Positions 1-64,000 of a DNA stretch of 64,000 bases are shown one piece after another; positions within the stretch are counted from its first letter, which is position 1, and each line of letters begins with the position of its first letter. The translations under genes and the position numbers were made by a program. The DNA is taken from IMG/VR virus record IMGVR_UViG_3300045988_141072, positions 1-64,000 of that record, one strand, 5' to 3'. Source of the stretch: a virus. The notes under the pieces are model-generated. The model saw only the letters and a program-made list of their open reading frames with translations, did not search any database and was not told the origin of the DNA.

Positions 1-251
1 GCATTTGAGATAGCGTTGAACAGATTATATGAAGGAATCAACTCTGGAAATTTTATAAACCCACAAGCGGATTAAGTTCTGCTTGTGGTGATAAACCACA
101 GTTGGTTGGTGGTATTGGTGAAATAAATTATGGAAAGCAGTTTCGTCAAGGTAACAGAGTGTATGATTCAGACCATATAGCAATGTGTTTACTAGCACAG
201 CCTGTAGGTAATGCCGGTGGATTTAGTTATTTATATGTGGTTAGAGAATAA
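1..251 (+). CDS. Partial ORF(s) entering from upstream, split over two frames; distal part has a C5-cytosine DNA methyltransferase-like segment
   Basis: Frame 1 is open from the window edge to TAA 73-75 (..AFEIALNRLYEGINSGNFINPQAD*). Frame 3 is open 33-251 with no ATG (..GKQFRQGNRVYDSDHIAMCLLAQPVGNAGG..VVRE*). The Q-x-N-R-V-Y..L-x-A-Q..GG pattern recalls the variable region of Dcm-type enzymes, but the C-terminal motifs that normally follow are absent. Confidence 0.25.
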
Positions 252-360
252 AAGGAGAATAATACAATAGATAGTTAAAAGCAAAACAGTATATACAATA
301 TATAGTATTAAACAATTGCAACAAATACTATATATTGTATAAAAACCAAGACCGAAAGAA
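243..360 (+). promoter_or_regulatory. Intergenic regulatory cassette, copy 1 (conserved 20-mer plus 18-bp perfect inverted repeat)
   Basis: AGAATAATACAATAGATAGT at 256-275 recurs 19/20 at 19751-19770. TATACAATATATAGTATT (292-309) has its exact reverse complement at 324-341, separated by a 14-nt spacer containing CAATTG. Confidence 0.55.
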
Positions 361-391
361 AGCGGAATTTCTTGTGTTGAAAGGAGATAAT

Positions 392-1114
392 ATGTATCCA
401 GAATACGATGATTTTTATGAGCCAAGTGAAGGCGAAATGTTTTTTGATGAAATGAAAGAAAAGTTCAGAGAAATTTTACGTGAAGATATAAATTCTGAAA
501 TCAGCAGATTAACAAAAGAGAATGTAGAATTAAGACAAAAGGTTAAAGAGTACAATGATAAAAATTTAAATCTTTCTTGTAGAGAAAGAGATTTACAGTA
601 CAAGATAGACAATTACAAGCGAGAGGTAGAGAAAGACTTTTACAATAAAACAATGGAAGAAGTTTTTGAGAAACTTTTAGAAGACTCAGAAGTGTGGTAT
701 GCAGAACGTGTTCCTCATGAGAAACCAAAATGTAATTTATGTAACAAGGAAAGAAAACTTGTTGCAGTATATCCAGATGGTGAAACTGTGACCAAGGAGT
801 GTAAATGTTCTCGCCCAACATATATTTATGAGCCAGTAATTTCATTGAATAAAGAGATTAAATTTCATAAAGCATATAAACCAAGGTACAGTGATAAAAA
901 GAAAGTCTATTTTACTAAAAATCACGAGCCAAATAAGGATTATGCAGATGCGTATGATTATTACAGTGAATTCAGAATAGAGAATATTTTTGATGATTTT
1001 AATGATGATGTAATTGCATATCACAATGGTAAAAGATATGGAGAAAAAATTGCATTCAGGAGCAAAGAGGCTTGTCAGAAATATTGTGATTGGCTTAATA
1101 AGGAATCAAATTAA
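392..1114 (+). CDS. hypothetical protein (coiled-coil N-terminal half, CxxC..CxC cluster)
   Basis: ORF track 335-1114. The in-frame ATG at 392 follows AAGGAGA by about 5 nt; the upstream part of the ORF overlaps the dyad cassette. Confidence 0.7.
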   Translation: MYPEYDDFYEPSEGEMFFDEMKEKFREILREDINSEISRLTKENVELRQKVKEYNDKNLNLSCRERDLQYKIDNYKREVEKDFYNKTMEEVFEKLLEDSEVWYAERVPHEKPKCNLCNKERKLVAVYPDGETVTKECKCSRPTYIYEPVISLNKEIKFHKAYKPRYSDKKKVYFTKNHEPNKDYADAYDYYSEFRIENIFDDFNDDVIAYHNGKRYGEKIAFRSKEACQKYCDWLNKESN

Positions 1115-1142
1115 ACATAGATTTCCTTCGGGATGAAAAGAG

Positions 1143-1472
1143 GTGAAGTTTTTGAAAATCGTACAGAATAAATCACATTATGATTTTAGAATAAAAATCG
1201 GAAATAACCATGTAACTGTTGCAACGCTTCATCCGTGGTTATTCAGTAAACATAATCATAAATACAGTCTGTATTTTTATTATTATGGAGCTGAATATGA
1301 AGAAGGAACGTATGCTTGTTGTCATAGAAATGGAAATGAAAAGATGATGGTATATGAACAAGAAAATGAACTTCATGAAGAATTTCTTGAAAGAGTGAGA
1401 AGAATAGTTTCAAAGAAACTGTATGTCATAGGAAGTTCAATCTTGGAAGAAATAAAATATATTGAGAATTAA
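1143..1472 (+). CDS. hypothetical protein
   Basis: ORF track. The start is GTG 1143 or TTG 1152, directly after AAGAGGTG. Confidence 0.6.
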   Translation: MKFLKIVQNKSHYDFRIKIGNNHVTVATLHPWLFSKHNHKYSLYFYYYGAEYEEGTYACCHRNGNEKMMVYEQENELHEEFLERVRRIVSKKLYVIGSSILEEIKYIEN

Positions 1473-1500
1473 AAATATAATTCAATAGGAGGTGCAGCCT

Positions 1501-2130
1501 ATGGGGAATATTCAGATAAATGATAAAGTGATAATAAAAAGTTCCTGTAATAGTAGGGGACAAACTGGATTTGTTATAGACACATATAATGTAGGTACAC
1601 AGAAATATGTTATGGTTCAATTAAAGGATAGAAAACAAGGATATAACGTTTTGTCAGTAGAAAAAGTTGAAAGTGAGGATAATAAAATGACAGGATTTAG
1701 TAAAGTGGCGATTGTAAATTTGGTAGATGATTACAATAAAAAGGATTATGGATTTGCTTTATACGATGAAGATATCAATGAAATTGTTAAGTATGATACC
1801 AATCATCCATTATATCTGATTGTAAATGCAAGAGGAAAAGATAATAGAGTTCTTGGAATTTTAAAAGAAATTAAGACAGTCGAAGAATATGGTAAAGGTG
1901 TGACAGCTCAGGTTGTTGGTGTCGTTAATATGAACGCATATAATGCAAGAATTGATGAGGAAAATCATCAGAAAGAAATTGCAAAGCAGAAAGCTTCTAT
2001 TGAGAAGGAATTAAAGTCTGAGATTGAAAAGATGAATAATATTGCTTTATATGAAAAGATGGCAAAGGAGCATCCTGAGAATCCAAGACTCGCTGAACTT
2101 GTTAATGCACTGAAAGAGTTAGGAGAATAA
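1501..2130 (+). CDS. hypothetical protein
   Basis: ORF track 1492-2130. ATG 1501 lies 8 nt after GGAGG. Ends GGAGAATAA, which serves as the SD for the next gene. Confidence 0.7.
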   Translation: MGNIQINDKVIIKSSCNSRGQTGFVIDTYNVGTQKYVMVQLKDRKQGYNVLSVEKVESEDNKMTGFSKVAIVNLVDDYNKKDYGFALYDEDINEIVKYDTNHPLYLIVNARGKDNRVLGILKEIKTVEEYGKGVTAQVVGVVNMNAYNARIDEENHQKEIAKQKASIEKELKSEIEKMNNIALYEKMAKEHPENPRLAELVNALKELGE

Positions 2131-2131
2131 T

Positions 2132-2392
2132 ATGGCAGGATTTGTATCAAAACAACCAAACGGATTATATTGTAGATTTTCGAGTGTCACGGATTGTCCT
2201 ACGGCATGGAACATGACACGAGAAGATTATATCAATATGAAAATGCAGGAAGCAAAAGAAGACGCTGAAGATGTGTTGGATAATTATTTAAAGCCGTTTG
2301 ATATGGTGATGGATATGTATTATCCAAACAATATGACAAAAGAGGAATTTGATAAATTCCTTGAAGAGACTGGATATAGCAAAGGAGAATAA
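2132..2392 (+). CDS. hypothetical protein
   Basis: ORF track. The ATG is 1 nt after the upstream stop; the SD is embedded in the upstream GGAGAATAA. Confidence 0.7.
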   Translation: MAGFVSKQPNGLYCRFSSVTDCPTAWNMTREDYINMKMQEAKEDAEDVLDNYLKPFDMVMDMYYPNNMTKEEFDKFLEETGYSKGE

Positions 2393-2397
2393 GCCAT

Positions 2398-2547
2398 ATG
2401 AAGAACTGTGTAATTTTAGAAATGGAAAATTGCAATGATTTTGAAAATGCAATGAATGATTATTTAGATGATGGATACAAAGTAGAATCCAGTTCATGCA
2501 ATAGTAGATACTATAAAGCAATTCTTGTGTTGAAGGAGGAGGAATAA
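2398..2547 (+). CDS. small hypothetical protein (49 aa)
   Basis: Hand-translated MKNCVILEMENCNDFENAMNDYLDDGYKVESSSCNSRYYKAILVLKEEE*. The ATG is 5 nt after GGAGAATAA; the ORF fills an otherwise empty gap and ends in GGAGGAGGAATAA just before the next ATG. Confidence 0.45.
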   Translation: MKNCVILEMENCNDFENAMNDYLDDGYKVESSSCNSRYYKAILVLKEEE

Positions 2548-2552
2548 ACCAT

Positions 2553-2825
2553 ATGAAGAAGAAATTTTTAGCAGTTGTTTTAGGATTGACATTATGTTTT
2601 GGAATGACCGGATGTACAAAAGGTGATATTGAGCCTGAAAGCAGCATTCTTGGAAATAAATATATAGACTTAGTAACAATTTATAAAGACGATGGACAGA
2701 GCACTGAAGTTCTCTATGATAAAAATACAAAAGTAATGTATTTTTTAAAACGAAATGATCATCAATTTGGAATCACACCTATCTATAATTCAGATGGAAC
2801 AGTTAAATTATATGACGGAGAATAA
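2553..2825 (+). CDS. putative lipoprotein
   Basis: N-terminus MKKKFLAVVLGLTLCFGMTGC has a basic n-region, a hydrophobic core and a lipobox-like GMTG-C. Confidence 0.7.
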   Translation: MKKKFLAVVLGLTLCFGMTGCTKGDIEPESSILGNKYIDLVTIYKDDGQSTEVLYDKNTKVMYFLKRNDHQFGITPIYNSDGTVKLYDGE

Positions 2826-2826
2826 T

Positions 2827-3471
2827 ATGATAGATGATAAATTACGTCAGCAATATAGACAAGCTGTTGATGATTTGAAAATAGCGTTTAAGAAGACTTA
2901 TTTGTACAGATTTTGCGAAGAAGTTGTGAAGAGATTAAGTGAGATCTTGGATAATAAAGGAGGAAATAAATTGGATAAAGAATTAAAATATTATTCGTTT
3001 CAAGATATATTAAAATTTTTGAGTTTTGATCATGAATTTAAAAGAAAAGATAATTATCCGTTCAATAAAGGTCGAGATAAGGTTGAATTTTCGTGGGGAC
3101 AAGTAATTATTCCTAAAAATGGTATTAGAGAAATGGTTCAGAATAAAATTTCAGACATAAAAGAACAACCTTTATCTGAAATTAAGATGATTTATTCTAT
3201 TCCGTTTAGAGTTGATGATGGAGCTTTTGGTTCTGTTTATAAAAACATAAGTCTCACATTCAGATATGATAAACAATTTAAATATGGGGATATTACAAAA
3301 TCAATTTATGAAGTATGTTTTTGGATTTTAGACAAAGCGATAGAGACGAATGATTTTTATATTATTACCAATGATATGGTACAAGAATTTATGAGTTATT
3401 GTGTATGTTGTAATCAATGGGGATTAGGATCGTTAGTAATTGGTTCGTCTCCAACAGAATACTTAAGATAA
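2827..3471 (+). CDS. hypothetical protein
   Basis: ORF track 2755-3471. The in-frame ATG at 2827 follows GGAGAATAA. Confidence 0.7.
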   Translation: MIDDKLRQQYRQAVDDLKIAFKKTYLYRFCEEVVKRLSEILDNKGGNKLDKELKYYSFQDILKFLSFDHEFKRKDNYPFNKGRDKVEFSWGQVIIPKNGIREMVQNKISDIKEQPLSEIKMIYSIPFRVDDGAFGSVYKNISLTFRYDKQFKYGDITKSIYEVCFWILDKAIETNDFYIITNDMVQEFMSYCVCCNQWGLGSLVIGSSPTEYLR

Positions 3472-3527
3472 TCATAAACAAAAGTAAACCGAAGTTTCCT
3501 TCGGACGATAAGAAAGAGAGGTAAAAT

Positions 3528-3935
3528 ATGGATATTTGTTTAACAGTATTAATTGGATTAATGGGAATTTGTATAGGAGCACTTATTGGGCTTGGGATTT
3601 CTTTTAAGATCAATCATAATTACATACTTGGAATGAACGATATTACTAAAGAATATTTAGGAAAAGTAATTGATTTAGAAAAAGGATATTTCAATACAAT
3701 TGCGACAGATTTAGCAAAAGCAGTAGATGACATTAACAAAGTATATGAAAAGCCAATTTGGAGAAAGACAGAAGAAGAATTGCCACCATGTTCAGGATTA
3801 TATTATGGCAAAATTAAAGGTAATCCACATGGAGAAAATGCTATGTGGAAAGTGATATATAACGACAATGAATGGAGTTTATCTGGTTATCATGATAATA
3901 AAGTAGAAATTAGTGAATGGACAGAGATCTATTAA
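3528..3935 (+). CDS. membrane-anchored hypothetical protein, C-terminal DUF551-like region
   Basis: N-terminal hydrophobic helix (LTVLIGLMGICIGALIGLGI). The C-terminal W..ELPP..W..W..W pattern resembles small phage DUF551 proteins. Confidence 0.6.
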   Translation: MDICLTVLIGLMGICIGALIGLGISFKINHNYILGMNDITKEYLGKVIDLEKGYFNTIATDLAKAVDDINKVYEKPIWRKTEEELPPCSGLYYGKIKGNPHGENAMWKVIYNDNEWSLSGYHDNKVEISEWTEIY

Positions 3936-3978
3936 GACAATAATACATTGAAAGAAATCTTTCGTTCGGAGGTAATAC

Positions 3979-4197
3979 ATGAATAAGAAATGGATTTTAT
4001 GTAATGACAATATTCCTGATGATATGAAAATCGTCCTTGTCACTTATAAAAAGTATATTAATTATGAGAAGACAATGAATAAAATAACATTAGCATATCA
4101 TTATCAAAATAATTGGTATAACGAAAATCACGAATTTCTTAATGTGATTGCATGGATGTATGTGCCAAAACCATTTGGAATAACAGAGAATAATTAA
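3979..4197 (+). CDS. DUF551-like small phage protein
   Basis: MNKKWILCNDNIPDD..VLVTY...W..V.AWMYVPKPF pattern. SD is GGAGGT, 7 nt upstream. Confidence 0.55.
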   Translation: MNKKWILCNDNIPDDMKIVLVTYKKYINYEKTMNKITLAYHYQNNWYNENHEFLNVIAWMYVPKPFGITENN

Positions 4198-4213
4198 CTG
4201 TGAGGTGAACGCC

Positions 4214-4435
4214 ATGTTTGGTTATGTTAAAAAGAAAGAATATGATGAACTATACAGCTATTATCAAGCCACATTGAAAAACATAAAGGGATATCAGAGG
4301 TTTCTTGAAGAACAAGAAAAGCGTACAGAATTAGAATATAAACGAGCCGAGTATTGGAAGGCTAAAGTATTATACCCTAATTCAGAGCCTTATGTTGAAG
4401 GCGATATGAAGACAGTTAAATATATCAAAAGTTGA
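4214..4435 (+). CDS. hypothetical protein
   Basis: ORF track 4205-4435. ATG 4214 lies 6 nt after GAGGTG. Confidence 0.6.
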   Translation: MFGYVKKKEYDELYSYYQATLKNIKGYQRFLEEQEKRTELEYKRAEYWKAKVLYPNSEPYVEGDMKTVKYIKS

Positions 4436-4492
4436 GAACCAATTAAAGCGATATTTCTTCAGATTGTAATAAGTGAACAGGAGGATAATTTA

Positions 4493-4921
4493 ATGAGAAT
4501 AGTAGATAGAAAAACATTGGCTACAATGCCAAATGGAACAGTATTTTGTGGATATACACCAGATTCATTGGATGGTGATTTTGAGATTATTACAGGACAC
4601 AATGAAAAATATGATGGAGTTAAGAACAAAGTGGGTTTTTATAGCACGTTGTCATTGTCGCCATTTATTGACCATGAAAACAAATGTGTTATAGGAACAG
4701 AGAGAATTACTAATTGGGCAACCGTTGATACTTGTGATTACGATTTTGATGAAAACCAGTTGTTTGCAGTATTTAGCAAAACAGAAGTTAGAGCTATGAT
4801 TACAGTTCTTCAGTATGCGTTATCTGATTGCGGATTTTCAATAAGTAAGTTTATGGACACATATTTTTATAAAGATGAAGAAATTGATGAGAAAGATTTA
4901 GAAGATTGGATTGATGATTAA
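4493..4921 (+). CDS. hypothetical protein
   Basis: ORF track; SD is CAGGAGGA. Confidence 0.7.
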   Translation: MRIVDRKTLATMPNGTVFCGYTPDSLDGDFEIITGHNEKYDGVKNKVGFYSTLSLSPFIDHENKCVIGTERITNWATVDTCDYDFDENQLFAVFSKTEVRAMITVLQYALSDCGFSISKFMDTYFYKDEEIDEKDLEDWIDD

Positions 4922-4990
4922 GACCAATGAAATTTTGGTTTCTTGGCTTGTTACGAAACTAAGTAACAATGTAGACACAATAAAGAGCAT

Positions 4991-5107
4991 ATGGATTCTG
5001 TAGTAAAGGGTAGTCCATTTGCAACAGTATATTTCTGTAGAGATTTATTACCAAAGGATCTAATTGTTGAAAAATTGGTTACATATGAAAGACTATTAGG
5101 AGAATAA
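4991..5107 (+). CDS. small hypothetical protein (38 aa)
   Basis: Hand-translated MDSVVKGSPFATVYFCRDLLPKDLIVEKLVTYERLLGE*. Ends in GGAGAATAA 4 nt before the next ATG, like many neighbours. Confidence 0.4.
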   Translation: MDSVVKGSPFATVYFCRDLLPKDLIVEKLVTYERLLGE

Positions 5108-5111
5108 TTAT

Positions 5112-5564
5112 ATGAGCAAGAAAGAAGAATGGATGGTTCATATTTGGGGTGGTGCATGGAATCACGATGCCAATCCATCCATCGAGAAAGATTTAGGTAT
5201 AAAAGAGGGTTATTACTATTTTAATACTGAAGAAGAAAAGAATAAGTTTATTCAGTTAATCAGGCAGGATAAATATGAGAAACAAGGACTGGCAACTGAT
5301 TGTAAACATGGAATTATAACTCATAAGAGGACAATTTTTGTTGCTACTCTCAAATATAAGGATAAAACATTTGTCATTCATTACGACTTAGGATATGAAT
5401 ATCCAGAAGATAGTGCAATTTTCTATTTCACAGAAGGTAATTTTGGTTGTGATTGCAATAGAAGTCTTGCTATTAGATGGGAATATGGAGAAGATGCAAT
5501 TCCTGAATTACCTTGTGGAGATGAAATTGAAATGGCAGATTATCATGTCGAGTATCAAGATTAG
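5112..5564 (+). CDS. hypothetical protein
   Basis: ORF track; coupled to the upstream GGAGAATAA. Confidence 0.7.
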   Translation: MSKKEEWMVHIWGGAWNHDANPSIEKDLGIKEGYYYFNTEEEKNKFIQLIRQDKYEKQGLATDCKHGIITHKRTIFVATLKYKDKTFVIHYDLGYEYPEDSAIFYFTEGNFGCDCNRSLAIRWEYGEDAIPELPCGDEIEMADYHVEYQD

Positions 5565-5655
5565 TAGAGAATAATAAAAAGTAATCTCTGAAATACCTTA
5601 AAATCAAGGCTTTCAGAGGTTGAAAAAGCCAAGGAAAACCACGTTTCTTTCGAGG
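5565..5655 (+). repeat. Conserved intergenic element, copy A (TAGAGAATAA + hairpin + AAAAAGCC + dyad)
   Basis: TAGAGAATAA at 5565-5574. Hairpin CTCTGAAATACCTT/AAGGCTTTCAGAG at 5586-5618. The block TTTCAGAGGTTGAAAAAGCCAAGGAAAACCACGTTTCTT is about 80 percent identical by eye to 37931-37970. Confidence 0.6.
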
Positions 5656-5665
5656 AGGTGATTGA

Positions 5666-5827
5666 TTGGATACATCATGTGAAACTTGTAAATGTAATAC
5701 CTGTAAGATGAATGAAAATGGTGGCATTTATGGTGGATGTTTTGATTGTGAAGATTGCAAAGAACAAAATCTTTATTGTGAAGATTGTTCAATGTATGAA
5801 TATGACAAATACAGATTGAGTAATTAG
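5666..5827 (+). CDS. small Cys-rich protein (53 aa, TTG start)
   Basis: Hand-translated (M)DTSCETCKCNTCKMNENGGIYGGCFDCEDCKEQNLYCEDCSMYEYDKYRLSN*. The TTG lies about 8 nt after GAGGAGGTGAT. Confidence 0.45.
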   Translation: MDTSCETCKCNTCKMNENGGIYGGCFDCEDCKEQNLYCEDCSMYEYDKYRLSN

Positions 5828-5836
5828 GAGAAATTT

Positions 5837-6340
5837 ATGGGTAAATCATTAGAATTTGTAAAAGAACGAATTGAATCAGGTCAGTGCAATGGTATGGAAA
5901 ATAACAAATATGAATCTATGGTTGAGCAGGACATACGAGAGTTATTCAATGTTGTTAATTACACTAAAGATGGAACAATTTTAGCAGATGTACCTTATCT
6001 TAAAGGTGACAAGCCTTATTTCAATGTAATTATTAAGCGTGATCCAGATGCAGATTTTGAGTATTTCACAATGCAGCGTTGTAATTGTGATGGAACGTTT
6101 ATATTCTTTCAAAACTTGATGAATGAGTGCATAGATAAAATGATTCATCTCAAGACTTGTAATGTAAATAAGGAGATACCAAAAGACTTAACTGGATATT
6201 CTATCATCTATACTGTCGGAGATTTTGTATTAGCAGAAGAATTTGGTGGTGAATTTGCAACAAAAGAAAAACCTTGGATGCAGAGTAGATTTACAGTTAT
6301 GTTGCCAATTAAATTTGATGTAGTGAAGAATGGAGAATAA
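5837..6340 (+). CDS. hypothetical protein
   Basis: ORF track; SD is TAGGAGA. Confidence 0.7.
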   Translation: MGKSLEFVKERIESGQCNGMENNKYESMVEQDIRELFNVVNYTKDGTILADVPYLKGDKPYFNVIIKRDPDADFEYFTMQRCNCDGTFIFFQNLMNECIDKMIHLKTCNVNKEIPKDLTGYSIIYTVGDFVLAEEFGGEFATKEKPWMQSRFTVMLPIKFDVVKNGE

Positions 6341-6344
6341 CAGT

Positions 6345-6593
6345 ATGGAGTCATCACAAGATGAAAGACAAAAATTTTTAGAATTAATAGATAGAGTAAG
6401 TCCTTGTGCTGCAATTTCTGAAAAAGAAAATCTTGAAAAGTTTAAAGAGTGGCTGGATAGTAATAGATCAAAAAGAGTTACATTTGTTGAAGCTCCAAAA
6501 ACATTTAAATATCAAGTTGGAAATGACAAAGTGCTTCTTATACCAACAAATATACCAGAAAAGATAATAAAAGTTACATTTGAAGGAGAATAA
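6345..6593 (+). CDS. hypothetical protein
   Basis: ORF track 6330-6593. ATG 6345 follows GGAGAATAA. Confidence 0.65.
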   Translation: MESSQDERQKFLELIDRVSPCAAISEKENLEKFKEWLDSNRSKRVTFVEAPKTFKYQVGNDKVLLIPTNIPEKIIKVTFEGE

Positions 6594-6597
6594 CAAT

Positions 6598-6876
6598 ATG
6601 AGAGCATATGAATTGCGACAGCATGACGTAATTTCTTATTATCCTCCACAACCACACAAACAGGAATATAAACTTGGAGAACACATTTCTATTAACGAAT
6701 TAGCTGAAACAATGTTTGGTTCACCTGCTTTAAGGTTAGAAAGAGATAAAAATGAGAACAAGATGCTTCGAGTTATAGAAATAAAATATGTAAAATTCCC
6801 TTGGTGGAAGTTTTGGAAGAGAAGAAAATATGTTGAAGAATATCATTTAGAAGTTATAGGAGGAATAAATAGATGA
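6598..6876 (+). CDS. hypothetical protein
   Basis: ORF track 6580-6876. ATG 6598 follows GGAGAATAA. Confidence 0.65.
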   Translation: MRAYELRQHDVISYYPPQPHKQEYKLGEHISINELAETMFGSPALRLERDKNENKMLRVIEIKYVKFPWWKFWKRRKYVEEYHLEVIGGINR

Positions 6877-7198
6877 ATAAAGAAGGATCAACTTCTAATA
6901 TTACATATTCTGCTGAAGATTTGGTAAAGCATTTAAAATTATTTTAAAAAGATTAAATGAAGCAAAGAATGAAAAAACAGAAATTATACACATATGTAGT
7001 ACATGTAAACATAGATGCACAGAAACATATTTGACGCAGGATTGGATGGTTGAAAAAGTTTGGCACAATTGGTGTGCCCTTGATAAAAAATATATGGAAA
7101 CAGAATATGGTCATGGTAATGGCGAACATTTTTCAGAGCCATGTAATCATTGGGAAATGTCGGATTATTATGAAGACAAGGAAGATAAGTATGAATAA
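6873..7198 (+). CDS. Cys-rich hypothetical protein that needs a -1 frameshift (or is split or a pseudogene)
   Basis: ATG 6873 (SD AGGAGGA, ATGA overlap with the upstream stop) opens only 24 codons, to TAA 6945-6947. The -1 frame is open 6917-7198 with no SD-linked start (..IILKRLNEAKNEKTEIIHICSTCKHRC..). The heptamer T_TTA_AAA at 6932-6938 is in the correct phase. Confidence 0.35.
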
Positions 7199-7472
7199 GA
7201 GACAGAAAAAGAAATTATTTAAGCAGACACTTATTAAGGTTAGAAAATTGCATCCACAGAAGGGTGATGTGATTTGTTTTCAGCCTAATCTTGATTATGT
7301 TGACTTGGGAACTATGTGTGATTTTTTAAGGGTATATGAGGATAATAAGATTTTTGGAGAAGCTATACTCGCTATTATTCCGTCAGACATTAAACATATA
7401 TATGGTGGTAAAGAATTAGCACAAGTCTTTGTAGACAAGTTACAGAGTATTGTAGATCAGATGGGAGAATAA
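7191..7472 (+). CDS. hypothetical protein
   Basis: ORF track 7050-7472. ATG 7191 follows AAGGAAG; the upstream part of that track ORF overlaps the other-frame ORF ending at 7198. Confidence 0.65.
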   Translation: MNKRQKKKLFKQTLIKVRKLHPQKGDVICFQPNLDYVDLGTMCDFLRVYEDNKIFGEAILAIIPSDIKHIYGGKELAQVFVDKLQSIVDQMGE

Positions 7473-7476
7473 TAGT

Positions 7477-7575
7477 ATGAGTAAATATAAGGTAAGTAAT
7501 TATATTGCGAAAAAGTGGGAAGATATTTCAAAAGAGACACCAATGTATAAAGCTTATAACTTAGGTATAGCATAG
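7477..7575 (+). CDS. small hypothetical protein (32 aa)
   Basis: Hand-translated MSKYKVSNYIAKKWEDISKETPMYKAYNLGIA*. The ATG is 5 nt after GGAGAATAA. Confidence 0.35.
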   Translation: MSKYKVSNYIAKKWEDISKETPMYKAYNLGIA

Positions 7576-7578
7576 GGA

Positions 7579-7857
7579 ATGGCTTGGAGTTATGAAAATT
7601 TAAAATCTGCAACAGATAAGGAAACAGCCGATAAAATATGGCGCAATTATTTAGATGGAACAGATGAATTATGCACCATTTTTAGAACAATTGTTAGTTT
7701 ATCAAATGATGATACCAATTCAAAAATTGAAAAATTAATGGAAAGGCTATCTGAGACTAAGAAACCAGAAAAAGTTATGTCTGATGATGATAGAGATATG
7801 ATTGAGGAGTTCCTTGAATATCTACAACATAAAAATGAAAATAAAGATTCTGAGTAA
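7579..7857 (+). CDS. hypothetical protein
   Basis: ORF track. Confidence 0.6.
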   Translation: MAWSYENLKSATDKETADKIWRNYLDGTDELCTIFRTIVSLSNDDTNSKIEKLMERLSETKKPEKVMSDDDRDMIEEFLEYLQHKNENKDSE

Positions 7858-7931
7858 AGAAGCATTTCCTTGGAGTTTTGAACGATAAAAAGAGAATAAA
7901 TACATAGAAAATAGAAAGAGAGGTACTGAAA

Positions 7932-9251
7932 ATGTATTGTGCTTATATCACAACATTAAAAGGATTAAGAAAACATAGCAACGCTGATAGATTACAGTGT
8001 GTAGAAGTATTTGGACAGAATGTAATTGTAGATTTGAGTTATCAGGAAGGACAGAAAGTAATTTTCTTCCCATCTGACGGTCAGTTATCACTTGAATATG
8101 CGACAGATAATAACCTTGTCAGAAAGAAAGACGAGAATGGAAACAACATTGGTGGTTATATGGATGCTGAGAAGAGAAATGTGACTGCTATTAGACTTAG
8201 AGGTGAAAAGTCAGAAGGTCTTGTATTACCAATTGAGACACTTGCTAAGTATACAGATATTTCAAAATTAAAAGATGGCGATCAGATTACAGTTCTTGGT
8301 GGTCATGAGATTTGTCAGAAATATATCCCAAGAGGAAAAAATCGTTCAAGAAGTAATGGGAATGGTGCAAATAAAAAGAATAAGTTTCAGAAAGAAACTG
8401 TATCATATCCATTTTTCGAGGAGCATAAAGATACTGCACAGCTTGCGTATAATATGTCAGCATTTAAGCCAGGAGATACGATTTATATTACTCGTAAGCT
8501 TCACGGAACATCTGCTCGTACCATGAAAACAGTTAAGATTACAAAGAAGAATAGTAAGCTGAGAAAGTTTTTACATATGCAGCAAAAGGTTACAAGAGAA
8601 GTTTCTGTTGTATCTGGTAGCAGAAGAGTCGTATTAAAGGATATGACAAAGAACGATGGATATTATTCTGATAATGGATTCAGAAAAAAATATCATGATT
8701 TATTAAAAGACAAGCTTCCTGAAGGTGCTGAGATTTTCTATGAAATTGTTGGCTATGTAAATGAAACAACACCAATTATGGGTTCAGTATCTAATAAGGG
8801 AGTTAAGGAAAAAGAATTTACAAAGAAATTTGGCGACACCACAACATTCTCATATGATTGTGAGCCAGGTGAAAATGAGATGTATGTATATCGAATGACA
8901 ATGACAACAGCAGATGGAACAGTTGTTGAAGTACCTTGGGAGACTGTAGAAGTATGGTGTGACAAGTTAGGTGTTAAACATGTACCTGATTTAGAGAAGT
9001 TTATTTTTACTACACCAGAAGATTTGAAAGAAAGAGTAAATAAATATCTTGATGGTATGCCAGCAGATGAAATCGGCAAGACACATGTTGCCGAAGGTGT
9101 AGTTGTTCGTATTGATAACAGAGCAACATTCACGGCTTATAAGGATAAGGTGTTTGAATTTAAGGTAATTGAGGGAATCGCCAAAGATACATCTGATGTA
9201 CCTGATATGGAAGAAGCTGAAGAGTTGTTTGAGGAGACTTTAAATGAGTAA
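7932..9251 (+). CDS. ATP-dependent RNA ligase, DraRnl/Rnl5-like (N-terminal OB-type module plus nucleotidyltransferase domain)
   Basis: Motif I lysine in ITRKLHGTS (compare the KxHGT of Rnl2-type ligases); EIFYEIVGY (motif III-like); HVAEGVVVR (motif IV); AYKDKVFEFK (motif V). The N-terminus (..LRKHSNADRLQCVEVFGQNVIV..) resembles a tRNA-binding OB module. Confidence 0.8.
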   Translation: MYCAYITTLKGLRKHSNADRLQCVEVFGQNVIVDLSYQEGQKVIFFPSDGQLSLEYATDNNLVRKKDENGNNIGGYMDAEKRNVTAIRLRGEKSEGLVLPIETLAKYTDISKLKDGDQITVLGGHEICQKYIPRGKNRSRSNGNGANKKNKFQKETVSYPFFEEHKDTAQLAYNMSAFKPGDTIYITRKLHGTSARTMKTVKITKKNSKLRKFLHMQQKVTREVSVVSGSRRVVLKDMTKNDGYYSDNGFRKKYHDLLKDKLPEGAEIFYEIVGYVNETTPIMGSVSNKGVKEKEFTKKFGDTTTFSYDCEPGENEMYVYRMTMTTADGTVVEVPWETVEVWCDKLGVKHVPDLEKFIFTTPEDLKERVNKYLDGMPADEIGKTHVAEGVVVRIDNRATFTAYKDKVFEFKVIEGIAKDTSDVPDMEEAEELFEETLNE

Positions 9252-10134
9252 ACCTACATTGTATATCATGTGTGGTCTGTCTGGCAGTGGTAAATCAACC
9301 ATTGCCACTCAGATTGCCAATGAAAATCCAAATACAGTAATTGTATCATCGGATGCGATTCGTGAAGAATTGACAGGTAATTACGAAGACCAACAACATA
9401 ATGAAGAAGTGTTTAAGATTTTTCATGATAGAATCCGTAAGAATTTAGAGAATAAAAAGAATGTAATTGCAGATGCAACTAATCTGACTATGAAATCTCG
9501 CAGAGCAATTATGATGAAAGTAAATGGTTTAAATGTCAGGAAAGTATGTGTAATTATTCCAAAGCCATTTGAACAGTGCAAAAAAGATAATTTACATAGA
9601 GAACATCCTGTATCTGACTTTGTGTTGGATAAGCAGATTAGAAAATTCCAGATTCCGTTCTATGAGGAAAATTTCGATGCCATTAAAATTTATGATCTAC
9701 ATAAAAAACATAAATTATCTGTGCCAGAAATGATACAACAGATGGATAATTTTGATCAACAAAATCCTCATCATACAATGACGCTGGATAAACATTGTAG
9801 AAATACATATGAGTTATTTTGTAAGAAGAATTATCCATTAGAATTTAACATAGCTGCAATATTGCATGATTATGGGAAACTGTTTTGTAAAACAACGGAT
9901 GAAAATTGCATAGCACATTTTTACGATCATAATTCAATTGGTTCATATTTGGTATTGGAAAACTTAGTTGGCGAATATAAGTATGGTCTTTTAGATATTT
10001 GTTTCCTTATTAATTACCATATGATGCCTTTTAGTTGGGATACTGATAAAGCAAAACAGCGTTGGAAAGAAAGATTCGGAGAATATAAATATAAGATGCT
10101 TTTAGATTTTAACGAATGTGATAGAGCGAGGTAA
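9244..10134 (+). CDS. bifunctional end-healing enzyme: N-terminal P-loop polynucleotide kinase plus C-terminal HD phosphohydrolase
   Basis: Walker A is CGLSGSGKST. HD-domain signatures are AAILHDYGK and FYDHNSIG. Overlaps the ligase gene by 8 nt. Confidence 0.8.
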   Translation: MSKPTLYIMCGLSGSGKSTIATQIANENPNTVIVSSDAIREELTGNYEDQQHNEEVFKIFHDRIRKNLENKKNVIADATNLTMKSRRAIMMKVNGLNVRKVCVIIPKPFEQCKKDNLHREHPVSDFVLDKQIRKFQIPFYEENFDAIKIYDLHKKHKLSVPEMIQQMDNFDQQNPHHTMTLDKHCRNTYELFCKKNYPLEFNIAAILHDYGKLFCKTTDENCIAHFYDHNSIGSYLVLENLVGEYKYGLLDICFLINYHMMPFSWDTDKAKQRWKERFGEYKYKMLLDFNECDRAR

Positions 10135-10138
10135 GTGT

Positions 10139-10315
10139 ATGTGCAATCGTTGTGATTATGACTCACCAGACAATCGAATATATGTAGATCCATTAACTAA
10201 TGAATATTATTTGGATATAGAAACATTTGAATGGGATGAGTATGATGATGGATTTGTTCATCAAAAAGAATATATTACGTATTGTCCTTATTGTGGCAGG
10301 AAGTTAAGAGAATAA
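10139..10315 (+). CDS. small zinc-ribbon protein (58 aa)
   Basis: MCNRCDY...YCPYCGRKL contains CxxC...CxxC. ATG 10139 follows GAGGTAAG. Confidence 0.55.
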   Translation: MCNRCDYDSPDNRIYVDPLTNEYYLDIETFEWDEYDDGFVHQKEYITYCPYCGRKLRE

Positions 10316-10401
10316 ATTTAAAAGTAAATTCAGGTTTCATTGGCTTTGAGTAACTTCACAAGAAGTAACATATCCTTGAATTATTGAAAAGAGGTGATTA
10401 A

Positions 10402-10878
10402 GTGTTAGTACCGGCAATTTTATATAAAGAACAGATTACAAAGGAATTTCAGAAATATTATTATACAACAGATATGTTATATGAAACAGGTTGTATGTGT
10501 AATTGGAGTCCTGAAATTGCAGAATGTCCAAATGAGAGTCAATTCCAATATGCAATAGTTGATAAAAGTGGAAAGTTAGTTGGCTACTTAGGATATTCCG
10601 TTGATTGGTATGCATCTAAAGCATATAACTTTGGATTGTTCTCATTTGACAGAGGAAATATCTTGGTTGGTAGGGACGTATTCGATAAATTAGAAGAACT
10701 GATTAAAACATTACATAGAGTTGAATGGCGAGCTGTTGGTGGTAATCCAGCTTGCAGAGGTTACGATAGCTTTATTAAAAGACATAATGGAATGAAACAT
10801 GTTCTGAAAGATTCAATTAAAGATAAGAATGGTGAGTATCACGATGATTTTATTTATGAGATTGTGAATGAAGGATAA
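10402..10878 (+). CDS. GNAT-like acetyltransferase (tentative)
   Basis: Size and pattern (..IVDKSGKLVGYLGY...HRVEWRAVGGNPACRGYDSFIKRHNG..) resemble the GNAT fold. GTG start lies after AAGAGGTGAT. Confidence 0.45.
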   Translation: MLVPAILYKEQITKEFQKYYYTTDMLYETGCMCNWSPEIAECPNESQFQYAIVDKSGKLVGYLGYSVDWYASKAYNFGLFSFDRGNILVGRDVFDKLEELIKTLHRVEWRAVGGNPACRGYDSFIKRHNGMKHVLKDSIKDKNGEYHDDFIYEIVNEG

Positions 10879-10896
10879 TGCATTGGAGGTGAAAAT

Positions 10897-11325
10897 ATGT
10901 ATCAGAATTGTTGTAAGAAATGTGGAAGCATTTCACTACATACAGAAGTAAAAGGTAATAACATAGGACTTTATTGTGATGATTGCGGTGCATGGGTCAA
11001 ATGGCTTGGAAAAGATGAGTTGAGAGCTTTTGAGTATTCTATGAGAGAAGCAACAAAAGAAGAAAACGAAGCTATTGATAAGTATTTAGAAAGCATATCA
11101 AAATCAACAGGCTACAATATATATGAAGATTCAACAATTATTAAAAAACTTAACCGGTTTATAGATGGTATTGATGAAGCTATTGATAGTATATACGTTA
11201 ATCCAACGGCAGAACACGACAAACTTATCTATAATAATGCATATGCTTTTGTTTTAGAACTATGTAAAGTATGTGTCCAGAATATCATTGAAGGTAGAGA
11301 ATTTAATGATTCAGGAGAGGAGTAA
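10897..11325 (+). CDS. hypothetical protein with N-terminal zinc ribbon
   Basis: CCKKCGS...YCDDCG motif; SD is GGAGGTG. Confidence 0.65.
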   Translation: MYQNCCKKCGSISLHTEVKGNNIGLYCDDCGAWVKWLGKDELRAFEYSMREATKEENEAIDKYLESISKSTGYNIYEDSTIIKKLNRFIDGIDEAIDSIYVNPTAEHDKLIYNNAYAFVLELCKVCVQNIIEGREFNDSGEE

Positions 11326-11327
11326 TT

Positions 11328-11612
11328 ATGAAGCCAGTAGTATATTTTGATTTTAAGGAATGTGAAAACGATAATAATAGTGTCGTGATTACGAAAGATA
11401 GGTTAAAAGAGATTTTAGATGAAGTGTATCAAGCAGGATATTCAGATGGAAATTTAAATAAAACTACCATTACAACAACTCCTTGGAATTGGAGAGACAA
11501 TGTTGTGTATTGTGGTGGCAATAATGACCAAATGATTCCTAGAGAAATAACGACAGGAACACCATTAAAAACTAATGGGACAGTTATTACATGTGAAAAT
11601 AAAAAGTCGTAG
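11328..11612 (+). CDS. hypothetical protein
   Basis: ORF track; the ATG is 2 nt after the upstream stop. Confidence 0.6.
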   Translation: MKPVVYFDFKECENDNNSVVITKDRLKEILDEVYQAGYSDGNLNKTTITTTPWNWRDNVVYCGGNNDQMIPREITTGTPLKTNGTVITCENKKS

Positions 11613-11717
11613 GAATCCAATCTTTCATTGGAAAATTTTTAATCATATCTAAGCCATTCGGCTATGGGAATCCCAGTAACAAGAAGAAATAGTATTGTTT
11701 GATAGTTAGGAGAAAAT

Positions 11718-12080
11718 ATGGATTGGAGAGGTAGAAAATATTATATTGTTACATTTTGTTTTGACTCATATGATATGAGGATGAGTTTTCTAAAACTTAT
11801 TCCAAATATTAAATTCACATATTATAAAAATATTCCAAAACAAAGAGATGAAACAGAGGAACGTGGAAATTATCAATTTATGATTGGTGTTCCTAATGGT
11901 TCTTCTGAAGCTGTTGAATATGAATTAAGAAAAGCAGAAAGAAATGATTTTTATTGTAAATGGAAAGAAATTAAACAAGACTTGTCAAAAAAATATCTTG
12001 ATGTATTTGGTAATCCAATGCCTTATAGAAGATGTGATATAAATCCAAATAAAAGATGTAATCATTGTATGAATTGTTAA
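11718..12080 (+). CDS. hypothetical protein
   Basis: ORF track; SD is TAGGAGAA. Confidence 0.65.
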   Translation: MDWRGRKYYIVTFCFDSYDMRMSFLKLIPNIKFTYYKNIPKQRDETEERGNYQFMIGVPNGSSEAVEYELRKAERNDFYCKWKEIKQDLSKKYLDVFGNPMPYRRCDINPNKRCNHCMNC

Positions 12081-12220
12081 TTGATAATTTTACAGTAAAT
12101 ACTATTTTCTTATAGTGGTTGCAAACACTAGGAAAATCAACGATTTTATAATACAGAAAGGTAAAAATAGTAAGCCTATAGGTAATTTAGATTGCGCAAT
12201 CTCTATGGAAATAAGAGATT

Positions 12221-13234
12221 ATGAACAATGAAAATAAGAATACTAATTCATTACGAAAAGCAAAAACACTTGATGAATTATTAAATACGTGTCCACGTAA
12301 TCAAATTATTGGTGATAATTTGGTTAGAGCATGGTCAAAAATTAATAGTGTAAAGTACAAGAAAATAGTTTGCTCGATTTCAGGTGGATCAGATAGTGAC
12401 GTGATGCTTGATATTGTATGGCGATGCGATAAAGATAATAAAGTTGATTATGTTTGGTTTGATACAGGTCTTGAATATCAAGCGACCAAGGATCATCTAA
12501 AATATTTGGAAAACAAATATAATATAAAGATAAAACCATATAAGGCAATTAAGCCTATTCCGTTATCATGTAAACAATATAGTCAACCGTTTATAAACAA
12601 ACAAGCTGCTGAATACATAGATAGACTTCAAAGACATGGTTTTAAATGGGAAGATAAATCGTTTGATGAATTATATAAGGAATATCCTAAGTGTAAAGCT
12701 GCTTTGCTATGGTGGTGTAATTTAAAGAAATCGAATGCTTTTAATATTGCAAATAATAAATGGCTCAAAGAGTTTATTATTGAAAATCCACCAACATTTA
12801 AAATCTCATCAAAATGTTGTCAATATGCAAAAAAGGATGTTTCTCATAAATTGATAAAAGAAAATACATATGAATTAAATATAGTTGGTGTGCGAAGAGC
12901 AGAAGGTGGTGTTAGAGCCACATCCTATAAGTCTTGTTTTAGCGAAGGCGATGATGGATGCGATAATTATAGACCTCTATTTTGGTATAAAGATTCTGAC
13001 AAAATTGATTATGAAAACGTTTATAATGTTGAACATTCAGATTGCTATGTTGTTTATGCCTTGCCAAGAACAGGTTGCGCAGGTTGTCCATTTGGAAGAG
13101 ATTTTGAGAATGAACTTGAAGTTATTCAAAAATATGAACCAAAACTATATAAGGCTGTAAATAATATTTTTGGAGATTCTTACGAATATACAAGGAAGTA
13201 TCGTGAATTTGTAAAGAAAATGAATAAAAAGTAG
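12221..13234 (+). CDS. PP-loop ATP pyrophosphatase, PAPS-reductase-like (phage DndC/IbrA-type family)
   Basis: PP-loop is SISGGSDSDVM. The C-terminal LPRTGCAGCPFG is typical of phage PAPS-reductase-like proteins. Confidence 0.7.
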   Translation: MNNENKNTNSLRKAKTLDELLNTCPRNQIIGDNLVRAWSKINSVKYKKIVCSISGGSDSDVMLDIVWRCDKDNKVDYVWFDTGLEYQATKDHLKYLENKYNIKIKPYKAIKPIPLSCKQYSQPFINKQAAEYIDRLQRHGFKWEDKSFDELYKEYPKCKAALLWWCNLKKSNAFNIANNKWLKEFIIENPPTFKISSKCCQYAKKDVSHKLIKENTYELNIVGVRRAEGGVRATSYKSCFSEGDDGCDNYRPLFWYKDSDKIDYENVYNVEHSDCYVVYALPRTGCAGCPFGRDFENELEVIQKYEPKLYKAVNNIFGDSYEYTRKYREFVKKMNKK

Positions 13235-13292
13235 AGAATAACAAATTGAGAGGTTACGAAAGCCTTGAAAAATAAGGCTTTTAGAATCTCAA
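13232..13292 (+). repeat. Conserved intergenic element, copy B
   Basis: TAGAGAATAA at 13232-13241 (its TAG is the stop codon of the upstream gene). Nested hairpin: TTGAGA..AAAGCCTT / AAGGCTTT..TCTCAA at 13246-13292. Confidence 0.55.
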
Positions 13293-13326
13293 AATATAAA
13301 AATATTACATATAAAGGAGATTTTAA

Positions 13327-13878
13327 ATGAAGAACACGAATTGGAAAGTGCCAGTAATTATTGGCGTAGGAGTATTAGCAGTTATTTTGATGATTGTATT
13401 TGGTGTACAGAGTTCACAGAATAAGGCTATTGCACTTGAGGAGCAGGTAAATACAGCGTCATCAGATATTGAGGTACAGGAAAAGCGAAGAGTTGACCTT
13501 GTATATAACCTTGCTGATTGCGTAAAACAGTATGACAAACATGAAGCTGATACATTGACAGCAGTTGCAGATGGTCGTGGATCAACAGGAGATATTGAGA
13601 ATGTAACAACAGCTATTACAGCAGTTGCAGAAGCATATCCTGAGTTGAAGTCCAATGAGAACTATAAGACTCTTATGAATGAGTTATCCATGACAGAGAA
13701 TATGATTGCAGAATATCGCAGCAATTACAATAAGCAGATTAAGGAATATAAGAGATATGTGAGAAAGTTCCCTACAAGACAGTTCCTTGGATTGCTTGGA
13801 TATGAAGTACAGAAATATGAGTATCTGGATTACAACGCACCAGTTGATGCTCCACAGGATTTGTTTAAAGAGGATTAG
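13327..13878 (+). CDS. lemA: LemA family protein
   Basis: N-terminal TM helix followed by the characteristic LemA sequence (..ALEEQVNTASSDIEVQEKRRVDLVYNL..AEAYPELKSNENYKTLMNELSMTENMIAEYRSNYN..). Confidence 0.85.
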   Translation: MKNTNWKVPVIIGVGVLAVILMIVFGVQSSQNKAIALEEQVNTASSDIEVQEKRRVDLVYNLADCVKQYDKHEADTLTAVADGRGSTGDIENVTTAITAVAEAYPELKSNENYKTLMNELSMTENMIAEYRSNYNKQIKEYKRYVRKFPTRQFLGLLGYEVQKYEYLDYNAPVDAPQDLFKED

Positions 13879-13881
13879 TCT

Positions 13882-14634
13882 ATGAGATATGGTTTTGATT
13901 TTGGCGATTTTGAAATAACAAAACGTGAAATCTTGGCTAGTATTTCTATCATTGCAATTATGATTCTGTTTGGTATTCTGATTTCTTCAAAGATTTCAGA
14001 ACACCAAATGGATAAAAATGAAATTTATAACAAGGCTGTTAAGATAGAAAGTCAAGAAATGTTCCAATACGGAATGGACACAAATGTTGGTAATGCGTTT
14101 GTATATGGTGATTTAAAAGCGGTAGATACAGTTACTTATCCTGAAATTAGTGGAGAATATATGTATGTAGAAAAAGTCAAAGAGAGATATACAATGCATA
14201 CAAGACAAGTAGCTCATACAAGAACTGTTAATGGCAAATCACAAACTTATTATACAACAGAAACATATTGGACTTGGGATAAAGTTGGAAGTGAAGATAT
14301 TAAGTGTAAAGAAATATCGTTTTGTGGAGTAAATTTCACAAGTAATAAAATTGATTTGCCTGGTACTGATTATATTGACACAATTAAAGAGTCAAGTCAT
14401 GTGAGATATAAGTATTATGGTGTTGGCACTGAATATAAAGGAACAATTTTTGCAGATTTGAAAGATAAAACCATTTCTGATAACACATCATTTTATAATA
14501 ATTTGACTATTGACGAGACGATAGAAAGGCTAGAATCTGATTTTCCAATTATTATTTTCTGGATCTTTTGGGTTATTTTAATCGGTGGAATGGTATTTGG
14601 GTTCTATTATTTGGATAATAGATGGTTAGATTAG
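13882..14634 (+). CDS. two-TM membrane protein with large intervening domain
   Basis: Hydrophobic helices near the N-terminus (ILASISIIAIMILFGILISS) and the C-terminus (IIIFWIFWVILIGGMVFGFYYL). Starts 3 nt after lemA. Confidence 0.7.
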   Translation: MRYGFDFGDFEITKREILASISIIAIMILFGILISSKISEHQMDKNEIYNKAVKIESQEMFQYGMDTNVGNAFVYGDLKAVDTVTYPEISGEYMYVEKVKERYTMHTRQVAHTRTVNGKSQTYYTTETYWTWDKVGSEDIKCKEISFCGVNFTSNKIDLPGTDYIDTIKESSHVRYKYYGVGTEYKGTIFADLKDKTISDNTSFYNNLTIDETIERLESDFPIIIFWIFWVILIGGMVFGFYYLDNRWLD

Positions 14635-14675
14635 CAAGAAATTTTTCTTTCTTTTGGATAGGTTGGAGGTGTGAT

Positions 14676-14999
14676 ATGAGAACAGAGAATATAAAAGTAA
14701 CATTTAAAATTCCAATTCCAGTTGATAAGCCTGATTTGAACGGTGTGATATATTCCAAAGAAGCAATTAGAAATGCTTATAAAAATGTAAAGAATATTCC
14801 GATTGAGATACCATGTAGCGATGGTAAGTTTCTTCCTATTGGAGTAGCACAAGAAGTTGAATTGATTGAAGACGAAGATGGTATGTATGTCACAGGCGTT
14901 GGTCTTATTTGGCATGGTGGCACAGAAGAAAGCGTTGAAATTAAGGATGGTAAGGTAACTAGCTTTAAAGTGAATGGCATTGGAATTGCAAAAGAGTAG
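14676..14999 (+). CDS. hypothetical protein
   Basis: ORF track 14622-14999. ATG 14676 lies about 7 nt after GGAGGTG. Confidence 0.6.
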   Translation: MRTENIKVTFKIPIPVDKPDLNGVIYSKEAIRNAYKNVKNIPIEIPCSDGKFLPIGVAQEVELIEDEDGMYVTGVGLIWHGGTEESVEIKDGKVTSFKVNGIGIAKE

Positions 15000-15011
15000 G
15001 AGAATAAGTAT

Positions 15012-15299
15012 ATGGCGATAGGCGATGGAAGAAAAATATATTCAGATAGCACATTAAAATCTATGACAAAAGATAAACTGATTGATATTATTCGCTGCTT
15101 AGAAAGTAATCTTAGAAATGCTCATGAGACAAATGATATTCAATATGAGAACTGTAAGAGGTTACTGAGTGAAGAGAAGAATAAAACACTTGATGAAGTT
15201 CTAAAGGCTTGTGATATAGAATGTGGATTTTACAGTGGCGATGTTAAGAATCTTACAAGACACGTTTTGATGAGAGTATTAGATGGATTGAGAGAATAA
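15012..15299 (+). CDS. hypothetical protein
   Basis: ORF track; SD is TAGGAGAATAAG. Confidence 0.6.
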   Translation: MAIGDGRKIYSDSTLKSMTKDKLIDIIRCLESNLRNAHETNDIQYENCKRLLSEEKNKTLDEVLKACDIECGFYSGDVKNLTRHVLMRVLDGLRE

Positions 15300-15318
15300 A
15301 TATCTGTGAGGTGATGAA

Positions 15319-16215
15319 GTGAAATATATAGAACGAAAAGATTATAACAAGGTGATAACAGTTAAACTTGTGATTCCAGGTGGTTGTAATGCGAAATGTC
15401 CGTTTTGTTACAATAAAGACAAAGATATGTCATGTAACAAACAACAGTTTTTAGATAATTTCATTGAATCACTTGATGATATTATAACCAGAATAGGTGA
15501 TAAAAATCCTATATCAGTTGATATAACTGGTGGCGAACCAACTTTAGATCCTGAATATTTATCAAAAGTGTTTATCAAATTGAAAGAGTTCAATATTAAA
15601 TCAAAGGTTCTTAGAGTAACTATGACAACAAATGGTACTCATCTAAAGGAAGTAATACCGTATATGGAAGATGTTGTTGATTATGTAAATATTTCAATTC
15701 ACGATTGGCGACCATTAAGAAGAGAAGAAATACTTGGATTTTGTTTCAACGGAATTGATTATAAGGATATGGTTCAGCAGCTTAACGATATTAGAATTAC
15801 AGTATCCGCTTGTGCAGTCATATTTAAGAAAGTTCCAAACTTTATAAAGTGGAGAGACTTCTTTATTGATTGGGCGAAAGATGTAGGGTTTATTGCAGTA
15901 AGATTTAGATGCGATGTTTTCTGGAATGATTCTGATGTGTTTGATTACTATTTAACAGAGTCTATGAGTGAGACTGATAAATTTGATGTTATAGATTATG
16001 AAAACACAACGGATTCTCATTGGTGTAGACTTCGCAGAAAAGATAAAATGAGAGTATTTTTCCTACATGGTGTTTTAGACACCTCAATTAAGACAAAAGG
16101 TATTGAATATGTAATAGATACTGATGGTCACTGTTATTGTGATTATTACAGAAGGACAAAAGTAGAAGATTATCAATATGAAGTTGGAAAGATTTATGAT
16201 GCAGTGAGTGATTAA
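15319..16215 (+). CDS. radical SAM enzyme of unknown substrate
   Basis: CxxxCxxC in PGGCNAKCPFCYN. GGEP motif in DITGGEPTLDP. Extra C-terminal cysteines (HWCRL.., GHCYCDYY). GTG start lies after GAGGTGAT. Confidence 0.8.
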   Translation: MKYIERKDYNKVITVKLVIPGGCNAKCPFCYNKDKDMSCNKQQFLDNFIESLDDIITRIGDKNPISVDITGGEPTLDPEYLSKVFIKLKEFNIKSKVLRVTMTTNGTHLKEVIPYMEDVVDYVNISIHDWRPLRREEILGFCFNGIDYKDMVQQLNDIRITVSACAVIFKKVPNFIKWRDFFIDWAKDVGFIAVRFRCDVFWNDSDVFDYYLTESMSETDKFDVIDYENTTDSHWCRLRRKDKMRVFFLHGVLDTSIKTKGIEYVIDTDGHCYCDYYRRTKVEDYQYEVGKIYDAVSD

Positions 16216-16338
16216 ATAGAGAATAACTTAACAGGAATGATTCGTTTCTTTTGAAAATTATAACAGATAGGAGTGATATAAACGAGAGTATATAAAGATA
16301 AACAGTATCTTATTTTCGATTATGAAGATGGACGCACT

Positions 16339-17418
16339 GTGAAATATAATTTCGCAACAAAGACTGCTATTGGAATTAAGGGTAAGCCAGTAAAAAATTT
16401 GTGTAGTCAACTAAGTAGGTTTACCTTAAATGAGTTATTTGATTGTTGTGATGATGAAAAGTATGCAAAGTTTTTACGATTTGTAAAGAGAGAAGAGTCT
16501 TATTATTATCCAATATATAATATAGGAACAATTCTAAATCGTGTACCACGATATTCAAACTATGAACAGTTGTTTTCAGCAGGAATAGATGAGATTTTAG
16601 ATAGTAGGAACAAATTCAGATATACAATTAATCAAATTCCCAAAGCGTTAATTAAATTATGTAAAAACAGAGAAATAAAATTATCGAATAGCATTCTTGA
16701 ATATTATAAGAAGAATCCTGATGCTCATTTAATTGCATATAAGTTGGAATATATGAGCTTGACAGATGAAGATATTTACAAAATTTGGTCAACAGATAAT
16801 TATGACTACGATTATGATACAAATGAACGACATTATTGGTCTTATTTTAATAAATTGATTGAAGAGTATGGATATACTGCAAAACCACTTTTATTATATA
16901 TTGACCAGTTAAAAACATTTGAAGCATTAGAAGATGTTAGATTTGTGATTAAAGAATTATATGACTATGCAAATATGATGAAAACTATTAGTCCTAAATT
17001 TGACAAATATCCAAGACATTTTTTAACTACACATAAAATCGCTTGTAGAAATTACAATCGAATGAAGAAAGAGTTCTCAGAAGAGTTATTTAAAAAGAGA
17101 ATAAATAAACAGTACGAATGCTCTTTTGGTGATTACATATTCATTTATCCAGATTCTACACAGGATATTAAAGATGAGGCTGCATCACAAAACAACTGTG
17201 TTGCTTCATACATAGATAAGGTTATTGACGGTAAATGCCACATTCTTTTCTTGAGAAAGAAGAATAAACCAGATGAGAGTTTGGTAACGATTGAAGTAAG
17301 AAATAATCATATTGTACAAGCTAAACGAAGATTCAATGATGGCGTAACAACAGAGGATCAGAAAGCTATTGATGCATTTAACAAAAAATTTGCGAATAAG
17401 GAAGATAAAGCAGCATGA
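16339..17418 (+). CDS. PcfJ-like protein
   Basis: The C-terminal DEAASQNNCVASYIDKVIDGKCHILFLRKKNKPDESLVTIEV..IVQAKRRFN matches the PcfJ-like domain pattern. The frame is already open from 16282 behind a good SD, so the true start may be upstream of GTG 16339. Confidence 0.6.
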   Translation: MKYNFATKTAIGIKGKPVKNLCSQLSRFTLNELFDCCDDEKYAKFLRFVKREESYYYPIYNIGTILNRVPRYSNYEQLFSAGIDEILDSRNKFRYTINQIPKALIKLCKNREIKLSNSILEYYKKNPDAHLIAYKLEYMSLTDEDIYKIWSTDNYDYDYDTNERHYWSYFNKLIEEYGYTAKPLLLYIDQLKTFEALEDVRFVIKELYDYANMMKTISPKFDKYPRHFLTTHKIACRNYNRMKKEFSEELFKKRINKQYECSFGDYIFIYPDSTQDIKDEAASQNNCVASYIDKVIDGKCHILFLRKKNKPDESLVTIEVRNNHIVQAKRRFNDGVTTEDQKAIDAFNKKFANKEDKAA

Positions 17419-17855
17419 TTAAAGGTGATCGAATTAAATTAGTTAAGAAAATGGGCGTGTTTGATAGCATTGGTGAAATTTGTGAAGTAACTGATATTCA
17501 GGAAGGTGGAGTAATCTGCTTTAAGTTTGGTGGTTGTCATCTTGGTTGTATGTCATATGACGAGTATGAAAAGTATTTTGAAAGGGTTGAAGAACCTGTA
17601 AAGAGAACTTGGAGTGAGTGGAGCGATTACCATATTTTACATTTGACAGACTTACTTGGTATTCCTAGAAAATTGAACTGGCAGTACAGATATAATGGGA
17701 AGAAAATTCAAGTTAGAAGTGGTGCATTTAAAGTAGAAACTACATGTTATAAAGATGATACTTTTGACCTTAGTAAAGGATTGAACTTAGCCAAGAAAAG
17801 ATTGATTGTAAAATACCTTGATAATCAGGTTAGGTCAATTGCAAAAGCAATGTAA
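17415..17855 (+). CDS. hypothetical protein
   Basis: ORF track; ATGA overlap with the upstream stop. Confidence 0.65.
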   Translation: MIKGDRIKLVKKMGVFDSIGEICEVTDIQEGGVICFKFGGCHLGCMSYDEYEKYFERVEEPVKRTWSEWSDYHILHLTDLLGIPRKLNWQYRYNGKKIQVRSGAFKVETTCYKDDTFDLSKGLNLAKKRLIVKYLDNQVRSIAKAM

Positions 17856-17870
17856 GGAGAGAATAAATAT

Positions 17871-18200
17871 ATGAAAGCATTTAATAAAATTTTTGATGCA
17901 ATTAGCAGTCTTAATAACAACATTATACATTTAATTGATTGCTATAAGAGAGAACATGATGATGTGATTAGAACATATAATAGCTACAGAGATATTATTC
18001 AGGAACAGGATAGAATCATACAGTCGTTATTGAAATCACAGACAAACAATAAAGATATGGAATGTATGGTGTTTGTTCCATATAGAGGTAAGCCAGTTGT
18101 AATTAAAAATGGCGAAGTAGTCAGTACAGATAGCATGACTTCGTTTGATGTTGATTGGGCTTATGATAGACGAACTGATGTAACTGTGAGAGGAGAATAA
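17871..18200 (+). CDS. hypothetical protein
   Basis: ORF track; SD is AGGAGAGAATAA. Confidence 0.65.
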   Translation: MKAFNKIFDAISSLNNNIIHLIDCYKREHDDVIRTYNSYRDIIQEQDRIIQSLLKSQTNNKDMECMVFVPYRGKPVVIKNGEVVSTDSMTSFDVDWAYDRRTDVTVRGE

Positions 18201-18204
18201 TAGA

Positions 18205-19341
18205 TTGAATAGTAGCATTTTTATTCCTAAGACGATAAATGTTGGATATCAAAATCGTTCAGGAACTTACACAGGAAAACTTGCCTATGTCATTTACTAT
18301 GACGAAAAAGGTAAGCTGCGAAAAGAAGCATCATGGAACAGTTGGCGTGACGATAAAATTCCAAATGATGAATTTGAGAATGTTCCAACAGAAGGATTTG
18401 TACTAAATAAGAAAGCTGGTGATTACTCTACAGGATGGGATCACCGACATGCTTATTGTAGAGTATATGATCCAAGGGGATTTGAGTTTGAAATTACCAT
18501 TGAAAATTTATTGTACATTCTCGAAAATGCGAATTGTATCAAAGGTAAGGGACTTGAAGGAGAATTTATATATGGATGGGATGGTAAGGATCTAGTTCTT
18601 ATGCCTGTTGAATCACCTGATTATAAGCAGATTAGTGAATTTAATAAAATTATCCATAATAATGAAACAATTAAAGCAAAAGATTTAATTATCGGTGCTA
18701 CATATCTCACAAAAGATAATGAGAACTGGATTTATATAGGTAAATTCGATGTTTATGACCAGTATGGAAATTGGGAAAATTGGGAAAATAAAGGTAAACA
18801 TTTCTGGTTTTGGAGAGGTAGTTATTTTGAACATTATAGGTCAATACCAAAAAATAAATTTATCAAATGTATTGATGATAAGTGTAATGAAAAGTATGCA
18901 AACATTTTTGATAAATTAGAAGGAGAACCAGAATATTCTCCATATGATAGCAGTAAAGATGAATACAAATATTTTACACTTGATGAATTTAAAGAAGAGC
19001 ATGGCGACTATTGGAGAAGAAGTCGTTTTATAAGCGAATATTATAGTGGAAATAAATACGTATTTGACACTTGTAAACAGGATAATGATTTATATATTGT
19101 TAGTAAAATACAAATAGTACGTAATTATTATTACCCATCCGAAGAACGTGTTGAAGTAACCGATATTTTTCCGACTACATCTAAAATGGTTAAATCAAAC
19201 CGTTATCCATATAAAGACATAGAAGAAAAGCATATGATTCCAGTTACATTAGAAAAGATTTTTGAAGTGATGAAACCAATGTATATTCAAAAATATTTAG
19301 CAAATGGTAGAGAATATAAAAAGGAGTACGAAATTAAATGA
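18205..19341 (+). CDS. hypothetical protein (378 aa)
   Basis: ORF track; TTG start 4 nt after GGAGAATAA. Confidence 0.7.
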   Translation: MNSSIFIPKTINVGYQNRSGTYTGKLAYVIYYDEKGKLRKEASWNSWRDDKIPNDEFENVPTEGFVLNKKAGDYSTGWDHRHAYCRVYDPRGFEFEITIENLLYILENANCIKGKGLEGEFIYGWDGKDLVLMPVESPDYKQISEFNKIIHNNETIKAKDLIIGATYLTKDNENWIYIGKFDVYDQYGNWENWENKGKHFWFWRGSYFEHYRSIPKNKFIKCIDDKCNEKYANIFDKLEGEPEYSPYDSSKDEYKYFTLDEFKEEHGDYWRRSRFISEYYSGNKYVFDTCKQDNDLYIVSKIQIVRNYYYPSEERVEVTDIFPTTSKMVKSNRYPYKDIEEKHMIPVTLEKIFEVMKPMYIQKYLANGREYKKEYEIK

Positions 19342-19745
19342 GTAAAAACGATGACAGAATTTTAGAATTAAAGAAACAGATTGAAGCCAAGAAGAAATCA
19401 ATTTCTGAGAGGAAGGTTAAATTTATTCCTGAAACAAATTGCGTTCTTAATATGGATGGAATGACAATTAATCTCAACGTGTGTTCAGATGATGCATTAT
19501 TATTACTTTTGATTAGATTGAATTCATATTTAATGTCTGCTAAGGATCTTAATATGGCTGATTTTGAAATTTCAGGATACAGTGTGACAGCATGGATTAA
19601 AGATATTAAGAGTAAGTTAGAGGTATCTGGTCTGAAGAAAGAAGAGTCTGATTTGAAGAAAATGGAGAGCAAGTTGGACAAGTTGCTCTCTGATGATAAG
19701 AAAACAGAGCTGGAAATTGATGAGATTGCTGCCTTATTGAAGTAA
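19338..19745 (+). CDS. hypothetical coiled-coil protein
   Basis: ORF track; ATGA overlap with the upstream gene. Confidence 0.65.
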   Translation: MSKNDDRILELKKQIEAKKKSISERKVKFIPETNCVLNMDGMTINLNVCSDDALLLLLIRLNSYLMSAKDLNMADFEISGYSVTAWIKDIKSKLEVSGLKKEESDLKKMESKLDKLLSDDKKTELEIDEIAALLK

Positions 19746-19865
19746 AAGAGAGAATAATACAATAGGTAGTATATTTCATAAAAACACATACTATATATAG
19801 TGGTTAGGCAAATTAAAACTACTATATATAGCAACAAAATGGACAAGAAATATCGGTTTCCTTGG
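19746..19865 (+). promoter_or_regulatory. Intergenic regulatory cassette, copy 2
   Basis: AGAATAATACAATAGGTAGT at 19751-19770. Palindromic ACTATATATAGT at 19790-19801, with a second ACTATATATAG at 19821-19831. CAAGAAATATCGGTTTCCTTGG follows. Confidence 0.55.
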
Positions 19866-19880
19866 GAGGTGAAATAAATT

Positions 19881-20255
19881 ATGAGTTGTAAATATCCAGT
19901 AAATAGTAGAAGCTATAAGTTTTGTTTAGGCTGTAGTGATATGGGTTATTGCGAAGATGCAGTTACTTCTAATATACCTATGCCAGAAGTTCAGTCACCA
20001 AAGAATGTTATTCCATCTGCATCAGAAGCAAATAAAATGACAAACAATGCAATTGATAGTTGCACTACACAGCAATTAGCAGAATTATCTAAATTAATTA
20101 GAGATGCGATTGCAGATGGCAAATTTTCAATCAGTGAAGATGGTTGTTTAAAACCTGAAACACGAAAGAAATTAGAGGAACTTGGTTATAAAGTCGAGAC
20201 TGGTACTCAGTACAATGAGCCATATTACAGTATCAGTTGGAAGGAGAATAAGTAA
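19881..20255 (+). CDS. hypothetical protein
   Basis: ORF track; SD is GGGAGGTG. Confidence 0.65.
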   Translation: MSCKYPVNSRSYKFCLGCSDMGYCEDAVTSNIPMPEVQSPKNVIPSASEANKMTNNAIDSCTTQQLAELSKLIRDAIADGKFSISEDGCLKPETRKKLEELGYKVETGTQYNEPYYSISWKENK

Positions 20256-20572
20256 TGGTAGAAAAATATTATAACGAGAATGGTGAACTTGGTGTTTTAT
20301 ATAGTCCAGGATTTGGTGCAGGTTGGTCTACTTGGAGTAATGAGGAACTCGCATATGATAAAAGGATTGTTGAATATTGGTTGAATGAAAATCCGACATC
20401 AGAACAGATGAGCGAATTTCTTGAATCAATTGGTTATCATGATGTTTATATGGGAGGCTATAATAGTTTGGAAATTTCGTGGATTCCAAGAGGAACAATG
20501 TTTTATGTTCATGAATATGACGGTCATGAAACAGTAGAAACACCTAATACTTGTGGAATGATCATGGCGTAG
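20255..20572 (+). CDS. hypothetical protein
   Basis: ORF track; TAATG overlap. Confidence 0.65.
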   Translation: MVEKYYNENGELGVLYSPGFGAGWSTWSNEELAYDKRIVEYWLNENPTSEQMSEFLESIGYHDVYMGGYNSLEISWIPRGTMFYVHEYDGHETVETPNTCGMIMA

Positions 20573-20626
20573 AAGCACAGTAAATTTCGATTTCTTTTAG
20601 AGAATATTAAAGTGGAGGTAATTAAA

Positions 20627-20896
20627 ATGACAAGTTACGAATTTGAGAAGGCAGCAAAAAATGCAGTGATTCAGACATTGAGTGAAAATATCAGTATTGA
20701 CCAGTTGGATCTCGTATGGTTTGCACATGAGTTAGGTTATAAGAAGTGTACTATTTGGGGACAGCCAATGGGTAACAGATATGCAGAAGTTACTTATAAC
20801 AGAGATAAAGATGAGATGTATGTAGACATTTATCAGAAGATTATTAACAATAAGATTTCATCTGATGAGTTCAATTTTGAAGGTAAAGGAGAATAA
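20627..20896 (+). CDS. hypothetical protein
   Basis: ORF track 20612-20896. ATG 20627 lies 9 nt after GGAGG. Confidence 0.65.
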   Translation: MTSYEFEKAAKNAVIQTLSENISIDQLDLVWFAHELGYKKCTIWGQPMGNRYAEVTYNRDKDEMYVDIYQKIINNKISSDEFNFEGKGE

Positions 20897-20899
20897 CAT

Positions 20900-21295
20900 A
20901 TGGGATATTACACTAGATACAGTATGGAGATCCAAGACATTGACGATAAGGGATATGATTCTTACAAAATCGCAAAGTATATGTTAGATAAACAGGAAGA
21001 GTCAGATCAGTTTTATGCATTTGAATATCAACTAAAAGATTTTGTGGAAACTACAGATCCAGAGTTGGGAACAAGTTATGCATTGTATCTTGAAGATAGT
21101 GATGAAGTCAAGTGGTATGATAACGAAGAAGAAATGAGAAAATTATCAAAAAAGTTTCCTGATGTGCTTTTCAAATTACATGGTGAAGGTGAAGACAACG
21201 AAGATATTTGGGATAAGTATTTTATGAATGGTAAAATGCAGTATTGTCCAGCCGAAATTATGTGTCCACCATTTGATAGAGCGAAATTAAATTAG
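20900..21295 (+). CDS. hypothetical protein
   Basis: ORF track; follows GGAGAATAA. Confidence 0.65.
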   Translation: MGYYTRYSMEIQDIDDKGYDSYKIAKYMLDKQEESDQFYAFEYQLKDFVETTDPELGTSYALYLEDSDEVKWYDNEEEMRKLSKKFPDVLFKLHGEGEDNEDIWDKYFMNGKMQYCPAEIMCPPFDRAKLN

Positions 21296-21339
21296 AAGGA
21301 AACTGACATTTCTTGGTGCAGATTGGAGAATAAACAGTT

Positions 21340-21579
21340 ATGGATAATATGTTTTTGGTACAGTATGAACCACTTACAACAAGAATAGGAAGAGTTTTAT
21401 CTCTGGCTTTTGAGCCAAAACTAACACAAGAAATGATTGAAAAATTTTATGATGAAGTAAATGCTTCTGATTTTTATCATAATTCAATTGTACTTGTAGT
21501 TAAAGCAAAAAGTATGGATGAAGTTAGAGAACAGGTTATTGGAACTTTTAATGTTTTATATAAAAGTAATGGAGAATAA
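21340..21579 (+). CDS. hypothetical protein
   Basis: ORF track; SD is TGGAGAATAA. Confidence 0.6.
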   Translation: MDNMFLVQYEPLTTRIGRVLSLAFEPKLTQEMIEKFYDEVNASDFYHNSIVLVVKAKSMDEVREQVIGTFNVLYKSNGE

Positions 21580-21583
21580 TATT

Positions 21584-21949
21584 ATGGGATATAAAAGAGG
21601 TCGTAGGGTGTGTCTTAATTTGATACGAGATCCAGTAGATAATTACATAGAACATAAAGATGAAATCGAAGAAATTCTTAAACCATTCACAGTAGTTCCA
21701 CGAAATAAAATATCTAAAGTAGATACAGACCAATGGTTATATATTAGTTCGGCTTGGCAAGATAAAAATTATGTAAGAGCTGTCGAGATTTGTAAAGGTA
21801 GTAAGATTTACAGTACAGATGAAAATGATCTATACGAATTAGACAAAGAATTGAATGAGCTTGGATTTAAGACAAGAATGGGTAGAAATTGCGATACAGG
21901 AACTTTAAGTATTGCAGTTTTAGAAGAACCTGAAACAGAGAATATATAG
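21584..21949 (+). CDS. hypothetical protein
   Basis: ORF track 21518-21949. ATG 21584 follows GGAGAATAA. Confidence 0.65.
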   Translation: MGYKRGRRVCLNLIRDPVDNYIEHKDEIEEILKPFTVVPRNKISKVDTDQWLYISSAWQDKNYVRAVEICKGSKIYSTDENDLYELDKELNELGFKTRMGRNCDTGTLSIAVLEEPETENI

Positions 21950-21963
21950 TTGGAGGTGAGAAT

Positions 21964-22344
21964 GTGAATTATATAGAGTTCTTAAAATTTTCAAAGAGTG
22001 GTAAGGAAAAACAGAAAAACAAAAATATAATATATCCAGACAGCATATCAGAAAAATATTCACTGCTTGGAGATGATATTAGAAAACTTAATGATTTGGA
22101 TTCTTTTGCAGATTATGTTGAATTTTGTATGAAGAGTGATCCTATTTTTGATTTATTTATTACATATGGTCATATAAGCAAGGATGTTAAAACTTATAAG
22201 GATATGACAGATGGAATAATGAATCACTTTATAACTTTTGTGTGGAAAGTCTTTTATATCCCATTAACGAATTGTTTTTATGAAGAAAAAATAAAAGAAT
22301 GTGTAAAACATGGTATTGATGGTGATATTCAAATTATCATCTAA
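21964..22344 (+). CDS. hypothetical protein
   Basis: ORF track; GTG start after GGAGGTGAG. Confidence 0.6.
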   Translation: MNYIEFLKFSKSGKEKQKNKNIIYPDSISEKYSLLGDDIRKLNDLDSFADYVEFCMKSDPIFDLFITYGHISKDVKTYKDMTDGIMNHFITFVWKVFYIPLTNCFYEEKIKECVKHGIDGDIQIII

Positions 22345-22453
22345 GTAAACAAACTCTTGGCGATTCAGCTAACAATTTCCAATAAAAGTGAAAATCAAAT
22401 AGAGAATAAGTAAATATCAGAAAGGAATGTAAAGTGTAGCTACTGTAAATCAT

Positions 22454-23080
22454 ATGAGCTTTCTGGTGACAAGAATGGAGAATAAAGTATTAACAGGTGC
22501 GAAACTTGCAGGTGGTAATCCTGAAAATGGAAGAATAGAAAATGATTATTACGCAACAAATCCTGAAGCGGTAAAGATGTTATTACAGAAATATGATTTC
22601 TTTGCACAAACAATTTTAGAGCCTTGTGTTGGTGGTGGTCATATTGCCAATGCAGTAAATGATTTTTATGAAAATAAAAGAGATATTACAGGACTTGATT
22701 TAGTAGATAGAGGTTATCCAAATACAATAGTGACAGATTTTCTTACATATGAAACAGATAAAAAATATGAAGGAATTATCACAAATCCACCATATTCACT
22801 GGCAAAAGAATTTGTTGAAAAGGGAATGGAGTTACTAACAAATGATGGTCAGATGGCAATGTTTCTTAAAATTCAATTTCTTGAAGGTGCGAAAAGGAAA
22901 GAGTTGTTTGAGAAATATCCACCTAAATACATATATGTTTTCAGAAATAGGATGGCAACTTGGAATAGTGGTTTAGAAAAAGATCCAAAAACAGGAAAGA
23001 AATGGGCAACTACAATGTGCCATGCGTGGTTTGTATGGGAGAAAGGTAGTACATCTGAGCCAATTGTTAGGTGGTTATAA
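22454..23080 (+). CDS. N6-adenine DNA methyltransferase (small NPPY type)
   Basis: SAM-binding EPCVGGGHIA and catalytic ITNPPYS. The start codon is uncertain (ATG 22454 or 22475). Confidence 0.8.
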   Translation: MSFLVTRMENKVLTGAKLAGGNPENGRIENDYYATNPEAVKMLLQKYDFFAQTILEPCVGGGHIANAVNDFYENKRDITGLDLVDRGYPNTIVTDFLTYETDKKYEGIITNPPYSLAKEFVEKGMELLTNDGQMAMFLKIQFLEGAKRKELFEKYPPKYIYVFRNRMATWNSGLEKDPKTGKKWATTMCHAWFVWEKGSTSEPIVRWL

Positions 23081-23153
23081 ATCAAATAAGAGAATAAGTA
23101 AGTGAAAGGAGTGAGTGGCAGCCTTAAAGATATATCGCTCTGAGTAAATTACA

Positions 23154-23978
23154 ATGTACGAACCAGTAATTAAATGGAGTGGAAGTAAGAGAAGTCAGGC
23201 TGAAAAGATTTTAACATTTTTTCCAAAAGAGATTGATACCTATTATGAACCGTTTTGTGGTGGAGCTTCAGTTTTAAGGAGGCTTCTCGACAGTGATATA
23301 CGAGTTAAGCATTATATATGTAGTGATTTGAATAGTGGGTTGATTGACTTATGGAATAAAATCATTAACAATCCGTCAGAAGTTTCTTCTTATTATAAGA
23401 AGCTTTGGAATGAATTAAATACAGATGACGATAAGCAACGAAAGAAAGAATATTTTGCCAATGTTAGGGACAGATACAACAAAGAGCATAATCCATTAGA
23501 TTTTATGTTTATTATGAGAACAACAACCAATGGTATGCCAAGATATAACCGTAATGGCGAATTTAACAATTCATTTCATGTAACCAGAAATGGTATTATT
23601 CCTGAAACATTTAAGAAGATAATTTTTGAATGGAGTCAATTATTAAAACAGAATGATGTTAAATTTATCAGTTGTTCGTATGAAGATATAAAACCAACAG
23701 AGAATGATTATATGTATCTTGATCCACCTTATGCAAATACAAAAGGTATGTATTATGGAACTATTGATTATGAAAAATTTTGGGATTATTTAAGACAGTT
23801 GCTATGTAGATATGCTTTATCTTTTGATGGTAAGAGTGGTGATATAGATAATACTTGGAATGTTCCTAAAGACATATATACAACACATGAGTATTTGCTA
23901 AGTGGTAATAGCAGTTTTAAGCGTACAATTGGTAAATCAAACGACAGCATTGTTTACGAAAGTTTGTATGTAAAGTAG
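23154..23978 (+). CDS. dam: Dam-family (D12 class) N6-adenine DNA methyltransferase
   Basis: KWSGSKRS, EPFCGGASV and LDPPYANT motifs in the canonical Dam order. Confidence 0.9.
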   Translation: MYEPVIKWSGSKRSQAEKILTFFPKEIDTYYEPFCGGASVLRRLLDSDIRVKHYICSDLNSGLIDLWNKIINNPSEVSSYYKKLWNELNTDDDKQRKKEYFANVRDRYNKEHNPLDFMFIMRTTTNGMPRYNRNGEFNNSFHVTRNGIIPETFKKIIFEWSQLLKQNDVKFISCSYEDIKPTENDYMYLDPPYANTKGMYYGTIDYEKFWDYLRQLLCRYALSFDGKSGDIDNTWNVPKDIYTTHEYLLSGNSSFKRTIGKSNDSIVYESLYVK

Positions 23979-24218
23979 AGAATATATAAGTAGCAAGAAA
24001 CTTGCGTTTCATTGGCTTCGCAAACCTAGTGTTTATAAGGGTTTCAGAGATTAAAAAAATCAAAAATGCTCAAATCGAGCGAAATTCCCTAATTTTCAAT
24101 GATTTTTAGAGAATAATAAAAATGAGGTGCTGAAAACCCTTATAAATCAAGGGTTTTACAGTATCAATATCAAGAAACAGAGAATATAAGAATAGCAAGA
24201 AATCACTGTTTCATGTGG
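23976..24218 (+). repeat. Composite intergenic region: about 40-nt direct repeats flanking a structured 160-nt insert
   Basis: TAGAGAATATATAAGTAGCAAGAAACTTGCGTTTCATTGG (23976-24015) versus CAGAGAATATAAGAATAGCAAGAAATCACTGTTTCATGTGG (24178-24218). The insert holds TTATAAGGGTTTCAGAG (24033-24049), TAGAGAATAA (24107-24116) and the hairpin CTGAAAACCCTT/AAGGGTTTTACAG (24130-24161). Confidence 0.6.
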
Positions 24219-24236
24219 ATTTTGAGGAGGTGAGAA

Positions 24237-24635
24237 ATGGATACACAGTTATGTAAAGCAAAGAGTATTAATAGTGGTCAATGGGTTTATGGATATTATG
24301 TAAAAGGTTTAGATATGTATGGCAAAGAAATTCATATGATATTTGAACCAGCAACAGTATTCTATTCTCATGGCGAAACCGATGGCTTTGAAGAAATAAA
24401 TCCAAAGACATTGTGTAGATGTACTGGTAGCCATGATAAGAATGGCAAGTTAATCTTTGAAAACGACATTCTAAACGGAGAATTATATAATGTAGTCTCT
24501 TATGGAAATGGTGAGAATGAATTTCTCGGAATGAATGTTGGTTGGTATGTTCAGAGAGATAACTTTGAATCATGGTGTGAATTAAATGATTTGGAAATGT
24601 ATGAAGTAACAGGAAATATCTTAGATAATATCTAA
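24237..24635 (+). CDS. YopX-like protein
   Basis: Pattern ..GQWVYGYYV...TL.RCTGSHDKNGKLIFENDIL.. is typical of the YopX family. Confidence 0.7.
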   Translation: MDTQLCKAKSINSGQWVYGYYVKGLDMYGKEIHMIFEPATVFYSHGETDGFEEINPKTLCRCTGSHDKNGKLIFENDILNGELYNVVSYGNGENEFLGMNVGWYVQRDNFESWCELNDLEMYEVTGNILDNI

Positions 24636-24897
24636 TCAGTCTTGAACAAATCAGTTCAAAAATTCCAAACAAAAATGTCTTGAAAATTATATAAAAATCG
24701 AGACAAACAAGAGAATAAATAAAATCGGAAAGCATTTGTATGGGTGGTAAACAGCATACCCTTGGGTTTGTGCGCTCAAAAATCACTGATTATACATAGA
24801 TGTTTATATAAATTAACTTCTGTGTTCCAGTCGTAAGACTGTTCAAATATAGTTATCAAAAAATTTTATTACATATTATAAGGAGGACATTTTTTAA

Positions 24898-25977
24898 ATG
24901 GCAGAGACAAAGAAAAAAGGAAGATTATTTGATTTACCTGAGACAAAGGGTGCGTTCCAGTTAAAGGGAGTTGTATCTGGTATGGAGAAGGATACAGCAT
25001 TTAAGGAGATTAAGACCAAAAGTGGCAAGCCTATGAGAATGCTTAATTTTGGTACAAGCTATCTTGATGGAGAGACATTATATGTCAATCTTCAGGGAAT
25101 GGAGCAGGAGAATGTTTATTTCTCTAAGAGAGCTGAGAAGAAGGGCGAAAAGGCTGATACTGTAAAAGTACCTTGGGCTGATAGATTCTCTTATAACCGT
25201 GAAGGCTATCGTATGATTGGTAAGAATATTGGTGTAAAGAAGAAGGTCGATTCTGAGGGTAAGACAGTTAATGACAAGAAGATTCTTACAGATTTTGATG
25301 CTTGTAAGGAAATTAAGGAAAATCTGAAGGATGGTGCAAGCGTATTTATTCGTGGAAATCTTGATTATAGCAGCTTCACAGATGACAATGGTAATAAGAG
25401 AACATCTACAAAGCTTGTTCCAAATCAGATTTCACTTTGCTCAGAGGTCAACTTCGATGATGAGAAGTTTGAGAAACAGAACGATTTCAACCAGGTAATT
25501 ATTTTCATGAGTATCGAGCAGGAAAAGGATGATAATGATAAGCCAACAGGTAGATTTATTGTCCTTGCAAAGATTGTTACATACAGCAATATTGAGGATG
25601 TTCAGTTTATCATTGAGGATAAGGCTCTCGCTAATAAGTTTAAGAAGTCACTTAATCCTTACAACGCAATTAAGGTAAGTGGACATATGGTTTCTTCTAC
25701 TCAGACAGAGACAGTTGCAACAGATGATGATGACAACTGGGGTGAAGAGGATAGTATGGAGAAAGTATCTGTACCTACAAAGAGAGAGTTTGTTATCACA
25801 GGAGCAAAGGGTTCTTCAATTGATAAGGAGCTTTACACAGAGGAGAATGTAACAGAAGCCATTGCAAAGATTAAGAATGCAAATAAGGCAGAGGAGAGTT
25901 TCGGTTCTGACTCTAATGATGATTGGGGAAGTGCTGATGGTCTTGACGGATCAGACGAGGATGAAGCTTGGGATTAA
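24898..25977 (+). CDS. putative ssDNA-binding protein (OB-like N-terminus, acidic C-terminal tail)
   Basis: First gene of the replication block, with a strong SD (AAGGAGGA). The tail ..DDWGSADGLDGSDEDEAWD* resembles SSB-type acidic tails. Noticeably GC-richer codon usage than its neighbours. Confidence 0.45.
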   Translation: MAETKKKGRLFDLPETKGAFQLKGVVSGMEKDTAFKEIKTKSGKPMRMLNFGTSYLDGETLYVNLQGMEQENVYFSKRAEKKGEKADTVKVPWADRFSYNREGYRMIGKNIGVKKKVDSEGKTVNDKKILTDFDACKEIKENLKDGASVFIRGNLDYSSFTDDNGNKRTSTKLVPNQISLCSEVNFDDEKFEKQNDFNQVIIFMSIEQEKDDNDKPTGRFIVLAKIVTYSNIEDVQFIIEDKALANKFKKSLNPYNAIKVSGHMVSSTQTETVATDDDDNWGEEDSMEKVSVPTKREFVITGAKGSSIDKELYTEENVTEAIAKIKNANKAEESFGSDSNDDWGSADGLDGSDEDEAWD

Positions 25978-25989
25978 TCCTTTAGCAAC

Positions 25990-26028
25990 TAGAGAATAAC
26001 AAAGTGGAACGTCAGAGATGGCGTTCCA
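25990..26028 (+). repeat. Conserved intergenic element, copy D (TAGAGAATAA plus hairpin)
   Basis: TAGAGAATAA at 25990-25999. Hairpin TGGAACGTC/GGCGTTCCA at 26005-26028, with TCAGAGA in the loop. Confidence 0.5.
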
Positions 26029-26065
26029 ATAAATCAATATTATAGAATTACGGAGGAATTATTTA

Positions 26066-27229
26066 ATGGCAAAAGCAAGAAAAGCGTCAGTCACACAGAG
26101 TAAGTTAGGTATGATTTTATATGGAGAGCAGTTTACAGGTAAGTCAACAATGGCTATGCAGCTTGCGTACTTTAAGCGTCCTGATGGAAAGCCTTTCAGA
26201 GTTTTATATCTCGATCCTGAGACTGGTTCAATTGATGATTATTTAGGTGACTTAGAAGCAAATGGTGTAAACCTTGAAAATATTTATATTGTATATACTC
26301 AGTCACTTGGAGAAGTAAGACAGTATATCGCAAAAGTTAAGAACGGAGAAGATTTCTATGAACTTGATGATGACGGAGATGAGACAGATAATGTAGTTCT
26401 TGACGCAGATGGAGAACCATTTAGAGCAGATGCAATCGTTGTTGATGGTACTACAATTCTTAACTTAACAACAAAGCAGGGATTAGTAGAATTCTCTAAA
26501 AAGAGAAATAAGGTTAAGGCTGATAAGGATGGACTTGTTGGTGATGCCAGACTTGTTAAGATTGAGGGAGCAGGAATGGAGTTAAAAGATTATCAGACAA
26601 TTAACTTCAAGGGACAGGACTTGATTCTTGATCTTATGGCATCTGGCGTTCACTATATTGTGACTGCTAGAGAGACTGATGAAAAAGAAACAATTAAGCA
26701 GTCTGATGGCTCAACTATGAGTGTTGTAACTGGTAGAAAGATTCCTGATGGATTTAAGGGTATGACATATAATGTCAAGACTGAAATCCGTATGTACAGA
26801 AATGAAGAGGGAACAGTATGTGCACATGTTAAAAAGGATAGAACACATACACACGAAGATAATTCGATTATCGAAGATCCTACATTACTTGATTGGCAGT
26901 CAGTTATTGATAAGACAGCGGATAAGAAGGCTTTTGTAGTAAAGAATGACTTAACAAAGGCAGTTGATGTTGAGCAGGATATTTACAGTAAGGAAATTCT
27001 TGGCAAGGTCGGAGAGCCTGATAATTCGGAAACAACAAGTACATCTGATAATGGCAATAGTGCAGACATTGAAGCAATCAAGAAAGAAATTATTGCTAAG
27101 AGAAATGCACTTCCACCTACAGAGAAGAAAGCAATGAAGGAAAAGCTTGAAGCAGCAGGACTTCCTACTGCATATAAGAATGTAACTGATGCTGAGATTC
27201 TTAATAAAGTATTAGCAATGTTTGATTAA
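26066..27229 (+). CDS. AAA_24/Sak4-like P-loop ATPase
   Basis: Walker A is YGEQFTGKST, followed by RVLYLDPETGS, as in phage AAA_24 recombination/replication ATPases. Confidence 0.6.
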   Translation: MAKARKASVTQSKLGMILYGEQFTGKSTMAMQLAYFKRPDGKPFRVLYLDPETGSIDDYLGDLEANGVNLENIYIVYTQSLGEVRQYIAKVKNGEDFYELDDDGDETDNVVLDADGEPFRADAIVVDGTTILNLTTKQGLVEFSKKRNKVKADKDGLVGDARLVKIEGAGMELKDYQTINFKGQDLILDLMASGVHYIVTARETDEKETIKQSDGSTMSVVTGRKIPDGFKGMTYNVKTEIRMYRNEEGTVCAHVKKDRTHTHEDNSIIEDPTLLDWQSVIDKTADKKAFVVKNDLTKAVDVEQDIYSKEILGKVGEPDNSETTSTSDNGNSADIEAIKKEIIAKRNALPPTEKKAMKEKLEAAGLPTAYKNVTDAEILNKVLAMFD

Positions 27230-27254
27230 ATTTGGATTATGTAAAGGTAGGATT

Positions 27255-27947
27255 ATGGCAAGATACACAGGTAATAACAAAAATGGTGTTAAAAGAAAAT
27301 GTGGTTGTTGCGGAGAAAACCTTTATATAAACAAGAATAATATTGACGATGCAATCTACTATGATAAAAAAACATATCATAGTAGTTGCTTTATCAATAT
27401 ATGTCAGAAGCGTATTGCTAATAAAAGGGCAGACGTATCAGCAAAATGGACTTGGGTATATGACCACATTGATTCTATAAAAAAAGATACATATTCGCAT
27501 CTTGCAGTAGCAATAGAGCAAGACGAGATATTTGAGTTTATTAAAGAAGCATATGATTTGACAATTATCCCTACTACCGTGTGGCAGAAGTTGGGTAACA
27601 TTTACAATGGAACTTTTAAAGGGATGTCGGTAGGTATTCCACCTTCAGACTTACTTGATATGTGGCAAAGAAAAATAGATATGCTTAATGGTATTGCAAA
27701 AAAGAATGAAGTAAAAGGTATTCATATGCAACCAGAACAACGACTTTCGTATGATTTATCCATTTTGGTTAATAAATATGATAGTTATTTAAGGTGGAAA
27801 GAAAAACAGAAAATACTTGAAGCCGAGAAAGAAACAGAAAAATCACAGAATATTGTCAGTCAATCAATTGGTTATACTAACGTGTCCAAAGATAATAAGG
27901 CTGATACAGATGATATTTCAGGCTTGGTGGATGATATTTTTGGATAG
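27255..27947 (+). CDS. hypothetical protein with N-terminal Cys cluster
   Basis: ORF track 27222-27947. ATG 27255 follows AGGTAGGA. Contains CGCCGE..SSCF. Confidence 0.6.
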   Translation: MARYTGNNKNGVKRKCGCCGENLYINKNNIDDAIYYDKKTYHSSCFINICQKRIANKRADVSAKWTWVYDHIDSIKKDTYSHLAVAIEQDEIFEFIKEAYDLTIIPTTVWQKLGNIYNGTFKGMSVGIPPSDLLDMWQRKIDMLNGIAKKNEVKGIHMQPEQRLSYDLSILVNKYDSYLRWKEKQKILEAEKETEKSQNIVSQSIGYTNVSKDNKADTDDISGLVDDIFG

Positions 27948-27956
27948 GAGATAATA

Positions 27957-29510
27957 TTGGATAATGAACATGAATTAAAAGACTGTAATGTGCAAGCAGA
28001 AATCCTATTTGTTGGTTCTATAGCAAAGGATTTAGATTTGATTGTAAATTACAGCACATTTATGAGAAGTAAGTATGATTTCTCTGATCCTGCAACAAAG
28101 TTCTTTTATGATAATCTTGAAACGTATTTTCTTACATTTTCACAAACATTAGATGAAACAAAAATGAATGTGTTTATGAGTCAAAATGAAGAACGACTTA
28201 AATTATATAAGCAGTATAAAGGTTGGAAAACACTTCAAAGGTTTATGACCTTGGCAGATGAAAATGATGTCAAAAATTATTTTGATACTGTTAAGAAATA
28301 TTCATTAGTAAGAGAGTATGGGAGAAATGGTTTTCCAGTTGAGAGAATATTATCTCATAGGAACTTTGATAAAATGTCACCAAATGACATTTACAGAATT
28401 ATCCGTACAAAAGCAGATAAGATAAACACAGTAATTAATGCTGGCGAAGAAGCTGTTGAGCTTACTGATAAAAACTCATCTCAAATCGACAAATATCTTG
28501 AAAAGCCAAATTTCGGCTTACCTTTCCCTTGGTATATGTATAACGAATTTTTTCTTGGTCTTAGAGAGACAAAGGTTCTCTTTGAGGGATTTCTTTCTAA
28601 TGAGGGTAAAACAAGAAAGCTTGTACTTTTAGCAGCTTATGTAGCACTTGTACAAAATGAGAACTTTTTTCTTATGAGTAATGAGATGGACGAAGAAGAT
28701 CTTCGTAGTTGTCTTATTACGACTGTTATTAACAATAAAGAGTTCCAAGAGTTGCATGGCGTACATATTACAAAGCCTGAGAAAGAGATTGTATTAGGTG
28801 TTTACCATGATAAAAATGGTGACATTATCAGAAGAAAAATTGATGACAATGGTGTTTATCTTGAAAGTAATGAAGATTACATAAAGAGAATAAAAGATAC
28901 GTCAGAGGAATATTGGAATGTAAAAAAAGTTACAGATTGGATTGATAGTAGTGATCGTAGGGGCAAAGTTATGTTCAAAGATGTTGGAGATGATTATAGC
29001 CCTGAAAGAATTGAATTTGAACTGCGTAAAGCAAAGATGGTTCAAAACATTAAATATTATGGTTATGACACATTAAAAGGTTACAACACTGATGATTGGT
29101 CACAGATTAAACAGTTTGCAACTAAATTGAAAGAATTAACAAAAGAACTTCGTATGAGTGGATATGCAGTATTCCAGTTAAGCGATGATACGGTATTTAC
29201 GGATATTTTTAGTTTGAGTAGTAATAACATTGCCAATGCAAAACAGATAAAGCATGTAGCTGATATTCTGAACATTGGTAAAAAGTTAAATAAGGAAGAA
29301 TACCATAAGTATCAAGTTGTTTTAGAGTGTGATTCTTGGGGTGAGCCAGTGACGGAAGATTTGGATTTAAGTAAACAATATTTTTGTATTAAACCAGATA
29401 AAAACAGAGCAGGTAGCAAGGACAAGATTATGTTATTTGAGATTGATTTGAACTTAAATGTTTGGAGAAATATAGGTTATATCATTAAAAAACCAAAAAA
29501 TAGTGACTAA
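27957..29510 (+). CDS. DnaB-like replicative helicase
   Basis: DnaB-type N-terminus (..AEILFVGSIAKDLDLI..FSDP..KFFYDNL..). NEGKTRK..LMSNEMDEEDL is equivalent to Walker A plus the SLEMS motif. TTG start. Confidence 0.6.
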   Translation: MDNEHELKDCNVQAEILFVGSIAKDLDLIVNYSTFMRSKYDFSDPATKFFYDNLETYFLTFSQTLDETKMNVFMSQNEERLKLYKQYKGWKTLQRFMTLADENDVKNYFDTVKKYSLVREYGRNGFPVERILSHRNFDKMSPNDIYRIIRTKADKINTVINAGEEAVELTDKNSSQIDKYLEKPNFGLPFPWYMYNEFFLGLRETKVLFEGFLSNEGKTRKLVLLAAYVALVQNENFFLMSNEMDEEDLRSCLITTVINNKEFQELHGVHITKPEKEIVLGVYHDKNGDIIRRKIDDNGVYLESNEDYIKRIKDTSEEYWNVKKVTDWIDSSDRRGKVMFKDVGDDYSPERIEFELRKAKMVQNIKYYGYDTLKGYNTDDWSQIKQFATKLKELTKELRMSGYAVFQLSDDTVFTDIFSLSSNNIANAKQIKHVADILNIGKKLNKEEYHKYQVVLECDSWGEPVTEDLDLSKQYFCIKPDKNRAGSKDKIMLFEIDLNLNVWRNIGYIIKKPKNSD

Positions 29511-29525
29511 TTGGAGGGTGGCAGC

Positions 29526-30551
29526 TTGGATGTAAAAGAATTGAAGAATTATATATATGAAAATAATTATTGTGAACAGATATTAGAATCCGTTGGTTGC
29601 CACCATATCAAATATCATTCAGTTGGATCATATTGGACTGCTGGTAATCCTGATGGAGATAATAAGGGAGCAATTATTCTATATAATAATGAGTCCCTTA
29701 TCTGCTTAAATAAAACTCGACAAATGATAAAAGGAAATAGACAAACAGATATTATTGATCTTGTATGTTATGTCAAAGACCTTACATTTCCAGAAGGATT
29801 AAAAGAAATATGCTCAGAGATAGGAATGTCTTATTATCACGACTTTGAAGAGGATATTCCAGATAGTTTTAAAATACTGAAAATGTTAGAAGATATGGAT
29901 TCTAATATATCAGAAGAAAAAGAAAAGCCATTACAACCTATTTCGGAGAAAATACTTTCGTATTACAAACCTTATGTAAATGATTTATTCTACGAAGACC
30001 ATATAGATTATGAAACACAAAAAGAGTTTGAAATAGGTTTTGATGAAGAAACGAACCGATACACAATTCCTATTCGTTCTGAGTTAGGAGATTTAGTCGG
30101 TGTAAAAGCAAGATATTTTGATAGAAAAGTACCTGATGGAATGAATAAATATATTTATTTAGAGCCATGTGCAAAATCAAAAATTATATATGGATTGTAT
30201 AAAACTCTTCCTTATATTAAAAGAGCAGGAAGGATATATGTTGGCGAATCTGAAAAATTTGTTGAACAAGCATGGAGTTATGGTTATCAAAATACTGGTG
30301 GTACAGGTGGGAAGGAACTTTCACAATATCAAATTGATATGTTAGTTAGACTTGGTGTTGATATAATTTTATGTTTAGACAAGGATGTAAAAAAAGAAGA
30401 ATTAGAGGAACTAGCAGAAAGATTTCCTGATGGTGTTCCACTTTATTATATGTTTGATGAAGATAATATTCTTGATGAAAAAGAATCCCCAACAGATGAT
30501 CCTATTAAATGGAAGCACTTGGTAGAGAATAATATATACAGATTAAGATAG
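29526..30551 (+). CDS. TOPRIM-type DNA primase
   Basis: TOPRIM acidic motifs YVGESEKFVEQ and ILCLDKD. TTG 29526 lies 7 nt after GGAGGG (the track ORF opens at 29511). Confidence 0.6.
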   Translation: MDVKELKNYIYENNYCEQILESVGCHHIKYHSVGSYWTAGNPDGDNKGAIILYNNESLICLNKTRQMIKGNRQTDIIDLVCYVKDLTFPEGLKEICSEIGMSYYHDFEEDIPDSFKILKMLEDMDSNISEEKEKPLQPISEKILSYYKPYVNDLFYEDHIDYETQKEFEIGFDEETNRYTIPIRSELGDLVGVKARYFDRKVPDGMNKYIYLEPCAKSKIIYGLYKTLPYIKRAGRIYVGESEKFVEQAWSYGYQNTGGTGGKELSQYQIDMLVRLGVDIILCLDKDVKKEELEELAERFPDGVPLYYMFDEDNILDEKESPTDDPIKWKHLVENNIYRLR

Positions 30552-30563
30552 GAAGGTGTGTAT

Positions 30564-32333
30564 TTGAAGTACAGATTATATGAAAATAGCGACAATAACA
30601 CTTCCAATGTATTAGAGGAAGTTTTAAGAAATAGAGGAGTTGATGATTATGAAAAATATCTCGACTTAGATGAAAGTGTTTTAATTCCATATGAAAAATT
30701 GGATAACATGAATAAAGCAGTAGAGTTATTTATGAAACACTTTAACAATAAGGATAAAATTGAAATACTTGTCGATGAAGATCCAGATGGTTTTTGTTCA
30801 GCAGCCATGATGTATTCTTATATTAAGAAAATGAATACGGATTATCCAGTCAATTACATATTACATGCAAGAGCAAAGGCACATGGACTAGATGATGACA
30901 TTGTAATATCTAATGATACAAGATTATTGATTATTCCTGATGCTGGCACAAACGACACAGAACAGTGCAAGGAACTTTCAGAAAGAGGAATTAATATACT
31001 TATTCTTGATCACCATGAATCAGAAGAAGAAAATCCATATGCATTGATTGTAAATAATCAAATGAGTGACAATTATTCTAATAAGGATTTTTGCGGAGCA
31101 GGTGTTGTATATAAGTTTTTACAGGCTTTAGATGCAGAAACATGGAGTGAATTTGCAGACGATTATTTAGATTTATGTGCATTAGCCAATATAAGTGATG
31201 TTATGGATATGCGTTCATTTGAGACAAGATATATTACAAATCTTGGATTACTCAATATTACAAATAAATGTTTTCAGGCACTTATCAAAGCACAAGATTA
31301 CAGTATAAATGGCAAGGTTAATATCCACAATATCCAATGGTATATAACACCTATCTTAAATGGAATGATTCGTATCGGTTCAAGTGATGAAAAGGAATTA
31401 TTATTCAGAGCATTTATTGAAAAAGATGAGTTCTTTGAATATAAAAAAAGAGCCACGAAGGATAAACCAGCAGAAACAATTCAGGAAAGTATTTATGATA
31501 GAGCTGCTAGACTTTGTAAAAATGCAAAATCACGACAAGATAAAATGAAAGAAAAAGGTGTAAAAGCAATTTCAGAAGTCGTAGATGATCTTCCAATTGA
31601 TGACAAGGTTATTATGGTTGATGTATCTGACTTGCTTGATAGTGGACTAACTGGTGTTGTAGCAATTAAAATTGCAGAGCAATATAATAAACCTTGTATT
31701 CTGTTAAAGAAACATTTTGATAAAAAGACAAAAACAACTGTATTTGGCGGTAGTGCAAGAAATATTGATAATAGTCCAATTGATAGTTTTAAAGATATTG
31801 TTAATTCAACAGGATTCGTTAATGGCAAAGGTCATGCAAATGCCTTTGGTATTGTAGATTTACCAGTTGATGATAAAGAAAAAGCAATTAATATGATGAA
31901 CAGTATTCTTAGAGATACTGAATATGATTCTACATATCGTGTAGATTTTATCTTAGACATTAATCATGTCACAATCCCTTTAATTATTAAGTTATCACAG
32001 TTTGAAGATATTATTTGTCAAGGAATTGATGAACCTATGCTTGCAATAGAGAATATATCATTGACAAGAGATTGTTTTGAAGTATTTGGCAAGAACGAAG
32101 ATACTATCAGTTTTATGATGAATGATATTAAATACATTCAGTTCAAATGTAAAGAAGGTAATCAGCTATATGATTTTCTTCAAAACGCATGGGATGATAA
32201 CGATAGTATTACATTTAATATTGTCGGAAAACCTTCAATAAACGAATATAACGGCATTAGAACACCACAGATTATTATCGAAGATGTAGCTGTTATCAGT
32301 ACAAATAGTAACGATGAGGACGATGATTGGTAG
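30564..32333 (+). CDS. RecJ-like DHH-family ssDNA exonuclease
   Basis: DHH motifs VDEDPDGFCSA, IPDAGTND, ILDHHE and GAGVVYKF. The start is TTG 30564 or GTG 30558. Confidence 0.8.
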   Translation: MKYRLYENSDNNTSNVLEEVLRNRGVDDYEKYLDLDESVLIPYEKLDNMNKAVELFMKHFNNKDKIEILVDEDPDGFCSAAMMYSYIKKMNTDYPVNYILHARAKAHGLDDDIVISNDTRLLIIPDAGTNDTEQCKELSERGINILILDHHESEEENPYALIVNNQMSDNYSNKDFCGAGVVYKFLQALDAETWSEFADDYLDLCALANISDVMDMRSFETRYITNLGLLNITNKCFQALIKAQDYSINGKVNIHNIQWYITPILNGMIRIGSSDEKELLFRAFIEKDEFFEYKKRATKDKPAETIQESIYDRAARLCKNAKSRQDKMKEKGVKAISEVVDDLPIDDKVIMVDVSDLLDSGLTGVVAIKIAEQYNKPCILLKKHFDKKTKTTVFGGSARNIDNSPIDSFKDIVNSTGFVNGKGHANAFGIVDLPVDDKEKAINMMNSILRDTEYDSTYRVDFILDINHVTIPLIIKLSQFEDIICQGIDEPMLAIENISLTRDCFEVFGKNEDTISFMMNDIKYIQFKCKEGNQLYDFLQNAWDDNDSITFNIVGKPSINEYNGIRTPQIIIEDVAVISTNSNDEDDDW

Positions 32334-32343
32334 GAGGTGAATT

Positions 32344-35300
32344 ATGTATAGTTCATTACATAACCATACATATTATTCATTACTTGATGGATATGGTAGT
32401 CCAAAAGAAATGTTGGACAGGGCAAAAGAAATAGGATTAAAGGCATTTGCCATAACAGAACACGGAAATGTATATTCCCATATTTATTTTGATCTTATTA
32501 AAAAAGACTATCCAGATATTAAAATGATATATGGATGTGAGTTATATGAATGTGAAGATATTACTGTTAAGGATAAAGACAATAAATATTTTCATTTGAT
32601 TTGTTTGATAAGAAATGAGCAGGGCAGAAAAGACTTAAACAAGGTCATTACAAAAAGTAACTTTGAAGGGTTTTATTTTAAGCCACGATGCACAGTGGAA
32701 GATATTAAACCCTATGCTGAGAATTTTGTTATTTCTTCTGCTTGTTTAGCAAGTAAGTTAGCAAGAGAATCAGATTTTGAGAAGTGCATTGAATATATCA
32801 ATGAATATAAAGAAGCCTTTCCGCATTTCTTTCTTGAGATGCAGTCACATTCTCATCAGGATCAGTGCTTATATAACCAGAAAATCTTAGAGCTTTCAAA
32901 AAGAACAAATACCCCATTTATCATTACAACAGATAGTCATGCACCTAAAAAAGAAGATTTGTATTACCAGGATAAGCTTATTCAGATTGGTAGAAAAAGT
33001 AGCAATAACGACAAAAATGCTATCGAAAATAGCGAGGTATATGAAGGTTGTTATATGCAATCTGAAGATGAAATCCATGAAATTATGGATAGTCAGATTG
33101 GATATGAAAATGTATGTCTTGGATTGGAGAATACTAATAAGGTAGCAGATTTAATTGAAAATGTGGATATGCCATTTCAGAAACCACAGTTACCTACGTT
33201 TCCATTACCTGATGGGTACAGAGACAACAATGAGTTCTTATGGCATTTAGTTAGACAAGGTTGGAAAGATAGAGGATATGACAATCTAAGTGAAGACGAA
33301 CAGCAAGTAAGAAGAACTAGATTGAACTACGAGATGGGTATTATTCATTCAATGGGATTTGATGGTTATTTCTTATTTGTATGGGACTTTATCAAAGCTG
33401 CTGAGACACTTGGAATAGAGGTTGGCAAGGGAAGAGGAAGTGCAGCAGGTTCTTTAGTTTGTTATTGTTGTCATATTACAGATATTGATCCAATTAAGTA
33501 TGGACTCATTTTTGAGAGATTCTTAAACCCTGAACGAGTAGGACTTCCTGATATTGATACAGATGTTGGTAACAGAGATGCAATCATTGATTACCTTGTA
33601 GACAAATATGGAGAAGAAAGAGTATGCCAGATTATTAACTACTCTTATATCACTCCAACAGTCGCAATTACTGATGTTGGTAAGATACTTGGATTCCCAT
33701 ATAATCAGATGCAAAAACTTTCACAGAAATTTACATTCGATAAATGGGATGACTGTATGAAAGCAAATCCAAATTTACTTGCAGACAATCCACAATATGC
33801 TGATTTGTTCGATATTGCAAAGCATTTAAGTGGTCGTGTTAAAACAGTTTCTATTCATGCTGGTGGTGTTGGAATCGTTGATACAACAATTAATGATTAC
33901 ATGCCAATGAAGATAGGAACTAAGGGTGAGCATGTAATTCAAGTTGATAAACATTATGTAGAAGATATTGGAATTGTAAAGTTTGACCTTCTTGGAGTAG
34001 CAACACTGAATCTTGTAAAGGAAATTAAGGACGATTTACATTTAGATCCTTGGGATTATGATATCAATAATCCAGAGTTTGAGAATGATAGACCTACATA
34101 TGAATTATTAGCAAGTGGTAAGACTAATGGTGTATTCCAGGTTGAATCAGCAGGAATGAAAGATTTGCTAATTCGATTAAAACCAAAGCTTGAGCAGTTA
34201 GACTTTGAGGTTATATCTGTCATTTTGGCATTATATAGACCTGATAGTATGGGAGCACTTGACGAGTATGTTGAAATGGCAACAGGTGGAAGTAGACCAC
34301 CATCAATTCATCCAGATATGGACGAAATCTTAAAAGATACAAATTACTGTATGATTTATCAGGAACAGCTTCTTGATATTGTTAAGAAGTTTGGTGGAAG
34401 AACATATGGAGGTGCTGACTTATTCCGTAAAGCGATTGGAAAAAAGATAGTTGAATTAGTGCAGAAAGAGTCAGAAATTCTTCGTGGTGAAATTGTAGCA
34501 AATGGGTATCCTAAAGAGATTGCTGATAAAATTGCGAATGAATTATCGCAAAAAGGCGGTTATCTATTCAATAAGTCGCATTCATATAGTTACGCAGTTC
34601 TTTGTTTCGAGACAGCTTGGTTCAAAGCTCATTATCCAACTTATTTTTTCAAAGCATTATTTAATCAGAATAAAGATAAAGCAGGTGCAATTAATAAATA
34701 TATTCTTGATGCAAGGTATTTTAATGTGGATATTATGCCACCGAATATCAATCATTCTGGAATGAATTTCACAGTCGATAAGGATAAGGTGCTTTTTGGA
34801 TTATCTGCTATTGGTGGAATTGGTGAATCACTTTCTAAGCAAATTATCGAAGAAAGGGAGAATAATGGTATATACAAATCATTTGATGATTTGATTCAGA
34901 GACTTTCTTTAGGTAAGGCATCTGTTATTGCACTGATAAAATCTGGTGCAATTCCTTGTAAAAATAAGCGTGAAAAACTTATATCATATCTTAAATCAGA
35001 GTATCAGCCATTAAAATTCTCAGAAGTTCAATCATTGCCTACCTATAAGAAGCTCGAAGAAGATTGGAACATTGACTTAAAGAAGTACGTGATTCCTTCA
35101 TCTGGAAAACGAATTGTATATGACAAAGAAGCATTACTTACTGAATATAACAGATTAAAAAAGATACAGTTTGAAGAAAATCAGAAGGTAAGATTCCAAA
35201 AGTACATAGATGATAACAAAAAATATCTTGAAGATGAACAGTTTTGGGAATTCCAAACATTACAGGTATTTATCAATGATAATCCATTTGATGCAGCTTA

Positions 35301-35613
35301 TACATTTTTAACACCATTTGAGGATGTACCCGATGGTGAGAAGTGTACTTTAGTTGGAATTATAGCAAAGGTTCAAAAGAAGAAAGATAAGAATGGTAAG
35401 CAATTCGCATATATAAACATCTATTCAAGTTTTGGACTTGTTGAAGGAATTGTATGGCATAGTCAATTAAAGGAATATGAAGATTTAGTTAAAAAAGGAC
35501 AGCAAGTAGCAATTCTTTGTAAGAAAGATAGCGAAGAAAAAGTAATTGTAGAAAAATTAAAGCCATATAGCAAATGGCTTGAATATGTGAGAAAGAAAGG
35601 AGTATCAGTCTAA
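32344..35613 (+). CDS. dnaE: DNA polymerase III alpha subunit (DnaE type)
   Basis: PHP domain HNHTYYSLLDGYG..ITEHGN. Also GRGSAAGSLVCY..ITDIDP, FERFLNPERVGLPDIDTD and a C-terminal OB region. Confidence 0.95.
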   Translation: MYSSLHNHTYYSLLDGYGSPKEMLDRAKEIGLKAFAITEHGNVYSHIYFDLIKKDYPDIKMIYGCELYECEDITVKDKDNKYFHLICLIRNEQGRKDLNKVITKSNFEGFYFKPRCTVEDIKPYAENFVISSACLASKLARESDFEKCIEYINEYKEAFPHFFLEMQSHSHQDQCLYNQKILELSKRTNTPFIITTDSHAPKKEDLYYQDKLIQIGRKSSNNDKNAIENSEVYEGCYMQSEDEIHEIMDSQIGYENVCLGLENTNKVADLIENVDMPFQKPQLPTFPLPDGYRDNNEFLWHLVRQGWKDRGYDNLSEDEQQVRRTRLNYEMGIIHSMGFDGYFLFVWDFIKAAETLGIEVGKGRGSAAGSLVCYCCHITDIDPIKYGLIFERFLNPERVGLPDIDTDVGNRDAIIDYLVDKYGEERVCQIINYSYITPTVAITDVGKILGFPYNQMQKLSQKFTFDKWDDCMKANPNLLADNPQYADLFDIAKHLSGRVKTVSIHAGGVGIVDTTINDYMPMKIGTKGEHVIQVDKHYVEDIGIVKFDLLGVATLNLVKEIKDDLHLDPWDYDINNPEFENDRPTYELLASGKTNGVFQVESAGMKDLLIRLKPKLEQLDFEVISVILALYRPDSMGALDEYVEMATGGSRPPSIHPDMDEILKDTNYCMIYQEQLLDIVKKFGGRTYGGADLFRKAIGKKIVELVQKESEILRGEIVANGYPKEIADKIANELSQKGGYLFNKSHSYSYAVLCFETAWFKAHYPTYFFKALFNQNKDKAGAINKYILDARYFNVDIMPPNINHSGMNFTVDKDKVLFGLSAIGGIGESLSKQIIEERENNGIYKSFDDLIQRLSLGKASVIALIKSGAIPCKNKREKLISYLKSEYQPLKFSEVQSLPTYKKLEEDWNIDLKKYVIPSSGKRIVYDKEALLTEYNRLKKIQFEENQKVRFQKYIDDNKKYLEDEQFWEFQTLQVFINDNPFDAAYTFLTPFEDVPDGEKCTLVGIIAKVQKKKDKNGKQFAYINIYSSFGLVEGIVWHSQLKEYEDLVKKGQQVAILCKKDSEEKVIVEKLKPYSKWLEYVRKKGVSV

Positions 35614-35614
35614 A

Positions 35615-37897
35615 TTGGATGAAGATGAGATTTATAAATTCACAGCGATAATTACATATGAGCAATACTACTCGGATGATACAACGTGGGGAGTGTTTGG
35701 ATTTTCAACAAAAGATGATATTCCATTCTTTACAAAACCTACAAAAACATTCGATCCGTTTGGTGATAATAATTCTGCAAATGATACTGAAGATCAAAAG
35801 ATGAGTAAGTTGGCAGGAAAGATGCAACATTTAGTTGTGGGTGGAGAATATGTAGTTAAGGCGAAATACAAAAAAGATAAAAAATATGGCGATCAATATA
35901 CACCGATTGTCATATACGCCATTATTCCACAAAGCAGAGAAACACAACTATTATTTTTGAAATCAATGATTCCTGAATGGATGGCTGATAATTTAATAAA
36001 TGCATATCCAAATGTAGTAAATGATGTAGCGAATGGTACATTAAAAACTATTGATTACAGTCTTGTAAAAGGTGTTAGAGAGATTACTTGGAATAAAATT
36101 AAGGAAAAAATCATTAATAACTATCTTATTTCTGACATTATCTCGATGCTAAAACCAATCGGTGTCACTTATGCAATGATTAAAAAATTGCTTTCAGAAG
36201 AACCAAATCCAGTTTTATTAAAGCAAGAGTTAGAGAAAAATCCATATATCATGACAAAAATTGATGGGATTGGGTTTCGTAAATGCGATGACCTTGCATT
36301 AAAATTGAAGCCAGAACTGATTGACTCTACGCAAAGACTTGTAGCTTTTATCCAATATTATTTTAAAGAATTGGGAGAAAGTAAAGGTCATACATGGTGT
36401 TCTGAAAAAATTTTAAGAGCAGCCATAAGTAATAATGTTTATGAGTGCTGTAATAAGGTCGATTGGCTATTAGAAAATAATGACTTTCTTCATATTAATA
36501 ATGGTCGAATTGGTCTGAAATATTATTACGATATTGAGATGCAGATTTATCATTTGATTCTGAATAAATCTAAAATTGAAACAACAATCAATATTTCTAA
36601 GGAAGCGATTGATAAAGCAATTAAACATGCAGAAGAAGAACAAGGATTTGATTATGTAGTAGAACAGTTAGACACGATTAATAAAAGCTTACATAGAACT
36701 GTTAGTCTGATAACTGGAAAAGCAGGAACTGGTAAAACGTCAATAATGCGAGCAATTGTTAAGGCTTATATGGAGAATAATTATATGATGACAGCTTCAG
36801 CATTATCGGCAATGGCAGCTCAAAGAATTACAGAAGCAACAGAATTTCCTGCAATGACTATTCATCGAACACTTGGATGCCAGGGGTTAAATGATTTTAC
36901 ATATAACAAGGACAATCATTTAATTACAGATGTTGCATTTCTCGATGAAGGAAGTATGGTTAATGCCAGTTTGTTTTTACATTGGCTTGAAGCAATCGGA
37001 GATAATACAAGAATTATTATTTCAGGAGATCATAAGCAGTTACCGCCTATCGGATTTGGTAATGTGTTCTCAGATTTGATTGAAATGTTTGATGATTCAG
37101 TTGTGAGCAAGTTAGTAAAACCTATGAGACAGGCAGAAAAATCAGGTATTCTTGTTGATGCTAATAAGATTCGTGAGAATATAAATCCTATATCTGAGAA
37201 GTTACAACCACGAATTATTCATGGTGAGTTACAAGACATGTATTATATGTTCCGTACAAATCGACAGTCATTATTTAATATTGCTGTTAAGACATTCATT
37301 AAATCTGTTGAGTCAGATGGAATTGACAATGTGGTTATTGCAGTACCTCGTAGAAAAGATTGTTTGAATAGTACCAATGAGATTAATAAGGTTATTCAAA
37401 ATGAGTTACTTGGTGATGTTTTAGAGAGCATTGAAGGTTTTGATACAACTTTCAAACTTGGTGCAAAAGTCATGCAAACAGTTAATGATTATGACAAAAA
37501 TGTATTTAATGGCGAGATTGGTTATGTGACAAAAATCAGTGAAAGATATGATGGTAAGAAAAAAGAAGAGTATTGTGAAGTAACTTACACTGATATTTTT
37601 GGAAAAGACAAAATTATTGAATACACAAAGAAAGAGTTAGCTGCTTTGGATCTTGCTTATGCTATGACAGTACATAAATTACAGGGTGCTGGTCGAAAGA
37701 CAGTAATTGGTATTATTGATAATACACATCATCAGCTTCTTGATAACTGTATGCTTTACACATTATTGACCAGAGCAAAGAAGAGATGTTTGTTATTAGC
37801 TGAACCAGAGGCATTTTTACAGTGTATTAGAACAAGTCATAATAATAGAAACACTTGGATGATGTTAGAAACAGAGAATAATACAGTAGAAGAGTAA
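35615..37897 (+). CDS. RecD-like SF1 DNA helicase
   Basis: Walker A is ITGKAGTGKTS. Also FLDEGSM, SGDHKQLPPIG, AMTVHKLQGAG and LLTRAKK. TTG start. Confidence 0.9.
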   Translation: MDEDEIYKFTAIITYEQYYSDDTTWGVFGFSTKDDIPFFTKPTKTFDPFGDNNSANDTEDQKMSKLAGKMQHLVVGGEYVVKAKYKKDKKYGDQYTPIVIYAIIPQSRETQLLFLKSMIPEWMADNLINAYPNVVNDVANGTLKTIDYSLVKGVREITWNKIKEKIINNYLISDIISMLKPIGVTYAMIKKLLSEEPNPVLLKQELEKNPYIMTKIDGIGFRKCDDLALKLKPELIDSTQRLVAFIQYYFKELGESKGHTWCSEKILRAAISNNVYECCNKVDWLLENNDFLHINNGRIGLKYYYDIEMQIYHLILNKSKIETTINISKEAIDKAIKHAEEEQGFDYVVEQLDTINKSLHRTVSLITGKAGTGKTSIMRAIVKAYMENNYMMTASALSAMAAQRITEATEFPAMTIHRTLGCQGLNDFTYNKDNHLITDVAFLDEGSMVNASLFLHWLEAIGDNTRIIISGDHKQLPPIGFGNVFSDLIEMFDDSVVSKLVKPMRQAEKSGILVDANKIRENINPISEKLQPRIIHGELQDMYYMFRTNRQSLFNIAVKTFIKSVESDGIDNVVIAVPRRKDCLNSTNEINKVIQNELLGDVLESIEGFDTTFKLGAKVMQTVNDYDKNVFNGEIGYVTKISERYDGKKKEEYCEVTYTDIFGKDKIIEYTKKELAALDLAYAMTVHKLQGAGRKTVIGIIDNTHHQLLDNCMLYTLLTRAKKRCLLLAEPEAFLQCIRTSHNNRNTWMMLETENNTVEE

Positions 37898-37975
37898 TTT
37901 GGATTTCTGGAATGCCCATAAATAGGGCGTTTCAGAGACTCAAAAAGCCAATGAAAGACGGATTTCTTATTAGTC
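37871..37975 (+). repeat. Conserved intergenic element, copy E
   Basis: ACAGAGAATAATACAGTAGA overlaps the end of the helicase ORF. Hairpin TCTGGAATGCCC/GGGCGTTTCAGA at 37906-37937. TTTCAGAGACTCAAAAAGCCAATGAAAGACGGATTTCTT parallels 5611-5650. Confidence 0.6.
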
Positions 37976-38007
37976 ATTCATTGGAAAAGAAAGGAGAGAA
38001 TAAGTAA

Positions 38008-38625
38008 ATGAAAATGCTTGTGTTTTATCGGTCAAGAGAATATACAAATGCAATTATATCTTCAACAAGGTATAAATTGCAAAATATGGATATTGCAAAA
38101 GGTCTTGACGTTGATTTTATTAATTTAGATAAAAGAAACTACATTAAGGTATTGGCTCAAATGGAGGAATTGCCACGCTTTGTATATATTTGGTATGACA
38201 AAGAAAAGGTTACAGATTATATCAATGAGACATACCCATCAATAGAAGTCTTACATTTTGATGTGGAAAATTCAGTCGAAACACACAATAGTGGTTTTTA
38301 TGGATATACAACAAAAGAATATAAGTTAGCAGATTTAATGCTTCAGAAATTTAAGGATAGTCTTGTAAAGAAAACAATGTATCAGGTTGATTCTTTATAT
38401 AAAATTTCAAAAATGGACATGGATGATATGGATATAGCTTGTTCAAAATATCATTCATTTGAGACAAGGGAGGAAGCAAAGCAATATTGTATTGACTGTC
38501 TTAAAAAGGAAATTGATACATTAGAAAATAGAATTGATATGTACCAAAGCAATATTAAGTCTTGCAAAGCTGATTTGAAAAAGAAAAACACACTATTAAA
38601 GAAATACGATATTAAAGCAAATTAA
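38008..38625 (+). CDS. hypothetical protein
   Basis: ORF track; SD is AGGAGAGAATAAG. Confidence 0.65.
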   Translation: MKMLVFYRSREYTNAIISSTRYKLQNMDIAKGLDVDFINLDKRNYIKVLAQMEELPRFVYIWYDKEKVTDYINETYPSIEVLHFDVENSVETHNSGFYGYTTKEYKLADLMLQKFKDSLVKKTMYQVDSLYKISKMDMDDMDIACSKYHSFETREEAKQYCIDCLKKEIDTLENRIDMYQSNIKSCKADLKKKNTLLKKYDIKAN

Positions 38626-38659
38626 ACGACAGTTTCTTTGGAATATTTGGAGGTAAAAT

Positions 38660-38953
38660 ATGATAGATGAATTTCTTAATGAAATAAAAGAACTGCAAAG
38701 ATATAAAGAAAAATATCTATACGCAAAAGAAGACAAGCAGCGTATGTCAGATTTGTTATATGAATACATGATAAAAGAATATGATAATATGTCGAAGCAA
38801 GAGAGAATATCAAAATATGAAGAAGAATGTTGCAGGCATTGTAGATATAGAGGTTATTGTGAATTCGATTTTCCTGAAAATATTTATGAGCCAGTTAGGA
38901 GCGATAAAGCATGGATTCCGGGTAGAAAGACCTGTGGTAGATTTGAGTGGTAG
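38660..38953 (+). CDS. hypothetical protein
   Basis: ORF track; SD is TGGAGGT. Confidence 0.65.
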   Translation: MIDEFLNEIKELQRYKEKYLYAKEDKQRMSDLLYEYMIKEYDNMSKQERISKYEEECCRHCRYRGYCEFDFPENIYEPVRSDKAWIPGRKTCGRFEW

Positions 38954-38994
38954 ATTTGAGGTGTCTTAAACATATTAGAAATTTGGAGGAATAA

Positions 38995-39426
38995 ATGGAA
39001 ATTTTAGGAAACAATTTATATAAATTTTTCAGCAGGATAGATCCTACAGGTAAATATGCAGATATTACTTACGCAAGCACAAACTATGAAGTGTGGAAAG
39101 TATCAGAAGAATTATTTAAAAATATGTGCGATATGCCAGAAGAAAACTTTGTTAGATTAGCCGGCGAGGATGCATGGTGGAGACAATGTGATGGTAGTGT
39201 ACTTGGTGTCCCTGATACAAAATTTAAAGTAAATGGTAAATATATAATTGGATGGGATACACCAATTTATGCAAGTAAAATAGGTTACAAGTATGAAAAT
39301 TTAACTGATTATCTTTGTAACTGTTTAGGTGTTTCTTCTGCTAAGAATATATGTGCTTGTTGTGTGGATCTTGCTAAATATAACAACATGACTATGGCAG
39401 AACTGTTTGAAAAGTATGGAGAATAA
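38995..39426 (+). CDS. hypothetical protein
   Basis: ORF track; SD is TGGAGGA. Confidence 0.65.
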   Translation: MEILGNNLYKFFSRIDPTGKYADITYASTNYEVWKVSEELFKNMCDMPEENFVRLAGEDAWWRQCDGSVLGVPDTKFKVNGKYIIGWDTPIYASKIGYKYENLTDYLCNCLGVSSAKNICACCVDLAKYNNMTMAELFEKYGE

Positions 39427-39440
39427 ATAATCAGCAGGAG

Positions 39441-39758
39441 GTGATTATTATAGAATGGTACGTTTATTATCATGATTCAAACAAACAAAAAATTATTAAA
39501 TGGAATATATTCAATCATGGAAGTTTTAAAAAAGAAGTTGATGTGCTTTTAAAAGAGAAAATAGATAAGGATGATTTCTCTGAAAAATTAAAAAGAGAAA
39601 TGATGTATTATTTTTGGTCTAAGTGTGAATATGAAATAATTTTATCACCTTGGACTGGACGAGCAGATGACATTAAGATTGATGTTTATGACCAAATAAT
39701 GATGAATTTTGACAGGTTTGTTGATTATTGTTGGTTATTCAAGTCAGAAAAACTTTGA
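39441..39758 (+). CDS. hypothetical protein (start codon uncertain)
   Basis: ORF track. GTG 39441 overlaps the SD AGGAGG itself; at the usual spacing only ATA 39450 is in frame. Confidence 0.55.
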   Translation: MIIIEWYVYYHDSNKQKIIKWNIFNHGSFKKEVDVLLKEKIDKDDFSEKLKREMMYYFWSKCEYEIILSPWTGRADDIKIDVYDQIMMNFDRFVDYCWLFKSEKL

Positions 39759-39849
39759 AAATAAGGCGAAATTTGAGATGAAATTTCCAAGGAAATTGGA
39801 CTTTCATTGGGAGAATATTAATGTAAAGAAAGGATAAAAGTGAACAAAA

Positions 39850-40233
39850 ATGAAGAAAATTATAAGTTTAGTTTTAATAAGTGGTTTAGTGTGTACATTA
39901 TTAGCAGGTTGTAGCGAAGCAGAAAGAGTTAATTACAATATATCAAAGCAAGCAACATATTTTGAGTGCGAAAGAAAAATAACTGTATACAATGCAAGAA
40001 CGGATAAAGTTATATTAGAAGCTGAAGGTTATATGGATATATCAAATAACGAAAATAAAGAACTTGTGTGTACAGTAAAAATAGGTAAAAATCAGTATAA
40101 GAAAAACTACATATACTTAAACGATTACACCATGTACGTTGTTGAAGATATTACCGGAACACATACAGATCCATATCATTATAAGATTTACTTCCATACA
40201 GAACAGCCAATTGATATTGAGACAAGACCATAA
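39850..40233 (+). CDS. putative lipoprotein
   Basis: MKKIISLVLISGLVCTLLAGC carries the lipobox LLAG-C. Confidence 0.7.
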   Translation: MKKIISLVLISGLVCTLLAGCSEAERVNYNISKQATYFECERKITVYNARTDKVILEAEGYMDISNNENKELVCTVKIGKNQYKKNYIYLNDYTMYVVEDITGTHTDPYHYKIYFHTEQPIDIETRP

Positions 40234-40252
40234 GATGAGGAGAGTTTGAAAT

Positions 40253-41011
40253 ATGAAATTTGAAAATACAGAAGTGTTTAATTTCGAAGGTGCTTTTAGA
40301 GGTTTAAGAAATCCCAAGAATAGTTGGAATAGAAGTGATAGTAAATTTAGTGACTATTACGATTTATCAAGAGGAGATGTATCAGAGAAAGAACTAAAGA
40401 AAGTTTTCCAATTGGCTTATATTCATCATAGAACACCAGATGGATATTTTGTGGATATTATTGGTGAAAACGATATGAAACTTGCGCAGACTCTCATTAA
40501 AGCAGGAAATGAGCATAGAAAGTTCATGCGACAGATTTTCGTATCAGTAGATATCACAGCACCTCTTTATTTGTGGAAAGAATTTGATACATATAAGGTA
40601 GGGACGGTTGCGAACTCAACGAGTACCATGCACAAAATTACAAGTCAACCTATTACATTAGATTGTTTTGAAATTAAAGATTATGATAATTCGTTAGTAA
40701 CAACATTGGAAGATGGGAATTGCAAGTTTACATTTTCTTCTTCGGATGAACCACTTGCAATCATTGATTGGCTTGAATCACTTAGACAAAAATATATTAA
40801 AACAAAAGATAAAAGATATTGGAAAGAACTAATTCGATGGCTTCCTGAGAGCTGGTTACAGAAGCGTACAATTACAATGAATTATGAGAATGTTCGTAAT
40901 ATCTATTTTCAGCGTAGAAACCATAAGCTTACAGAGTGGTCAGAGTCGTTTATCAAGTGGGTAGAGTCACTTCCATATGCGAAAGAGTTGATTATGTATG
41001 ATGGTAAATAA
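40253..41011 (+). CDS. ThyX-family (flavin-dependent thymidylate synthase fold) protein with degenerate active-site motif
   Basis: Collinear by eye with ThyX: LIKAGNEHRKF versus LMKHGHETPFEH; VDITAPLYLWKEF versus HVKAPIFVARQWF; NYENVRNIYFQRRNHKLTEW versus [20 protein letters not shown]. The RHRxxSxxxxSxR signature reads TYKVGTVANSTST. Confidence 0.5.
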   Translation: MKFENTEVFNFEGAFRGLRNPKNSWNRSDSKFSDYYDLSRGDVSEKELKKVFQLAYIHHRTPDGYFVDIIGENDMKLAQTLIKAGNEHRKFMRQIFVSVDITAPLYLWKEFDTYKVGTVANSTSTMHKITSQPITLDCFEIKDYDNSLVTTLEDGNCKFTFSSSDEPLAIIDWLESLRQKYIKTKDKRYWKELIRWLPESWLQKRTITMNYENVRNIYFQRRNHKLTEWSESFIKWVESLPYAKELIMYDGK

Positions 41012-41029
41012 ATGTTCATTTCATAGGAG

Positions 41030-41254
41030 GTGATTAATATTAGAGATCCAAATAGATTATATAATTTTTATAACGAAGTAACCCGATTACACATGACATA
41101 CATGCCTGATTGGAGAGTTGGTCAGTTTTGGATGAACTTTTTAGGCTGGGTTCAAAATGTAAAGAAACGAGATCCGTTCTTCCCAGAAGAATCAGAAATG
41201 CTTACATATTTAAGAGAATTTTGTGGAGAGGAGAATAAAGAATACGGCAAATAA
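41030..41254 (+). CDS. hypothetical protein (start codon uncertain)
   Basis: ORF track. GTG 41030 overlaps the SD AGGAGG; ATT 41039 is at canonical spacing. Confidence 0.55.
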   Translation: MINIRDPNRLYNFYNEVTRLHMTYMPDWRVGQFWMNFLGWVQNVKKRDPFFPEESEMLTYLREFCGEENKEYGK

Positions 41255-42413
41255 ATTAATTGATTTAACAGGACAGAAGTTTGGAAAATTGACAGTTATT
41301 GGAAGATCAGAAGACAAAGTATTACCATCAGGGAGAAAAGTTGTTAATTGGAAATGTATATGTGATTGCCAAAGTGGACAAGAATCACCTAAATATACAT
41401 TTAAAACATGGGATTCATTAAAACGTAATCCGTCACCTTCATGTGGATGCGATACAAATGAAAAACATAGAAAATCAAGAATAAAAAATTTAAAAGGGAT
41501 GAAATTTGGTAAATTAACTGTTTTAGAACAAGCAGAAGATCAAATAAATGAAAATGGAAGACATTATATTATATGGAAATGTATATGCGATTGTCAATTA
41601 AATAATGAAAATCCCCAATATACATATGTTAGAGGTACGCATTTAACAAGTGGTGATGTTAAATCTTGTGGGTGTCTTGCAAAAGAACTTTCTTCAAAAA
41701 GGGAATGCATAGACATAATAGGAAACAAATATGGCATGTTAACGGTTGTTTCAAGAGGCGAAAATACAAAAACAGGTCAAACTCAATGGTGGTGTCAATG
41801 TGATTGTGGAAGCGATTTAAAATTAATTACAAAATCTAATTTAATTAGCGGTAATACATTTTCATGTGGTTGTTATAATCAAAGGAAAAGAAAAGATAAA
41901 AATAACACATATGATTTATCGGGTGAGTATGGTATTGGTTATACATCCAAAGGAGAAGAGTTCTATTTTGACTTAGAAGATTATGACAAAATAAAAGAAC
42001 GATATTGGTTTAAAACTAATAATGGTTATTTTGCAACAAAAAGTTATGGAATTCCTATTATGCTACATAGATTTATTTTAAATTTACCTTCTTTCCAATA
42101 TGATAATCCAGTAGATCACATCAATCATAATACATTTGATAATCGAAAAGTTAATTTGAGGATTACAAATAACTCTCAAAATAATATGAATAAAGGATTG
42201 GCATCTAATAATACAAGTGGTGTAAAAGGTGTTAATTTTGATAAAAATAAAAATCTTTGGATTGCACGTATTTCTGCATATAAAGTCAGGTATCATTTAG
42301 GTGGATTCGTTAATAAACAAGATGCAATTAGGGCAAGAAAAGAAGCGGAAGAAATTCTACACGGAGAATATTCATATGATAATTCAATCAAAAAAGGAGA
42401 ACTCAATGGATAA
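41223..42413 (+). CDS. HNH-AP2 homing endonuclease with three N-terminal Cys-rich repeats
   Basis: HNH is VDHINHNTFDNRKVNLRITNNSQNNMN. AP2 is SGVKGVNFDKNKNLWIARI..HLGGF. Three repeats of about 60 aa follow G.KFGKLTV...W.C.CDC....CGC. The start is uncertain and overlaps the upstream ORF. Confidence 0.8.
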   Translation: MERRIKNTANKLIDLTGQKFGKLTVIGRSEDKVLPSGRKVVNWKCICDCQSGQESPKYTFKTWDSLKRNPSPSCGCDTNEKHRKSRIKNLKGMKFGKLTVLEQAEDQINENGRHYIIWKCICDCQLNNENPQYTYVRGTHLTSGDVKSCGCLAKELSSKRECIDIIGNKYGMLTVVSRGENTKTGQTQWWCQCDCGSDLKLITKSNLISGNTFSCGCYNQRKRKDKNNTYDLSGEYGIGYTSKGEEFYFDLEDYDKIKERYWFKTNNGYFATKSYGIPIMLHRFILNLPSFQYDNPVDHINHNTFDNRKVNLRITNNSQNNMNKGLASNNTSGVKGVNFDKNKNLWIARISAYKVRYHLGGFVNKQDAIRARKEAEEILHGEYSYDNSIKKGELNG

Positions 42414-44346
42414 AGTAATAAAAATAAAGCAGCTTGTAAGACAGCTTAATCATTATAGAGATTTATATTATAATGATTCTATATCAATGATTTCAGATAA
42501 ACAATATGATGATATGTACGATAGATTAAAAAGAATGGAAGAAGAGACGGGTGTTGTAATGTCAAACTCTCCAACAACAACCGTTGGTTATGTTGTAAAA
42601 TCAAGTCTTGAAAAGACAACGCATTCTCACCCAATGTTATCGCTAGATAAAACTAAATCAATGGATGATTTAATAAAATTCTCTAGTGGCAAGGACTGCG
42701 TTATATCTCTTAAAATGGATGGTCTTACTGTACTTAACAGTTATGATAATGGCGTATTACAAAAGAGTGAAACTAGGGGCAATGGTGAAATTGGAGAAGT
42801 TATTACTCATAATGCAAAAGTGTTTGATAATTTTCCAATAAATATTCCATTTGATAGAAAATTTGAAATTGAGGGTGAAGCAATTATCACTAAGGACGAT
42901 TTTGAACGAATAAATATTAATGGAGAATATAAAACTTGTAGGAATTTAGCATCTGGCTCAGTTAGACAGCTTGATAATAGAATAGCGAAAGATAGACACG
43001 TACATTTTATCGCTTGGAAAGTTCCATTTGGTTTTACAACATACACAGATGGATTCAGAATTGCAAAAGATTATGGTTTTGAAGTAGTTCCGTATGTTAC
43101 GTACAATAGTAATATAGATGATATAAATAAAAAAATTGAACAATTAAAAGCTGTGGCGAAAGAAAAATCATATCCCATAGATGGCTTGGTTATTTCTTAT
43201 AATGATGTAGAATATGGTAAATCACTTGGAATGACTGGGCATCACCCTAAACATTCGCTTGCGTTCAAATTTTATGATGAAGAAGCAGTAACAATATTAC
43301 AAGATATTAAATGGGGAATGGGTAAAACAGGTCAACTTACACCAATAGGCATTTTCAACGAAGTCCAACTCGACAATACAACTGTGAATAAAGCCTCATT
43401 ACATAATGTATCTATTTTAAAAGAATTACAGCTAGGTATTGGTGATGAAATTACTGTGTATAAAGCGAATCAGATAATTCCTCAAATTCGTGAGAATCTT
43501 ACAAAATCAAATATATTTAATATTCCAGACAAATGCCCTATATGTGGTCAGCCTACTAAAATAGTAAAAGATAATGATTCAGAGGTGCTTTATTGCACAA
43601 ATGATAATTGCAATGGCAAGCTGCTTGGTAAGCTCACACATGCGGTGTCGAGAGATGCACTCAACATTGACGGATTATCAGAATCTACAATAGAAAAATT
43701 CATCAATCTTGGTTGGTTGAATTTCATTAAGGATATTTATTACTTATCAGACCACGAACATGAAATGAAAGCTTTGGAAGGTTTTGGTAAAAAGTCAGTT
43801 GGAAAACTTCTTAATTCTATAGAAAAAAGTCGTAATACAAATCTTCAACGTTTTCTTTATAGCTTATCTATCCCACTTTTAGGAAAGTCGGCAAGTAAGG
43901 ATATAGCCGAATTTTGTGGAAATAATTTTAATTCATTTGTTGGTGCATTAACAGAGGGTGGAAAAGATGCTTTTACTTCAATTAATGGTATTGGTGAAGC
44001 GTTAGGAAAATTCATTATTAATTATTGGAACAAACATAATGAAGAAATTATGGATTTAGCACAAGAGTTTACATTTTCAAAAGATGAAAAAATTGAAAAA
44101 GTTGAAAATGATAAAATTAACGGAAAAGTATTTGTAGTTACTGGTTCTATTAATCATTATAAAAATCGTAATGAATTAAAAGCAGATATTGAGAAAAACG
44201 GTGGTAAAGTTACAGGCTCAGTAACATCTAAAACAGACTATCTTATCAACAATGATATTAATTCTAACAGTTCTAAAAATAAAAAAGCAAAGGAACTTAA
44301 TGTTCCAATCATTTCAGAAGAGCAATTCATATCTATGCTCAAATAA
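42406..44346 (+). CDS. ligA: NAD-dependent DNA ligase
   Basis: Adenylation site SLKMDGLTV; Zn finger CPICGQP..C.NDNC; HhH region; C-terminal BRCT (GKVFVVTGS..). ATG 42406 follows AAGGAGAA (the track ORF opens at 42301). Confidence 0.95.
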   Translation: MDKVIKIKQLVRQLNHYRDLYYNDSISMISDKQYDDMYDRLKRMEEETGVVMSNSPTTTVGYVVKSSLEKTTHSHPMLSLDKTKSMDDLIKFSSGKDCVISLKMDGLTVLNSYDNGVLQKSETRGNGEIGEVITHNAKVFDNFPINIPFDRKFEIEGEAIITKDDFERININGEYKTCRNLASGSVRQLDNRIAKDRHVHFIAWKVPFGFTTYTDGFRIAKDYGFEVVPYVTYNSNIDDINKKIEQLKAVAKEKSYPIDGLVISYNDVEYGKSLGMTGHHPKHSLAFKFYDEEAVTILQDIKWGMGKTGQLTPIGIFNEVQLDNTTVNKASLHNVSILKELQLGIGDEITVYKANQIIPQIRENLTKSNIFNIPDKCPICGQPTKIVKDNDSEVLYCTNDNCNGKLLGKLTHAVSRDALNIDGLSESTIEKFINLGWLNFIKDIYYLSDHEHEMKALEGFGKKSVGKLLNSIEKSRNTNLQRFLYSLSIPLLGKSASKDIAEFCGNNFNSFVGALTEGGKDAFTSINGIGEALGKFIINYWNKHNEEIMDLAQEFTFSKDEKIEKVENDKINGKVFVVTGSINHYKNRNELKADIEKNGGKVTGSVTSKTDYLINNDINSNSSKNKKAKELNVPIISEEQFISMLK

Positions 44347-44447
44347 TCAAAAAGTTAAAAATTAAATAGAGAATATAATAAAGGAGATGAATAACAATTC
44401 AGCAGTATAAACGAATAATCTATGCAAAAGACTTAGCAAAAGAACTT

Positions 44448-44609
44448 ATGAAACATCCTGATGCTTATGTATGTGTTGGTAAACTTGGTGATGATTATGG
44501 AAGATATGACCAAAGAGTACTTAATACATTTTTGCGAGATGGTGAAGTTTTGGTCTTAAACATAGAAAATTATAAAGAAAACAACTTCGTAAAATTTTTT
44601 GAAGGGTGA
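44448..44609 (+). CDS. small hypothetical protein (start uncertain, frame open from 44391)
   Basis: Hand-translated ..MKHPDAYVCVGKLGDDYGRYDQRVLNTFLRDGEVLVLNIENYKENNFVKFFEG*. The good SD AGGAG at 44382-44386 is followed at 10 nt by in-frame ATT 44397. Confidence 0.4.
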   Translation: MKHPDAYVCVGKLGDDYGRYDQRVLNTFLRDGEVLVLNIENYKENNFVKFFEG

Positions 44610-44613
44610 AAAT

Positions 44614-45426
44614 ATGAATTTAAAATACAAAATAATATCTATATTGTTGGCAACCATAATAGTTTTTACGGTAAAAAACAACGTCAATAATACAAATTAT
44701 ATAGACAATGACAATGTTTCTAATAAGGCAACTGAAACAATAGAGAATATTATAGAGCCAGAAATTGAAACAACAGAACGAATAATTACGCAGAAAGCAA
44801 CAAAGAAAAATAAATATAAAAAAGGTTATATAAAAGCCAATAACGTTAATGTTCGTGCAAAGAAGCGATTTACGGCTAAAATTAAGGGTCATTTGTTTTA
44901 TGGAGAAAAAATTAATTATATAAGAGTAAATAAAAAATGGGTTAAGATTAATAACAAAAAAATTAAGGGTTATGTGCTTGCAAAATATGTTACAAGAAAG
45001 AAGAAAAAACATAAACTACATACCAATGTTCCTAATTATACTTTATTTTCCTACATGGATTACACATGTATCACAAATACTTCCAGTCAACAATATAAAC
45101 TACAACGAAGAGCGTATACAGGAACATATGGTATACGTCAGGTCGATGGAAGGTATTGTATCGCATTAGGTAGTTATTATACAACTCGCATTGGTACATA
45201 TATTGATTTAATTCTTAACAATGGACAAGTTATCCATTGTATATTAGCCGATTGTAAGGCAGATCAACATACAGATGCTATGAATCAAAAAACAAGCGAT
45301 GGTTCACTAGTTGAATTTGTTGTGGATACTCCGGCATTGCGCTCAAAAGCAAAACGAATGGGTGATATTGCTTACAGCAACCCTAAATGGCAAAGCAGGA
45401 TTAAATATATAAAAATATATGTTTAG
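44614..45426 (+). CDS. secreted or membrane-anchored SH3b-domain protein with C-terminal 3D/DPBB-like (cell-wall-acting?) domain
   Basis: N-terminal TM/signal helix (IISILLATIIVFTV). SH3b-like GYIKANNVNVRAKK..GYVLAKYV. The C-terminal ..GRYCIALGSYYTTRIGTYIDLILNNGQVIHCILADCK.. recalls 3D/RlpA-type folds. Confidence 0.4.
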   Translation: MNLKYKIISILLATIIVFTVKNNVNNTNYIDNDNVSNKATETIENIIEPEIETTERIITQKATKKNKYKKGYIKANNVNVRAKKRFTAKIKGHLFYGEKINYIRVNKKWVKINNKKIKGYVLAKYVTRKKKKHKLHTNVPNYTLFSYMDYTCITNTSSQQYKLQRRAYTGTYGIRQVDGRYCIALGSYYTTRIGTYIDLILNNGQVIHCILADCKADQHTDAMNQKTSDGSLVEFVVDTPALRSKAKRMGDIAYSNPKWQSRIKYIKIYV

Positions 45427-45438
45427 TGGAGAATATAT

Positions 45439-45624
45439 ATGAGTAGAACAAAAAAGAAAATTGAATTAGGTACAAAAGAATATCCTTATTGTTCTAATCG
45501 TGAATGTATGGATTTTGAGTGTTTAAGACACAGGAATTATATTCCTTGGAATATCTTATTATGGCAAGAGAAATACATTCCAAATAATAAGGGTGTTTGT
45601 AAAGATAAAATTAAAGAAATATAG
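45439..45624 (+). CDS. small Cys-rich protein
   Basis: ORF track; YPYCSNRECMDFECLRHRN motif. Confidence 0.55.
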   Translation: MSRTKKKIELGTKEYPYCSNRECMDFECLRHRNYIPWNILLWQEKYIPNNKGVCKDKIKEI

Positions 45625-45635
45625 TGGAGGTGCTT

Positions 45636-45740
45636 ATGGGAATAGCAACAGGAATAGGTTTATTCTTTTTAGGAATGATAATTGGTGTTTTAATGGTGTG
45701 TTTGTGTGTAGCTGCATCATCAAACGATGAAAGGGATTAG
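45636..45740 (+). CDS. small single-TM peptide (34 aa)
   Basis: Hand-translated MGIATGIGLFFLGMIIGVLMVCLCVAASSNDERD*. The ATG lies 6 nt after GGAGGTG. Confidence 0.45.
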   Translation: MGIATGIGLFFLGMIIGVLMVCLCVAASSNDERD

Positions 45741-45747
45741 GTGAAAC

Positions 45748-46356
45748 ATGATTATAATTGTGGGTAAATCAGGAAGTGGTAAGGATTCTGTTGTAAAAAA
45801 ATTAACCAATTTTTATGACTATAAAAAAATTGTAACTTGGACAACCAGACCAATGAGACCGAAGGAAATGCAGGATGTTACATATCATTTTACAGATGAA
45901 GAAACTTTTGAAGAAAAAATTGAGGAAGGTTTCTTTGCTGAATGGAAGAAATATGAATCAATTGAAGGAACTTGGTATTATGGTACAGCATTATTAGACC
46001 TTACCACATTTAATGAGGATAAGATAATAATTCTAACACCTGATGGTTATCGAGATATTAAGGATATCATAGGTAAAGATACATTAACCGTTTATTTAAA
46101 ATCCAAAAACAGAATCCTAAAATCCAGATTAAAAAAACGTGGCGACAATCCTAAAGAAATTAAAAGAAGATTAGGACATGACAAAAAAGATTTTAAGAGT
46201 ATTGAAAAAGAGGTTGATGTAGTCATAGAAAATAACAAACGTGATTTATGGGATATTGCAAAAATGATTGAAGAGATGGATGCAATTAGAAAGGAGAATG
46301 TGGTAAATGAAAGAATTTACGATATATCTAGCTGGTGCGATGGAAGGATTGAGTGA
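45748..46356 (+). CDS. guanylate kinase-like (d)NMP kinase
   Basis: P-loop is VGKSGSGKDS, followed by TWTTRPMRPKE..Y.F..EE.F...I..G.F.E, as in Gmk. Confidence 0.75.
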   Translation: MIIIVGKSGSGKDSVVKKLTNFYDYKKIVTWTTRPMRPKEMQDVTYHFTDEETFEEKIEEGFFAEWKKYESIEGTWYYGTALLDLTTFNEDKIIILTPDGYRDIKDIIGKDTLTVYLKSKNRILKSRLKKRGDNPKEIKRRLGHDKKDFKSIEKEVDVVIENNKRDLWDIAKMIEEMDAIRKENVVNERIYDISSWCDGRIE

Positions 46357-46729
46357 TGAAGAAATCAACGGTTGGAGAAGAACGCTGAACAAAATGTTTA
46401 AACATACATATTCAAATATGAAAGTTAATTGTATTAATCCTAATGATTACTACAATTTTAACGAAGTTGGTTATGACAGCCAGCGTGAAGTTATGGATTT
46501 TGATTTATATAAAGTCCGTCATAGCGATATGGTAATTGTTAATTTTTCGCATTGCTTTTCTAAAGGAACATTAGTCGAACAGGCAATTGCATTTGAAAAT
46601 AATATTCCGGTTATTGGATTGAATGAAAATCACAATAAACTTCATCCGTGGCAGATAGAACTAAGCAATAAAATATTTGATGATAAATTAAAACTTGTTT
46701 CCTATGTAACTAATTTTTATCTAAATTAA
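46307..46729 (+). CDS. nucleoside 2-deoxyribosyltransferase-like protein
   Basis: IYLAGAM N-terminus and GTLVEQAIAFENNIPVIGL (catalytic-Glu context). ATG after AAGGAGAA; overlaps the kinase ORF by 50 nt. Confidence 0.6.
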   Translation: MKEFTIYLAGAMEGLSDEEINGWRRTLNKMFKHTYSNMKVNCINPNDYYNFNEVGYDSQREVMDFDLYKVRHSDMVIVNFSHCFSKGTLVEQAIAFENNIPVIGLNENHNKLHPWQIELSNKIFDDKLKLVSYVTNFYLN

Positions 46730-46741
46730 GCGAGGTGGATT

Positions 46742-46909
46742 ATGTCAGATATAACAGCGTGCAGTAGTATTAATTGTCCCGAAAGAGATAATTGTTATAG
46801 AGCAACTGCAAAATCGTCTAAATGGCAGAGTTGGTCAAATTTTGAGTACACATGCAACGAAAATAATGGATTTGAAAATTTTATACCAAATTTAAAACAA
46901 ATACAATAA
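46742..46909 (+). CDS. small Cys-rich protein (55 aa)
   Basis: Hand-translated MSDITACSSINCPERDNCYRATAKSSKWQSWSNFEYTCNENNGFENFIPNLKQIQ*. SD is GAGGTGGA. Confidence 0.5.
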   Translation: MSDITACSSINCPERDNCYRATAKSSKWQSWSNFEYTCNENNGFENFIPNLKQIQ

Positions 46910-47002
46910 AATAAGTCAAGAAAATAACTCTAAAATTGATTTATTTTAATCAAAAAATCAAATGAAAGGTTGATTTCTTATGAAATCAGAAAAGGAGATA
47001 AA

Positions 47003-47140
47003 ATGAAATTCAATTTTATAGATTGTATAGAATTTGAGATTGATTGGAAAGCTGTAGCAGCGATTGCAGCATGTGTACTTGGTTATGCAATCATAACAGT
47101 AATTCAGAAAGGAGATATACATATTGACAAAAGTAATTAA
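47003..47140 (+). CDS. small single-TM protein (45 aa) overlapping the nrdD start
   Basis: Hand-translated MKFNFIDCIEFEIDWKAVAAIAACVLGYAIITVIQKGDIHIDKSN*. SD is AAGGAGA. Its 3-prime end contains the SD and TTG start of nrdD. Confidence 0.4.
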   Translation: MKFNFIDCIEFEIDWKAVAAIAACVLGYAIITVIQKGDIHIDKSN

Positions 47141-50100
47141 AAGAGACTGTTCCGAAGTTGATTTTGACAAATCAAAAATCTCAACTGCAATTCTTAAAGC
47201 TATGAAGAATGGTTCAGGCATTGTAAAACCAAAGATTGCGGATGACATTGCAAATGAGATTGAAGAAGAGTGTAAGGATAAAGAAGAAGTAAGTATTTCC
47301 GACATTGAATCAATGGTTTATGATAAATTGATTACAAAAAAACAGAGACTTACGGCAAAGGCTTATGAGGGATATAGAAGTATTAGAGAATTTCAGAGAG
47401 AAAACGAAAATACAACAGATGAACAAATTTCAGAATTATTAGATGGTACTAGTGATTATTGGAATAATGAAAATTCCAATAAAAATGCTCGTTTATTAAC
47501 AACTCAACGTGATTACATGGCAGGCATTATTAGTACAGATATTACAAGGAGATTCCTTTTGCCACTGGAAGTAGTACAAGCACATGATGATGGATTACTT
47601 CATTTTCATGATGCGGATTATTTCGGACAAAATGCAATAACGAATTGTAGCTTAATTAATTTGGAGGATATGTTACAAAATGGCACATGTATTAATAAAG
47701 TAAAAATTGATAAACCACATAGATTTATCACGGCTATGACCATTGCAACTCAAATAATTACAGCAGTTACGAGTAGCCAATATGGGGGAGCGAGCATAAC
47801 TTTAACACATTTAGCTCCATTTGTTAGGGATAGTTACAATTCTTATTATAAAAAATATATTAAGTGGGGATTTTCTGATGAAAGTTCTAAAAAATACGCA
47901 AGTATTGATACCAAAAAAGAAATTATTGATGGAGTACAGACATTTAATTATCAGTGCAATAGTATGACAACAACTAATGGACAGTCTCCATTTTTAAGTG
48001 TCTTTATGTATCTTGGAGAAACAGAAGAATATAAGAATGAACTTGCTATGATCATTGAAGAATTCCTCAACCAAAGAATTTTAGGAATGAAAAATGAAGT
48101 TGGCGTATATGTAACTCAGGCATTTCCAAAATTGCTTTATATTCTTGAAGAAGATAATATTACACCTAATTCAAAATATTGGTATTTGACAGAACTTGCA
48201 GCCAAATGTACTGCTAAACGTATGGTTCCTGATTATATATCTGAAAAGAAAATGAAAGAATTTAAAGAAAATAATTGTTTTCCTTGTATGGGATGTGTTG
48301 ACGGAAAAGAACTCGTTACATATAAGATTAAGAATAATTTATATGTAGAATCATTTGAAAGAATGTGGAGGAGGTTGTCTGATTCATTTGAAATCAAACA
48401 TCAGTATTCCGAAACTAATCCTAATTTATATATGGATTTATCAGAAGTAACGATTTATGATACAGAAAAAGGATTTGTTGATACAAAAAGAATTATTCGT
48501 AATGTATCAAGCGAATGGTTAGATGTTGATTTTTCAAATGGTAGAAGGTTGTTATGTACAACAGATCACCCATTAACATTAAGAAATGGTAGAAATGTAC
48601 ATGCATCAGAGTTAAAACTTGGAGATAAAATTTTAATCAATTCAAATCAGTATAACGAAGAATCAATTCTATTCAATATTGATAAAGCATGGCTACTTGG
48701 ATTTATGCTATGTGATGGATGTTATCAAAATAATCATGTATTCGCTTCTATTGCTGCAACAGGAGAAGATGAAATTGAAGAAAAATTTAGTAACACATTT
48801 ACTAAGTATTTCGGTCTGAATGTTAAAACAATTCTACAAGAACGTGGTAAAAAAGGAACATACAAAGATTTATGTGCAATTTCAGATAATAACGGTGGAA
48901 TTCAATATGTGGCAAATTATTTTACATCAAAATTTGGAGGTATCAATAAAGTAAATAGACAAATTCCAAATGAAGTATTCTCATGGAATTATGAAGCAAA
49001 GCTTGCCTTTTTTGCAGGAATGATTGATGCAGACGGATATATCAATTCACATCAAAACGAAAAGAACTTTTCTACTGTTCAAATCGGCTCTACTAATAAA
49101 GAATTAGCACTTCAGCAAATGGCGTTAGCACAATCTATTGGAATCCCAGCTAAAATTTATCATAATCATTACACAAAGAAAAATCCGGAATTGATTAGAT
49201 ATAGGGTTGAATTTTACCCAACTGATGAATTGATTAATTACATTGTATGCAAAAAGAAATGTGATAACTATATTGAATCAAATGTATCAGGATATGCTAT
49301 TGAATCAGAAGTTATCAAGATTAATCCAATTCATAAAGAAATGTATAGTTATGATGTGACAACATCTAGTGAGCATTTTGAAGTTAGTGGTATTTATAGC
49401 CACAATTGTCGTAGTTTCCTTTCACCATATAAGGATGAAAATGGTAATTATAAATTTTATGGACGCTTCAATCAGGGCGTAGTAACTATTAATCTTGTAG
49501 ATGTGGCTTTATCATCAGAAGGTGATTTTGATAAGTTTTGGCAATTAATGGAGCAAAGAACAGAACTTTGCCACAAAGCACTAAAATGTAGACATGAGAG
49601 ACTTGAAGGAACTTTATCAGATGTTGCACCTATTTTATGGCAGGACGGAGCATTTGCTAGACTTAAAAAGGGTGAGAAAATTGATAAATTACTTCATGGT
49701 GGATATTCGAGCATTTCACTTGGATATGCTGGACTTTACGAATGTGTAAAGTATATGACAGGAAAATCTCATACAGATCATTCTATTGGACATGATTTTG
49801 GGATTAAAGTAATGGAGTTCTTAAATAATAAATGCGAACAGTGGAAGAGTGAAGAAAATATTGGATATAGTACATATGGATCCCCGATAGAAAGCACAAC
49901 GTATAAATTCGCCAACTGTTTAAAGAAAAGATTTGGAATTATTGAAGGTATAACCGACAGAGATTATATTACAAATTCATATCATATTTTTGTTAAAGAA
50001 CCAATCAATGCATTTGATAAACTCTATATCGAATCCGAATTTCAGTCATTATCTCTTGGGGGATCGATTTCTTATGTTGAAACTTCTGATATGACACAAA

Positions 50101-50393
50101 ATATTCCTGCAATTCTCGAAGTTATTAAATACATTTACGATAATATCATGTACGCAGAACTCAATACAAAGAGTGATTATTGTCAGGTTTGTGGTTATGA
50201 TGGTGAAATAAAAATTGTAGATGAAAATAATGAACTTATATGGGAATGCCCTAATTGTAAAAACAGAGATAAAACAAAAATGAATGTAGCAAGAAGAACA
50301 TGTGGATATATTGGGACAAATTTTTGGAATCAAGGACGTACCGAGGAAATTAATGAAAGATATGTTCACTTAACGGATATTGCGGAGGATTAA
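47124..50393 (+). CDS. nrdD: anaerobic ribonucleoside-triphosphate reductase (class III), interrupted by an intein
   Basis: ATP-cone VIKRDCSEVDFDKSKI. Conserved ..CMG|CRSFLSPY.. is split by the insert. Zn site CQVCGYDGE..CPNC. Glycyl-radical motif RRTCGYIGT. Confidence 0.9.
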   Translation: MTKVIKRDCSEVDFDKSKISTAILKAMKNGSGIVKPKIADDIANEIEEECKDKEEVSISDIESMVYDKLITKKQRLTAKAYEGYRSIREFQRENENTTDEQISELLDGTSDYWNNENSNKNARLLTTQRDYMAGIISTDITRRFLLPLEVVQAHDDGLLHFHDADYFGQNAITNCSLINLEDMLQNGTCINKVKIDKPHRFITAMTIATQIITAVTSSQYGGASITLTHLAPFVRDSYNSYYKKYIKWGFSDESSKKYASIDTKKEIIDGVQTFNYQCNSMTTTNGQSPFLSVFMYLGETEEYKNELAMIIEEFLNQRILGMKNEVGVYVTQAFPKLLYILEEDNITPNSKYWYLTELAAKCTAKRMVPDYISEKKMKEFKENNCFPCMGCVDGKELVTYKIKNNLYVESFERMWRRLSDSFEIKHQYSETNPNLYMDLSEVTIYDTEKGFVDTKRIIRNVSSEWLDVDFSNGRRLLCTTDHPLTLRNGRNVHASELKLGDKILINSNQYNEESILFNIDKAWLLGFMLCDGCYQNNHVFASIAATGEDEIEEKFSNTFTKYFGLNVKTILQERGKKGTYKDLCAISDNNGGIQYVANYFTSKFGGINKVNRQIPNEVFSWNYEAKLAFFAGMIDADGYINSHQNEKNFSTVQIGSTNKELALQQMALAQSIGIPAKIYHNHYTKKNPELIRYRVEFYPTDELINYIVCKKKCDNYIESNVSGYAIESEVIKINPIHKEMYSYDVTTSSEHFEVSGIYSHNCRSFLSPYKDENGNYKFYGRFNQGVVTINLVDVALSSEGDFDKFWQLMEQRTELCHKALKCRHERLEGTLSDVAPILWQDGAFARLKKGEKIDKLLHGGYSSISLGYAGLYECVKYMTGKSHTDHSIGHDFGIKVMEFLNNKCEQWKSEENIGYSTYGSPIESTTYKFANCLKKRFGIIEGITDRDYITNSYHIFVKEPINAFDKLYIESEFQSLSLGGSISYVETSDMTQNIPAILEVIKYIYDNIMYAELNTKSDYCQVCGYDGEIKIVDENNELIWECPNCKNRDKTKMNVARRTCGYIGTNFWNQGRTEEINERYVHLTDIAED
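48294..49406 (+). mobile_element. Intein (371 aa) with LAGLIDADG homing-endonuclease domain inside nrdD
   Basis: Begins with Cys (CVDGKELV) right after ..FPCMG and ends ..IYSHN, followed by the +1 Cys of CRSFL. LAGLIDADG blocks are AWLLGFMLCDGCY and LAFFAGMIDADGYI. The length is a multiple of 3. Confidence 0.85.
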
Positions 50394-50395
50394 AT

Positions 50396-50935
50396 ATGAG
50401 ATTTGCACAGATTAGATCTATGGACATTTCAAATGGGGAGGGAGTAGGGGTCTCCCTCTTCGTCCAAGGGTGTCCCTTTCACTGTTTTGGCTGTTTCAAC
50501 TCTGAGACATGGAATTTTGATGCTGGTAAAAAATGGACAGAAGAAACAGAAGATAAATTTATGAAATTAATTGATAGACCATATATCAAACGCATTTCTT
50601 TTCTTGGTGGTGAACCGTTGGCTGAACAGAATCTTGATGATGTCTTATCTCTTATCAAAGAAATCCGTATTTTCTTCCCTGAGAAAACTATTTGGTTGTA
50701 TACAGGATATTCTTATTCAGAAATCTTTCGAGGACAATCATCATGTTTATCTCAAGAAGGATTAAATAATTTTAAACGCAGAGAGATAATAAAACAATGT
50801 GATGTACTTGTTGATGGAGAATATATAGATGAGCAGAGAGATTTATCATTAAAATTCAGAGGTTCAAAGAATCAAAAAGTAATTGATGTAAAAGAAACGC
50901 TTAAACAAGGAAAGGTGGTTCTATATTGTGACTAA
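50396..50935 (+). CDS. nrdG: anaerobic RNR activating protein (radical SAM)
   Basis: GCPFHCFGCFN cluster motif; ISFLGGEP; immediately downstream of nrdD. Confidence 0.9.
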   Translation: MRFAQIRSMDISNGEGVGVSLFVQGCPFHCFGCFNSETWNFDAGKKWTEETEDKFMKLIDRPYIKRISFLGGEPLAEQNLDDVLSLIKEIRIFFPEKTIWLYTGYSYSEIFRGQSSCLSQEGLNNFKRREIIKQCDVLVDGEYIDEQRDLSLKFRGSKNQKVIDVKETLKQGKVVLYCD

Positions 50936-51173
50936 ACTTAATAAAAATGACACTGTTTATTTTATTAAAATTTCATTCAATCTTGAACTTACAGACATAT
51001 ATGATTTACATATTAGAACCGTAGCAGATGATTATTATGTAGGATTGGATAGTACAACAGCTAAACATGCTTATATTTTTTCAGATAGAGATATTGGCGA
51101 AACAATATTTCTTAATAAAGCAGACGCATTAGAAAAACTAATGGAGATAAAAGGAGGATACGATGGAAATTAA
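50928..51173 (+). CDS. hypothetical protein
   Basis: ORF track; GTG start 9 nt after AGGTGG. Confidence 0.55.
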   Translation: MTKLNKNDTVYFIKISFNLELTDIYDLHIRTVADDYYVGLDSTTAKHAYIFSDRDIGETIFLNKADALEKLMEIKGGYDGN

Positions 51174-51600
51174 GATTAAAAAATTAAACGAAAATGCAAT
51201 TATTCCGACTAGAGGAAGCGAACAAGCCGCTGGTTATGATTTATATGCTTGTATACCAGAAAGAATTCTAATCAATCCCCATAAAACGGTTAAAATCGGC
51301 ACAGGATTGTCAATGGAAATTCCCGAAGGTTACTTTGGAGCAATATTTGCCCGCAGTGGATTAGCAACAAAAAGAGGAATCAGACCATCTAATTGCGTTG
51401 GGGTTTGTGATAGTGATTACCGTGGAGAATATATAGTTGCTTTACATAATGACACAGATGGAATAAAAATGGTTGAACCAAACGAAAGAATTGCTCAATT
51501 AATAGTAATGCCATACTTATCTGTTGACTTTAAAGAAGTAAATGAATTATCTGATACTAACAGAGGTGTAGGTGGATTTGGTTCAACTGGAAAGGCGTGA
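51163..51600 (+). CDS. dut: dUTP diphosphatase
   Basis: Motifs AAGYDLYA, ARSGLA, GVCDSDYRGE and RGVGGFGSTGK. Confidence 0.95.
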   Translation: MEIKIKKLNENAIIPTRGSEQAAGYDLYACIPERILINPHKTVKIGTGLSMEIPEGYFGAIFARSGLATKRGIRPSNCVGVCDSDYRGEYIVALHNDTDGIKMVEPNERIAQLIVMPYLSVDFKEVNELSDTNRGVGGFGSTGKA

Positions 51601-51602
51601 TT

Positions 51603-51824
51603 ATGAATAGAGAAGATAAAATGCTGTATACAGTAAAAGAAGCATCGGCTACATTAGGAGTAAGTATTCATCTTGTATATGATCTTATTAATAAAGGATT
51701 GCTCCCTGCACTTAAATTAGGTAGCCTTAAAATAAGAAAAGAGACTCTTGATGAGTTCACAAAGAAGTATGAAGGAATGGATTTATCTGACCTCGACCAT
51801 ATAAAAGAATTAAATATTGCATAA
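51603..51824 (+). CDS. xis: excisionase-type helix-turn-helix DNA-binding protein
   Basis: YTVKEASATLGVSIHLVYDLINKGLLPALKLGS..I is an excisionase/MerR-like HTH pattern. Sits next to attP and int. Confidence 0.65.
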   Translation: MNREDKMLYTVKEASATLGVSIHLVYDLINKGLLPALKLGSLKIRKETLDEFTKKYEGMDLSDLDHIKELNIA

Positions 51825-51831
51825 TAATAGG

Positions 51832-51872
51832 TAGGAATGGTATTATAATAAATATATCATTCCTATTTTATT
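51832..51872 (+). terminator. putative intrinsic terminator after xis
   Basis: TAGGAATG (51832-51839) pairs with CATTCCTA (51858-51865), followed by TTTTATT. The loop is large (18 nt). Confidence 0.4.
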
Positions 51873-51893
51873 GCAGGCGTTTCTAACACGCTT

Positions 51894-51915
51894 TCTCGTC
51901 CACATCTCGTCCACA
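51894..51915 (-). repeat. attP arm-type repeat cluster 1 (two tandem TCTCGTCCACA)
   Basis: TCTCGTCCACA at 51894-51904 and 51905-51915, the reverse complement of TGTGGACGAGA. Confidence 0.6.
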
Positions 51916-52055
51916 TTCAAGATAATCACACATAAAAATAATAAAACACAAAACAACACAAATCATCATAGACCATTTCGTGTAAAGCCTATGTTTATTA
52001 GCATTATACGACATATTAAATCATAATATAACATAGAAAAACAAATGGCTTTAGA

Positions 52056-52136
52056 ATGGGTAACAACCCAATGGTTGGTGCTACAGTTGCTGTTGCTGTT
52101 TCCGTTGAAGAAGCTGCAAAGGCTGGTAAGTTCTAA
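52056..52136 (+). other. host-like gene 3-prime end inside attP (candidate attachment core region)
   Basis: A 26-codon open frame ..MGNNPMVGATVAVAVSVEEAAKAGKF* with no SD. Composition is GC-richer and GCT/GTT/GGT-biased, unlike the flanks, and a strong terminator follows immediately. Confidence 0.45.
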
Positions 52137-52164
52137 ATAAAAAGCTTGATTTTATAGGCTTTTG

Positions 52165-52204
52165 GAGAGTCTTTGGAGAAATCCGAAGACTCTCTTATTT
52201 TTTA
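52165..52204 (+). terminator. intrinsic terminator
   Basis: GAGAGTCTTTGG (52165-52176) pairs with CCGAAGACTCTC (52183-52194), followed by TTATTTTTTA. Confidence 0.75.
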
Positions 52205-52214
52205 TAAAAGTGCA

Positions 52215-52304
52215 TGTGGACGAAAATAATATTGAAATGTCCACATCTCGTCCACATAAATTTAAAATGTGGACGAGAAAACAATATTGAAAATGTGGAC
52301 GAGG
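52215..52304 (+). repeat. attP arm-type repeat cluster 2
   Basis: TGTGGACGAAA at 52215-52225, TGTGGACGAGA at 52268-52278 and TGTGGACGAGG at 52294-52304 are forward copies. GTCCACA plus TCTCGTCCACA at 52239-52256 are inverted. The 26-nt units TGTGGACGA..ATATTGAAA.TGT are directly repeated. Confidence 0.65.
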
Positions 52305-52355
52305 TATGTTATACTCCTAATAAAAGGAACATCCGTTCTTGAAAGGAGTATAACT

Positions 52356-53666
52356 ATGGGTGATGTGTTAATTAAAGCAAGAACTCGTAACAGTGGTAAA
52401 GTAGTATATGAATATCGGTTTGAAGTTGCTTCTATAGATGGCAAACGTCAATGGAAGACTAAATCAGGCTTTGCTACAAAAAGAGAAGCTAGAGAAGCTG
52501 GTAAGATAGCACAGCAAGCATATGAACATGTGGGACAAGCTGTTGAACCTTCAGATATGTCATATGCTGATTTCCTAGATATGTGGTTAGAGAAAGACTG
52601 TAAACTCACTTGCAAATCTTCTACGCTTGTAGGATATGAGAAAAAGATTAGATTATATATCAAACCTGAAATCGGCTCATATAAGCTAAAAACTATTACA
52701 AAAGATACATTACAAGATTTCATTACCAAAATGTATGATGAAGGCTACTCAATCAATACAGTGAACTCAGTTAAAGGATTATTAACAAAATCATTTACTT
52801 ATGCTTTAGACAGACATTATATCATATCAACACCTGCAATAAATTTAGTAGTTCCGACAAAGAAACAACCAAAGAAAACTACGAGAAGTAAGAAACACGT
52901 TTATATTCCTCAAGATATTATGCAAAAAATATTTAAAAGATTCCCCGAGGGCTCGTCAGCTTATATCCCTATTATGATTGGTTATCATACAGGATTACGC
53001 TTGGGAGAGATATATGGACTTGTATGGGAAGATATTGATTTTAAGAATAAAACACTCTCAGTTAATAGACAAGTTCAATGGGAAGCAGGCGAAGCAAGAT
53101 CCGAAGAAGAAAAGAAAAAAACTAATGGTACATCTAAATCTAATGGGTATTGGTACTTCTCTAAGCCTAAATATAATTCTTTTAGAGCAATAAATCTTGA
53201 CGATGTAATATTAGAAGCTCTGAAAAAAGAACACGACAAACAGCTAAAAGCAAGAGAATATTTTGATAAATATTACAATCGATATTATAGTGAAAATGAA
53301 ATGACATATGCTAAAACTGATGATATATTACCAATGAATAAAGTATCTCAAGAAAAGTCACCTTATGAAGTTGATTTTATTTGTAGACGAGAAGATGGCT
53401 CATATATCAGTGCAAGAACAACACAACATACGTCCTCTATAATTCATAAACAGTTACATTTTCCTCAGTACGATACACATAGTTTAAGACACACTCATGG
53501 AACAATATTGTACGAAAATGGAGCTAGTTTTATGTATATTAAGGAGAGGTTAGGACATAAAAATCTACAGACAACAATTGAGATATACACAAATCATTAT
53601 ACAGATACAATAAATAAAAATGGCAATATTGTTTTAAATAATGCTTTTAGTAAGGAGAATGTATGA
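52356..53666 (+). CDS. int: tyrosine integrase
   Basis: ATG 52356 follows AAGGAG. N-terminal arm-binding type domain (..VVYEYRFEVASIDGKRQWKTKSGFATKREA..). Catalytic region HSLRHTHGT, LGHKNLQTTIEIYTNH. Confidence 0.95.
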   Translation: MGDVLIKARTRNSGKVVYEYRFEVASIDGKRQWKTKSGFATKREAREAGKIAQQAYEHVGQAVEPSDMSYADFLDMWLEKDCKLTCKSSTLVGYEKKIRLYIKPEIGSYKLKTITKDTLQDFITKMYDEGYSINTVNSVKGLLTKSFTYALDRHYIISTPAINLVVPTKKQPKKTTRSKKHVYIPQDIMQKIFKRFPEGSSAYIPIMIGYHTGLRLGEIYGLVWEDIDFKNKTLSVNRQVQWEAGEARSEEEKKKTNGTSKSNGYWYFSKPKYNSFRAINLDDVILEALKKEHDKQLKAREYFDKYYNRYYSENEMTYAKTDDILPMNKVSQEKSPYEVDFICRREDGSYISARTTQHTSSIIHKQLHFPQYDTHSLRHTHGTILYENGASFMYIKERLGHKNLQTTIEIYTNHYTDTINKNGNIVLNNAFSKENV

Positions 53667-53821
53667 TATATTTGATTAATAATATTCGACAACATGAAAG
53701 ACATTTTTGGAATTGTTTATATGGTATCGCTACACAAGAACAAATTAAAAGAATTTTAGATGGACATAAAGTTACAATATCTGATACCATATATCAAATT
53801 GTAGAACCAGAAAAATCGTAA
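53663..53821 (+). CDS. small hypothetical protein (52 aa)
   Basis: Hand-translated MIYLINNIRQHERHFWNCLYGIATQEQIKRILDGHKVTISDTIYQIVEPEKS*. ATGA overlap with the int stop; SD is AAGGAGAA. Confidence 0.45.
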   Translation: MIYLINNIRQHERHFWNCLYGIATQEQIKRILDGHKVTISDTIYQIVEPEKS

Positions 53822-53826
53822 AAAAT

Positions 53827-53856
53827 AGGGACACCAGAAATTAATCTAGTGTCCCT
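53827..53856. terminator. bidirectional terminator at the convergence point
   Basis: AGGGACAC (53827-53834) pairs with GTGTCCCT (53849-53856). T-runs lie on both sides (TTGTTTTA on +, ATTTTTT on -). Confidence 0.65.
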
Positions 53857-53867
53857 TGTTTTATATC

Positions 53868-54602
53868 CTATTTAACTTTAATAAGTTTTCCCTTTTTAAG
53901 TAATTTGAATAATTTAGTATTCTGCTTTACAGTTCCTAAATATAACCTATTAATACCATTAGCTTTAGCGATTTTAGCTCTATAACGAAAACTATTATTA
54001 ATACCCAAACTATTTAAGGCTTCTGTTAAACTAACTGATTTACCCGTATACTTTTTATAATACTCAACCTTAGTGTTCGTCTTTGATGTTGTAGGTTTAG
54101 CAGTAGAAGAACTAGTAATCTTATTATATACTAAATCACAACTCCATAATATATATTCCCATTTCTGCCATGATACAGGGCGTTTCTGACAACCATAAGC
54201 TGAACCATCTTCAGCAATATAGTAACTGTCTGAACCATCTGATTTCTTACCAACTGAAATTAACACACCAATGTGTCCCTGTTTCCATAACAAACAGCCC
54301 GGCTGTGCTTTTGTAATATCCTTAATGGGTAACGTTTTTGTTGCGGTAGACTTATACTCACTTGAACCCCTGATGATACCCGTAAAGGCTGAAATAAGCC
54401 CAGAACAATCACAAGGATATTTACCAACACATTTTATGTCTGAATTCCAAACCATTGAACCATAGGCGTTTTTAAGCCTATCATAATCAGCATTTGTGCA
54501 TTTCTTATTCCAATTGTAATTCTGCTTGAATCCATATAAATAAGGATTTCCGATTTTAGTTTTTACATACTTTACTAAATCTTTTGCATTTTTCTTAGCC
54601 AT
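53868..54602 (-). CDS. endolysin: NlpC/P60-type cysteine peptidase with C-terminal wall-binding region
   Basis: Catalytic Cys context YPCDCSGLISAF and His context QGHIGVLI. The C-terminal ..LTEALNSLGINNSFRYRAKIAKANGINRLYLGTVKQNTKLFKLLKKGKL resembles a binding module. Confidence 0.8.
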   Translation of the reverse strand: MAKKNAKDLVKYVKTKIGNPYLYGFKQNYNWNKKCTNADYDRLKNAYGSMVWNSDIKCVGKYPCDCSGLISAFTGIIRGSSEYKSTATKTLPIKDITKAQPGCLLWKQGHIGVLISVGKKSDGSDSYYIAEDGSAYGCQKRPVSWQKWEYILWSCDLVYNKITSSSTAKPTTSKTNTKVEYYKKYTGKSVSLTEALNSLGINNSFRYRAKIAKANGINRLYLGTVKQNTKLFKLLKKGKLIKVK

Positions 54603-54636
54603 TAATTTTTCCTCCTTTTTACACTTACAAAATAAA

Positions 54637-54661
54637 AGAGAGCAGTATATGACTGCTCTCT
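54637..54661 (-). terminator. intrinsic terminator between the tail-fibre operon and the lysin gene
   Basis: AGAGAGCAGT (54637-54646) pairs with ACTGCTCTCT (54652-54661). On the - strand, TTTTATTTT follows. Confidence 0.65.
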
Positions 54662-54681
54662 AAGTTAGTTAATATTTAATT

Positions 54682-56133
54682 TTAAATGCTTCTTATCCCT
54701 TGAATAGCACTTGCTATAATACCTCCTAAAATATTATGTCCTTCTTGTAACGGATGGGTTTTATAATTATCAAAATAACTTGATTGGCTTTGGATGTGCG
54801 GATTGAGTCCGCTGATGCTGTATAAATCAATTATTGGTATTGAATAATAATCACAAACTTCTTTAATTATATTTCCATAATCTTTAAGGGTTAAACCATG
54901 GTTATTTTTACTTTCTATTGATGTATAAGGACTTTGACAACGTTTTATAGGAGTACAAAATATTATTTGTTTTCCTTTATATTTTTCTAACAAAGCTAAA
55001 CATGTATTATGTAATGCACCATAAAATGTATTATTCGTTCTATCGATCATTGTTCCTATTTCAGTCCAATTATATTGAAAATCATTTGTTCCACCTGCGT
55101 AAATAATTAAATCTCCATCTGACATAAGTTTAATTCTTTCACTTAGAGGTGTTCTGGAATCTCCAATTTTAGCAGCTATCCATTTATTATTTTCACTATC
55201 ATATTTATATGTATTATAAGATTGACCAATTATAATATCATAAATTTTTGAAGTGTCTTTAGTGGCATTATTAAATTCAGTTCCATTAGCAAAACATCCA
55301 CCATAATCTTCTTTACATGCGAACGTACTTCCACCAATGGAATAATTAATTAATTTCATTCCTAATTTTTCTGCAACAATATTTGGATAAGGCTTATCAA
55401 CATTACCCTGCATTGTTTGTCCATGTGGGATGCTATCACCTGTAAATATAAGTGTTTTATCCTTCCAATAACTACTAACATCCATATTATCAATTTCTTC
55501 TTTATTATACATTAATTTCTTATTAACAATTACTTTTTCATCAGTTTTAATATTTTTAACAATTGAAATTAATTCAGTGGCTTTATTAACGTTAATTGTA
55601 TTTGACCATACTCTTATATATTTTATTGTATCACTTGATTCTATAGTTACAGAATCTGTTTGATATTTAGATGTTTGACCACCTGAAAGTTCTTTATTTG
55701 AATTATAAAGACAATATGCAAATCCAACTGATGATGTTAGTGCAGAAATTGTAATAGGATTATCATCAATTTCAATATAGTCTCTAGTTCTTATTCTGGT
55801 ACTTGTATCGTTATTTTCTCCCTTTTCATTTAAAGCTCCAAATTCCCAAGTGGGATTTAGTGTAATATCTCCATTAACAAGTTCTTTCATACTAAGTGAA
55901 CCAGTTTTAAAAAAATTTAAAAGAATATTATTAGCAACAGCGTTTGTGCTATCCTCATCAAATACGCTTTCAATAGAAATATTGCTATTATTTAGTTTTT
56001 CTTCAATTATTTCTTCTGTTTTATTAGATGAATATACATTTTTATCTGATTTAGCAGTATCATTAATGATAGGGAAAGTATATTTACATGTACTCCACAA
56101 TTGAGAAATAATTTTTTTTAATTCCAAATTCAT
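54682..56133 (-). CDS. tail-associated protein with C-terminal SGNH/GDSL hydrolase domain
   Basis: SGNH blocks LIFTGDSIPHG, GGSTFA, IYAGGTNDF and HPLQEGHN. ATG 56133 follows AGGTGG. Confidence 0.7.
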   Translation of the reverse strand: MNLELKKIISQLWSTCKYTFPIINDTAKSDKNVYSSNKTEEIIEEKLNNSNISIESVFDEDSTNAVANNILLNFFKTGSLSMKELVNGDITLNPTWEFGALNEKGENNDTSTRIRTRDYIEIDDNPITISALTSSVGFAYCLYNSNKELSGGQTSKYQTDSVTIESSDTIKYIRVWSNTINVNKATELISIVKNIKTDEKVIVNKKLMYNKEEIDNMDVSSYWKDKTLIFTGDSIPHGQTMQGNVDKPYPNIVAEKLGMKLINYSIGGSTFACKEDYGGCFANGTEFNNATKDTSKIYDIIIGQSYNTYKYDSENNKWIAAKIGDSRTPLSERIKLMSDGDLIIYAGGTNDFQYNWTEIGTMIDRTNNTFYGALHNTCLALLEKYKGKQIIFCTPIKRCQSPYTSIESKNNHGLTLKDYGNIIKEVCDYYSIPIIDLYSISGLNPHIQSQSSYFDNYKTHPLQEGHNILGGIIASAIQGIRSI

Positions 56134-56151
56134 AATTAACACCACCTATTA

Positions 56152-56340
56152 CTAAACATCTTCAATATCTTCACCAATTACTATATCTGTTTCTTCATAA
56201 ATTCTCTCTTCAGAAAATTCTATAGGGTCGTACGCTTCGTCATATAGAACATTTTCACGTTTGATTTTCATTCCTTTATCGGAATATGTGTGAATAAATT
56301 CTTTTCCGTTGGTTATTTTGTTTTCAACAATTATCATCAT
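56152..56340 (-). CDS. small hypothetical protein
   Basis: ORF track; SD is GGAGGTGG; overlaps the upstream stop. Confidence 0.55.
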   Translation of the reverse strand: MMIIVENKITNGKEFIHTYSDKGMKIKRENVLYDEAYDPIEFSEERIYEETDIVIGEDIEDV

Positions 56341-57227
56341 TCCACCTCCGTTGTTATTGTAGTGCTTATATAATCGTGTAATAATTTATCATCTGCTAAT
56401 TCTATTCCATCTGAATATAAATGTTCTATCTGATAAGTATTCTTATATTGAAGAACGGTAGTATCTTTTGGAATTTCAAATTCTATAGAATCAACCAATA
56501 TAAACATCATATCTTTATTGCACCAATACATATCCTCATATATTGTTCCTTCTAATTTGATTATTCGGTCAGCAATCGTTACCCAATTGGTTGCTTTTTT
56601 ATATGATTCAAGTAAAGACTCTGGTACATAAAGATAGCCGTATTTTGGGAAAATACTTGGGAGTAATGATATAGAGCTTATTGAATTTACTCCAGAGGTT
56701 CTTCGATATATTAATGTCTTTAAATTATTGCAACCAGAAAAAGGTTGAAAACTTAATGTTATTGTATTAATATCTATTAACTCTAATTTTCCACAGTTTT
56801 GAAACGTTGATGAAGCACTGCTGGAGACAAACAAGGGTAATATGACCTTTTTCAACATAGTACAATTATAAAAAGTACTTGTTCCATTCATCGACCCTGA
56901 TTTCAATATTTCTATTTTTTCAAGGTTTAAGTCTGAACTAAAACACTGAGTTGCAATATTTGTACAGTTAGGAATATCAATTTTAGTCAATTTACTACAA
57001 CTGCAAAATGCATAACTTCTTAATTCTGTTAAACTTTCGCTTTTAAATTCAGTAAGATTGCCAGTTAATAATCCTTCTAACTCCACATTATCTCTAACAT
57101 CATTAACTTTATCTACCAAGGTAGATAAATTATCATCATCAGATACGTCAACCTTTCTGCTGATTAGAATATTTTTTAACTTATTTCTTAGATTTACTAA
57201 GGATTCTATTTCCCATATACTAGTCAT
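56337..57227 (-). CDS. BspA-type leucine-rich-repeat protein
   Basis: Repeats of the form ..L..I.IP..CT.I....F..C..L.. (SYAFCSCSKLTKIDIPNCTNIATQCF, STFYNCTMLKKVILP, STFQNCGKLELIDI, QPFSGCNNLKTLIY). ATG 57227 follows GGAGGTGGAGA. Confidence 0.7.
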   Translation of the reverse strand: MTSIWEIESLVNLRNKLKNILISRKVDVSDDDNLSTLVDKVNDVRDNVELEGLLTGNLTEFKSESLTELRSYAFCSCSKLTKIDIPNCTNIATQCFSSDLNLEKIEILKSGSMNGTSTFYNCTMLKKVILPLFVSSSASSTFQNCGKLELIDINTITLSFQPFSGCNNLKTLIYRRTSGVNSISSISLLPSIFPKYGYLYVPESLLESYKKATNWVTIADRIIKLEGTIYEDMYWCNKDMMFILVDSIEFEIPKDTTVLQYKNTYQIEHLYSDGIELADDKLLHDYISTTITTEVE

Positions 57228-58320
57228 TGTCTCCACCTCCATTCACATAATTGTCAACCAAGCTATTAACAAGTTCGTCTTGGGTCATAATAGGAGAAGT
57301 AGAATTTAATATTTCATTTAATTCATCTTGTGTAACAAACATAAACTCTAATTCATTTTTGATTTTATTAATTGAGTAAGTTTTGTTTGTCGATGATTCT
57401 AGAGTATCGTCAATTGTTAAAAAAGAAATATCCTCCTTATCTTGCTCAGTTAAAACATAATCCTTTCCATCAGAACCCTTTTCTCCTTGTTTTCCCGGCT
57501 CACCTTTAAGTGATTCAAGCCATTCAATATATGTACCTGTAAACTCAGGATAAGCTTGTTGATATAATTCAAATGCCGATTTACCATCAGCACCAGTATC
57601 ACCTTTTTCTCCATCAAAGTAGTCAACATTTTTTACAGGAGTATAACCATCCTTGCCAATTTTTCCATTAAAGACATCAAAAGATTTTTCTCCTTCTTTA
57701 TCTTGAATTACAACCTTGTGTCCATTTTCAATATCAGTTATTGAAACAGTGGGAGAATAACCATCTTCACCATTTTCCCCTTTTTCACCTTGAATACCCT
57801 GTTCGCCTTGTTTTCCGTCAAAATCACCGTTGTTTGCACGTTCTTCAATAGATTTAGCTGTATCTAAAGCTTCTTTACTTCTTAATAGTATCTCAGCAAT
57901 TAAATCTTTTTGTTCTTCTGTAGTGTTGTGGTTACCAGATGGATGTTCGTTTATATGAATAATAGCGGTAGAGGTTTTTAAAACAACATCGTTGTCATCG
58001 TTAGAATTGTTAGTGAATGTAAGATATAATATAATTTCGCCAGAAACAGAAGTGAAACGTTCATCTATATTAATTTGATACACTAATAATTCTTTATATA
58101 AATAATCTTGTAAACAATCGTTAATTAAAAGATTATTTTCATTTCCATCAGGCATAATATATGTCAACGCACAATCACATTCACTTAAGTTAATTCCACC
58201 ATAGGTCTGTGGAATCAATATCTCTAAATAGTCAACATTCTTTTCGCCCTTAAAAACTCTAACATGATTGCAAGCACCAAGGACTTTAGAATTTGCTCTA
58301 AAAATTAATTGTTCGTTCAT
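57220..58320 (-). CDS. tail fibre/baseplate protein with collagen-like G-X-Y repeats
   Basis: GKQGEQGIQGEKGENGEDG, GEKGDTGADGKS and GEPGKQGEKGSDGKD. ATG 58320 follows AAGGAGA. Confidence 0.65.
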   Translation of the reverse strand: MNEQLIFRANSKVLGACNHVRVFKGEKNVDYLEILIPQTYGGINLSECDCALTYIMPDGNENNLLINDCLQDYLYKELLVYQINIDERFTSVSGEIILYLTFTNNSNDDNDVVLKTSTAIIHINEHPSGNHNTTEEQKDLIAEILLRSKEALDTAKSIEERANNGDFDGKQGEQGIQGEKGENGEDGYSPTVSITDIENGHKVVIQDKEGEKSFDVFNGKIGKDGYTPVKNVDYFDGEKGDTGADGKSAFELYQQAYPEFTGTYIEWLESLKGEPGKQGEKGSDGKDYVLTEQDKEDISFLTIDDTLESSTNKTYSINKIKNELEFMFVTQDELNEILNSTSPIMTQDELVNSLVDNYVNGGGDND

Positions 58321-58370
58321 TTTCATTCTCCTTAAAATAAAAGGAGTGAGACTAGCCCACTCCCTCAAAA

Positions 58371-61355
58371 TTATTCAGTTACAGTAAGCGTCATAGCATC
58401 TGACAACGCCCAACTACCATTACCGTCTGTTACAAGGCATCTATACTGCCTTCCATTGTAATTTGTGCCAGGAATAGCAAAGCTAAGAGCAGAAGTATTA
58501 TATCCAGTAACAGTTGTATTGCTCCATGTTGTTCCTGTGCTAGATACCTGCCATTGATATGTTAATTTGTTACTCTTACTTGATTTTGCTACAACCGAGA
58601 TATTTATTGTGTCACCAACCTTAGCTGAAACATCCTGTGGTTGAGAGGTAATCGTAACATCAGGAACACCATTAAGTGTAAGTGTCGCTGAATTTGATGC
58701 TAAAGTATTTCCACTTACATCAGTAATTACACATCTGAACATTCTTCCATTATAATCTGCATTTGGAATAGCAAAATTAATGAATTTACTTGTATTTCCA
58801 TTTACAGAAGTATTTCCCCAAGTCATGCCACCATCTTTACTTAATTGCCACTGATACGTTAAAGTATCACCCTCTGCTATAACACTAAATGAAACAGAGT
58901 TTCCAACTGCTGAGTCTACATCTATTGGCTGAGTTGTGATTTTAATTGGACTTGTATTAATTACAGTGAGTTTTGCTGCGTTTGAAATAACTGTATCTCC
59001 AAATAATGTGTCTGTAACAACACATCTGTACAATCTTCCATTAAGCACCGTTCCAACAGGTGAAACAGTTAATATCGGTGTTTTGTTTCCATCTAAGCCA
59101 GTATCACCCCAATTTGCACCATTAGATGAACTTACTTGCCATTGATATGAAAGATTATTTCCTTCGGCAACAACCGTAAATATAGCAGAATCGCCAATTG
59201 CGACAGAAACGTCTGTTGGTTGTTTTGTAATCTTTAATGTGGTAGTGCTTAATTCACTTAACCACAAAGGAATATCTTTTAATTTACTCCATACAAACTC
59301 ACCAAGATTTTTACCAGCAAGAGCAGTATGATGTATATTATCAATATTATACTTATCGGACGCAATCATTCTTGCATATCCAAGTCCTGCCTCTTCACCC
59401 ATGGCTATGTATGGAACACTATTAATAGCACATACCTCTTTAATAGCTTTCCATTGGTCATATTTTGTATGATTATCACTAGCAAAAGTTTTTTCAGGTG
59501 TAAACTCAACTGTTTTATCACCAGATTTATAACGACTATTTGTTGAAGAAATAACAACTATTTGTGCGTTTGTATTCTTCTGAAGATATCTAATGCATTG
59601 ATTCAACGCACCACAAAATGTATTATCGCCTGTATCATAAATAGTTCCAAGAATAGCAGAAGTGTCGTTTGCACCGACTTCCAATGTGATTAAGTCAGCA
59701 GAAGTCTTTCCATCTGTGGTGTTCATCACAGCATCTTTAATTAATGTGTTAGCGCATATACCACCACCAGATTTACCTTTGTTTGTTAATGTTAATCCAC
59801 TCAAATCTCTAACTGTTTTACAATACTGCCCAACATTGTCAATATCTGTTAAACTTGTACCATAAGCATACCATTTTTTATTTTTCCAATGATTATTATC
59901 TATATTATTAGAATTTCCGGCAATTTCAATCCATTCATCATTAAGATAATACATTAAACATTTTAAATCTGTATCATAATATGTTTGTCCCTGATTAGCT
60001 GCATAACTTTCTCTTAATTTAGTTGTTCCTGATAATGCATGAATTGAGTTTCTTACCTTAAAATTCTTTCCATTTCCTTTTTCAAAAAATGGAATATTTA
60101 CTACATTAGTAGCCGAATCATCCATAACAGTAAATGAAATATCGCCACTAAACATTCCATTTTTAGATTCTTTTGCAAGATTACCTAGCACCCCACCAGG
60201 AGTGGCAGAAGCATATCTTTCAATACAAAAATCAATTAAATTAATTCGCTGTGTTCCAGTATTTGAATGAAAATACGGGAGATTCACGTCTCTTTCATCA
60301 CAACAGTTAATTAATGTAATAGCATGATTAAATGCTCTCTGATATGTGTAATTGCCGAAAGTATAACCATATACATTTTTTATTGCCGAACAGTTATTCA
60401 TAACAACGTGTTCGCCGCCAACCTGAAAAGCTTCATAGAATCCAGAACAACCACAAGAATTAAAGTTATTTTCCTGTCCGTTATTACTTCCATTAAGCAT
60501 TCTAATACCGATACAGCCTTTAACTGCTTTAGTTAAACTAGCATTTGTGTTTGTATATGCAATACACTTAATTCTATCCAATCTGGCTCTTCCAAAGTTA
60601 AATAAATCAATACACACAACAGGTTTTTGATTAGTAGCAAGCCTAACTTCAAATTCTGTTAAATGAATTACATTATTTGGACTATTGGTAGAAGGAAGAG
60701 CAGAAATTACTTCATACTGTTTTAATGTATCAATACTATTTAACACATCCTGTGAAACAAAAAGTCTTGTACCATATATAGAAGAACTATCTTTTTCGCC
60801 CGTCATCTGACTCTGACCAACGATGTCAATTGTATATCTCTTATCACCTGATGGTAGAGTTATTGCTCTATATATTCCATCTGATGATAATGTAAAACTT
60901 CCAATATTGAATATACCAGAAGATAACTTAACTGTTCCACCACCCAATGCGTATAATTCATCAATAGCTTTCTGTATGATTTTTTCATCGTTTGTTCCGG
61001 TACAAACGTAATCAGCATACCGCTTTTCGTATATGTTAGAATTAGAAGCTGCAATGTAAAGAGTATTATCTTTATATTTTGTTAATATGTTTTTGACACA
61101 AGATAAAGATAATTCATTACCTAAATAGTCTTCAAATTTATAACTATATCCTTCGGTATCTTTATATCTAACAAAATAAACCCTATCTTTAATTCGGTTT
61201 TTTATAGGTTCATTCCCATCTATGACTATAATTCCTTTTGGGATTTTTTTTATTAAATTGGCAAAATCCTTCAAATAATATTTTTCGGATTCGCCTAATT
61301 GTTCACGGATGGAATTAGCAGAATCAGTTAAAAAATTTAAAACATCTTCGTTCAT
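58371..61355 (-). CDS. large tail fibre/receptor-binding protein: beta-helix (pectate-lyase-like) + SGNH esterase + three Ig-like repeats
   Basis: N-terminal ..TGTNDEKIIQKAIDELYALGGGTVKLSSGIFNI.. is tailspike beta-helix-like. SGNH-like blocks are WYAYGTSLTD, LEVGANDT and NIHHTA. There are three C-terminal repeats of about 96 aa. Confidence 0.7.
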   Translation of the reverse strand: MNEDVLNFLTDSANSIREQLGESEKYYLKDFANLIKKIPKGIIVIDGNEPIKNRIKDRVYFVRYKDTEGYSYKFEDYLGNELSLSCVKNILTKYKDNTLYIAASNSNIYEKRYADYVCTGTNDEKIIQKAIDELYALGGGTVKLSSGIFNIGSFTLSSDGIYRAITLPSGDKRYTIDIVGQSQMTGEKDSSSIYGTRLFVSQDVLNSIDTLKQYEVISALPSTNSPNNVIHLTEFEVRLATNQKPVVCIDLFNFGRARLDRIKCIAYTNTNASLTKAVKGCIGIRMLNGSNNGQENNFNSCGCSGFYEAFQVGGEHVVMNNCSAIKNVYGYTFGNYTYQRAFNHAITLINCCDERDVNLPYFHSNTGTQRINLIDFCIERYASATPGGVLGNLAKESKNGMFSGDISFTVMDDSATNVVNIPFFEKGNGKNFKVRNSIHALSGTTKLRESYAANQGQTYYDTDLKCLMYYLNDEWIEIAGNSNNIDNNHWKNKKWYAYGTSLTDIDNVGQYCKTVRDLSGLTLTNKGKSGGGICANTLIKDAVMNTTDGKTSADLITLEVGANDTSAILGTIYDTGDNTFCGALNQCIRYLQKNTNAQIVVISSTNSRYKSGDKTVEFTPEKTFASDNHTKYDQWKAIKEVCAINSVPYIAMGEEAGLGYARMIASDKYNIDNIHHTALAGKNLGEFVWSKLKDIPLWLSELSTTTLKITKQPTDVSVAIGDSAIFTVVAEGNNLSYQWQVSSSNGANWGDTGLDGNKTPILTVSPVGTVLNGRLYRCVVTDTLFGDTVISNAAKLTVINTSPIKITTQPIDVDSAVGNSVSFSVIAEGDTLTYQWQLSKDGGMTWGNTSVNGNTSKFINFAIPNADYNGRMFRCVITDVSGNTLASNSATLTLNGVPDVTITSQPQDVSAKVGDTINISVVAKSSKSNKLTYQWQVSSTGTTWSNTTVTGYNTSALSFAIPGTNYNGRQYRCLVTDGNGSWALSDAMTLTVTE
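58374..59240 (-). repeat. three tandem Ig-like domain repeats (coding)
   Basis: Units at 58374-58661, 58662-58949 and 58950-59240 each read I/V-T-x-QP-x-DV..G....F.V.A.....L.YQWQ.S...G..W......G......L.......NGR.YRCV.TD.......S..A.LT. Confidence 0.75.
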
Positions 61356-61367
61356 TTGTTCCTCCTT

Positions 61368-62792
61368 TTAAACATCCAAAGGTATCTGTAAGTCTATTGG
61401 AAAGTTATATACTTGTCCACCAGATAAGTTATCTTGTCTACGACCAAGATATACACCACCGTCTGTAGTAACATATACAACATAACAAGATCTACCTGTT
61501 CCCATGCAAACAGTAGGAGTATTTTTACTTGGTCTATAATCAACTGGTAAATCAAATAATTTTAGCCACGTACTAAAAGACCCACTACTTGTAACCGCTC
61601 TATTAATAGATTGGCACAAAGGAGATTGAACTGATACATTTTTTAAGTTAATATTGATTTGACCACGAATACACAGCCAATTGTTTTTCTTTTTATACTG
61701 AATTGGAAAATCAGGATTTTCAGTTAGAATATTGTTATATCCTATTAAACTAGCAGAATTCCATGTTGTATATTTTGAACCAACTTTAAATAGAATATCC
61801 CCCAAAATCTCATGCAATGTATCTTCTACAGTTTTACTCATTAAATAAACCTGATCATCACCAACACCTGTATTTACAATATTTTTATAAGCATAAACAA
61901 CATCTTTTGCAGAAGATGAAATATTTTGAAAGCCGTTGGGCAGGACGCTTAATTCTGTTCCATCACTATCATATACGATATAACCTGCATCTCCATAGGT
62001 TGCAGATAATGACAAAGCCTTAGAATCATATACATATATATATGTTTTGTATGATGTAACTGCTGAAGTTATATAATTTACATCGTTGTGATTTGTTGCA
62101 AAAAACCGATCTCCAATTTTGAAAAAATCAATATTTTTATCTCCGGTGTTTAATGTTTTAATTATGAACACATCGCCATCTTTTAATTCATCCACAGTAT
62201 TTATATCATTAAACTCATAGTAATATGAATTAGCACCGAACGTGATTTTAGTACGAATTACAATACCTACTGTACCGCCCGTACCATATACATAATAATC
62301 AAACTTATTACTTTCACCAATTTCAGCTATGTCATTATCTGAAATCTCATAGTAGTATACATTATTTTTCGTAGATATATTGGTAAAAATAGTTAAATAA
62401 CTACCATTTTCCTGTTTAACATCTATTTTCTGAATTTCTGTCGGTTCTGTATTTTTTAAATATACAACAACATCGTTTGTTCTTAATATAGCATCTATTT
62501 TTTTAAAATCTTCTGTTGATATATTAGAATCACAAAACATTATCTGATTCTTGGTTGTAACTGTATAATTTTTTAAATCCAATACATAATTTGTAATTTC
62601 TCTTTTCCAATTAGCATCGGTAACAACTTTAAAAATTACATCTCCATTTTGCTTTACATAATCAGAAACCTCACTAAAATCTCCGGTTGTCATAGCAGAT
62701 GTTAATTTATCTTCATAGGTCTTAATTATCTGGTAATTATCAGCGTTAATGTCTTGAAAATCTGTTCTTAAATTACTTATAGGATAACCCAT
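61368..62792 (-). CDS. hypothetical tail/baseplate structural protein
   Basis: ORF track; SD is AGGAGGAAA; lies in the tail-fibre operon. Confidence 0.55.
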   Translation of the reverse strand: MGYPISNLRTDFQDINADNYQIIKTYEDKLTSAMTTGDFSEVSDYVKQNGDVIFKVVTDANWKREITNYVLDLKNYTVTTKNQIMFCDSNISTEDFKKIDAILRTNDVVVYLKNTEPTEIQKIDVKQENGSYLTIFTNISTKNNVYYYEISDNDIAEIGESNKFDYYVYGTGGTVGIVIRTKITFGANSYYYEFNDINTVDELKDGDVFIIKTLNTGDKNIDFFKIGDRFFATNHNDVNYITSAVTSYKTYIYVYDSKALSLSATYGDAGYIVYDSDGTELSVLPNGFQNISSSAKDVVYAYKNIVNTGVGDDQVYLMSKTVEDTLHEILGDILFKVGSKYTTWNSASLIGYNNILTENPDFPIQYKKKNNWLCIRGQININLKNVSVQSPLCQSINRAVTSSGSFSTWLKLFDLPVDYRPSKNTPTVCMGTGRSCYVVYVTTDGGVYLGRRQDNLSGGQVYNFPIDLQIPLDV

Positions 62793-62806
62793 TTTTTATT
62801 TCCTCC

Positions 62807-64000
62807 TTATTTATTTTTTACGATTGTTGGGTATGCAGAGTAGAATTTGTGCATTTGAATAGAAGTAGTATATGAATCAAATGAATGACTTACTTTGTCT
62901 ATTATATATTCAGCGGTTTCACCTGTTCTTATTGATTTGTATTGAACCTTAATATTTTCATATAAGAAAGGTATTAATACTGTGTTAATTGTTATAGAAT
63001 CGGTCAGCCTAGCACTTTTCCATACTTCATATTCTGCACGTTGTCGAGCTAAATCAGTTGTATATATAGCTTCATATTCTTCATCTGACAATACCTTAAT
63101 TAATTCTCCAACTTCATTAACAGAATAAGGAGAAGATTGTTCTATGTATTTTTCATACTGTTCACCTTCGTTAGTATAAAAGATTCTGTTTCCACTAGAA
63201 TATATATAACTAATTTGGTTACAGTTATAATGTTTTTTATAATTTTCCTTTTCTTTATCAGTAGGCTCTTTGTCTACAATCATAGCAATTGCATGAACCT
63301 GAAATTCCCCATTGAAAATTGCGTAACAAGTATCAAGAGTATATTTTGGCGTAAAACAATAACCAACACCATTAATAATCTCGTCTATTGTTGTTCTGTT
63401 TTTATTTGTTGCATCTGCAATAAGTAAAATCTCATCTAAATTTTCATCAGAAGTTTTATTGTAATTAACCCTTACATATATAGGAATATTATAAGTTTTA
63501 ATTAATCTACGATCATCATCTGAAATATTGGGACAAGTAAAACCAATTAATTCATTTGTATATACATATGGAGAATTATGCTTGCCCGTTGAATCACAAG
63601 CATACAAGGATAGTGATAAGTCAAGAATACATTTATTATTCAACAGGTCAAGAGTATAAGTAGGAGTATCATCGTATCTATCGGTTTCCTGATTTTTACC
63701 CCAAACTTCAACCACATTTTTGATTGAATTCAATTCATATGTATCCTTTTCTGAAATTACTATGCTGTCAAATACATCTGCTGTAAGTAAACATTCATTA
63801 TCCTCACAGGTCGGAATTTTAGAACAAATAAAATTACCATAAACATCAAAAAATGCTTCCCAACCTGAATATAAATCTCTCAATTTTGAAATAACTTCCC
63901 AATTTGTTACGCCTGTAGAAAATGTCAAATCATATGGAATATATGTAGCATTGCTTCCGTCAACGTTAGTAACATCGGCACCAATGTTATCAATCATATA
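62807..64000 (-). CDS. tail/baseplate structural protein, probably truncated by the window edge
   Basis: ORF track 62807-63997. The frame is still open at the window end, so the ATG at 63997 may be internal. Confidence 0.55.
   Translation of the reverse strand, partial: YMIDNIGADVTNVDGSNATYIPYDLTFSTGVTNWEVISKLRDLYSGWEAFFDVYGNFICSKIPTCEDNECLLTADVFDSIVISEKDTYELNSIKNVVEVWGKNQETDRYDDTPTYTLDLLNNKCILDLSLSLYACDSTGKHNSPYVYTNELIGFTCPNISDDDRRLIKTYNIPIYVRVNYNKTSDENLDEILLIADATNKNRTTIDEIINGVGYCFTPKYTLDTCYAIFNGEFQVHAIAMIVDKEPTDKEKENYKKHYNCNQISYIYSSGNRIFYTNEGEQYEKYIEQSSPYSVNEVGELIKVLSDEEYEAIYTTDLARQRAEYEVWKSARLTDSITINTVLIPFLYENIKVQYKSIRTGETAEYIIDKVSHSFDSYTTSIQMHKFYSAYPTIVKNK

Follow-up and report, generated by a model that had tools for sequence, protein, structure and literature searches.

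Dyads with junction-specific centres in the early arm of a temperate phage: possible address-tagged recombination sites delimiting exchangeable gene cassettes

Introduction

What is the short dyad that recurs, again and again, just ahead of the early genes of this phage, and why does its centre differ from one copy to the next? The stretch of DNA analysed here (the window, 64,000 nt, positions 1 to 64,000 of IMG/VR record IMGVR_UViG_3300045988_141072) belongs to a ~150-kb temperate gut phage which also occurs as a prophage in Eubacterium segne, and of which our data cover ~95 kb. An earlier note, made from the window alone, had proposed a phage-specific promoter or activator site, an RNA-processing or stability hairpin, or a translational operator. 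We tentatively prefer another reading, to which we give a probability of roughly 0.4: the dyads may be recombination sites with address tags, marking off exchangeable cassettes in the early arm.

Results

The window contains 22 copies of an imperfect 24-bp palindrome, CCAAKGAAA-N6-TTTCNTTGG. The architecture is 9-6-9 with a strict 6-nt spacer, the inner arm bases (KAAA and TTTC) being invariant and the outer ones loose, and the consensus can be written (C/A)nAAnKAAA-N6-TTTCnTkG with an A-rich tract ahead of it at -21..-17. The recurrence noticed earlier is real: the 18 right half-sites then listed are all present, each in place to within 1 nt. The pattern KAAWN6TTTCNTNK has 29 matches against 6.9 +/- 2.6 in shuffled sequence (none of 100 shuffles reaches 29), and TTTCNTTGG has 13 against 3.4 +/- 1.7, 11 of the 13 falling within dyads. 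The centres are richer in G+C (49%) than the genome (31%; p = 1.5e-5). Among 572 distinct sites, A is rare at the first spacer position (43/572) and T at the last (5/572).

The dyads are confined to intergenic DNA, as the earlier note had it. When scored with a weight matrix built from the window sites, all 22 + strand matches of at least 11.6 lie between genes, while the best + strand coding match scores 8.9; they share the 3677 nt (3.7 kb) of intergenic DNA in a + strand early region of ~54 kb. The late genes, on the - strand at 53868-64000, contained no dyad, and another 10 kb of late genes was equally free of them. Each genome carries at least 35, in the early arm only. That all copies point along the + strand stands insofar as the arms are asymmetric: the gene-proximal arm is near-invariant in the window region and the distal one is often TAAA or GAAT. 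The motif itself is nearly palindromic, and the strand call is read wholly from this asymmetry. The distance to the start codon, put earlier at 13-90 nt, is roughly that, 10-86 nt for 18 of the 20 sites measured (16245 and 41019 were left out), but it reaches ~165 and ~220 nt for the sites at 4939 and 24007.

At several sites the distal arm supplies the stop codon of the upstream gene. This is the case at 1107..1130 (centre cataga), where the stop codon of gene 392-1114 lies inside the left arm TAAA, at 11608..11631 (ccaatc), where a TAG overlaps the left arm, at 38618..38641 (cgacag), with a TAA inside it, and at 41004..41027 (tgttca), a weak site (score 11.6) followed by an HNH endonuclease gene. 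The last was added in this work (TTTC at 41019), as were 14633..14656 (tttttc, TTTC at 14648), the weaker 4439..4462 (gcgata, TTTC at 4454, score 13.8) and 353..376 (CGAAAGAAA gcggaa TTTCTTGTG, TTTC at 368). The dyad at 353..376 sits 8 nt 3' of a sigma-A-like promoter with NrdR-like boxes, and that at 19842..19865 (tatcgg) comes after a second promoter-like region with such boxes. A Shine-Dalgarno sequence adjoins the right arm at 3945..3968 (gaaatc), and 46959..46982 (ggttga) lies 5' of a small ORF and nrdD. The most symmetrical copy is at 39787..39810 (CCAAGGAAA ttggac TTTCATTGG). Further + strand copies are at 4924..4947 (ttttgg), 16230..16253 (gattcg), 20576..20599 (tttcga), 21294..21317 (ctgaca), 23992..24015 (cttgcg) and 24194..24217 (tcactg).

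The dyads are also present in related phages, and we compared 249 related loci holding 1334 sites, all found with the window-trained weight matrix. Relatives with RNA ligases of 81-99% identity keep the motif core. The 6-nt centre is specific to each junction and is hereafter called the tag, of which the set contains 135. The order of tags is collinear, with a single violation among 468 adjacent tag pairs from 102 loci; the same tag never occurs twice within one locus, and consecutive tags are spaced by 33 to about 3800 nt. The decisive properties of these sites, namely junction-specific centres and mosaic breakpoints, are visible only when relatives are compared.

The genes flanking the tags are replaced by unrelated genes among related phages. 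With flank families defined by a threshold of shared 8-mers, the common tags have 4-19 families upstream and 4-17 downstream, and 22 of 48 tags occur with two upstream and two downstream families in all four pairings. The tag gaagca (7850..7873) is one of these, with 16 families upstream and 4 downstream; ttcagg (10320..10343) has 9 on each side; accacg (5629..5652) is kept in orthologues across at least 7 different upstream contexts; and gacgga (37948..37971), 3' of a conserved RecD-like gene, has 1 upstream and 17 downstream. Counted over pairs of distinct site contexts, which are not phylogenetically independent, with the upstream flank alone homologous 1477 pairs shared the tag and 179 did not, and with the downstream flank alone homologous 1129 shared it and 95 did not; when neither was homologous there were 5501 same-tag pairs, about 97 being expected by chance. 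Raw site counts agree with these. Gene junctions devoid of dyads, used as a control, were 88% concordant and 1.8% discordant, as compared to 40% discordant at dyads. Judged from these comparisons, gene blocks are swapped between related phages at the dyads, the tag outliving the replacement of either flank.

The mosaic breakpoints lie at the spacer edges, identity reaching background within the arm on the replaced side. Such breakpoints would fit both a site-specific exchange and a homologous crossover inside the identical 13-14-nt centre (KAAA + tag + TTTC), and cannot separate the two. In the ccgaag group the inner left arm GTAAA goes along with its tag, as expected of a patch of homology more than of a fixed point of cleavage.

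A gene for a 326-aa Xer-like tyrosine recombinase lies within the array of dyads, some 13-15 kb before position 1 of the window, with dyads on both sides and Xre-type HTH genes flanking it. It is conserved, being found in 133 stretches of family contigs, including a contig whose DnaE is 99% identical to that of the window. The protein has the full catalytic set (R, K, HxxR, H and Y). In PDB and NCBIfam it matches XerA, XerH, XerD, XerC and XerS best, with scores so far below the equivalog cut-offs that the phage protein is not an XerH or XerS orthologue. Xer-like genes are common in large temperate elements, where their role is multimer resolution, so that the presence of the gene alone is weak evidence.

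Discussion

The dyad is an element of DNA, not of RNA, and its two-fold symmetry suggests a DNA-binding protein of two protomers more than a polymerase. We propose that two protomers of a single protein recognise each dyad as double-stranded DNA; the two 9-bp inverted arms would be the candidate binding elements and the 6-bp centre the exchange (overlap) region, of arbitrary but junction-specific sequence. Since the centre is specific to its junction, only allelic junctions of co-resident genomes (phage/phage or phage/prophage) should recombine; everything to the left or right of the junction could then be swapped with gene order kept. The Xer-like protein that the family itself encodes is the likeliest enzyme, a candidate which we infer to bind and cut the dyads, the exchange being in that case site-specific rather than driven by short homology.

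Such a system would work like the dif/pdif modules, but be encoded by the phage and collinear, every site following the direction of the genes. In its 9-6-9 layout, constant inner arm bases and G+C-rich centre the dyad recalls dif, difH and pdif sites. In Acinetobacter plasmids, the pdif sites acted on by host XerC/XerD are likewise numerous on each replicon, with inverted arms around a 6-bp spacer, one arm better conserved and the spacers G+C-rich and differing between sites; they delimit accessory gene modules, and those with identical spacers recombine, and the modules between them are replaced (PMC13141974). They differ in their 11-bp arms of other sequence (...ATAA-N6-TTAT...), in the alternating orientation of neighbouring sites, in their enzyme, a host pair, and in their replicons, which are small plasmids, whereas the dyads form one collinear, gene-oriented tag series in a 150-kb temperate phage with a phage-encoded candidate enzyme. 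In the XerH and XerS systems, named among the best matches of the phage protein, the likeness extends to the site: difH is AGTTATGAAAA-N6-TTTTCAAACT, read specifically through the inner 5 bp of each arm with an uncontacted centre (PMC5357621, PMC5241119), and its inner arms ATGAAAA-N6-TTTTCA compare with ATGAAA-N6-TTTCAT in relatives of this phage. However, difH and difSL are single chromosomal sites beside the recombinase gene, serving chromosome dimer resolution under FtsK control, and not at least 35 sites with different centres. Integron attC sites, too, make up arrays in which a tyrosine recombinase acts on the boundaries of cassettes, and phage genomes have been reported to contain them (PMC9892861); attC sites are longer, conserved in structure rather than sequence, and recombine as folded single strands, each travelling with its cassette, and integron cassettes insert at one attI site and not in fixed allelic slots as proposed here.

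The restriction to the early arm, the position just 5' of ribosome-binding sites, the co-orientation with the genes and the location after two sigma-A-like promoters are what a gene-expression signal would show. The dyads could be operators, or stoperator-like roadblocks, for a dimeric phage regulator which silences or times the early arm, cassette exchange then following incidentally from recombination at short homologies together with selection for intact gene units; we hold this, the main rival, somewhat unlikely, while taking it seriously. A 5-N6-5 palindromic core is typical of HTH dimers, and the phage is temperate, with 22 window sites in short intergenic spaces, oriented with transcription, two of which span about +2 to +25 relative to sigma-A-like promoters. 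The reader could be one of the Xre-type HTH proteins encoded beside the recombinase, or that recombinase-fold protein itself, acting as MrpR/SroF does in SPbeta, and the machinery for exchange could come from the SSB-like (24898-25977, + strand) and AAA_24/Sak4-like (26066-27229, + strand) genes, both weak matches.

There are precedents for this operator reading. The stoperators of Cluster A mycobacteriophages (L5 gp71), also temperate, are present in more than 20 copies, both between closely spaced genes and at early promoters, oriented with transcription, but they are 13-bp, asymmetric and monomer-bound, with no variable centre, and junction-specific tags or exchange at the sites are not described for them in the literature examined (PMC9283540). 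SPBRE are about ten dispersed 15-26 bp sites in SPbeta, again a large temperate Firmicutes phage (of Bacillus), read by MrpR/SroF, which has a tyrosine-recombinase fold (PMC10516654; bioRxiv 10.1101/2025.11.27.690993). MrpR/SroF has, however, lost its catalytic residues and binds promoters as a monomer, whereas here these residues are all kept and the sites are dyads, mostly without a promoter. As for shuffling, it is mediated by regulatory cassettes in T4-type phages (PMC2839356), whose PeSLs are repeated intergenic elements amid accessory early genes (PMC2839356, PMC4122927); these consist of a sigma-70-like promoter and a terminator stem-loop with no address-like centre, and exchange is by homologous recombination between any two of them, with mini-circles possible. 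Centres of arbitrary sequence, kept at each junction while arm positions free of contacts vary, are not expected of an operator, nor is the confinement of breakpoints to the central 14 nt when the flanks on either side are unrelated. Homologous recombination works poorly on 13-14 nt of identity, there is no recognisable promoter at most sites for an operator to control, and the conservation of the core among the relatives compared above would be unusual for immunity operators.

It is improbable that the dyad is instead a compact promoter of about 25-30 bp used by phage-specific machinery, be it an RNA polymerase, a sigma factor or a sigma-appropriating factor, with the start near the TTGG end and short leaders. 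The motif is indeed phage-specific and directional, of ~30 bp and ~20 bits with the upstream A tract included; it has a fixed orientation 10-40 nt 5' of most start codons, purines come after its right arm, hairpins precede some copies, and sigma-A promoters and terminators are few in the early arm. Nevertheless, the promoter or activator reading of the earlier note gained no support: sigma-A-like promoters are not enriched beside the dyads, those dyads which abut a Shine-Dalgarno sequence leave no space for a downstream -10 element, and the arm spacing is incompatible with a -35/-10 geometry. A promoter would not be expected to show two-fold symmetry with matching exclusions at both ends of the spacer, nor tandem dyads persisting around an emptied slot, nor an arm asymmetry that is sometimes reversed upstream of the recombinase gene. 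No phage RNA polymerase was found in the ~95 kb of genome examined, and the sole sigma-like domain sits in a protein of 723 aa lacking conservation across the family.

As in the earlier note, the motif could be matched to no described one, with no hit in Rfam and no close phage in INPHARED. An RNA hairpin acting in the mRNA, whether for processing, for stability or as a translational operator, is already largely refuted and we give it next to no credence: inverted repeats on the coding strand do adjoin Shine-Dalgarno sequences and a few copies fold well (3477-3506, -7.6 kcal/mol; 39784-39813, -7.5 kcal/mol), but the arms of the 572 distinct sites do not covary (Watson-Crick counts at 9 of 9 pairs equal the independent-column expectation), G-U is not favoured over A-C beyond expectation, a U-C mismatch lies four pairs from the loop in a third of the sites (position -10 is T in 32%, its partner C in 98%), and 17 of 20 sites fold no better than shuffles (minimum free energies 0 to -7.6 kcal/mol, z-scores mostly -0.6 to +1). 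The best-folding copy pairs in a different register. This is the dyad at 3480..3503, where the perfect hairpin seen earlier at 3489-3504 is an accident of the tag ccgaag, a coincidence of register; read in register, it is TAAA-ccgaag-TTTC.

Anatomy and distribution of the dyads

Every site listed in the earlier note is present in the window, and four were added (at 368, 4454, 14648 and 41019), which brings the dyads to 22. Aligned on TTTC, they follow the consensus (C/A)nAAnKAAA-N6-TTTCnTkG, a 24-bp imperfect palindrome of two 9-bp arms around a 6-nt centre, accompanied by an A-rich tract at -21..-17; no conservation was seen in the aligned dyads farther out than this tract. The pattern occurs well above chance (29 matches against 6.9 +/- 2.6, and 13 against 3.4 +/- 1.7 for a second pattern). 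The intergenic location is also borne out: all 22 dyads fall within 3677 nt of the approximately 54 kb, and matches in coding DNA score clearly lower. The late genes of the window are free of dyads, as are another 10 kb of late genes, and their spacers carry ordinary intrinsic terminators in place of dyads.

The description of all copies as lying on the + strand holds only through the asymmetry of the arms, which alone defines a strand for a site that is nearly palindromic. The gene-proximal arm is almost invariant in the window region (TTTC in 22/22 sites) and the distal arm reads TAAA or GAAT in 10 of the 22. At seven sites the left arm overlaps the upstream stop codon, and it is degenerate in five of these, four of which, as we read them, hold the stop codon in the TAAA variant itself. 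In the RNA-ligase loci of related phages, matches in the reverse orientation only are nearly absent, and at some sites upstream of the gene for a Xer-like recombinase the weaker arm is switched to the other side.

With a weight matrix trained on the window sites, dyads were found throughout the early arm of the phage family, more distant relatives having ATGAAA-N6-TTTCAT. Across 572 distinct sites the inner 4-6 bp of the two 9-bp arms, (C/A)nAAnKAAA and TTTCnTkG, are invariant. The spacer between them measures 6 nt in all intergenic copies and takes 135 different forms, which avoid beginning with A and ending with T, and its G+C content is 49% against 31% genome-wide.

The 13-kb replication block of the window has no dyads at all. 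It is preceded, together with an SSB-like gene, by a dyad-free spacer of 262 nt (24636-24897) with several inverted repeats, a possible sigma-A promoter and no Rfam match. In three loci of relatives whose DnaE is 83-93% identical (L026, L036 and L042), there are no dyads within 10 kb of DnaE and the gene order downstream of it differs; L026 nevertheless retains a pair of NrdR-like palindromes.

Flanking genes are exchanged at the tags

The 6-nt centre of a dyad, which we call its tag, is specific to its junction across genomes and stays while the neighbouring genes change. With flank families defined by an 8-mer threshold, which may split diverged homologues, the tag gaagca (window 7850-7873) is bordered by 16 upstream and 4 downstream families, ttcagg by nine on either side, and gacgga, which follows the conserved RecD gene, by one upstream and 17 downstream. 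The 249 loci hold 1334 sites and 135 tags. All four combinations of two upstream with two downstream flank families occur for 22 of 48 tags. The outer bases of each arm move together with the flank next to them. The order of the tags is kept with a single violation in 468 adjacent pairs from 102 loci. No tag is repeated within a locus, a result that is expected by chance and is thus not evidence of avoidance. Consecutive tags are separated by 33 to about 3800 nt, that is, by anything from an emptied slot to a multi-gene one. In one relative (L094, positions 4090-4150), the dyads ccgaag and gaaatc stand just 9 nt apart, the slot gene that occupies 3528-3935 of the window being deleted and both junction sites intact.

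We compared all pairs of distinct site contexts, which are phylogenetically non-independent. Where only the upstream flank is homologous, 1477 pairs share the tag and 179 differ; where only the downstream flank is, the counts are 1129 and 95. When neither flank is homologous, 5501 pairs still have the same tag, against about 97 expected by chance, and 257336 have different ones. Raw site counts agree with these figures. Unrelated centres could not bring both fractions of identical tags above one half, and recombining partners must therefore share their tag. In these genome comparisons, exchange is seen to occur at the tags.

The breakpoints can be placed by identity at each position. Replacement of the upstream flank leaves the whole left arm at background identity, and replacement of the downstream flank does the same to positions +4 to +8. 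Between 89 and 92% of single-flank replacements keep the tag, with identity ending at the edges of the spacer; crossovers inside an identical 14-nt centre would leave the same picture as exchange at the boundaries between arms and centre. Junctions without a dyad are concordant in 88% of cases and discordant in 1.8%, compared with 40% discordance at dyad junctions. An excess of spacer conservation in pairs with both flanks homologous is confounded by mosaic pairs; it was set aside and is not used as proof of selection.

A candidate recombinase and the likeness to core sites

The window itself encodes an arm-type integrase only and no Xer-like recombinase. A tyrosine recombinase of 326 aa came to light farther upstream in relatives: its gene, on the + strand, is placed within the dyad array some 13-15 kb ahead of window position 1 and has dyads on both sides. 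The recombinase is present in 133 IMG/VR contig stretches, a number of the same order as those for DnaE (122) and RNA ligase (144), and the contigs that bear it include the source contigs of the DnaE and RNA-ligase loci. The PDB proteins that it matches best are XerA, XerH, XerD and XerC; in NCBIfam they are XerC, XerS, XerA and XerD, and every score falls well short of the equivalog cut-offs. The motifs RGTGIRESEL, GKG, HMMRH and LGH…NNY contain every catalytic residue. Genes annotated as Xre-type HTH proteins adjoin it.

The dyads share with core sites of the dif/pdif type two inverted arms of about 9-13 bp (here 9 bp) and an unconserved centre of fixed length (6-8 bp; here 6 nt). In the XerH-difH system, whose arms are AGTTATGAAAA-N6-TTTTCAAACT, specific recognition is confined to the five innermost base pairs, no contacts are made with the centre, and arm asymmetry orders binding and cleavage. 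Furthermore, Acinetobacter plasmids carry many pdif sites with differing G+C-rich 6-bp spacers that delimit modules, and recombination and module replacement take place there between sites with identical spacers. Integron attC sites are long imperfect palindromes with extrahelical bases and R''/L'' boxes, and their conservation is structural; the dyads, which are 24 bp in size and have arms conserved in sequence, do not appear to fit this description.

With its inverted 9-bp arms, whose inner bases are invariant, its centre of strictly 6 bp that varies between sites, and its one stronger arm, the dyad is built like a tyrosine-recombinase core site. Recombination of this type would be expected to keep each arm with its flank, to leave the partners a centre in common, to be limited to allelic sites and to preserve collinearity, which is the pattern seen in these phages. 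On account of this anatomy and this pattern, we rank first the reading of the dyads as address-tagged recombination junctions serviced by the phage Xer-like enzyme, with a probability of roughly 0.4; that the candidate recombinase itself catalyses the exchange is an inference. The operator alternative, discussed below, stays close behind, because recombination systems with many sites have a low prior probability in phages. In its broader form, the recombination-junction reading holds that temperate gut phages of about 150 kb may carry a cassette-exchange platform consisting of at least 35 ordered dif-like sites, their address centres and the candidate Xer-like recombinase, a picture that we put forward tentatively. 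With such a platform, related phages residing together could exchange their accessory early genes one slot at a time and leave gene order undisturbed.

The origin of mosaicism in phage genomes is an old open question, and its mechanisms are mostly unknown (PMC3945230). Mosaicism is usually ascribed to illegitimate recombination that is random and then filtered by selection, or to homologous recombination of a relaxed kind. Here, the edges of the exchanged blocks match, within a few bases, a protein-type DNA site with the anatomy of a tyrosine-recombinase target, and the order of the position-specific centres is maintained across more than 100 genomes. Should the phage Xer-like enzyme act on the dyads, a virus would possess an exchange system that is both programmed and addressable, and a site-specific route to mosaicism, corresponding to the "special sites between modules" postulated by the modular theory of phage evolution. 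It would also offer dozens of natural orthogonal recombination sites for one enzyme, which could be useful for genome engineering. A prophage in the cultured Eubacterium segne BX4 makes the question directly testable.

Could the sites be operators or promoters?

The best-surviving rival, to which we give a somewhat lower probability, takes the dyad as an operator or stoperator-like site, exchange resulting from crossovers in the 13-14 identical central bases and from selection for intact units. L5 stoperators, P1 C1 operators and the SPbeta SPBRE are likewise numerous, intergenic, found in temperate phages and oriented with transcription, and an operator would account for the restriction to the early arm, for the position just before ribosome-binding sites and for the two sites that follow promoters. 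In the ccgaag group, moreover, the inner left arm travels with the tag, which fits a patch of homology better than a fixed cleavage point. T4-type PeSLs are a precedent for crossover-driven exchange; the dyads differ from a PeSL-type cassette, a repeat that combines a sigma-70-like promoter with a terminator stem-loop, in having no -35/-10 geometry inside or adjacent to them, no stable stem-loop and no T tract. Weakly supported helpers for such crossovers would be the SSB-like and AAA_24/Sak4-like proteins. However, an operator predicts neither centres that are arbitrary yet conserved at each junction, nor breakpoints between unrelated flanks that are so sharp and so frequent. Pfam and PHROGs scans of about 70 proteins revealed no DNA-binding regulator in the window except the HTH_17 (Xis-like) protein encoded at 51603-51824. 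Should the sites be operators, the tag pattern would still be an unusually clean natural record of the positions of phage recombination.

A compact promoter, with exchange likewise by crossovers in the central bases, is less likely. As to the promoter or activator function suggested earlier, two dyads, 353-376 and 19842-19865, follow paralogous promoter-like regions, with TTGCAA-16-TATAAA and tandem palindromes resembling NrdR boxes, but sigma-A promoters show no overall enrichment next to the sites. When sigma-A-like promoters that end 8-28 nt upstream are scored, the best one at the dyads does not surpass that at randomly chosen positions (p = 0.13), and a sigma-A promoter just upstream of each dyad was rejected for lack of enrichment. 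A generic scan of the early arm for promoters and terminators stayed at or below shuffle level and was uninformative. Many dyads abut the Shine-Dalgarno sequence, 10-30 nt from the start codon, which leaves no room for a downstream -10 element; a class II activator site was therefore rejected. A sigma-H-like reading, AGGAAAT-N12-RnnGAAT after the sigma-H consensus, fits two or three sites only, and positions +9..+13 are not conserved.

Neither a phage RNA polymerase nor a family-conserved sigma factor, as expected with T7-type promoters, was found in the part of the genome covered (about 95 of 150 kb, as 20-kb pieces). L080, a near-identical genome, encodes a 723-aa early protein at 1933-4104, a place some 6-8 kb ahead of window position 1. 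A Sigma70_r2 domain (32 bits) lies at the N terminus of this protein, for which there is also a precomputed GmrSD_N match. The protein occurs in four IMG/VR contigs only, at 39-63% identity, and was rejected as a cognate sigma factor for that reason. Genes for a PemK/MazF-like toxin and a divergent HTH_3 protein adjoin it.

The NrdR-like palindromes that accompany the two promoter-like regions are AT-rich, of the ATACWATATATWGTAT type, and match the NrdR-box consensus at 14/16 positions. They occur as pairs (295-306 with 327-338, and 19790-19801 with 19821-19832) with centres 31-32 bp apart, which flank or overlap a sigma-A-like promoter (TTGCAA-16-TATAAA at 317-344), and they sit in two paralogous regions of about 90 bp (252-350 and 19746-19845). 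This resemblance suggests that host NrdR may control phage early promoters. In relatives the same module precedes different tags.

An RNA hairpin, as had also been proposed, was rejected in the roles of RNase III site, stabiliser and translational operator, pairing covariation and above-chance fold stability both being absent: for the nine arm pairs in 572 distinct sites from 163 loci, the Watson-Crick, G-U and A-C counts equal the product of column frequencies; T stands at position -10 in 32% of sites, with the partner position still C in 98%; and the folds of 20 sites range from 0 to -7.6 kcal/mol, 17 of the z-scores lying between -1.3 and +1. The supposed perfect hairpin at 3489-3504 is built from the spacer and not from the arms, and an Rfam search of the window gave no match. 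The right arm as an anti-Shine-Dalgarno sequence was dropped, with one invariant C only and poor pairing at TTTCATTGG-type sites.

Integrase, attachment site and host

The window integrase is 97% identical to one in E. segne BX4. The homology with that genome begins at window 52054, within a block of about 80 nt (52054-52135) that recurs unchanged at the 3' end of a host gene. We take the phage to be temperate, with its attP in the 51825-52268 spacer, because of the integrase and of this match to a host gene end. The attP region, ahead of which lies the HTH_17 (Xis-like) gene, also contains a CTCGTCCACAT-like repeat in four copies, probably the arm-type sites of the integrase. The integrase was rejected as the enzyme acting at the dyads, as the core of attP is the host gene 3' end and is unlike the dyad; no integrase paralogue appeared in the loci of relatives that were examined for one. 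In Firmicutes, the dif site reads …ATAA-N6-TTAT… (PMC5357621). Host XerCD was rejected too, this dif being unlike the dyad.

The phage and its other repeated elements

The window is the end of a 154-kb ENA contig and has a G+C content of 31%. About 80 closely packed genes on the + strand reach as far as 53821, and structural genes on the - strand come after them. The window encodes a DnaE-type polymerase, a RecD-like helicase, RecJ, a DnaB-like helicase with a primase, and an NAD ligase; its other genes include those for an RNA ligase, a polynucleotide kinase, methyltransferases, NrdD with an intein, a dUTPase, the HTH_17 (Xis-like) protein and the tyrosine integrase. No close relatives were found among GenBank phages; in IMG/VR, a DnaE 82-99% identical to that of the window is encoded by over 120 contigs, each about 150 kb long.

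Other elements recur in the spacers. The heptamer GAGAATA has 68 copies on the + strand and three on the - strand in the + strand region of the window. Most belong to a standard gene junction, GGAGAATAA-N3-5-ATG, in which the Shine-Dalgarno sequence overlaps the upstream stop codon, but at about 15 spacer copies, of the form (T)AGAGAATAA, no start codon follows. Paralogous segments of the form …AATCAAGG(C)TTTCAGAG…AAAAAG are found at 5585-5628, 37905-37947 and 24040-24065; they form hairpins without a T tract, two of them immediately preceding dyads 5629 and 37948 and the third following dyad 23992.

Among the genes themselves, NrdD (47124-50393) is split at about residues 430-760 by an intein with a LAGLIDADG homing-endonuclease domain. 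The regions 7932-10134 and 12221-16215 hold the RNA-repair pair of RNA ligase and polynucleotide kinase, and a cluster of a PAPS-reductase-like protein, a radical-SAM protein and unknown proteins that may be a DNA or nucleotide modification pathway. Finally, an HNH endonuclease gene (41223-42413) lies directly 3' of the weak dyad 41004-27 and overlaps the start region of the NAD-ligase gene.

Follow-up and report, generated by a model that had tools for sequence, protein, structure and literature searches.

We found that the repeated intergenic elements in this phage DNA are made up of a gene-end box (M1), a hairpin and a gene-start dyad (M3), all of which sit where related phages swap genes. 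The explanation that we favor, and to which we give about an even chance of being correct, is that the elements are intercistronic cassettes of three independent signals, similar to the PeSL cassettes of T4-type phages, and that they also serve as recombination linkers. The window, by which we mean the whole stretch of 64,000 nucleotides that was analyzed, covers the rightward early or accessory-gene region of a ~150-kb temperate SPbeta-like Lachnospiraceae phage and reaches into the beginning of its leftward late operon. The replication genes are arranged as SSB-like, AAA_24/Sak4-like, DnaB-like helicase, primase, RecJ and PolIII-alpha, which is the order of yorF-yorL in SPbeta, and a YopX-domain protein is also encoded; an earlier model reading of the DNA (the sequence-only reading) was thus right to place the elements in an SPbeta-like background. 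The phage is temperate and encodes a tyrosine integrase (52269-53666) with an arm-binding domain and an architecture usual for phages. A megablast search against cultured phages gave no match to the window, PolIII-alpha was at most 34% identical to that of any deposited phage, and our literature search found no published account of SPbeta-like phages of Lachnospiraceae. Prophage relatives of the family were found in Roseburia and Acetatifactor. More than 150 IMG/VR contigs of 90-190 kb each carried the module, and the family was common in human-gut viromes. The TTTCAGAGnnTnAAAAAGCCA module was detected in at least 119 IMG/VR stretches, every one on contigs of this SPbeta-like Lachnospiraceae phage family, and M1, the hairpin and M3 were all limited to the early region of this family, which has gene order in common with SPbeta. 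Scans of the window for known RNA genes (Rfam at the gathering threshold, and tRNA) returned zero matches. Relaxed Rfam scans of two elements gave chance matches only (U6 and mir-87, 17 bits), and Rfam membership was rejected.

The sequence-only reading had described five or six structured copies sharing one layout. A covariance-model scan of the window identified four members (5583-5622, 13251-13290, 24126-24165 and 37902-37941) with scores of 38-48 bits, and the sequence-related hairpins, all on the + strand, span 5582-5622, 13250-13290, 24126-24165 and 37898-37944. At the first site, the M1 box TAGAGAATAA (5565-5574) directly follows the stop codon at 5562-5564. It precedes a hairpin with the core CTCTGAAATACCTT/AAGGCTTTCAGAG (47.9 bits; fold -16.2 kcal/mol, z -5.3; with conservation in 19 or more related loci), the AAAAAGCC spacer box (5623-5630) and the M3 dyad AGGAAA-ACCACG-TTTCTT (5632-5649), which lies directly before the Shine-Dalgarno sequence GAGGAGG; in 11 loci the homology to relatives breaks off at 5646-5650. 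Downstream, the M1 box CAGAGAATAA (37872-37881) falls within the last codons of RecD2 and was kept in a group with 81% RecD2 identity despite differing flanks. The hairpin that follows it, TTTCTGGAATGCCC/GGGCGTTTCAGAGA with an outer 5 bp and three G-U pairs, scored 47.9 bits, folded at -24.9 kcal/mol on the + strand versus -14.4 on the - strand and was conserved in 44 loci. After it come the AAAAAGCC spacer box (37942-37949) and the M3 dyad ATGAAA-GACGGA-TTTCTT (37951-37968), at whose last bases homology with relatives ends. The full layout was present only in these two copies, since AAAAAGCC and the TTTC dyad follow the hairpin only at 5623-5649 and 37942-37968. The blocks at 5611-5650 and 37931-37970, judged by eye to be about 80% identical, were ~78% identical in our comparison. 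At the next site, the TAG of the M1 box (13232-13241) is the stop codon of the gene at 12221-13234, and the hairpin with the core AAAGCCTT/AAGGCTTT (37.7 bits; -18.0 kcal/mol on the + strand versus -12.8 on the - strand) had neither a AAAAAGCC box nor M3 downstream.

The copies near 24 kb belong to a non-coding cassette bordered by two M3 dyads, AAGAAA-CTTGCG-TTTCAT on the left (23995-24012) and AAGAAA-TCACTG-TTTCAT on the right (24197-24214), the latter before the Shine-Dalgarno sequence of the YopX-like gene. Upstream of the cassette lies the M1 box TAGAGAATAT (23976-23985), whose TAG is the stop codon of a D12 methyltransferase gene. Within it we found a decayed hairpin remnant (24013-24053; 12.1 bits, E 1.6) with a fold no better than shuffles (z 0.23), a further M1 box TAGAGAATAA (24107-24116), the family hairpin AAAACCCTT/AAGGGTTTT followed by ACAG (39.7 bits; -19.5 kcal/mol on the + strand versus -13.5 on the - strand) and the M1 box CAGAGAATAT (24178-24187). 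The remnant covers the copy reported at 24033, and its hairpin is intact in the homologous cassette of five related loci (L014, L018, L026, L040 and L113). As a separate observation, the ~210-nt cassette, with its M3, hairpin, ~75 nt and second hairpin followed by UUUUG, looks like a small RNA gene. At 25990-25999 the M1 box TAGAGAATAA precedes a stable hairpin, GGAACGTC/GGCGTTCC (26005-26028; -15.3 kcal/mol, z -7.1), that lies outside the family and gave no covariance-model match at E<=10. The structured copies proposed earlier were therefore reduced to four family hairpins, with one decayed and one stable but unrelated. The leading box was recovered at each place where it had been reported (TAGAGAATAA at 5565, 13232, 24107 and 25990, and CAGAGAATAA at 37872), as was the location of the elements after the last genes of blocks, the upstream genes stopping at 5564, 13234, 25977 and 37897. 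The box and the dyad had been taken as parts of a five-copy element; they proved instead to be independent motifs, with 41 copies and 23 sites, respectively. Overall, the reported observation was partly confirmed and its interpretation partly supported.

The hairpins are 33-47 nt long and occur at ~4 copies per 60 kb, with stems of 13-19 bp that contain internal loops or bulges and with a conserved sequence and loop (AUAAAUC or AUAAAUA). The stable hairpins had RNA folding energies between -16 and -25 kcal/mol (z-scores, -5.3 to -6.8), and the sense RNA was more stable than the antisense in all four, by a margin of 0.3 to 10.5 kcal/mol. Of the ~100 hairpin matches in relatives, nearly all were on the sense strand. 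The covariance analysis that had been suggested as a check on the structure showed compensatory changes, with 10 of the 13 base pairs changed on both sides and 90% of cells paired; shuffled and slid controls scored far lower. Through these compensatory changes the pairing is kept, whereas the arm sequence is not. Like the stem of an intrinsic terminator, each hairpin is a G+C-rich sense-strand stem-loop downstream of a stop codon. The usual U-tract (at least five of eight U directly after the stem) was lacking from all four, and a terminator scan of 1-20 kb reported none of them. The earlier statement that the hairpins lack a U-tract was right by this usual measure, the full stem being followed by an A-rich tail (GUUGAAAAAG, ACUCAAAAAG, UAUCAAUAUC and AAAAUAUAAA), but a short U run (U3-4) is present after the G+C-rich top, inside the lower stem. 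Four related loci carried the 37898 hairpin in exactly inverted form, with a weaker sense-RNA fold (-14.3 kcal/mol instead of -21.7); strong pairing of the RNA is thus no strict requirement, at least over short times. In their behavior the hairpins correspond to RNA structures of the sense strand, placed 3' of stop codons, and not to promoter operators. A MITE-like reading was dropped, as comparison by eye of the ends of the ~100-nt element gave no terminal inverted repeats.

M1, (R)GAGAATAA, was present 41 times where 6.8 copies were expected, always on the + strand (strand ratio of AGAGAATA, 41:0) and 40 times in the early region, and it was enriched 19-fold at gene junctions. The junction copies span 244-41238, with GAGAATAA starting at 244, 255, 2123, 2385, 2818, 4186, 5100, 5567, 6333, 6586, 7465, 7892, 10308, 13234, 15000, 15292, 16219, 17859, 18193, 19750, 20244, 20889, 21326, 21572, 22402, 22478, 23090, 24109, 24711, 25992, 30525, 37874, 37996, 39419 and 41231; copies inside genes were found at 9448, 17097, 28886, 34858 and 36773, also on the + strand. 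The antisense orientation gave zero copies in the early region, and sense-strand copies were absent from 20.7 kb of late operon (L122) and from the window at 53.8-64 kb. The box combines stop codons in two frames with a purine run, which becomes a Shine-Dalgarno sequence when its first base is G. Its TAA is the stop codon of 10 genes, which is why ten unrelated proteins end in Gly-Glu or Arg-Glu. We detected no -35 element or other partner upstream of M1 (at most 0.4 bit per position in 24 sites), and neither M1 nor M3 had upstream information beyond the boxes themselves. To our knowledge, none of the sigma-H, sigma-F/G, ECF, T4 late and extended -10 consensus sequences fits beyond the core.

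M3 is an 18-bp dyad, AWGAAA-N6-TTTCWT, with 34 matches at 23 sites against 4.06 expected matches, all within 1-47 kb. On the + strand the 18-mers span 356-46979, starting at 356, 1110, 3483, 4442, 4927, 5632, 7853, 10323, 11611, 12094, 14636, 16233, 19845, 20579, 21297, 23995, 24197, 37951, 38621, 39790, 41007 and 46962, with a relaxed copy at 3948; 12 of the 23 sites matched on both strands. M3 lies directly 5' of Shine-Dalgarno sequences, and 20.7 kb of late operon contained no sense-oriented copy. From the C of TTTC to the start codon the distance was 8-45 nt in half of the sites and larger in the rest, and in several the Shine-Dalgarno sequence begins only 3-5 nt after TTTC. The geometry is operator-like, with 6-bp inverted arms around a 6-bp spacer, and the arms are conserved in sequence without covariation. 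The TTTC dyad of the sequence-only reading is hence operator-like in form, but with its 23 sites it stands as a motif apart from the hairpin element. The SAS/ESAS sequences of Cluster K mycobacteriophages (Pope et al. 2011, PMC3203893) are likewise present in many copies in one orientation, are restricted to the non-structural half of the genome, as M3 is, and lie just upstream of gene starts, with an inverted repeat beside about half of the copies. However, SAS is a 13-mer that contains the Shine-Dalgarno sequence and lies 3-7 bp from the start codon, whereas M3 is a dyad 5' of the Shine-Dalgarno sequence; the two have no sequence similarity and the hosts are in different phyla.

The location of these signals at sites of gene exchange was evident from comparisons with relatives. 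The module downstream of RecD2 is common to 44 loci, and after one conserved TTTC these loci continue into 26 different downstream contexts; column conservation, 0.92-1.0 through the C of TTTC, dropped to 0.4-0.5 from the following base onward. When 619 BLAST homology ends were examined, 39% fell within 6 nt of M1/M3 sites, which make up 3.9% of the sequence compared. Right-hand ends peaked at 0, +2 and +3 from the C of TTTC and left-hand ends at the start of the dyad. One and the same non-coding cassette, flanked on each side by an M3 dyad, was found in three distinct genomic settings.

A precedent exists in the PeSL cassettes of T4-type phages, in which a stem-loop is joined to a regulatory motif and which bring about the shuffling of modules (PMC2839356). 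The elements described here share several features with the PeSLs (Arbiol et al. 2010, PMC2839356; Comeau et al. 2014, PMC4122927): both are short, composite, intergenic cassettes that lie between a stop codon and the Shine-Dalgarno sequence that follows, contain G-T pairs in a stable stem-loop, cluster among small accessory genes and border the insertions, deletions and replacements that distinguish close relatives. They differ in that PeSLs have a consensus sigma-70 promoter, of which there was none in the window cassettes, and in their conserved boxes, one an asymmetric 8-9-mer at gene ends and the other an 18-bp dyad. Moreover, the boxes in the window are numerous but the hairpin, conserved in sequence, is rare (~4 per 60 kb), and the phage, with its Firmicute host, is of the temperate, SPbeta-like kind. 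Since the three parts occur independently and in either order (M3 precedes M1 at 7853/7892 and 20579/20598), we use the word cassette for co-occurrence and not for a fixed unit. From this anatomy we infer roles in termination or stabilization, in protein binding and in recombination. The hairpin would most likely be a leaky intrinsic terminator or attenuator, an RNA 3'-end protector, or both, and would set the amount of read-through into the next accessory-gene block. M3 would most likely be bound by a dimeric, phage-encoded DNA-binding protein controlling each cassette. The boxes are the sole sequence common to otherwise unrelated junctions, which suggests that recombination between them exchanges gene cassettes among related phages. 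Against this explanation stand the U run of only 3-4 after the G+C-rich stem top and the failure of the hairpins in the terminator scan, the lack of a sigma-70-type -35/-10 pair such as PeSLs have, the absence of a candidate DNA-binding protein for the boxes among the ~70 proteins scanned, and the exact inversion of the hairpin in four related loci.

The boxes could instead silence the prophage, M1 and/or M3 being multi-copy immunity-repressor sites that block elongation in the early region while the hairpins are ordinary RNA neighbors. We consider this possible but unlikely. In the stoperators of Cluster A mycobacteriophages (L5 gp71; PMC9283540), the defining pattern is that of M1: an asymmetric site with more than 20 copies (about 30 at junctions in the case of M1), located in short intergenic spaces, often over stop codons, and oriented with transcription. 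The 6-bp arms and 6-bp spacer of M3 also resemble a dimer operator whose arms are conserved rather than covarying, and the phage itself is a temperate one that carries an integrase. However, stoperators are genome-wide and present in all transcription units including the structural operon, whereas M1 and M3 are missing from the late operon; M1 has no sequence similarity to stoperators, and the proteins scanned included no repressor candidate. In addition, the window carries a separate, more classical operator array, the phased palindromes at 262-341 and 19789-19831 with 31-bp phasing.

We judged it improbable that each cassette is a transcription unit of its own, with M3 (or M1) as a compact promoter recognized by a phage sigma factor or RNA polymerase and the hairpin as the terminator. 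The early region did not show an excess of sigma-70-type promoters (105 matches versus 118 expected, none in the modules) or of classical terminators, which would agree with such a system, as would the distance of 8-45 nt that separates the end of M3 from the start codon at half of the sites. Mosaic borders exactly at the end of M3 are expected if the exchanged unit is a transcription unit, the non-coding cassette resembles a small RNA gene, and M1, a stand-alone 8-9-mer without a -35 element, recalls -10-only late promoters. But scans with Pfam or PHROGs of ~60 proteins encoded in the window, and of a further 10 encoded in the 10 kb that lie upstream in a relative, found no sigma factor, RNA polymerase or HTH regulator. 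The SPbeta polymerase YonO uses a single late promoter (PMC5467207), which also makes comparison with it uninformative, as one known promoter gives no consensus. A Shine-Dalgarno sequence 3-5 nt after TTTC would leave almost no leader at several sites, and a variable N6 within a promoter would be unusual. The terminator/promoter module of the sequence-only reading thus fits the anatomy and has a precedent in PeSLs, but our scans gave neither a promoter consensus nor a phage sigma factor or RNA polymerase.

The early mRNAs of T7 and SP82 are polycistronic RNAs that are cut at hairpins into stable segments. The hairpins found here, like intrinsic terminators and the RNase III hairpins of these phages, lie on the sense strand directly after stops within one long operon. 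As a further alternative, RNase III or another host endonuclease would cleave these long, imperfect hairpins and turn the early RNA into stable segments. The stems with their internal loops and bulges, the conserved sequence and loop, the intercistronic position with sense-strand bias and the lack of a proper U-tract after the full stem would all suit such processing. Yet the hairpins number only ~4 in 60 kb, their stems fall short of the about two helical turns that RNase III substrates usually have, and inverted variants persist; we find this explanation quite improbable.

A recombinase acting on M3 appears very unlikely in either form that we considered. The broader form, in which the 18-bp dyads bounding every accessory cassette are phage-encoded crossover sites of an integron-like early region and the inversion-prone hairpins are part of the substrate, we would credit only slightly; the narrower one, site-specific cassette exchange with the M3 dyads as core-type sites of a phage recombinase in an integron-like array, we find highly doubtful. 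Inverted arms flanking a spacer of 6-8 bp are typical of integron attC and tyrosine-recombinase core sites, and M3 has a 6-bp spacer. The razor-sharp borders at the edges of the dyads, the cassette found between two dyads in three contexts and the presence of a tyrosine integrase would also be in line with such exchange. However, the spacers of all 23 M3 sites are different, which would block classical tyrosine recombination, and the integrase, with its arm-binding domain and its own repeat set at 52214-52279, looks like an ordinary attP integrase. General or microhomology crossovers in the short common arms would explain the same borders.

Finally, the functional analogy to SPBRE proposed by the sequence-only reading, in which the dyad-symmetric, intergenic hairpin elements are DNA sites of an MrpR-like master repressor, has next to no likelihood and is contradicted at the sequence level, although the phage shares its gene order with SPbeta. 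SPBRE (Kohm et al. 2023, PMC10516654) is likewise a repeated intergenic element of an early region with the same replication-gene order. Its motif, derived from ten MrpR-bound SPbeta promoters (ACAAATACAAAwAATATGTATA; 10 copies in SPbeta), gave zero matches in the window with up to 4 mismatches, and SPbeta in turn had no hairpin-model match and no excess of M1 or M3. SPBRE sites lie in promoters and overlap a -10-like TATAAT, whereas the window hairpins are 3' of stop codons with no -35/-10 pair, and there are ~10 SPBRE per genome versus 41 copies of M1 and 23 sites of M3. The G-U pairing favors the sense RNA and the compensatory changes keep pairing rather than arm sequence, both of which speak against such an operator. 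Judged by sequence, the hairpin elements are thus not SPbeta repressor sites; as a weaker point, the phased palindromes may be a better SPBRE analogue in the window.

The elements mark accessory-gene turnover at precisely defined junctions in a phage family that is common in the human gut. If our explanation of PeSL-like cassettes is correct, a three-part junction code would account for the measured expression of long one-directional accessory arrays and for the way in which new genes slot in without breaking their neighbors. The boxes described here differ from host promoter consensus sequences; they give annotators a marker of cassette borders and experimenters short DNA and RNA targets that can be tested. 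The concept of mobile regulatory cassettes, known from the T4-type phages of Proteobacteria, would then also cover temperate SPbeta-like phages of Firmicutes.

The elements were found to be a composite of three independent motifs: a gene-end box (M1), an RNA hairpin and a gene-start dyad (M3). These motifs occurred in strong excess and with strict polarity, were restricted to the early region and coincided with recombination borders. The M1 sequence AGAGAATA was present 41 times on the plus strand and 0 times on the minus strand; its core, GAGAATAA, was observed 41 times against 6.8 expected and was enriched 19-fold at gene junctions. Ten unrelated genes used the TAA of M1 as their stop codon, and two further genes used its TAG. 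Because the GAGAATAA box forms the last codons and stop of the ten (ends 2130, 2392, 6340, 6593, 7472, 10315, 15299, 18200, 20896 and 39426), their unrelated products terminate in Gly-Glu or Arg-Glu. Copies of M1 that began with G also supplied the Shine-Dalgarno sequence for the gene that followed. The pattern ANKAAW-N6-TTTCHT matched 34 times (4.06 expected), at 23 sites that all lay between 0.3 and 47 kb. Since 12 of the 23 sites matched on both strands, M3 is an 18-bp dyad, AWGAAA-N6-TTTCWT, whose N6 spacer was different at every site. The distance from the C of TTTC to the next start codon was 8-45 nt at half of the sites, where the dyad thus abuts the Shine-Dalgarno sequence, and at four sites the upstream stop codon lay inside the left arm. 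In the sense orientation, M1 and M3 were absent from the late operon (53.8-64 kb of the window and 20.7 kb of a 95%-identical relative). In relatives, both motifs continued for 10 kb or more beyond the upstream edge of the window; they were sparser in more distant relatives (42-63% protein identity).

The hairpin structure was conserved and favored the sense RNA. With a covariance model seeded with 12 hairpins and the search filters off, we identified four family hairpins in the window, all on the plus strand with 38-48 bits, at 5583-5622, 13251-13290, 24126-24165 and 37902-37941. The sequence-only reading had proposed a family of five or six copies; the sequences it quoted were present and four members stood, while its copy at 24033 (24013-24053) reached 12 bits and folded no better than shuffled sequence, and the hairpin of its copy at 25990 (26005-26028) was stable yet unrelated to the family. 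The identity of ~80% that it gave for the copies at 5565 and 37871 measured ~78% over the named stretch, and its full layout held at these two copies, as AAAAAGCC and the TTTC dyad follow the hairpin only there. The compensatory changes that it had proposed to seek with a covariance model were found: across 38 distinct hairpin sequences, pairing was kept in 90% of cells and both sides had changed in 10 of 13 pairs, counts that take in the model's own seeds and an alignment fitted to the model. These changes mostly separated paralogous subfamilies (GCCC/GGGC, CCTT/AAGG and CCCTT/AAGGG). Pairing scores of shuffled and slid control alignments were far below those of the real hairpins. The sense RNA was the more stable strand in all four window hairpins (-16.2 vs -15.9, -18.0 vs -12.8, -19.5 vs -13.5 and -24.9 vs -14.4 kcal/mol), a gap due to G-U pairs, which points to a role for the hairpin in the rightward transcript. 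Three or four U residues (U3-4) lay 3' of the G+C-rich top of the stem but were paired with an upstream A run, the tail beyond the full stem was A-rich, and the family hairpins were not among the terminators reported by a terminator scan of 1-20 kb, in agreement with the earlier remark that a U-tract is lacking.

Hairpins were sparse, at ~4 copies per 60 kb, and all matches in relatives were on contigs of the same phage family. In four related loci (L001, L006, L070 and L071) orthologous to window 37904-37938, a 31-nt segment of stem and loop was exactly inverted, and the stability of the sense RNA fell from -21.7 to -14.3 kcal/mol. Since the inverted hairpin downstream of RecD2 was seen with two different loop variants, the inversion probably arose more than once; its form suggests template switching or recombination at a quasi-palindrome.

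The segment of M1, the hairpin, AAAAAGCC and M3 downstream of RecD2 was common to 44 loci, which then continued into 26 different sequences. Column conservation was 0.92-1.0 through the C of TTTC and dropped to 0.4-0.5 immediately after it. The same sharp break followed the common module downstream of gene 5112-5564, where a second homology border lay ~10 nt after M1. When the window was compared with 150 related loci by an unbiased BLAST search, 39% of 619 homology ends lay no more than 6 nt from M1 or M3, sites that make up 3.9% of the compared sequence; as position clusters, this was 39 of 169, and at junctions only, 29 of 60 clusters vs 24% of junction bases. Relative to the C of TTTC, right-hand ends peaked at 0, +2 and +3, and left-hand ends peaked on the first bases of the dyad, which, as judged from these alignments, locates the crossovers in the conserved M3 arms. 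We also identified a ~210-nt non-coding cassette with an M3 dyad at each border, consisting of a hairpin, ~75 nt of A-rich sequence and a second hairpin followed by UUUUG. It was present in the window (24013-24196, where its first hairpin is decayed) and in the related loci L014 (5340-5540), L018, L026, L040 and L113. In its three contexts it followed RecD2, followed gene 5112 or, in the window, lay between a methyltransferase and a YopX-like gene (YopX-domain protein at 24237), each with a different downstream gene. The cassette may be a small RNA gene.

The window (31% G+C) is part of a temperate SPbeta-like phage of ~150 kb infecting Lachnospiraceae, as indicated by its gene content and order, IMG/VR contigs and Lachnospiraceae relatives. 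Genes pointed rightward from position 1 up to ~53.6 kb and leftward in the remainder (53.8-64 kb). Pfam and PHROGs identified an SSB-like protein (24898), AAA_24 (26066), a DnaB-like helicase (27957), primase (29511), RecJ (30558), PolIII-alpha (32344), RecD2 (35615), an NAD-dependent ligase (42301), the intein-interrupted anaerobic ribonucleotide reductase NrdD (47124-50393), a tyrosine integrase (52269-53666) and, on the minus strand, tail-like proteins. The helicase-to-polymerase order was that of SPbeta yorG-yorL. Megablast gave no match to cultured phages, and PolIII-alpha was at most 34% identical to that of any deposited phage. RecD2 was 96-99% identical in many human-gut IMG/VR contigs of 90-190 kb, and 74-82% identical in genomes of Roseburia sp. 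1XD42-69, Acetatifactor muris and Lachnospiraceae MAGs. The NrdD intein carries a LAGLIDADG homing-endonuclease domain and parallels the intein of SPbeta bnrdE. Two RNA-repair genes encode an RNA ligase (7932-9251) and a kinase that bears an HD-phosphatase-like domain (9244-10134); just upstream in relatives (related locus L126, 3473-5882) were an RlaP nucleotidyltransferase and a CCA-adding enzyme, a set that suggests defense against tRNA-cleaving host nucleases. A 396-aa ORF without a Pfam match (41223-42413), directly upstream of the ligase gene and overlapping its start, contained internally repeated Cys-rich segments, noted by eye in the DNA, and may be a mobile endonuclease-like insertion.

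The hairpins had been likened to SPBRE, the operator of the SPbeta repressor MrpR, an analogy that the sequence comparison did not support. Ten bound promoters are named in the MrpR paper, whose text gives no SPBRE sequence (PMC10516654), and we derived a motif from SPbeta itself, ACAAATACAAAwAATATGTATA. This motif had 10 copies in SPbeta; a search of the window that tolerated up to 4 mismatches gave 0. SPbeta had no excess of M1 (11 vs 10.5 expected) or M3 (5 vs 5.2 expected) and no match to the hairpin model; the reported elements are therefore not SPBRE. Better candidates for an SPBRE-like repressor operator are two palindrome arrays: ATACAATAKATAGT at 262-341 (three copies, the last inverted, 31-bp phasing), with perfectly complementary 18-nt arms at 292-309 and 324-341, and TACTATATATAG at 19789-19831 (two copies, exact 31-bp phasing). 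AGAGAATAATACAATAG lay ahead of both arrays, each of which led into an M3 dyad and a gene start, and the same palindromes were found downstream of RecD2 in relatives. Separately, ATGTGGACGA repeats at 52214-52279 (two direct, one inverted) followed two strong classical terminators (51.84-51.87 and 52.15-52.21 kb) and lay immediately ahead of the integrase gene; these repeats may be arm-type sites of the integrase or the operator of its gene. In this terminator cluster a weak model match (19 bits, minus strand, 52140-52163), AAAAGCCUAUAAAAUCAAGCUUUU, shared the loop motif AUAAAAUCAA with the hairpin family.

The feature is thus real and more extensive than reported, with an anatomy that had been misread. 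We propose that the early region would be read as long rightward transcripts, in which the hairpin after a conserved gene would serve either for leaky termination or as a 3'-end or processing structure. A dimeric phage protein is predicted to bind M3, since the arms are conserved in sequence, do not covary and have an operator-like geometry. The boxes would serve as linkers in cassette exchange, as they are the only homology common to different junctions. The proteins scanned yielded no candidate sigma factor, RNA polymerase or repressor, and the elements may therefore instead be processing sites, site-specific recombination sites, stoperators or promoters; upstream of M1, neither a -35 element nor any other conserved partner was seen. 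Among described systems, the PeSL (promoter-early stem-loop) cassette of T4-type phages comes closest, although its defining sigma-70 promoter is absent from the cassettes of the window. Cluster A stoperators are a close analogy for M1 but have a genome-wide distribution that M1 does not match, and the start-associated sequences of Cluster K mycobacteriophages are a close analogy for M3 but differ in position relative to the Shine-Dalgarno sequence. Notable for their very sharp borders and for the abundance of their phage family, the elements appear from these comparisons to be a variant, with putative functions throughout, of the conserved regulatory and linker cassettes that sit where the accessory regions of phages have mosaic junctions.

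Follow-up and report, generated by a model that had tools for sequence, protein, structure and literature searches.

Organization of the ligase and kinase-HD gene pair

The window (the whole 64,000-nt stretch of DNA analysed, from IMG/VR record IMGVR_UViG_3300045988_141072) contains two overlapping ORFs, encoding an Rnl5-like RNA ligase and a fusion of a P-loop polynucleotide kinase to an HD phosphoesterase (kinase-HD), followed by a Zn-ribbon gene and a promoter-like element (Table 1). The genome that hosts the pair is that of a large phage. The ORF coordinates and lengths in the original prediction were borne out, as were its motifs: KLHGTS (residues 189–194), EIVGY (271–275), EGVVVR (388–393) and KDKVFEFK (404–411) in the ligase, and the P-loop GLSGSGKS, LHDYGK (207–212) and YDHN (227–230) in the kinase-HD protein.

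Table 1. Features of the ligase and kinase-HD locus, with positions in the window.
Feature	Position	Strand	Description
Conserved leader 5' of the ligase slot	7837–7931	+	Includes RBS AGAGAGGT, 8 nt before the ATG
Rnl5-like RNA ligase, type A	7932–9251	+	439 aa; OB ~1–130, disordered linker 136–154, nucleotidyltransferase ~160–415, acidic C-terminal helix
Kinase-HD ORF	9244–10134	+	296 aa
P-loop 5'-OH polynucleotide kinase domain	9244–9720	+	Residues ~1–159
HD phosphoesterase domain	9721–10134	+	Residues ~160–296
Zn-ribbon protein	10139–10315	+	58 aa, CxxC...CxxC; optional third gene of the block
Promoter-like conserved element	10348–10384	+	Marks the beginning of a separate unit downstream (gene 10402–10878)

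The ligase and kinase-HD genes share 8 nt (ATGAGTAA). At their junction (GAGGAGACTTTAAATGAGTAA), the kinase-HD ATG lies within the final codons of the ligase gene, and a GAGGAG Shine-Dalgarno sequence is located 6 nt 5' of this ATG, within the ligase gene end. In the first 80 viral loci, the overlap was kept where a ligase of the same type (type A) adjoins the kinase-HD gene, with one exception (L079). The kept overlap, and the presence of hundreds to thousands of close homologues of each protein, indicate that both ORFs are real genes and not chance ORFs. No terminator or convincing promoter was found inside the block, and on sequence grounds the two proteins are predicted to be co-expressed via translational coupling. 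Upstream, the ~95-nt leader is 89–91% identical before either of two ligase types in three sister loci (L003, L039 and L046), and the homology of the window to a fourth (L007) stops exactly at position 7931.

The Zn-ribbon ATG is located 4 nt after the kinase-HD stop codon, and is preceded by its own GAGG. The protein matched phrog_1494, of unknown function (1.4e-7), and weakly DUF6980. Of 80 viral loci, 44 have its gene right beside kinase-HD and 10 have it further downstream, so that the suggestion that it belongs to the module holds for a frequent neighbour, but one that is optional and dispensable. The following gene (10402–10878) had been proposed as a GNAT-like member of the module. Its only match was phrog_30343 (unknown function), with none in Pfam, NCBIfam or PDB sequences. 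The gene was rejected as a module member, being without GNAT family support, present in 16 of 82 loci, and placed behind its own promoter-like element. This element has the site TTCACA-N18-AATTAT, and its 34-nt core recurs 3' of the module at varying distances in L003, L007, L039 and L046. It is present in a single copy in the window, and a search of the window for repeated promoter elements found none.

The module lies in the early/replication region, ~18 kb 5' of genes for a helicase, a RecJ-like exonuclease, DNA polymerase and an exonuclease V/Dda-like helicase. The window yielded neither tRNA genes nor Rfam RNAs. Tpt1 and methyltransferase-HIT genes were not observed beside the module there, and the scanned neighbours included nothing resembling Hen1.

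Domain assignments

The ligase matched phrog_968 "RNA ligase" (2e-67) and Pfam RNA_ligase (3.5e-10, above cut-off), and its OB module matched that of PHA02142 (6.8e-4), a match also precomputed in many homologues. Searches of PDB by sequence, with a single sequence or a profile, gave nothing meaningful, and only a structure-based search resolved the fold. Foldseek with the AF2 model (pLDDT 81) returned Naegleria gruberi RNA ligase (NgrRnl) as all of the top 13 matches, spanning both domains (E 8e-17 to 9e-15, 419–438 columns, TM 0.66–0.69 on target), with T4 Rnl2 at E 2e-7, DNA ligases at 2e-4 or worse, and no capping enzymes among the top 50. The ligase is thus placed with NgrRnl, the Rnl5 exemplar, far ahead of T4 Rnl2 and DNA ligases, which argues against its being a DNA ligase or a capping enzyme.

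Comparison with the Rnl5 enzymes DraRnl and NgrRnl shows the same N-terminal OB and C-terminal adenylyltransferase domains, motif I TxKLHG, motif IV EGVVV and motif V lysines. As in these enzymes, a C-terminal domain is absent; the model closes with a helix after motif V, and contains no C-terminal OB. The sequences TRKLHG and EGVVV match TEKLHG (motif I) and EGVVV (motif IV) of DraRnl (PMC1807946), and across 52 homologues T187, K189, H191, G192, E271, E388-G389..R393 and K404/K406 were invariant or nearly so. Unlike Rnl5 enzymes, the window ligase is ~100 residues longer, and contains the disordered linker, a low-confidence segment (232–247) and the acidic C-terminal helix. Its identity to NgrRnl is only 14–16%. 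Against TIGR02306, the DRB0094 equivalog, it scored 51.2 bits over residues 11–195 only, below the cut-off of 151 bits, which indicates a divergent Rnl5-like branch and not an orthologue of DRB0094. The proposed membership of the DraRnl/Rnl5 clade was therefore upheld for fold and motifs, but not at the level of the equivalog.

The N-terminal half of the kinase-HD protein matched AAA_33 (4e-25) and, over the kinase segment only, the bacterial Pnkp family TIGR04075 (4e-16, 58 bits; cut-off 750 bits). A PDB profile search recovered the kinase of C. thermocellum Pnkp (1e-25), and the top Foldseek matches were CthPnk, mammalian PNKP, Pnkp1 and T4 Pnk. The nearest solved structures are thus bona fide 5'-OH polynucleotide kinases, in agreement with the predicted kinase identity. 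The next relatives were the tRNA-dependent kinase PSTK/KTI12, and weak matches were obtained to APS kinase, 6PF2K and zeta toxin. Across 60 homologues, G11 and R86 were invariant and S15, G16, K17, D37, R40 and R119 nearly so, with D37 and R40 aligning to the SSDxxR segment of CthPnk. The AF2 model of the whole protein had a pLDDT of 92.8.

The C-terminal half shows the HD pattern H..H..HD..H..H..D, with H177, H184, H208-D209, H229, H259 and D293 invariant among 60 homologues of 29% mean identity. The window protein scored 18.2 bits against Pfam HD, under the 22-bit cut-off, and 40 of the 60 homologues matched this family (best 3.5e-8). Searched alone by tblastn, the HD half gave 7 weak phage matches only, its divergence being too great for this method. 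A motif-by-motif alignment was obtained with the HD regions of chains 3wfp and 3wfr, of the CCA-adding/poly(A)-polymerase type, the family in which the closest solved HD sequences lie; the motifs HH..L.EH, HDxGK, YxHxxVG and (H)HxxPF are common to both. Kinase-HD differs from CCA-adding enzymes in lacking a nucleotidyltransferase domain and in having its HD joined to a kinase. No HAD-family match to this half was obtained in any library scan. The invariance of all metal-ligand residues, together with the alignment to solved HD regions, confirms the HD assignment made earlier. The HD of CCA-adding enzymes acts as a 2',3'-cyclic phosphodiesterase and phosphatase on tRNA 3' ends (PMC10673834, citing Yakunin 2004).

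Occurrence of kinase-HD proteins and variation of the ligase slot

T4 Pnkp and Rnl1 provide tRNA repair against the anticodon nuclease PrrC, with Rnl1 as the tRNA-repair ligase. The window pair likewise combines a phage kinase, with an N-terminal P-loop domain and a C-terminal phosphoesterase, with an ATP-dependent RNA ligase, and its kinase half has T4 Pnk among its structural neighbours. It differs in that its ligase is Rnl5-like rather than Rnl1, in that its genes are adjacent and predicted to be translationally coupled, and in that its phosphoesterase is an HD domain, whereas that of T4 Pnkp is a HAD-superfamily (DxDxT) phosphatase (PMC7824862).

HD-Pnk of Runella slithyformis is a DNA/RNA end-healing enzyme for which both 5'-kinase and 2',3'-phosphoesterase activities have been proven. 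Its gene is directly preceded, with overlap, by a ligase ORF, whose product self-adenylylates but sealed no substrate tested (PMC6097658). The window protein shares with it the union of a P-loop 5'-OH kinase and an HD phosphoesterase in one polypeptide, with the kinase Lys/Ser, Asp and Arg and the HD His/Asp residues intact, as well as the overlapping ligase ORF immediately upstream. The domain order is reversed. In the Runella enzyme, compared here by its published description, HD is N-terminal and kinase C-terminal (PMC6097658), confirming the prediction that the characterised enzyme has the opposite order to that of the window protein, in which the kinase (residues 1–159) precedes HD (160–296). 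In Deinococcus, HD-Pnk (DR_B0098) shares an operon with LigB (DR_B0100), and is not paired with DraRnl (PMC5397189). The window module thus differs from both bacterial systems in sitting in a phage, and in having an Rnl5-like partner (Rnl1-like in sister loci) in place of LigB in Deinococcus or the non-sealing ligase-like protein in Runella.

Two further systems share parts of this design. Campylobacter phage NCTC12673 gp161 ("putative poly A polymerase", phrog_6931) and its relatives belong to the same HD subfamily and kinase clade, and have an Rnl1 gene nearby; hhalign of the HD half against the N-terminal HD of gp161 gave a probability of 98% (E 6.5e-14). These proteins differ in their HD-then-kinase order, and in that the ligase is 1.3 kb away and not overlapping. 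The bacterial Pnkp/Hen1 (C. thermocellum) and Pnkp1/Rnl/Hen1 systems contain the closest solved relative of the kinase and share the heal-and-seal logic, but Pnkp has a calcineurin-type metallophosphoesterase, its own ligase domain and a Hen1 partner.

Proteins with the kinase-HD order form 1,564 clusters at 50% identity, and in nearly all of the 150 best library matches to the HD half, HD is at the C-terminus of a 285–340-aa protein. Among sequenced Bacillus phages, more than 35 records contain one, annotated simply as "polynucleotide kinase", "ATPase" or "hypothetical protein"; in many of these phages, PBC2 and vB_BcoS-136 among them, the "polynucleotide kinase" adjoins an "RNA ligase" gene. 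An abundant clade is present on ~150-kb viral contigs from metagenomes, and close relatives of the module occur in Lachnospiraceae-type genomes. A scan of the genome collection with one alignment of homologues recovered three genomes only, and a viral scan with one distant homologue found nothing. A literature search found no biochemistry on any member with this order, and a full-text search for "Pnk-HD" or "kinase-HD" gave nothing relevant. Thus, as had been suggested, the arrangement appears to be biochemically uncharacterised, but it is common, forming a large family present in many Bacillus phages. Both genes of the pair are genuine and the combination is widely distributed; it represents a reshuffling of repair enzymes already known, and not a novel type of system.

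An RNA ligase gene was located directly 5' of kinase-HD in 137 of 143 related loci, which were drawn from closely related phages, so that these counts do not represent independent events. Any of three ligase types may occupy this slot: type A (as in the window) and type B (for example L003:4828–5991), both Rnl5-like and divergent, and a T4 Rnl1-like type (for example L053:4683–6008). They are exchanged exactly at ORF boundaries, between near-identical flanks. Types A and B have phrog_968 in common, and type B, a canonical PHA02142/TIGR02306 ligase, is much closer to the canonical family than type A. The Rnl1-type ligase fills the slot in 35 loci, 25 of which also carry a phrog_388 nucleotidyltransferase; a gene of this family separates ligase from kinase-HD in 27 loci. 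The inserted 267-aa protein matched phrog_388 "nucleotidyltransferase" (1e-12), with no match in Pfam or PDB; a relationship to the RlaP nucleotidyltransferases, known to associate with RNA ligases, is possible. In eleven sister loci a separate calcineurin-type phosphoesterase gene follows directly after kinase-HD. Since the ligase may be of type A, B or Rnl1, the constant feature is the healing enzyme together with some RNA ligase. The near-constant upstream RNA ligase and the three interchangeable ligase types in its slot are new here.

Proposed function in RNA break repair

[quoted passage not shown] The pair is probably a phage RNA break-repair cassette, in which kinase-HD heals the ends and the Rnl5-like ligase seals them, likely reversing host RNA cleavage. 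The N-terminal P-loop domain would transfer a phosphate from NTP onto the 5'-OH, while the C-terminal HD domain, as a metal-dependent phosphoesterase, would open and remove the 2',3'-cyclic phosphate or 3'-phosphate to give a 3'-OH. The ligase would then seal the 3'-OH/5'-PO4 break via lysyl-AMP (K189) and RNA-adenylate. The most likely use would be to undo, during infection, cuts made by the host in tRNA or in other RNAs of translation, following the logic of T4 Pnkp and Rnl1, with tRNA as the presumed substrate and counter-defence as the putative role. The enzyme functions of the pair are well supported in silico, by the predicted folds, conserved catalytic residues, coupled genes and a ligase neighbour that is nearly always present, from which we infer the activities themselves. 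In weighing this reading, the existence in Campylobacter phages of both modules in inverted order near an Rnl1 gene was counted in its favour. The characterisation of Rnl5 enzymes as duplex-nick sealers, the radiation phenotype of DraRnl, the failure of the Runella ligase to seal the substrates tested, the lack of tRNA genes and Rfam RNAs in the window, the close relatedness of the phages behind the 143 loci and the sub-cut-off Pfam HD and TIGR02306 scores were counted against it.

The pair might instead repair DNA or RNA-DNA junctions or act in replication, with kinase-HD healing 5'-OH/3'-PO4 DNA ends and the ligase sealing nicks with a ribonucleotide 3' end, arising from damage or primer remnants. 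Characterised Rnl5 enzymes seal duplex nicks, not single-stranded anticodon-loop breaks, and DraRnl needs RNA only at the 3'-OH side of the nick; its deletion renders Deinococcus sensitive to radiation (DNA damage) and delays genome reassembly, which is the sole known physiological phenotype (PMC5397189). The description of Runella HD-Pnk as acting on DNA as well as RNA ends, the position of the module 5' of the replication genes, and the ATP-dependent DNA ligase gene ~2 kb downstream of the pair in Bacillus phages point the same way. We nevertheless consider this reading unlikely, given the T4 Rnl1-type ligases in the slot, most of them with phrog_388, the closeness of the HD to the tRNA-3'-end-repairing HD of CCA-type enzymes, and the resemblance of the kinase to the tRNA-binding PSTK/KTI12.

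A role in housekeeping or take-over RNA processing, such as tRNA 3'-end upkeep, transcript maturation or circularisation, or removal of damage-signalling 2',3'-cyclic-phosphate fragments or nucleotides, appears improbable. It would fit the constitutive placement of the module among early genes, the action of CCA-type HD domains on spontaneously damaged tRNA 3' ends (PMC10673834), and the proposal from a jumbo-phage survey that phage enzymes might dampen damage signals by removing 2',3'-cyclic phosphates (PMC7824862). However, the near-obligatory pairing with a sealing ligase argues for rejoining, beyond end clean-up, and the window contains no phage tRNAs or introns needing processing. Most improbable of all is that one domain is catalytically dead, or that the substrate is not a nucleic acid (a small-molecule kinase or phosphohydrolase) and the ligase neighbour incidental. 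The P-loop kinase fold is common to many small-molecule kinases, in line with the weak matches noted above, and the window protein scores under the Pfam HD threshold; but polynucleotide kinases are the best matches by a wide margin, even distant homologues retain every catalytic residue of both domains, and adjacency to a ligase survives replacement by three ligase types.

Within the preferred reading of RNA break repair, we tentatively suggest, as a possibility less likely than not, a plug-and-play counter-defence device. A constant kinase-HD would be combined with swappable ligases, and sometimes with an extra nucleotidyltransferase or second phosphoesterase, and the ligase would decide which ribotoxin lesion is reversed, whether an anticodon-loop break or a nick in structured RNA. 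The ORF-boundary swaps within one phage population might then be the footprint of an ongoing arms race with the RNA-cleaving defences of gut Clostridia.

Phage RNA repair has been understood almost entirely from T4. The present analysis points to a different enzyme set common in large Firmicutes phages, a kinase with a CCA-enzyme-type HD, paired with an Rnl5-like ligase. The physiological role of Rnl5 has been described as uncharted (PMC5397189), and the family now gains a concrete, testable partner and pathway. Types A, B and Rnl1 on near-identical flanks form a natural swap series on substrate choice in RNA sealing. Should a role in counter-defence prove true, RNA-cleaving defences would be an important barrier in the Lachnospiraceae-type genomes that contain close relatives.

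Overlapping genes for an Rnl5-like ligase and a kinase-HD protein

Both long, overlapping ORFs of the original prediction are present, and all of the motifs quoted for them were found in their products. The kinase-HD ATG lies inside the last codons of the ligase gene, giving an 8-nt overlap (GAGGAGACTTTAAATGAGTAA), with a Shine-Dalgarno sequence (GAGGAG) 6 nt upstream. No terminator or convincing promoter was found within the module block. The window has a G+C content of ~31%, and its genes lie on the + strand until ~54 kb; gene orientation and GC skew turn from + to - at ~53700-54700. A GGAGAATAA-type motif, combining an RBS and a stop codon, is common to many junctions in window ~250-19800 (e.g. 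at 2817, 4185, 6586, 7451, 13233, 15291 and 18179), and many small ORFs there end in '...GE*'. These shared motifs and ORF ends indicate that tight packing and predicted translational coupling are pervasive in the early region.

Coordinates of the module, its neighbours and related features (L-numbers denote loci of relatives; the remaining positions are in the window)
Feature	Position	Description
Ligase ORF (type A)	7932-9251 (+)	439 aa
Kinase-HD ORF	9244-10134 (+)	296 aa, overlaps ligase ORF
P-loop kinase domain	kinase-HD residues 1-159	AAA_33 4e-25
HD domain	kinase-HD residues 160-296	Pfam HD, only 18 bits in window protein
Zn-ribbon gene	starts 4 nt after kinase-HD stop	58-aa CxxC...CxxC protein
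Promoter-like element	10348-10381	34 nt, precedes gene 10402-10878
PAPS-reductase-domain protein	12221-13234	PF01507, phrog_424
Radical-SAM protein	15319-16215	QueE-like matches
DnaB-like helicase	27957	replication gene, upstream of ~54 kb flip
RecJ-like exonuclease	30558	replication gene, upstream of ~54 kb flip
DNA polymerase	32344	replication gene, upstream of ~54 kb flip
Exonuclease V/Dda-like helicase	35615	replication gene, upstream of ~54 kb flip
Type B ligase (example)	L003:4828-5991	
Rnl1-like ligase (example)	L053:4683-6008	
Calcineurin-type metallophosphoesterase	L008:6875-7453	192 aa, PF00149 1.3e-6, phrog_547 1e-44
'Nucleotidyltransferase'	L084:4205-5008, L101:3193-3996, 26 other loci	~267 aa, phrog_388 1e-12
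Kinase-HD ORF, truncated	L029:5986-6816	ends before last invariant Asp, D293
ORF upstream of ligase B	L012:3966-4832	GIY-YIG-like N-terminus (judged by eye)
ORF between ligase B and kinase-HD	L024:5265-6008	247 aa, weak HNH/AP2 matches
Rnl1-type ligase and overlapping kinase	L146:1227-2998	165-aa stand-alone polynucleotide kinase without HD

In a family scan, the ligase matched phrog_968 ('RNA ligase') over its full length (2e-67). It also matched Pfam RNA_ligase above the cut-off (3.5e-10), and its N-terminus gave a weak match to the PHA02142 OB-fold. Because PDB sequence searches with the ligase gave no match, a wider alignment was built, including relatives ~50% identical to the ligase that were gathered by searching with the ligase of Bacillus phage PBC2, and the structure was predicted (pLDDT 81). 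The first 13 Foldseek matches to this model in the PDB were all Naegleria gruberi RNA ligase (NgrRnl; E 8e-17 to 9e-15, TM 0.66-0.69 on target), the structural exemplar of Rnl5, and the alignment spanned the OB domain at the N-terminus as well as the adenylyltransferase domain. Next came T4 Rnl2 at 2e-7, and DNA ligases appeared only at 2e-4 or worse, so that the search did not place the protein among DNA ligases. Residues T187-R-K189-L-H191-G192, E271, E388-GVVV and K404/K406 show no or almost no variation among 52 homologues. The active-site motifs match those of Deinococcus DraRnl, in which motif I is TEKLHG, motif IV is EGVVV, and motif V is a lysine soon after IV (PMC1807946). Given the structural match over both domains and the conserved DraRnl-type motifs, the ligase is, as originally proposed, Rnl5-like by predicted fold, architecture, and active site. 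However, it is only 14-16% identical to NgrRnl, is ~100 residues longer than Rnl5, and gives only a partial match below the threshold of TIGR02306, the DRB0094 (DraRnl) equivalog; it is a divergent branch of Rnl5-like enzymes.

For the kinase half of the kinase-HD protein, the best NCBIfam match was the kinase segment of bacterial Pnkp, and the best PDB sequence match was C. thermocellum Pnkp kinase (3e-10 with a single sequence, rising to 1e-25 with a diverse profile). Structural neighbours of this half in a confident AF2 model (pLDDT 92.8, pTM 0.91) were CthPnk, mammalian PNKP, Pnkp1 and T4 Pnk, and also PSTK, a tRNA-dependent kinase. Over 60 homologues averaging 29% identity, G11 and R86 are invariant, S15, G16, K17, D37, R40 and R119 are nearly invariant, and the HD ligand set (H177, H184, H208-D209, H229, H259, D293) is invariant, which bears out the proposed fusion of a P-loop polynucleotide kinase to an HD domain. 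Pfam HD was matched by 28/42 close and 40/60 distant homologues. An HD-only profile aligned motif by motif (HH..L.EH, HDxGK, YxHxxVG, HxxPF) with the HD region of 3wfp/3wfr, which are CCA-adding/poly(A)-polymerase-type chains, and TIGR02692 was among the NCBIfam matches. HD domains of CCA-adding enzymes act as 2',3'-cyclic phosphodiesterase and phosphatase on tRNA 3' ends (PMC10673834, citing Yakunin 2004).

Domain order and distribution of the kinase-HD protein

In the characterised Runella end-healing enzyme HD-Pnk, the HD domain is N-terminal and the kinase domain C-terminal, and an overlapping ligase ORF lies immediately upstream (PMC6097658); the original prediction was right that this order is the opposite one. 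The gene logic is the same with the domains swapped, and the module pairs an Rnl5-like ligase with a version of HD-Pnk in reversed domain order. When the HD half alone was used as query, an exhaustive search gave 1,564 clusters at 50% identity, 419 of them with E 1e-10 or better. The best 150 are almost all 285-340-aa proteins with a C-terminal HD, and an N-terminal kinase is present in 59/60 sampled homologues. Near-full-length kinase-HD matches occur in 37 phage records, under the labels 'polynucleotide kinase', 'ATPase' or 'hypothetical protein'. An 'RNA ligase' gene precedes that for the protein in Bacillus phages PBC2 and vB_BcoS-136. BFVD contained two full-length structural matches, 'Gp264' (Bacillus phage G) and 'AAA domain protein'. 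The reverse order is found in gp161 of Campylobacter phage NCTC12673 (HD 36-124, then kinase 190-328), annotated as 'putative poly A polymerase', whose HD half is homologous to that of the window (hhalign 98%, E 6.5e-14) and which has an Rnl1 gene 1.3 kb away. Among the papers that could be consulted, none dealt with the kinase-HD order. The suggestion of an uncharacterised arrangement holds to that extent, but the arrangement itself is abundant: it is present in sequenced phage genomes, where its labels are generic, yet it is apparently unstudied.

Exchange of the ligase and neighbouring genes

The comparison drew on 80 viral loci with close kinase-HD relatives, most of them on contigs of ~150-160 kb, and on 59 viral loci that are more distantly related. 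Also included were three bacterial genomes (Eubacterium segne, a Lacrimispora MAG and Konateibacter massiliensis) and the two Bacillus phages. Besides the window's type A, two further ligases occur: the canonical type B (387 aa; PHA02142 OB 9e-23, RNA_ligase 5e-19, TIGR02306 6e-30), without BLASTP similarity to A (E 0.2) although both are in phrog_968, and a T4 Rnl1-like type (PF09511 9e-24, phrog_562). Among the 143 loci with a detected kinase-HD gene, which are interrelated so that the counts are not independent events, kinase-HD directly follows ligase A in 59, ligase B in 41 and an Rnl1-type ligase in 10. A nucleotidyltransferase gene intervenes after an Rnl1-type ligase in 25 and after ligase B in 2, follows kinase-HD in 1, and kinase-HD stands alone in 5 (3 on truncated contigs). 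Where it intervenes, this phrog_388 gene overlaps the kinase-HD start; its product had no match in Pfam or PDB, and may be RlaP-like.

No locus carries A and B together, and each accompanies every kinase-HD sequence lineage; the three types, never found together, occupy one slot upstream of kinase-HD in sister phages. Homology between the window and the related locus L007 extends from 6584 to 7931 and resumes from 9241, so that the ligase ORF alone differs, and a ~95-nt leader is conserved ahead of either ligase type. Ligases are exchanged precisely from one ORF boundary to the other. Two loci, L029 and L137, have ample upstream sequence yet no ligase; the kinase-HD truncation in L029, a single case, could reflect decay following partner loss. 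The homing-endonuclease-like ORFs at L012 and L024 may help drive cassette exchange. Judged by eye from their translations, two ORFs ahead of ligase B in L084 are like a NAD-dependent DNA ligase and HNH-like, respectively.

The window ligase is 52% identical to that of PBC2 (L001) and the adjoining kinase-HD only 28%. In the first 80 viral loci, identity to the window is 95-100% for type A ligases and 70% to 99% for kinase-HD. These unequal identities mean that the partners have very different evolutionary rates, or different histories. The L146 pair (Rhodobacter phage RcXuper), which adjoins NAD-salvage genes, is another variation on the ligase-plus-kinase theme. Close cassette relatives on large Lachnospiraceae-type contigs (L083, from the 340-kb contig of Eubacterium segne BX4, L084 and L085) suggest the host range, or a prophage/episomal state, of this phage group.

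Downstream, the Zn-ribbon gene (phrog_1494), which had been tentatively assigned to the module, directly adjoins kinase-HD in 44/80 viral loci and is displaced in 10; the gene is a common but not obligatory neighbour. In 11/80 loci (L008, L027, L028, L031, L034, L042, L045, L048, L057, L059 and L079) a calcineurin-type phosphoesterase gene overlaps the kinase-HD stop and replaces, or comes before, the Zn-ribbon gene; its product is a candidate second 3'-end-healing enzyme. The 'GNAT-like' gene at 10402-10878 was rejected as a member: it had no family or PDB match, is present in only 16/82 loci, and has its own promoter-like element. This element occurs once in the window and is 88-91% identical in L003, L007, L039 and L046, at varying distances downstream of the module. 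The PAPS-reductase-domain and radical-SAM genes, a few kb downstream, may function in nucleic-acid modification.

Probable substrate and role of the module

From the sequences and predicted structures, the best reading of the module is heal-and-seal repair of 2',3'-cyclic-P/5'-OH RNA breaks, in which the kinase domain would phosphorylate the 5' end, the HD domain would clear the 3' end, and sealing would fall to the Rnl5-like ligase, via K189-AMP. Characterised Rnl5 enzymes prefer duplex nicks, which counts against RNA-break repair, and the main rival is a role in DNA or RNA-DNA nick repair, consistent with the radiation phenotype of DraRnl and with the position of the module in the phage early/replication region. 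Against this rival, three features speak for RNA, probably tRNA: Rnl1-type ligases can take over the ligase slot, the HD domain is of the CCA type, and the kinase resembles PSTK/KTI12. The strongest argument that both proteins cooperate on RNA is that the pairing persists through three ligase types, the healing enzyme keeping some RNA ligase despite replacements.

This polymorphism of the ligase slot is the most interesting aspect of the module. By analogy with T4, heal-and-seal RNA repair would likely be used against host RNA-cleaving defences.
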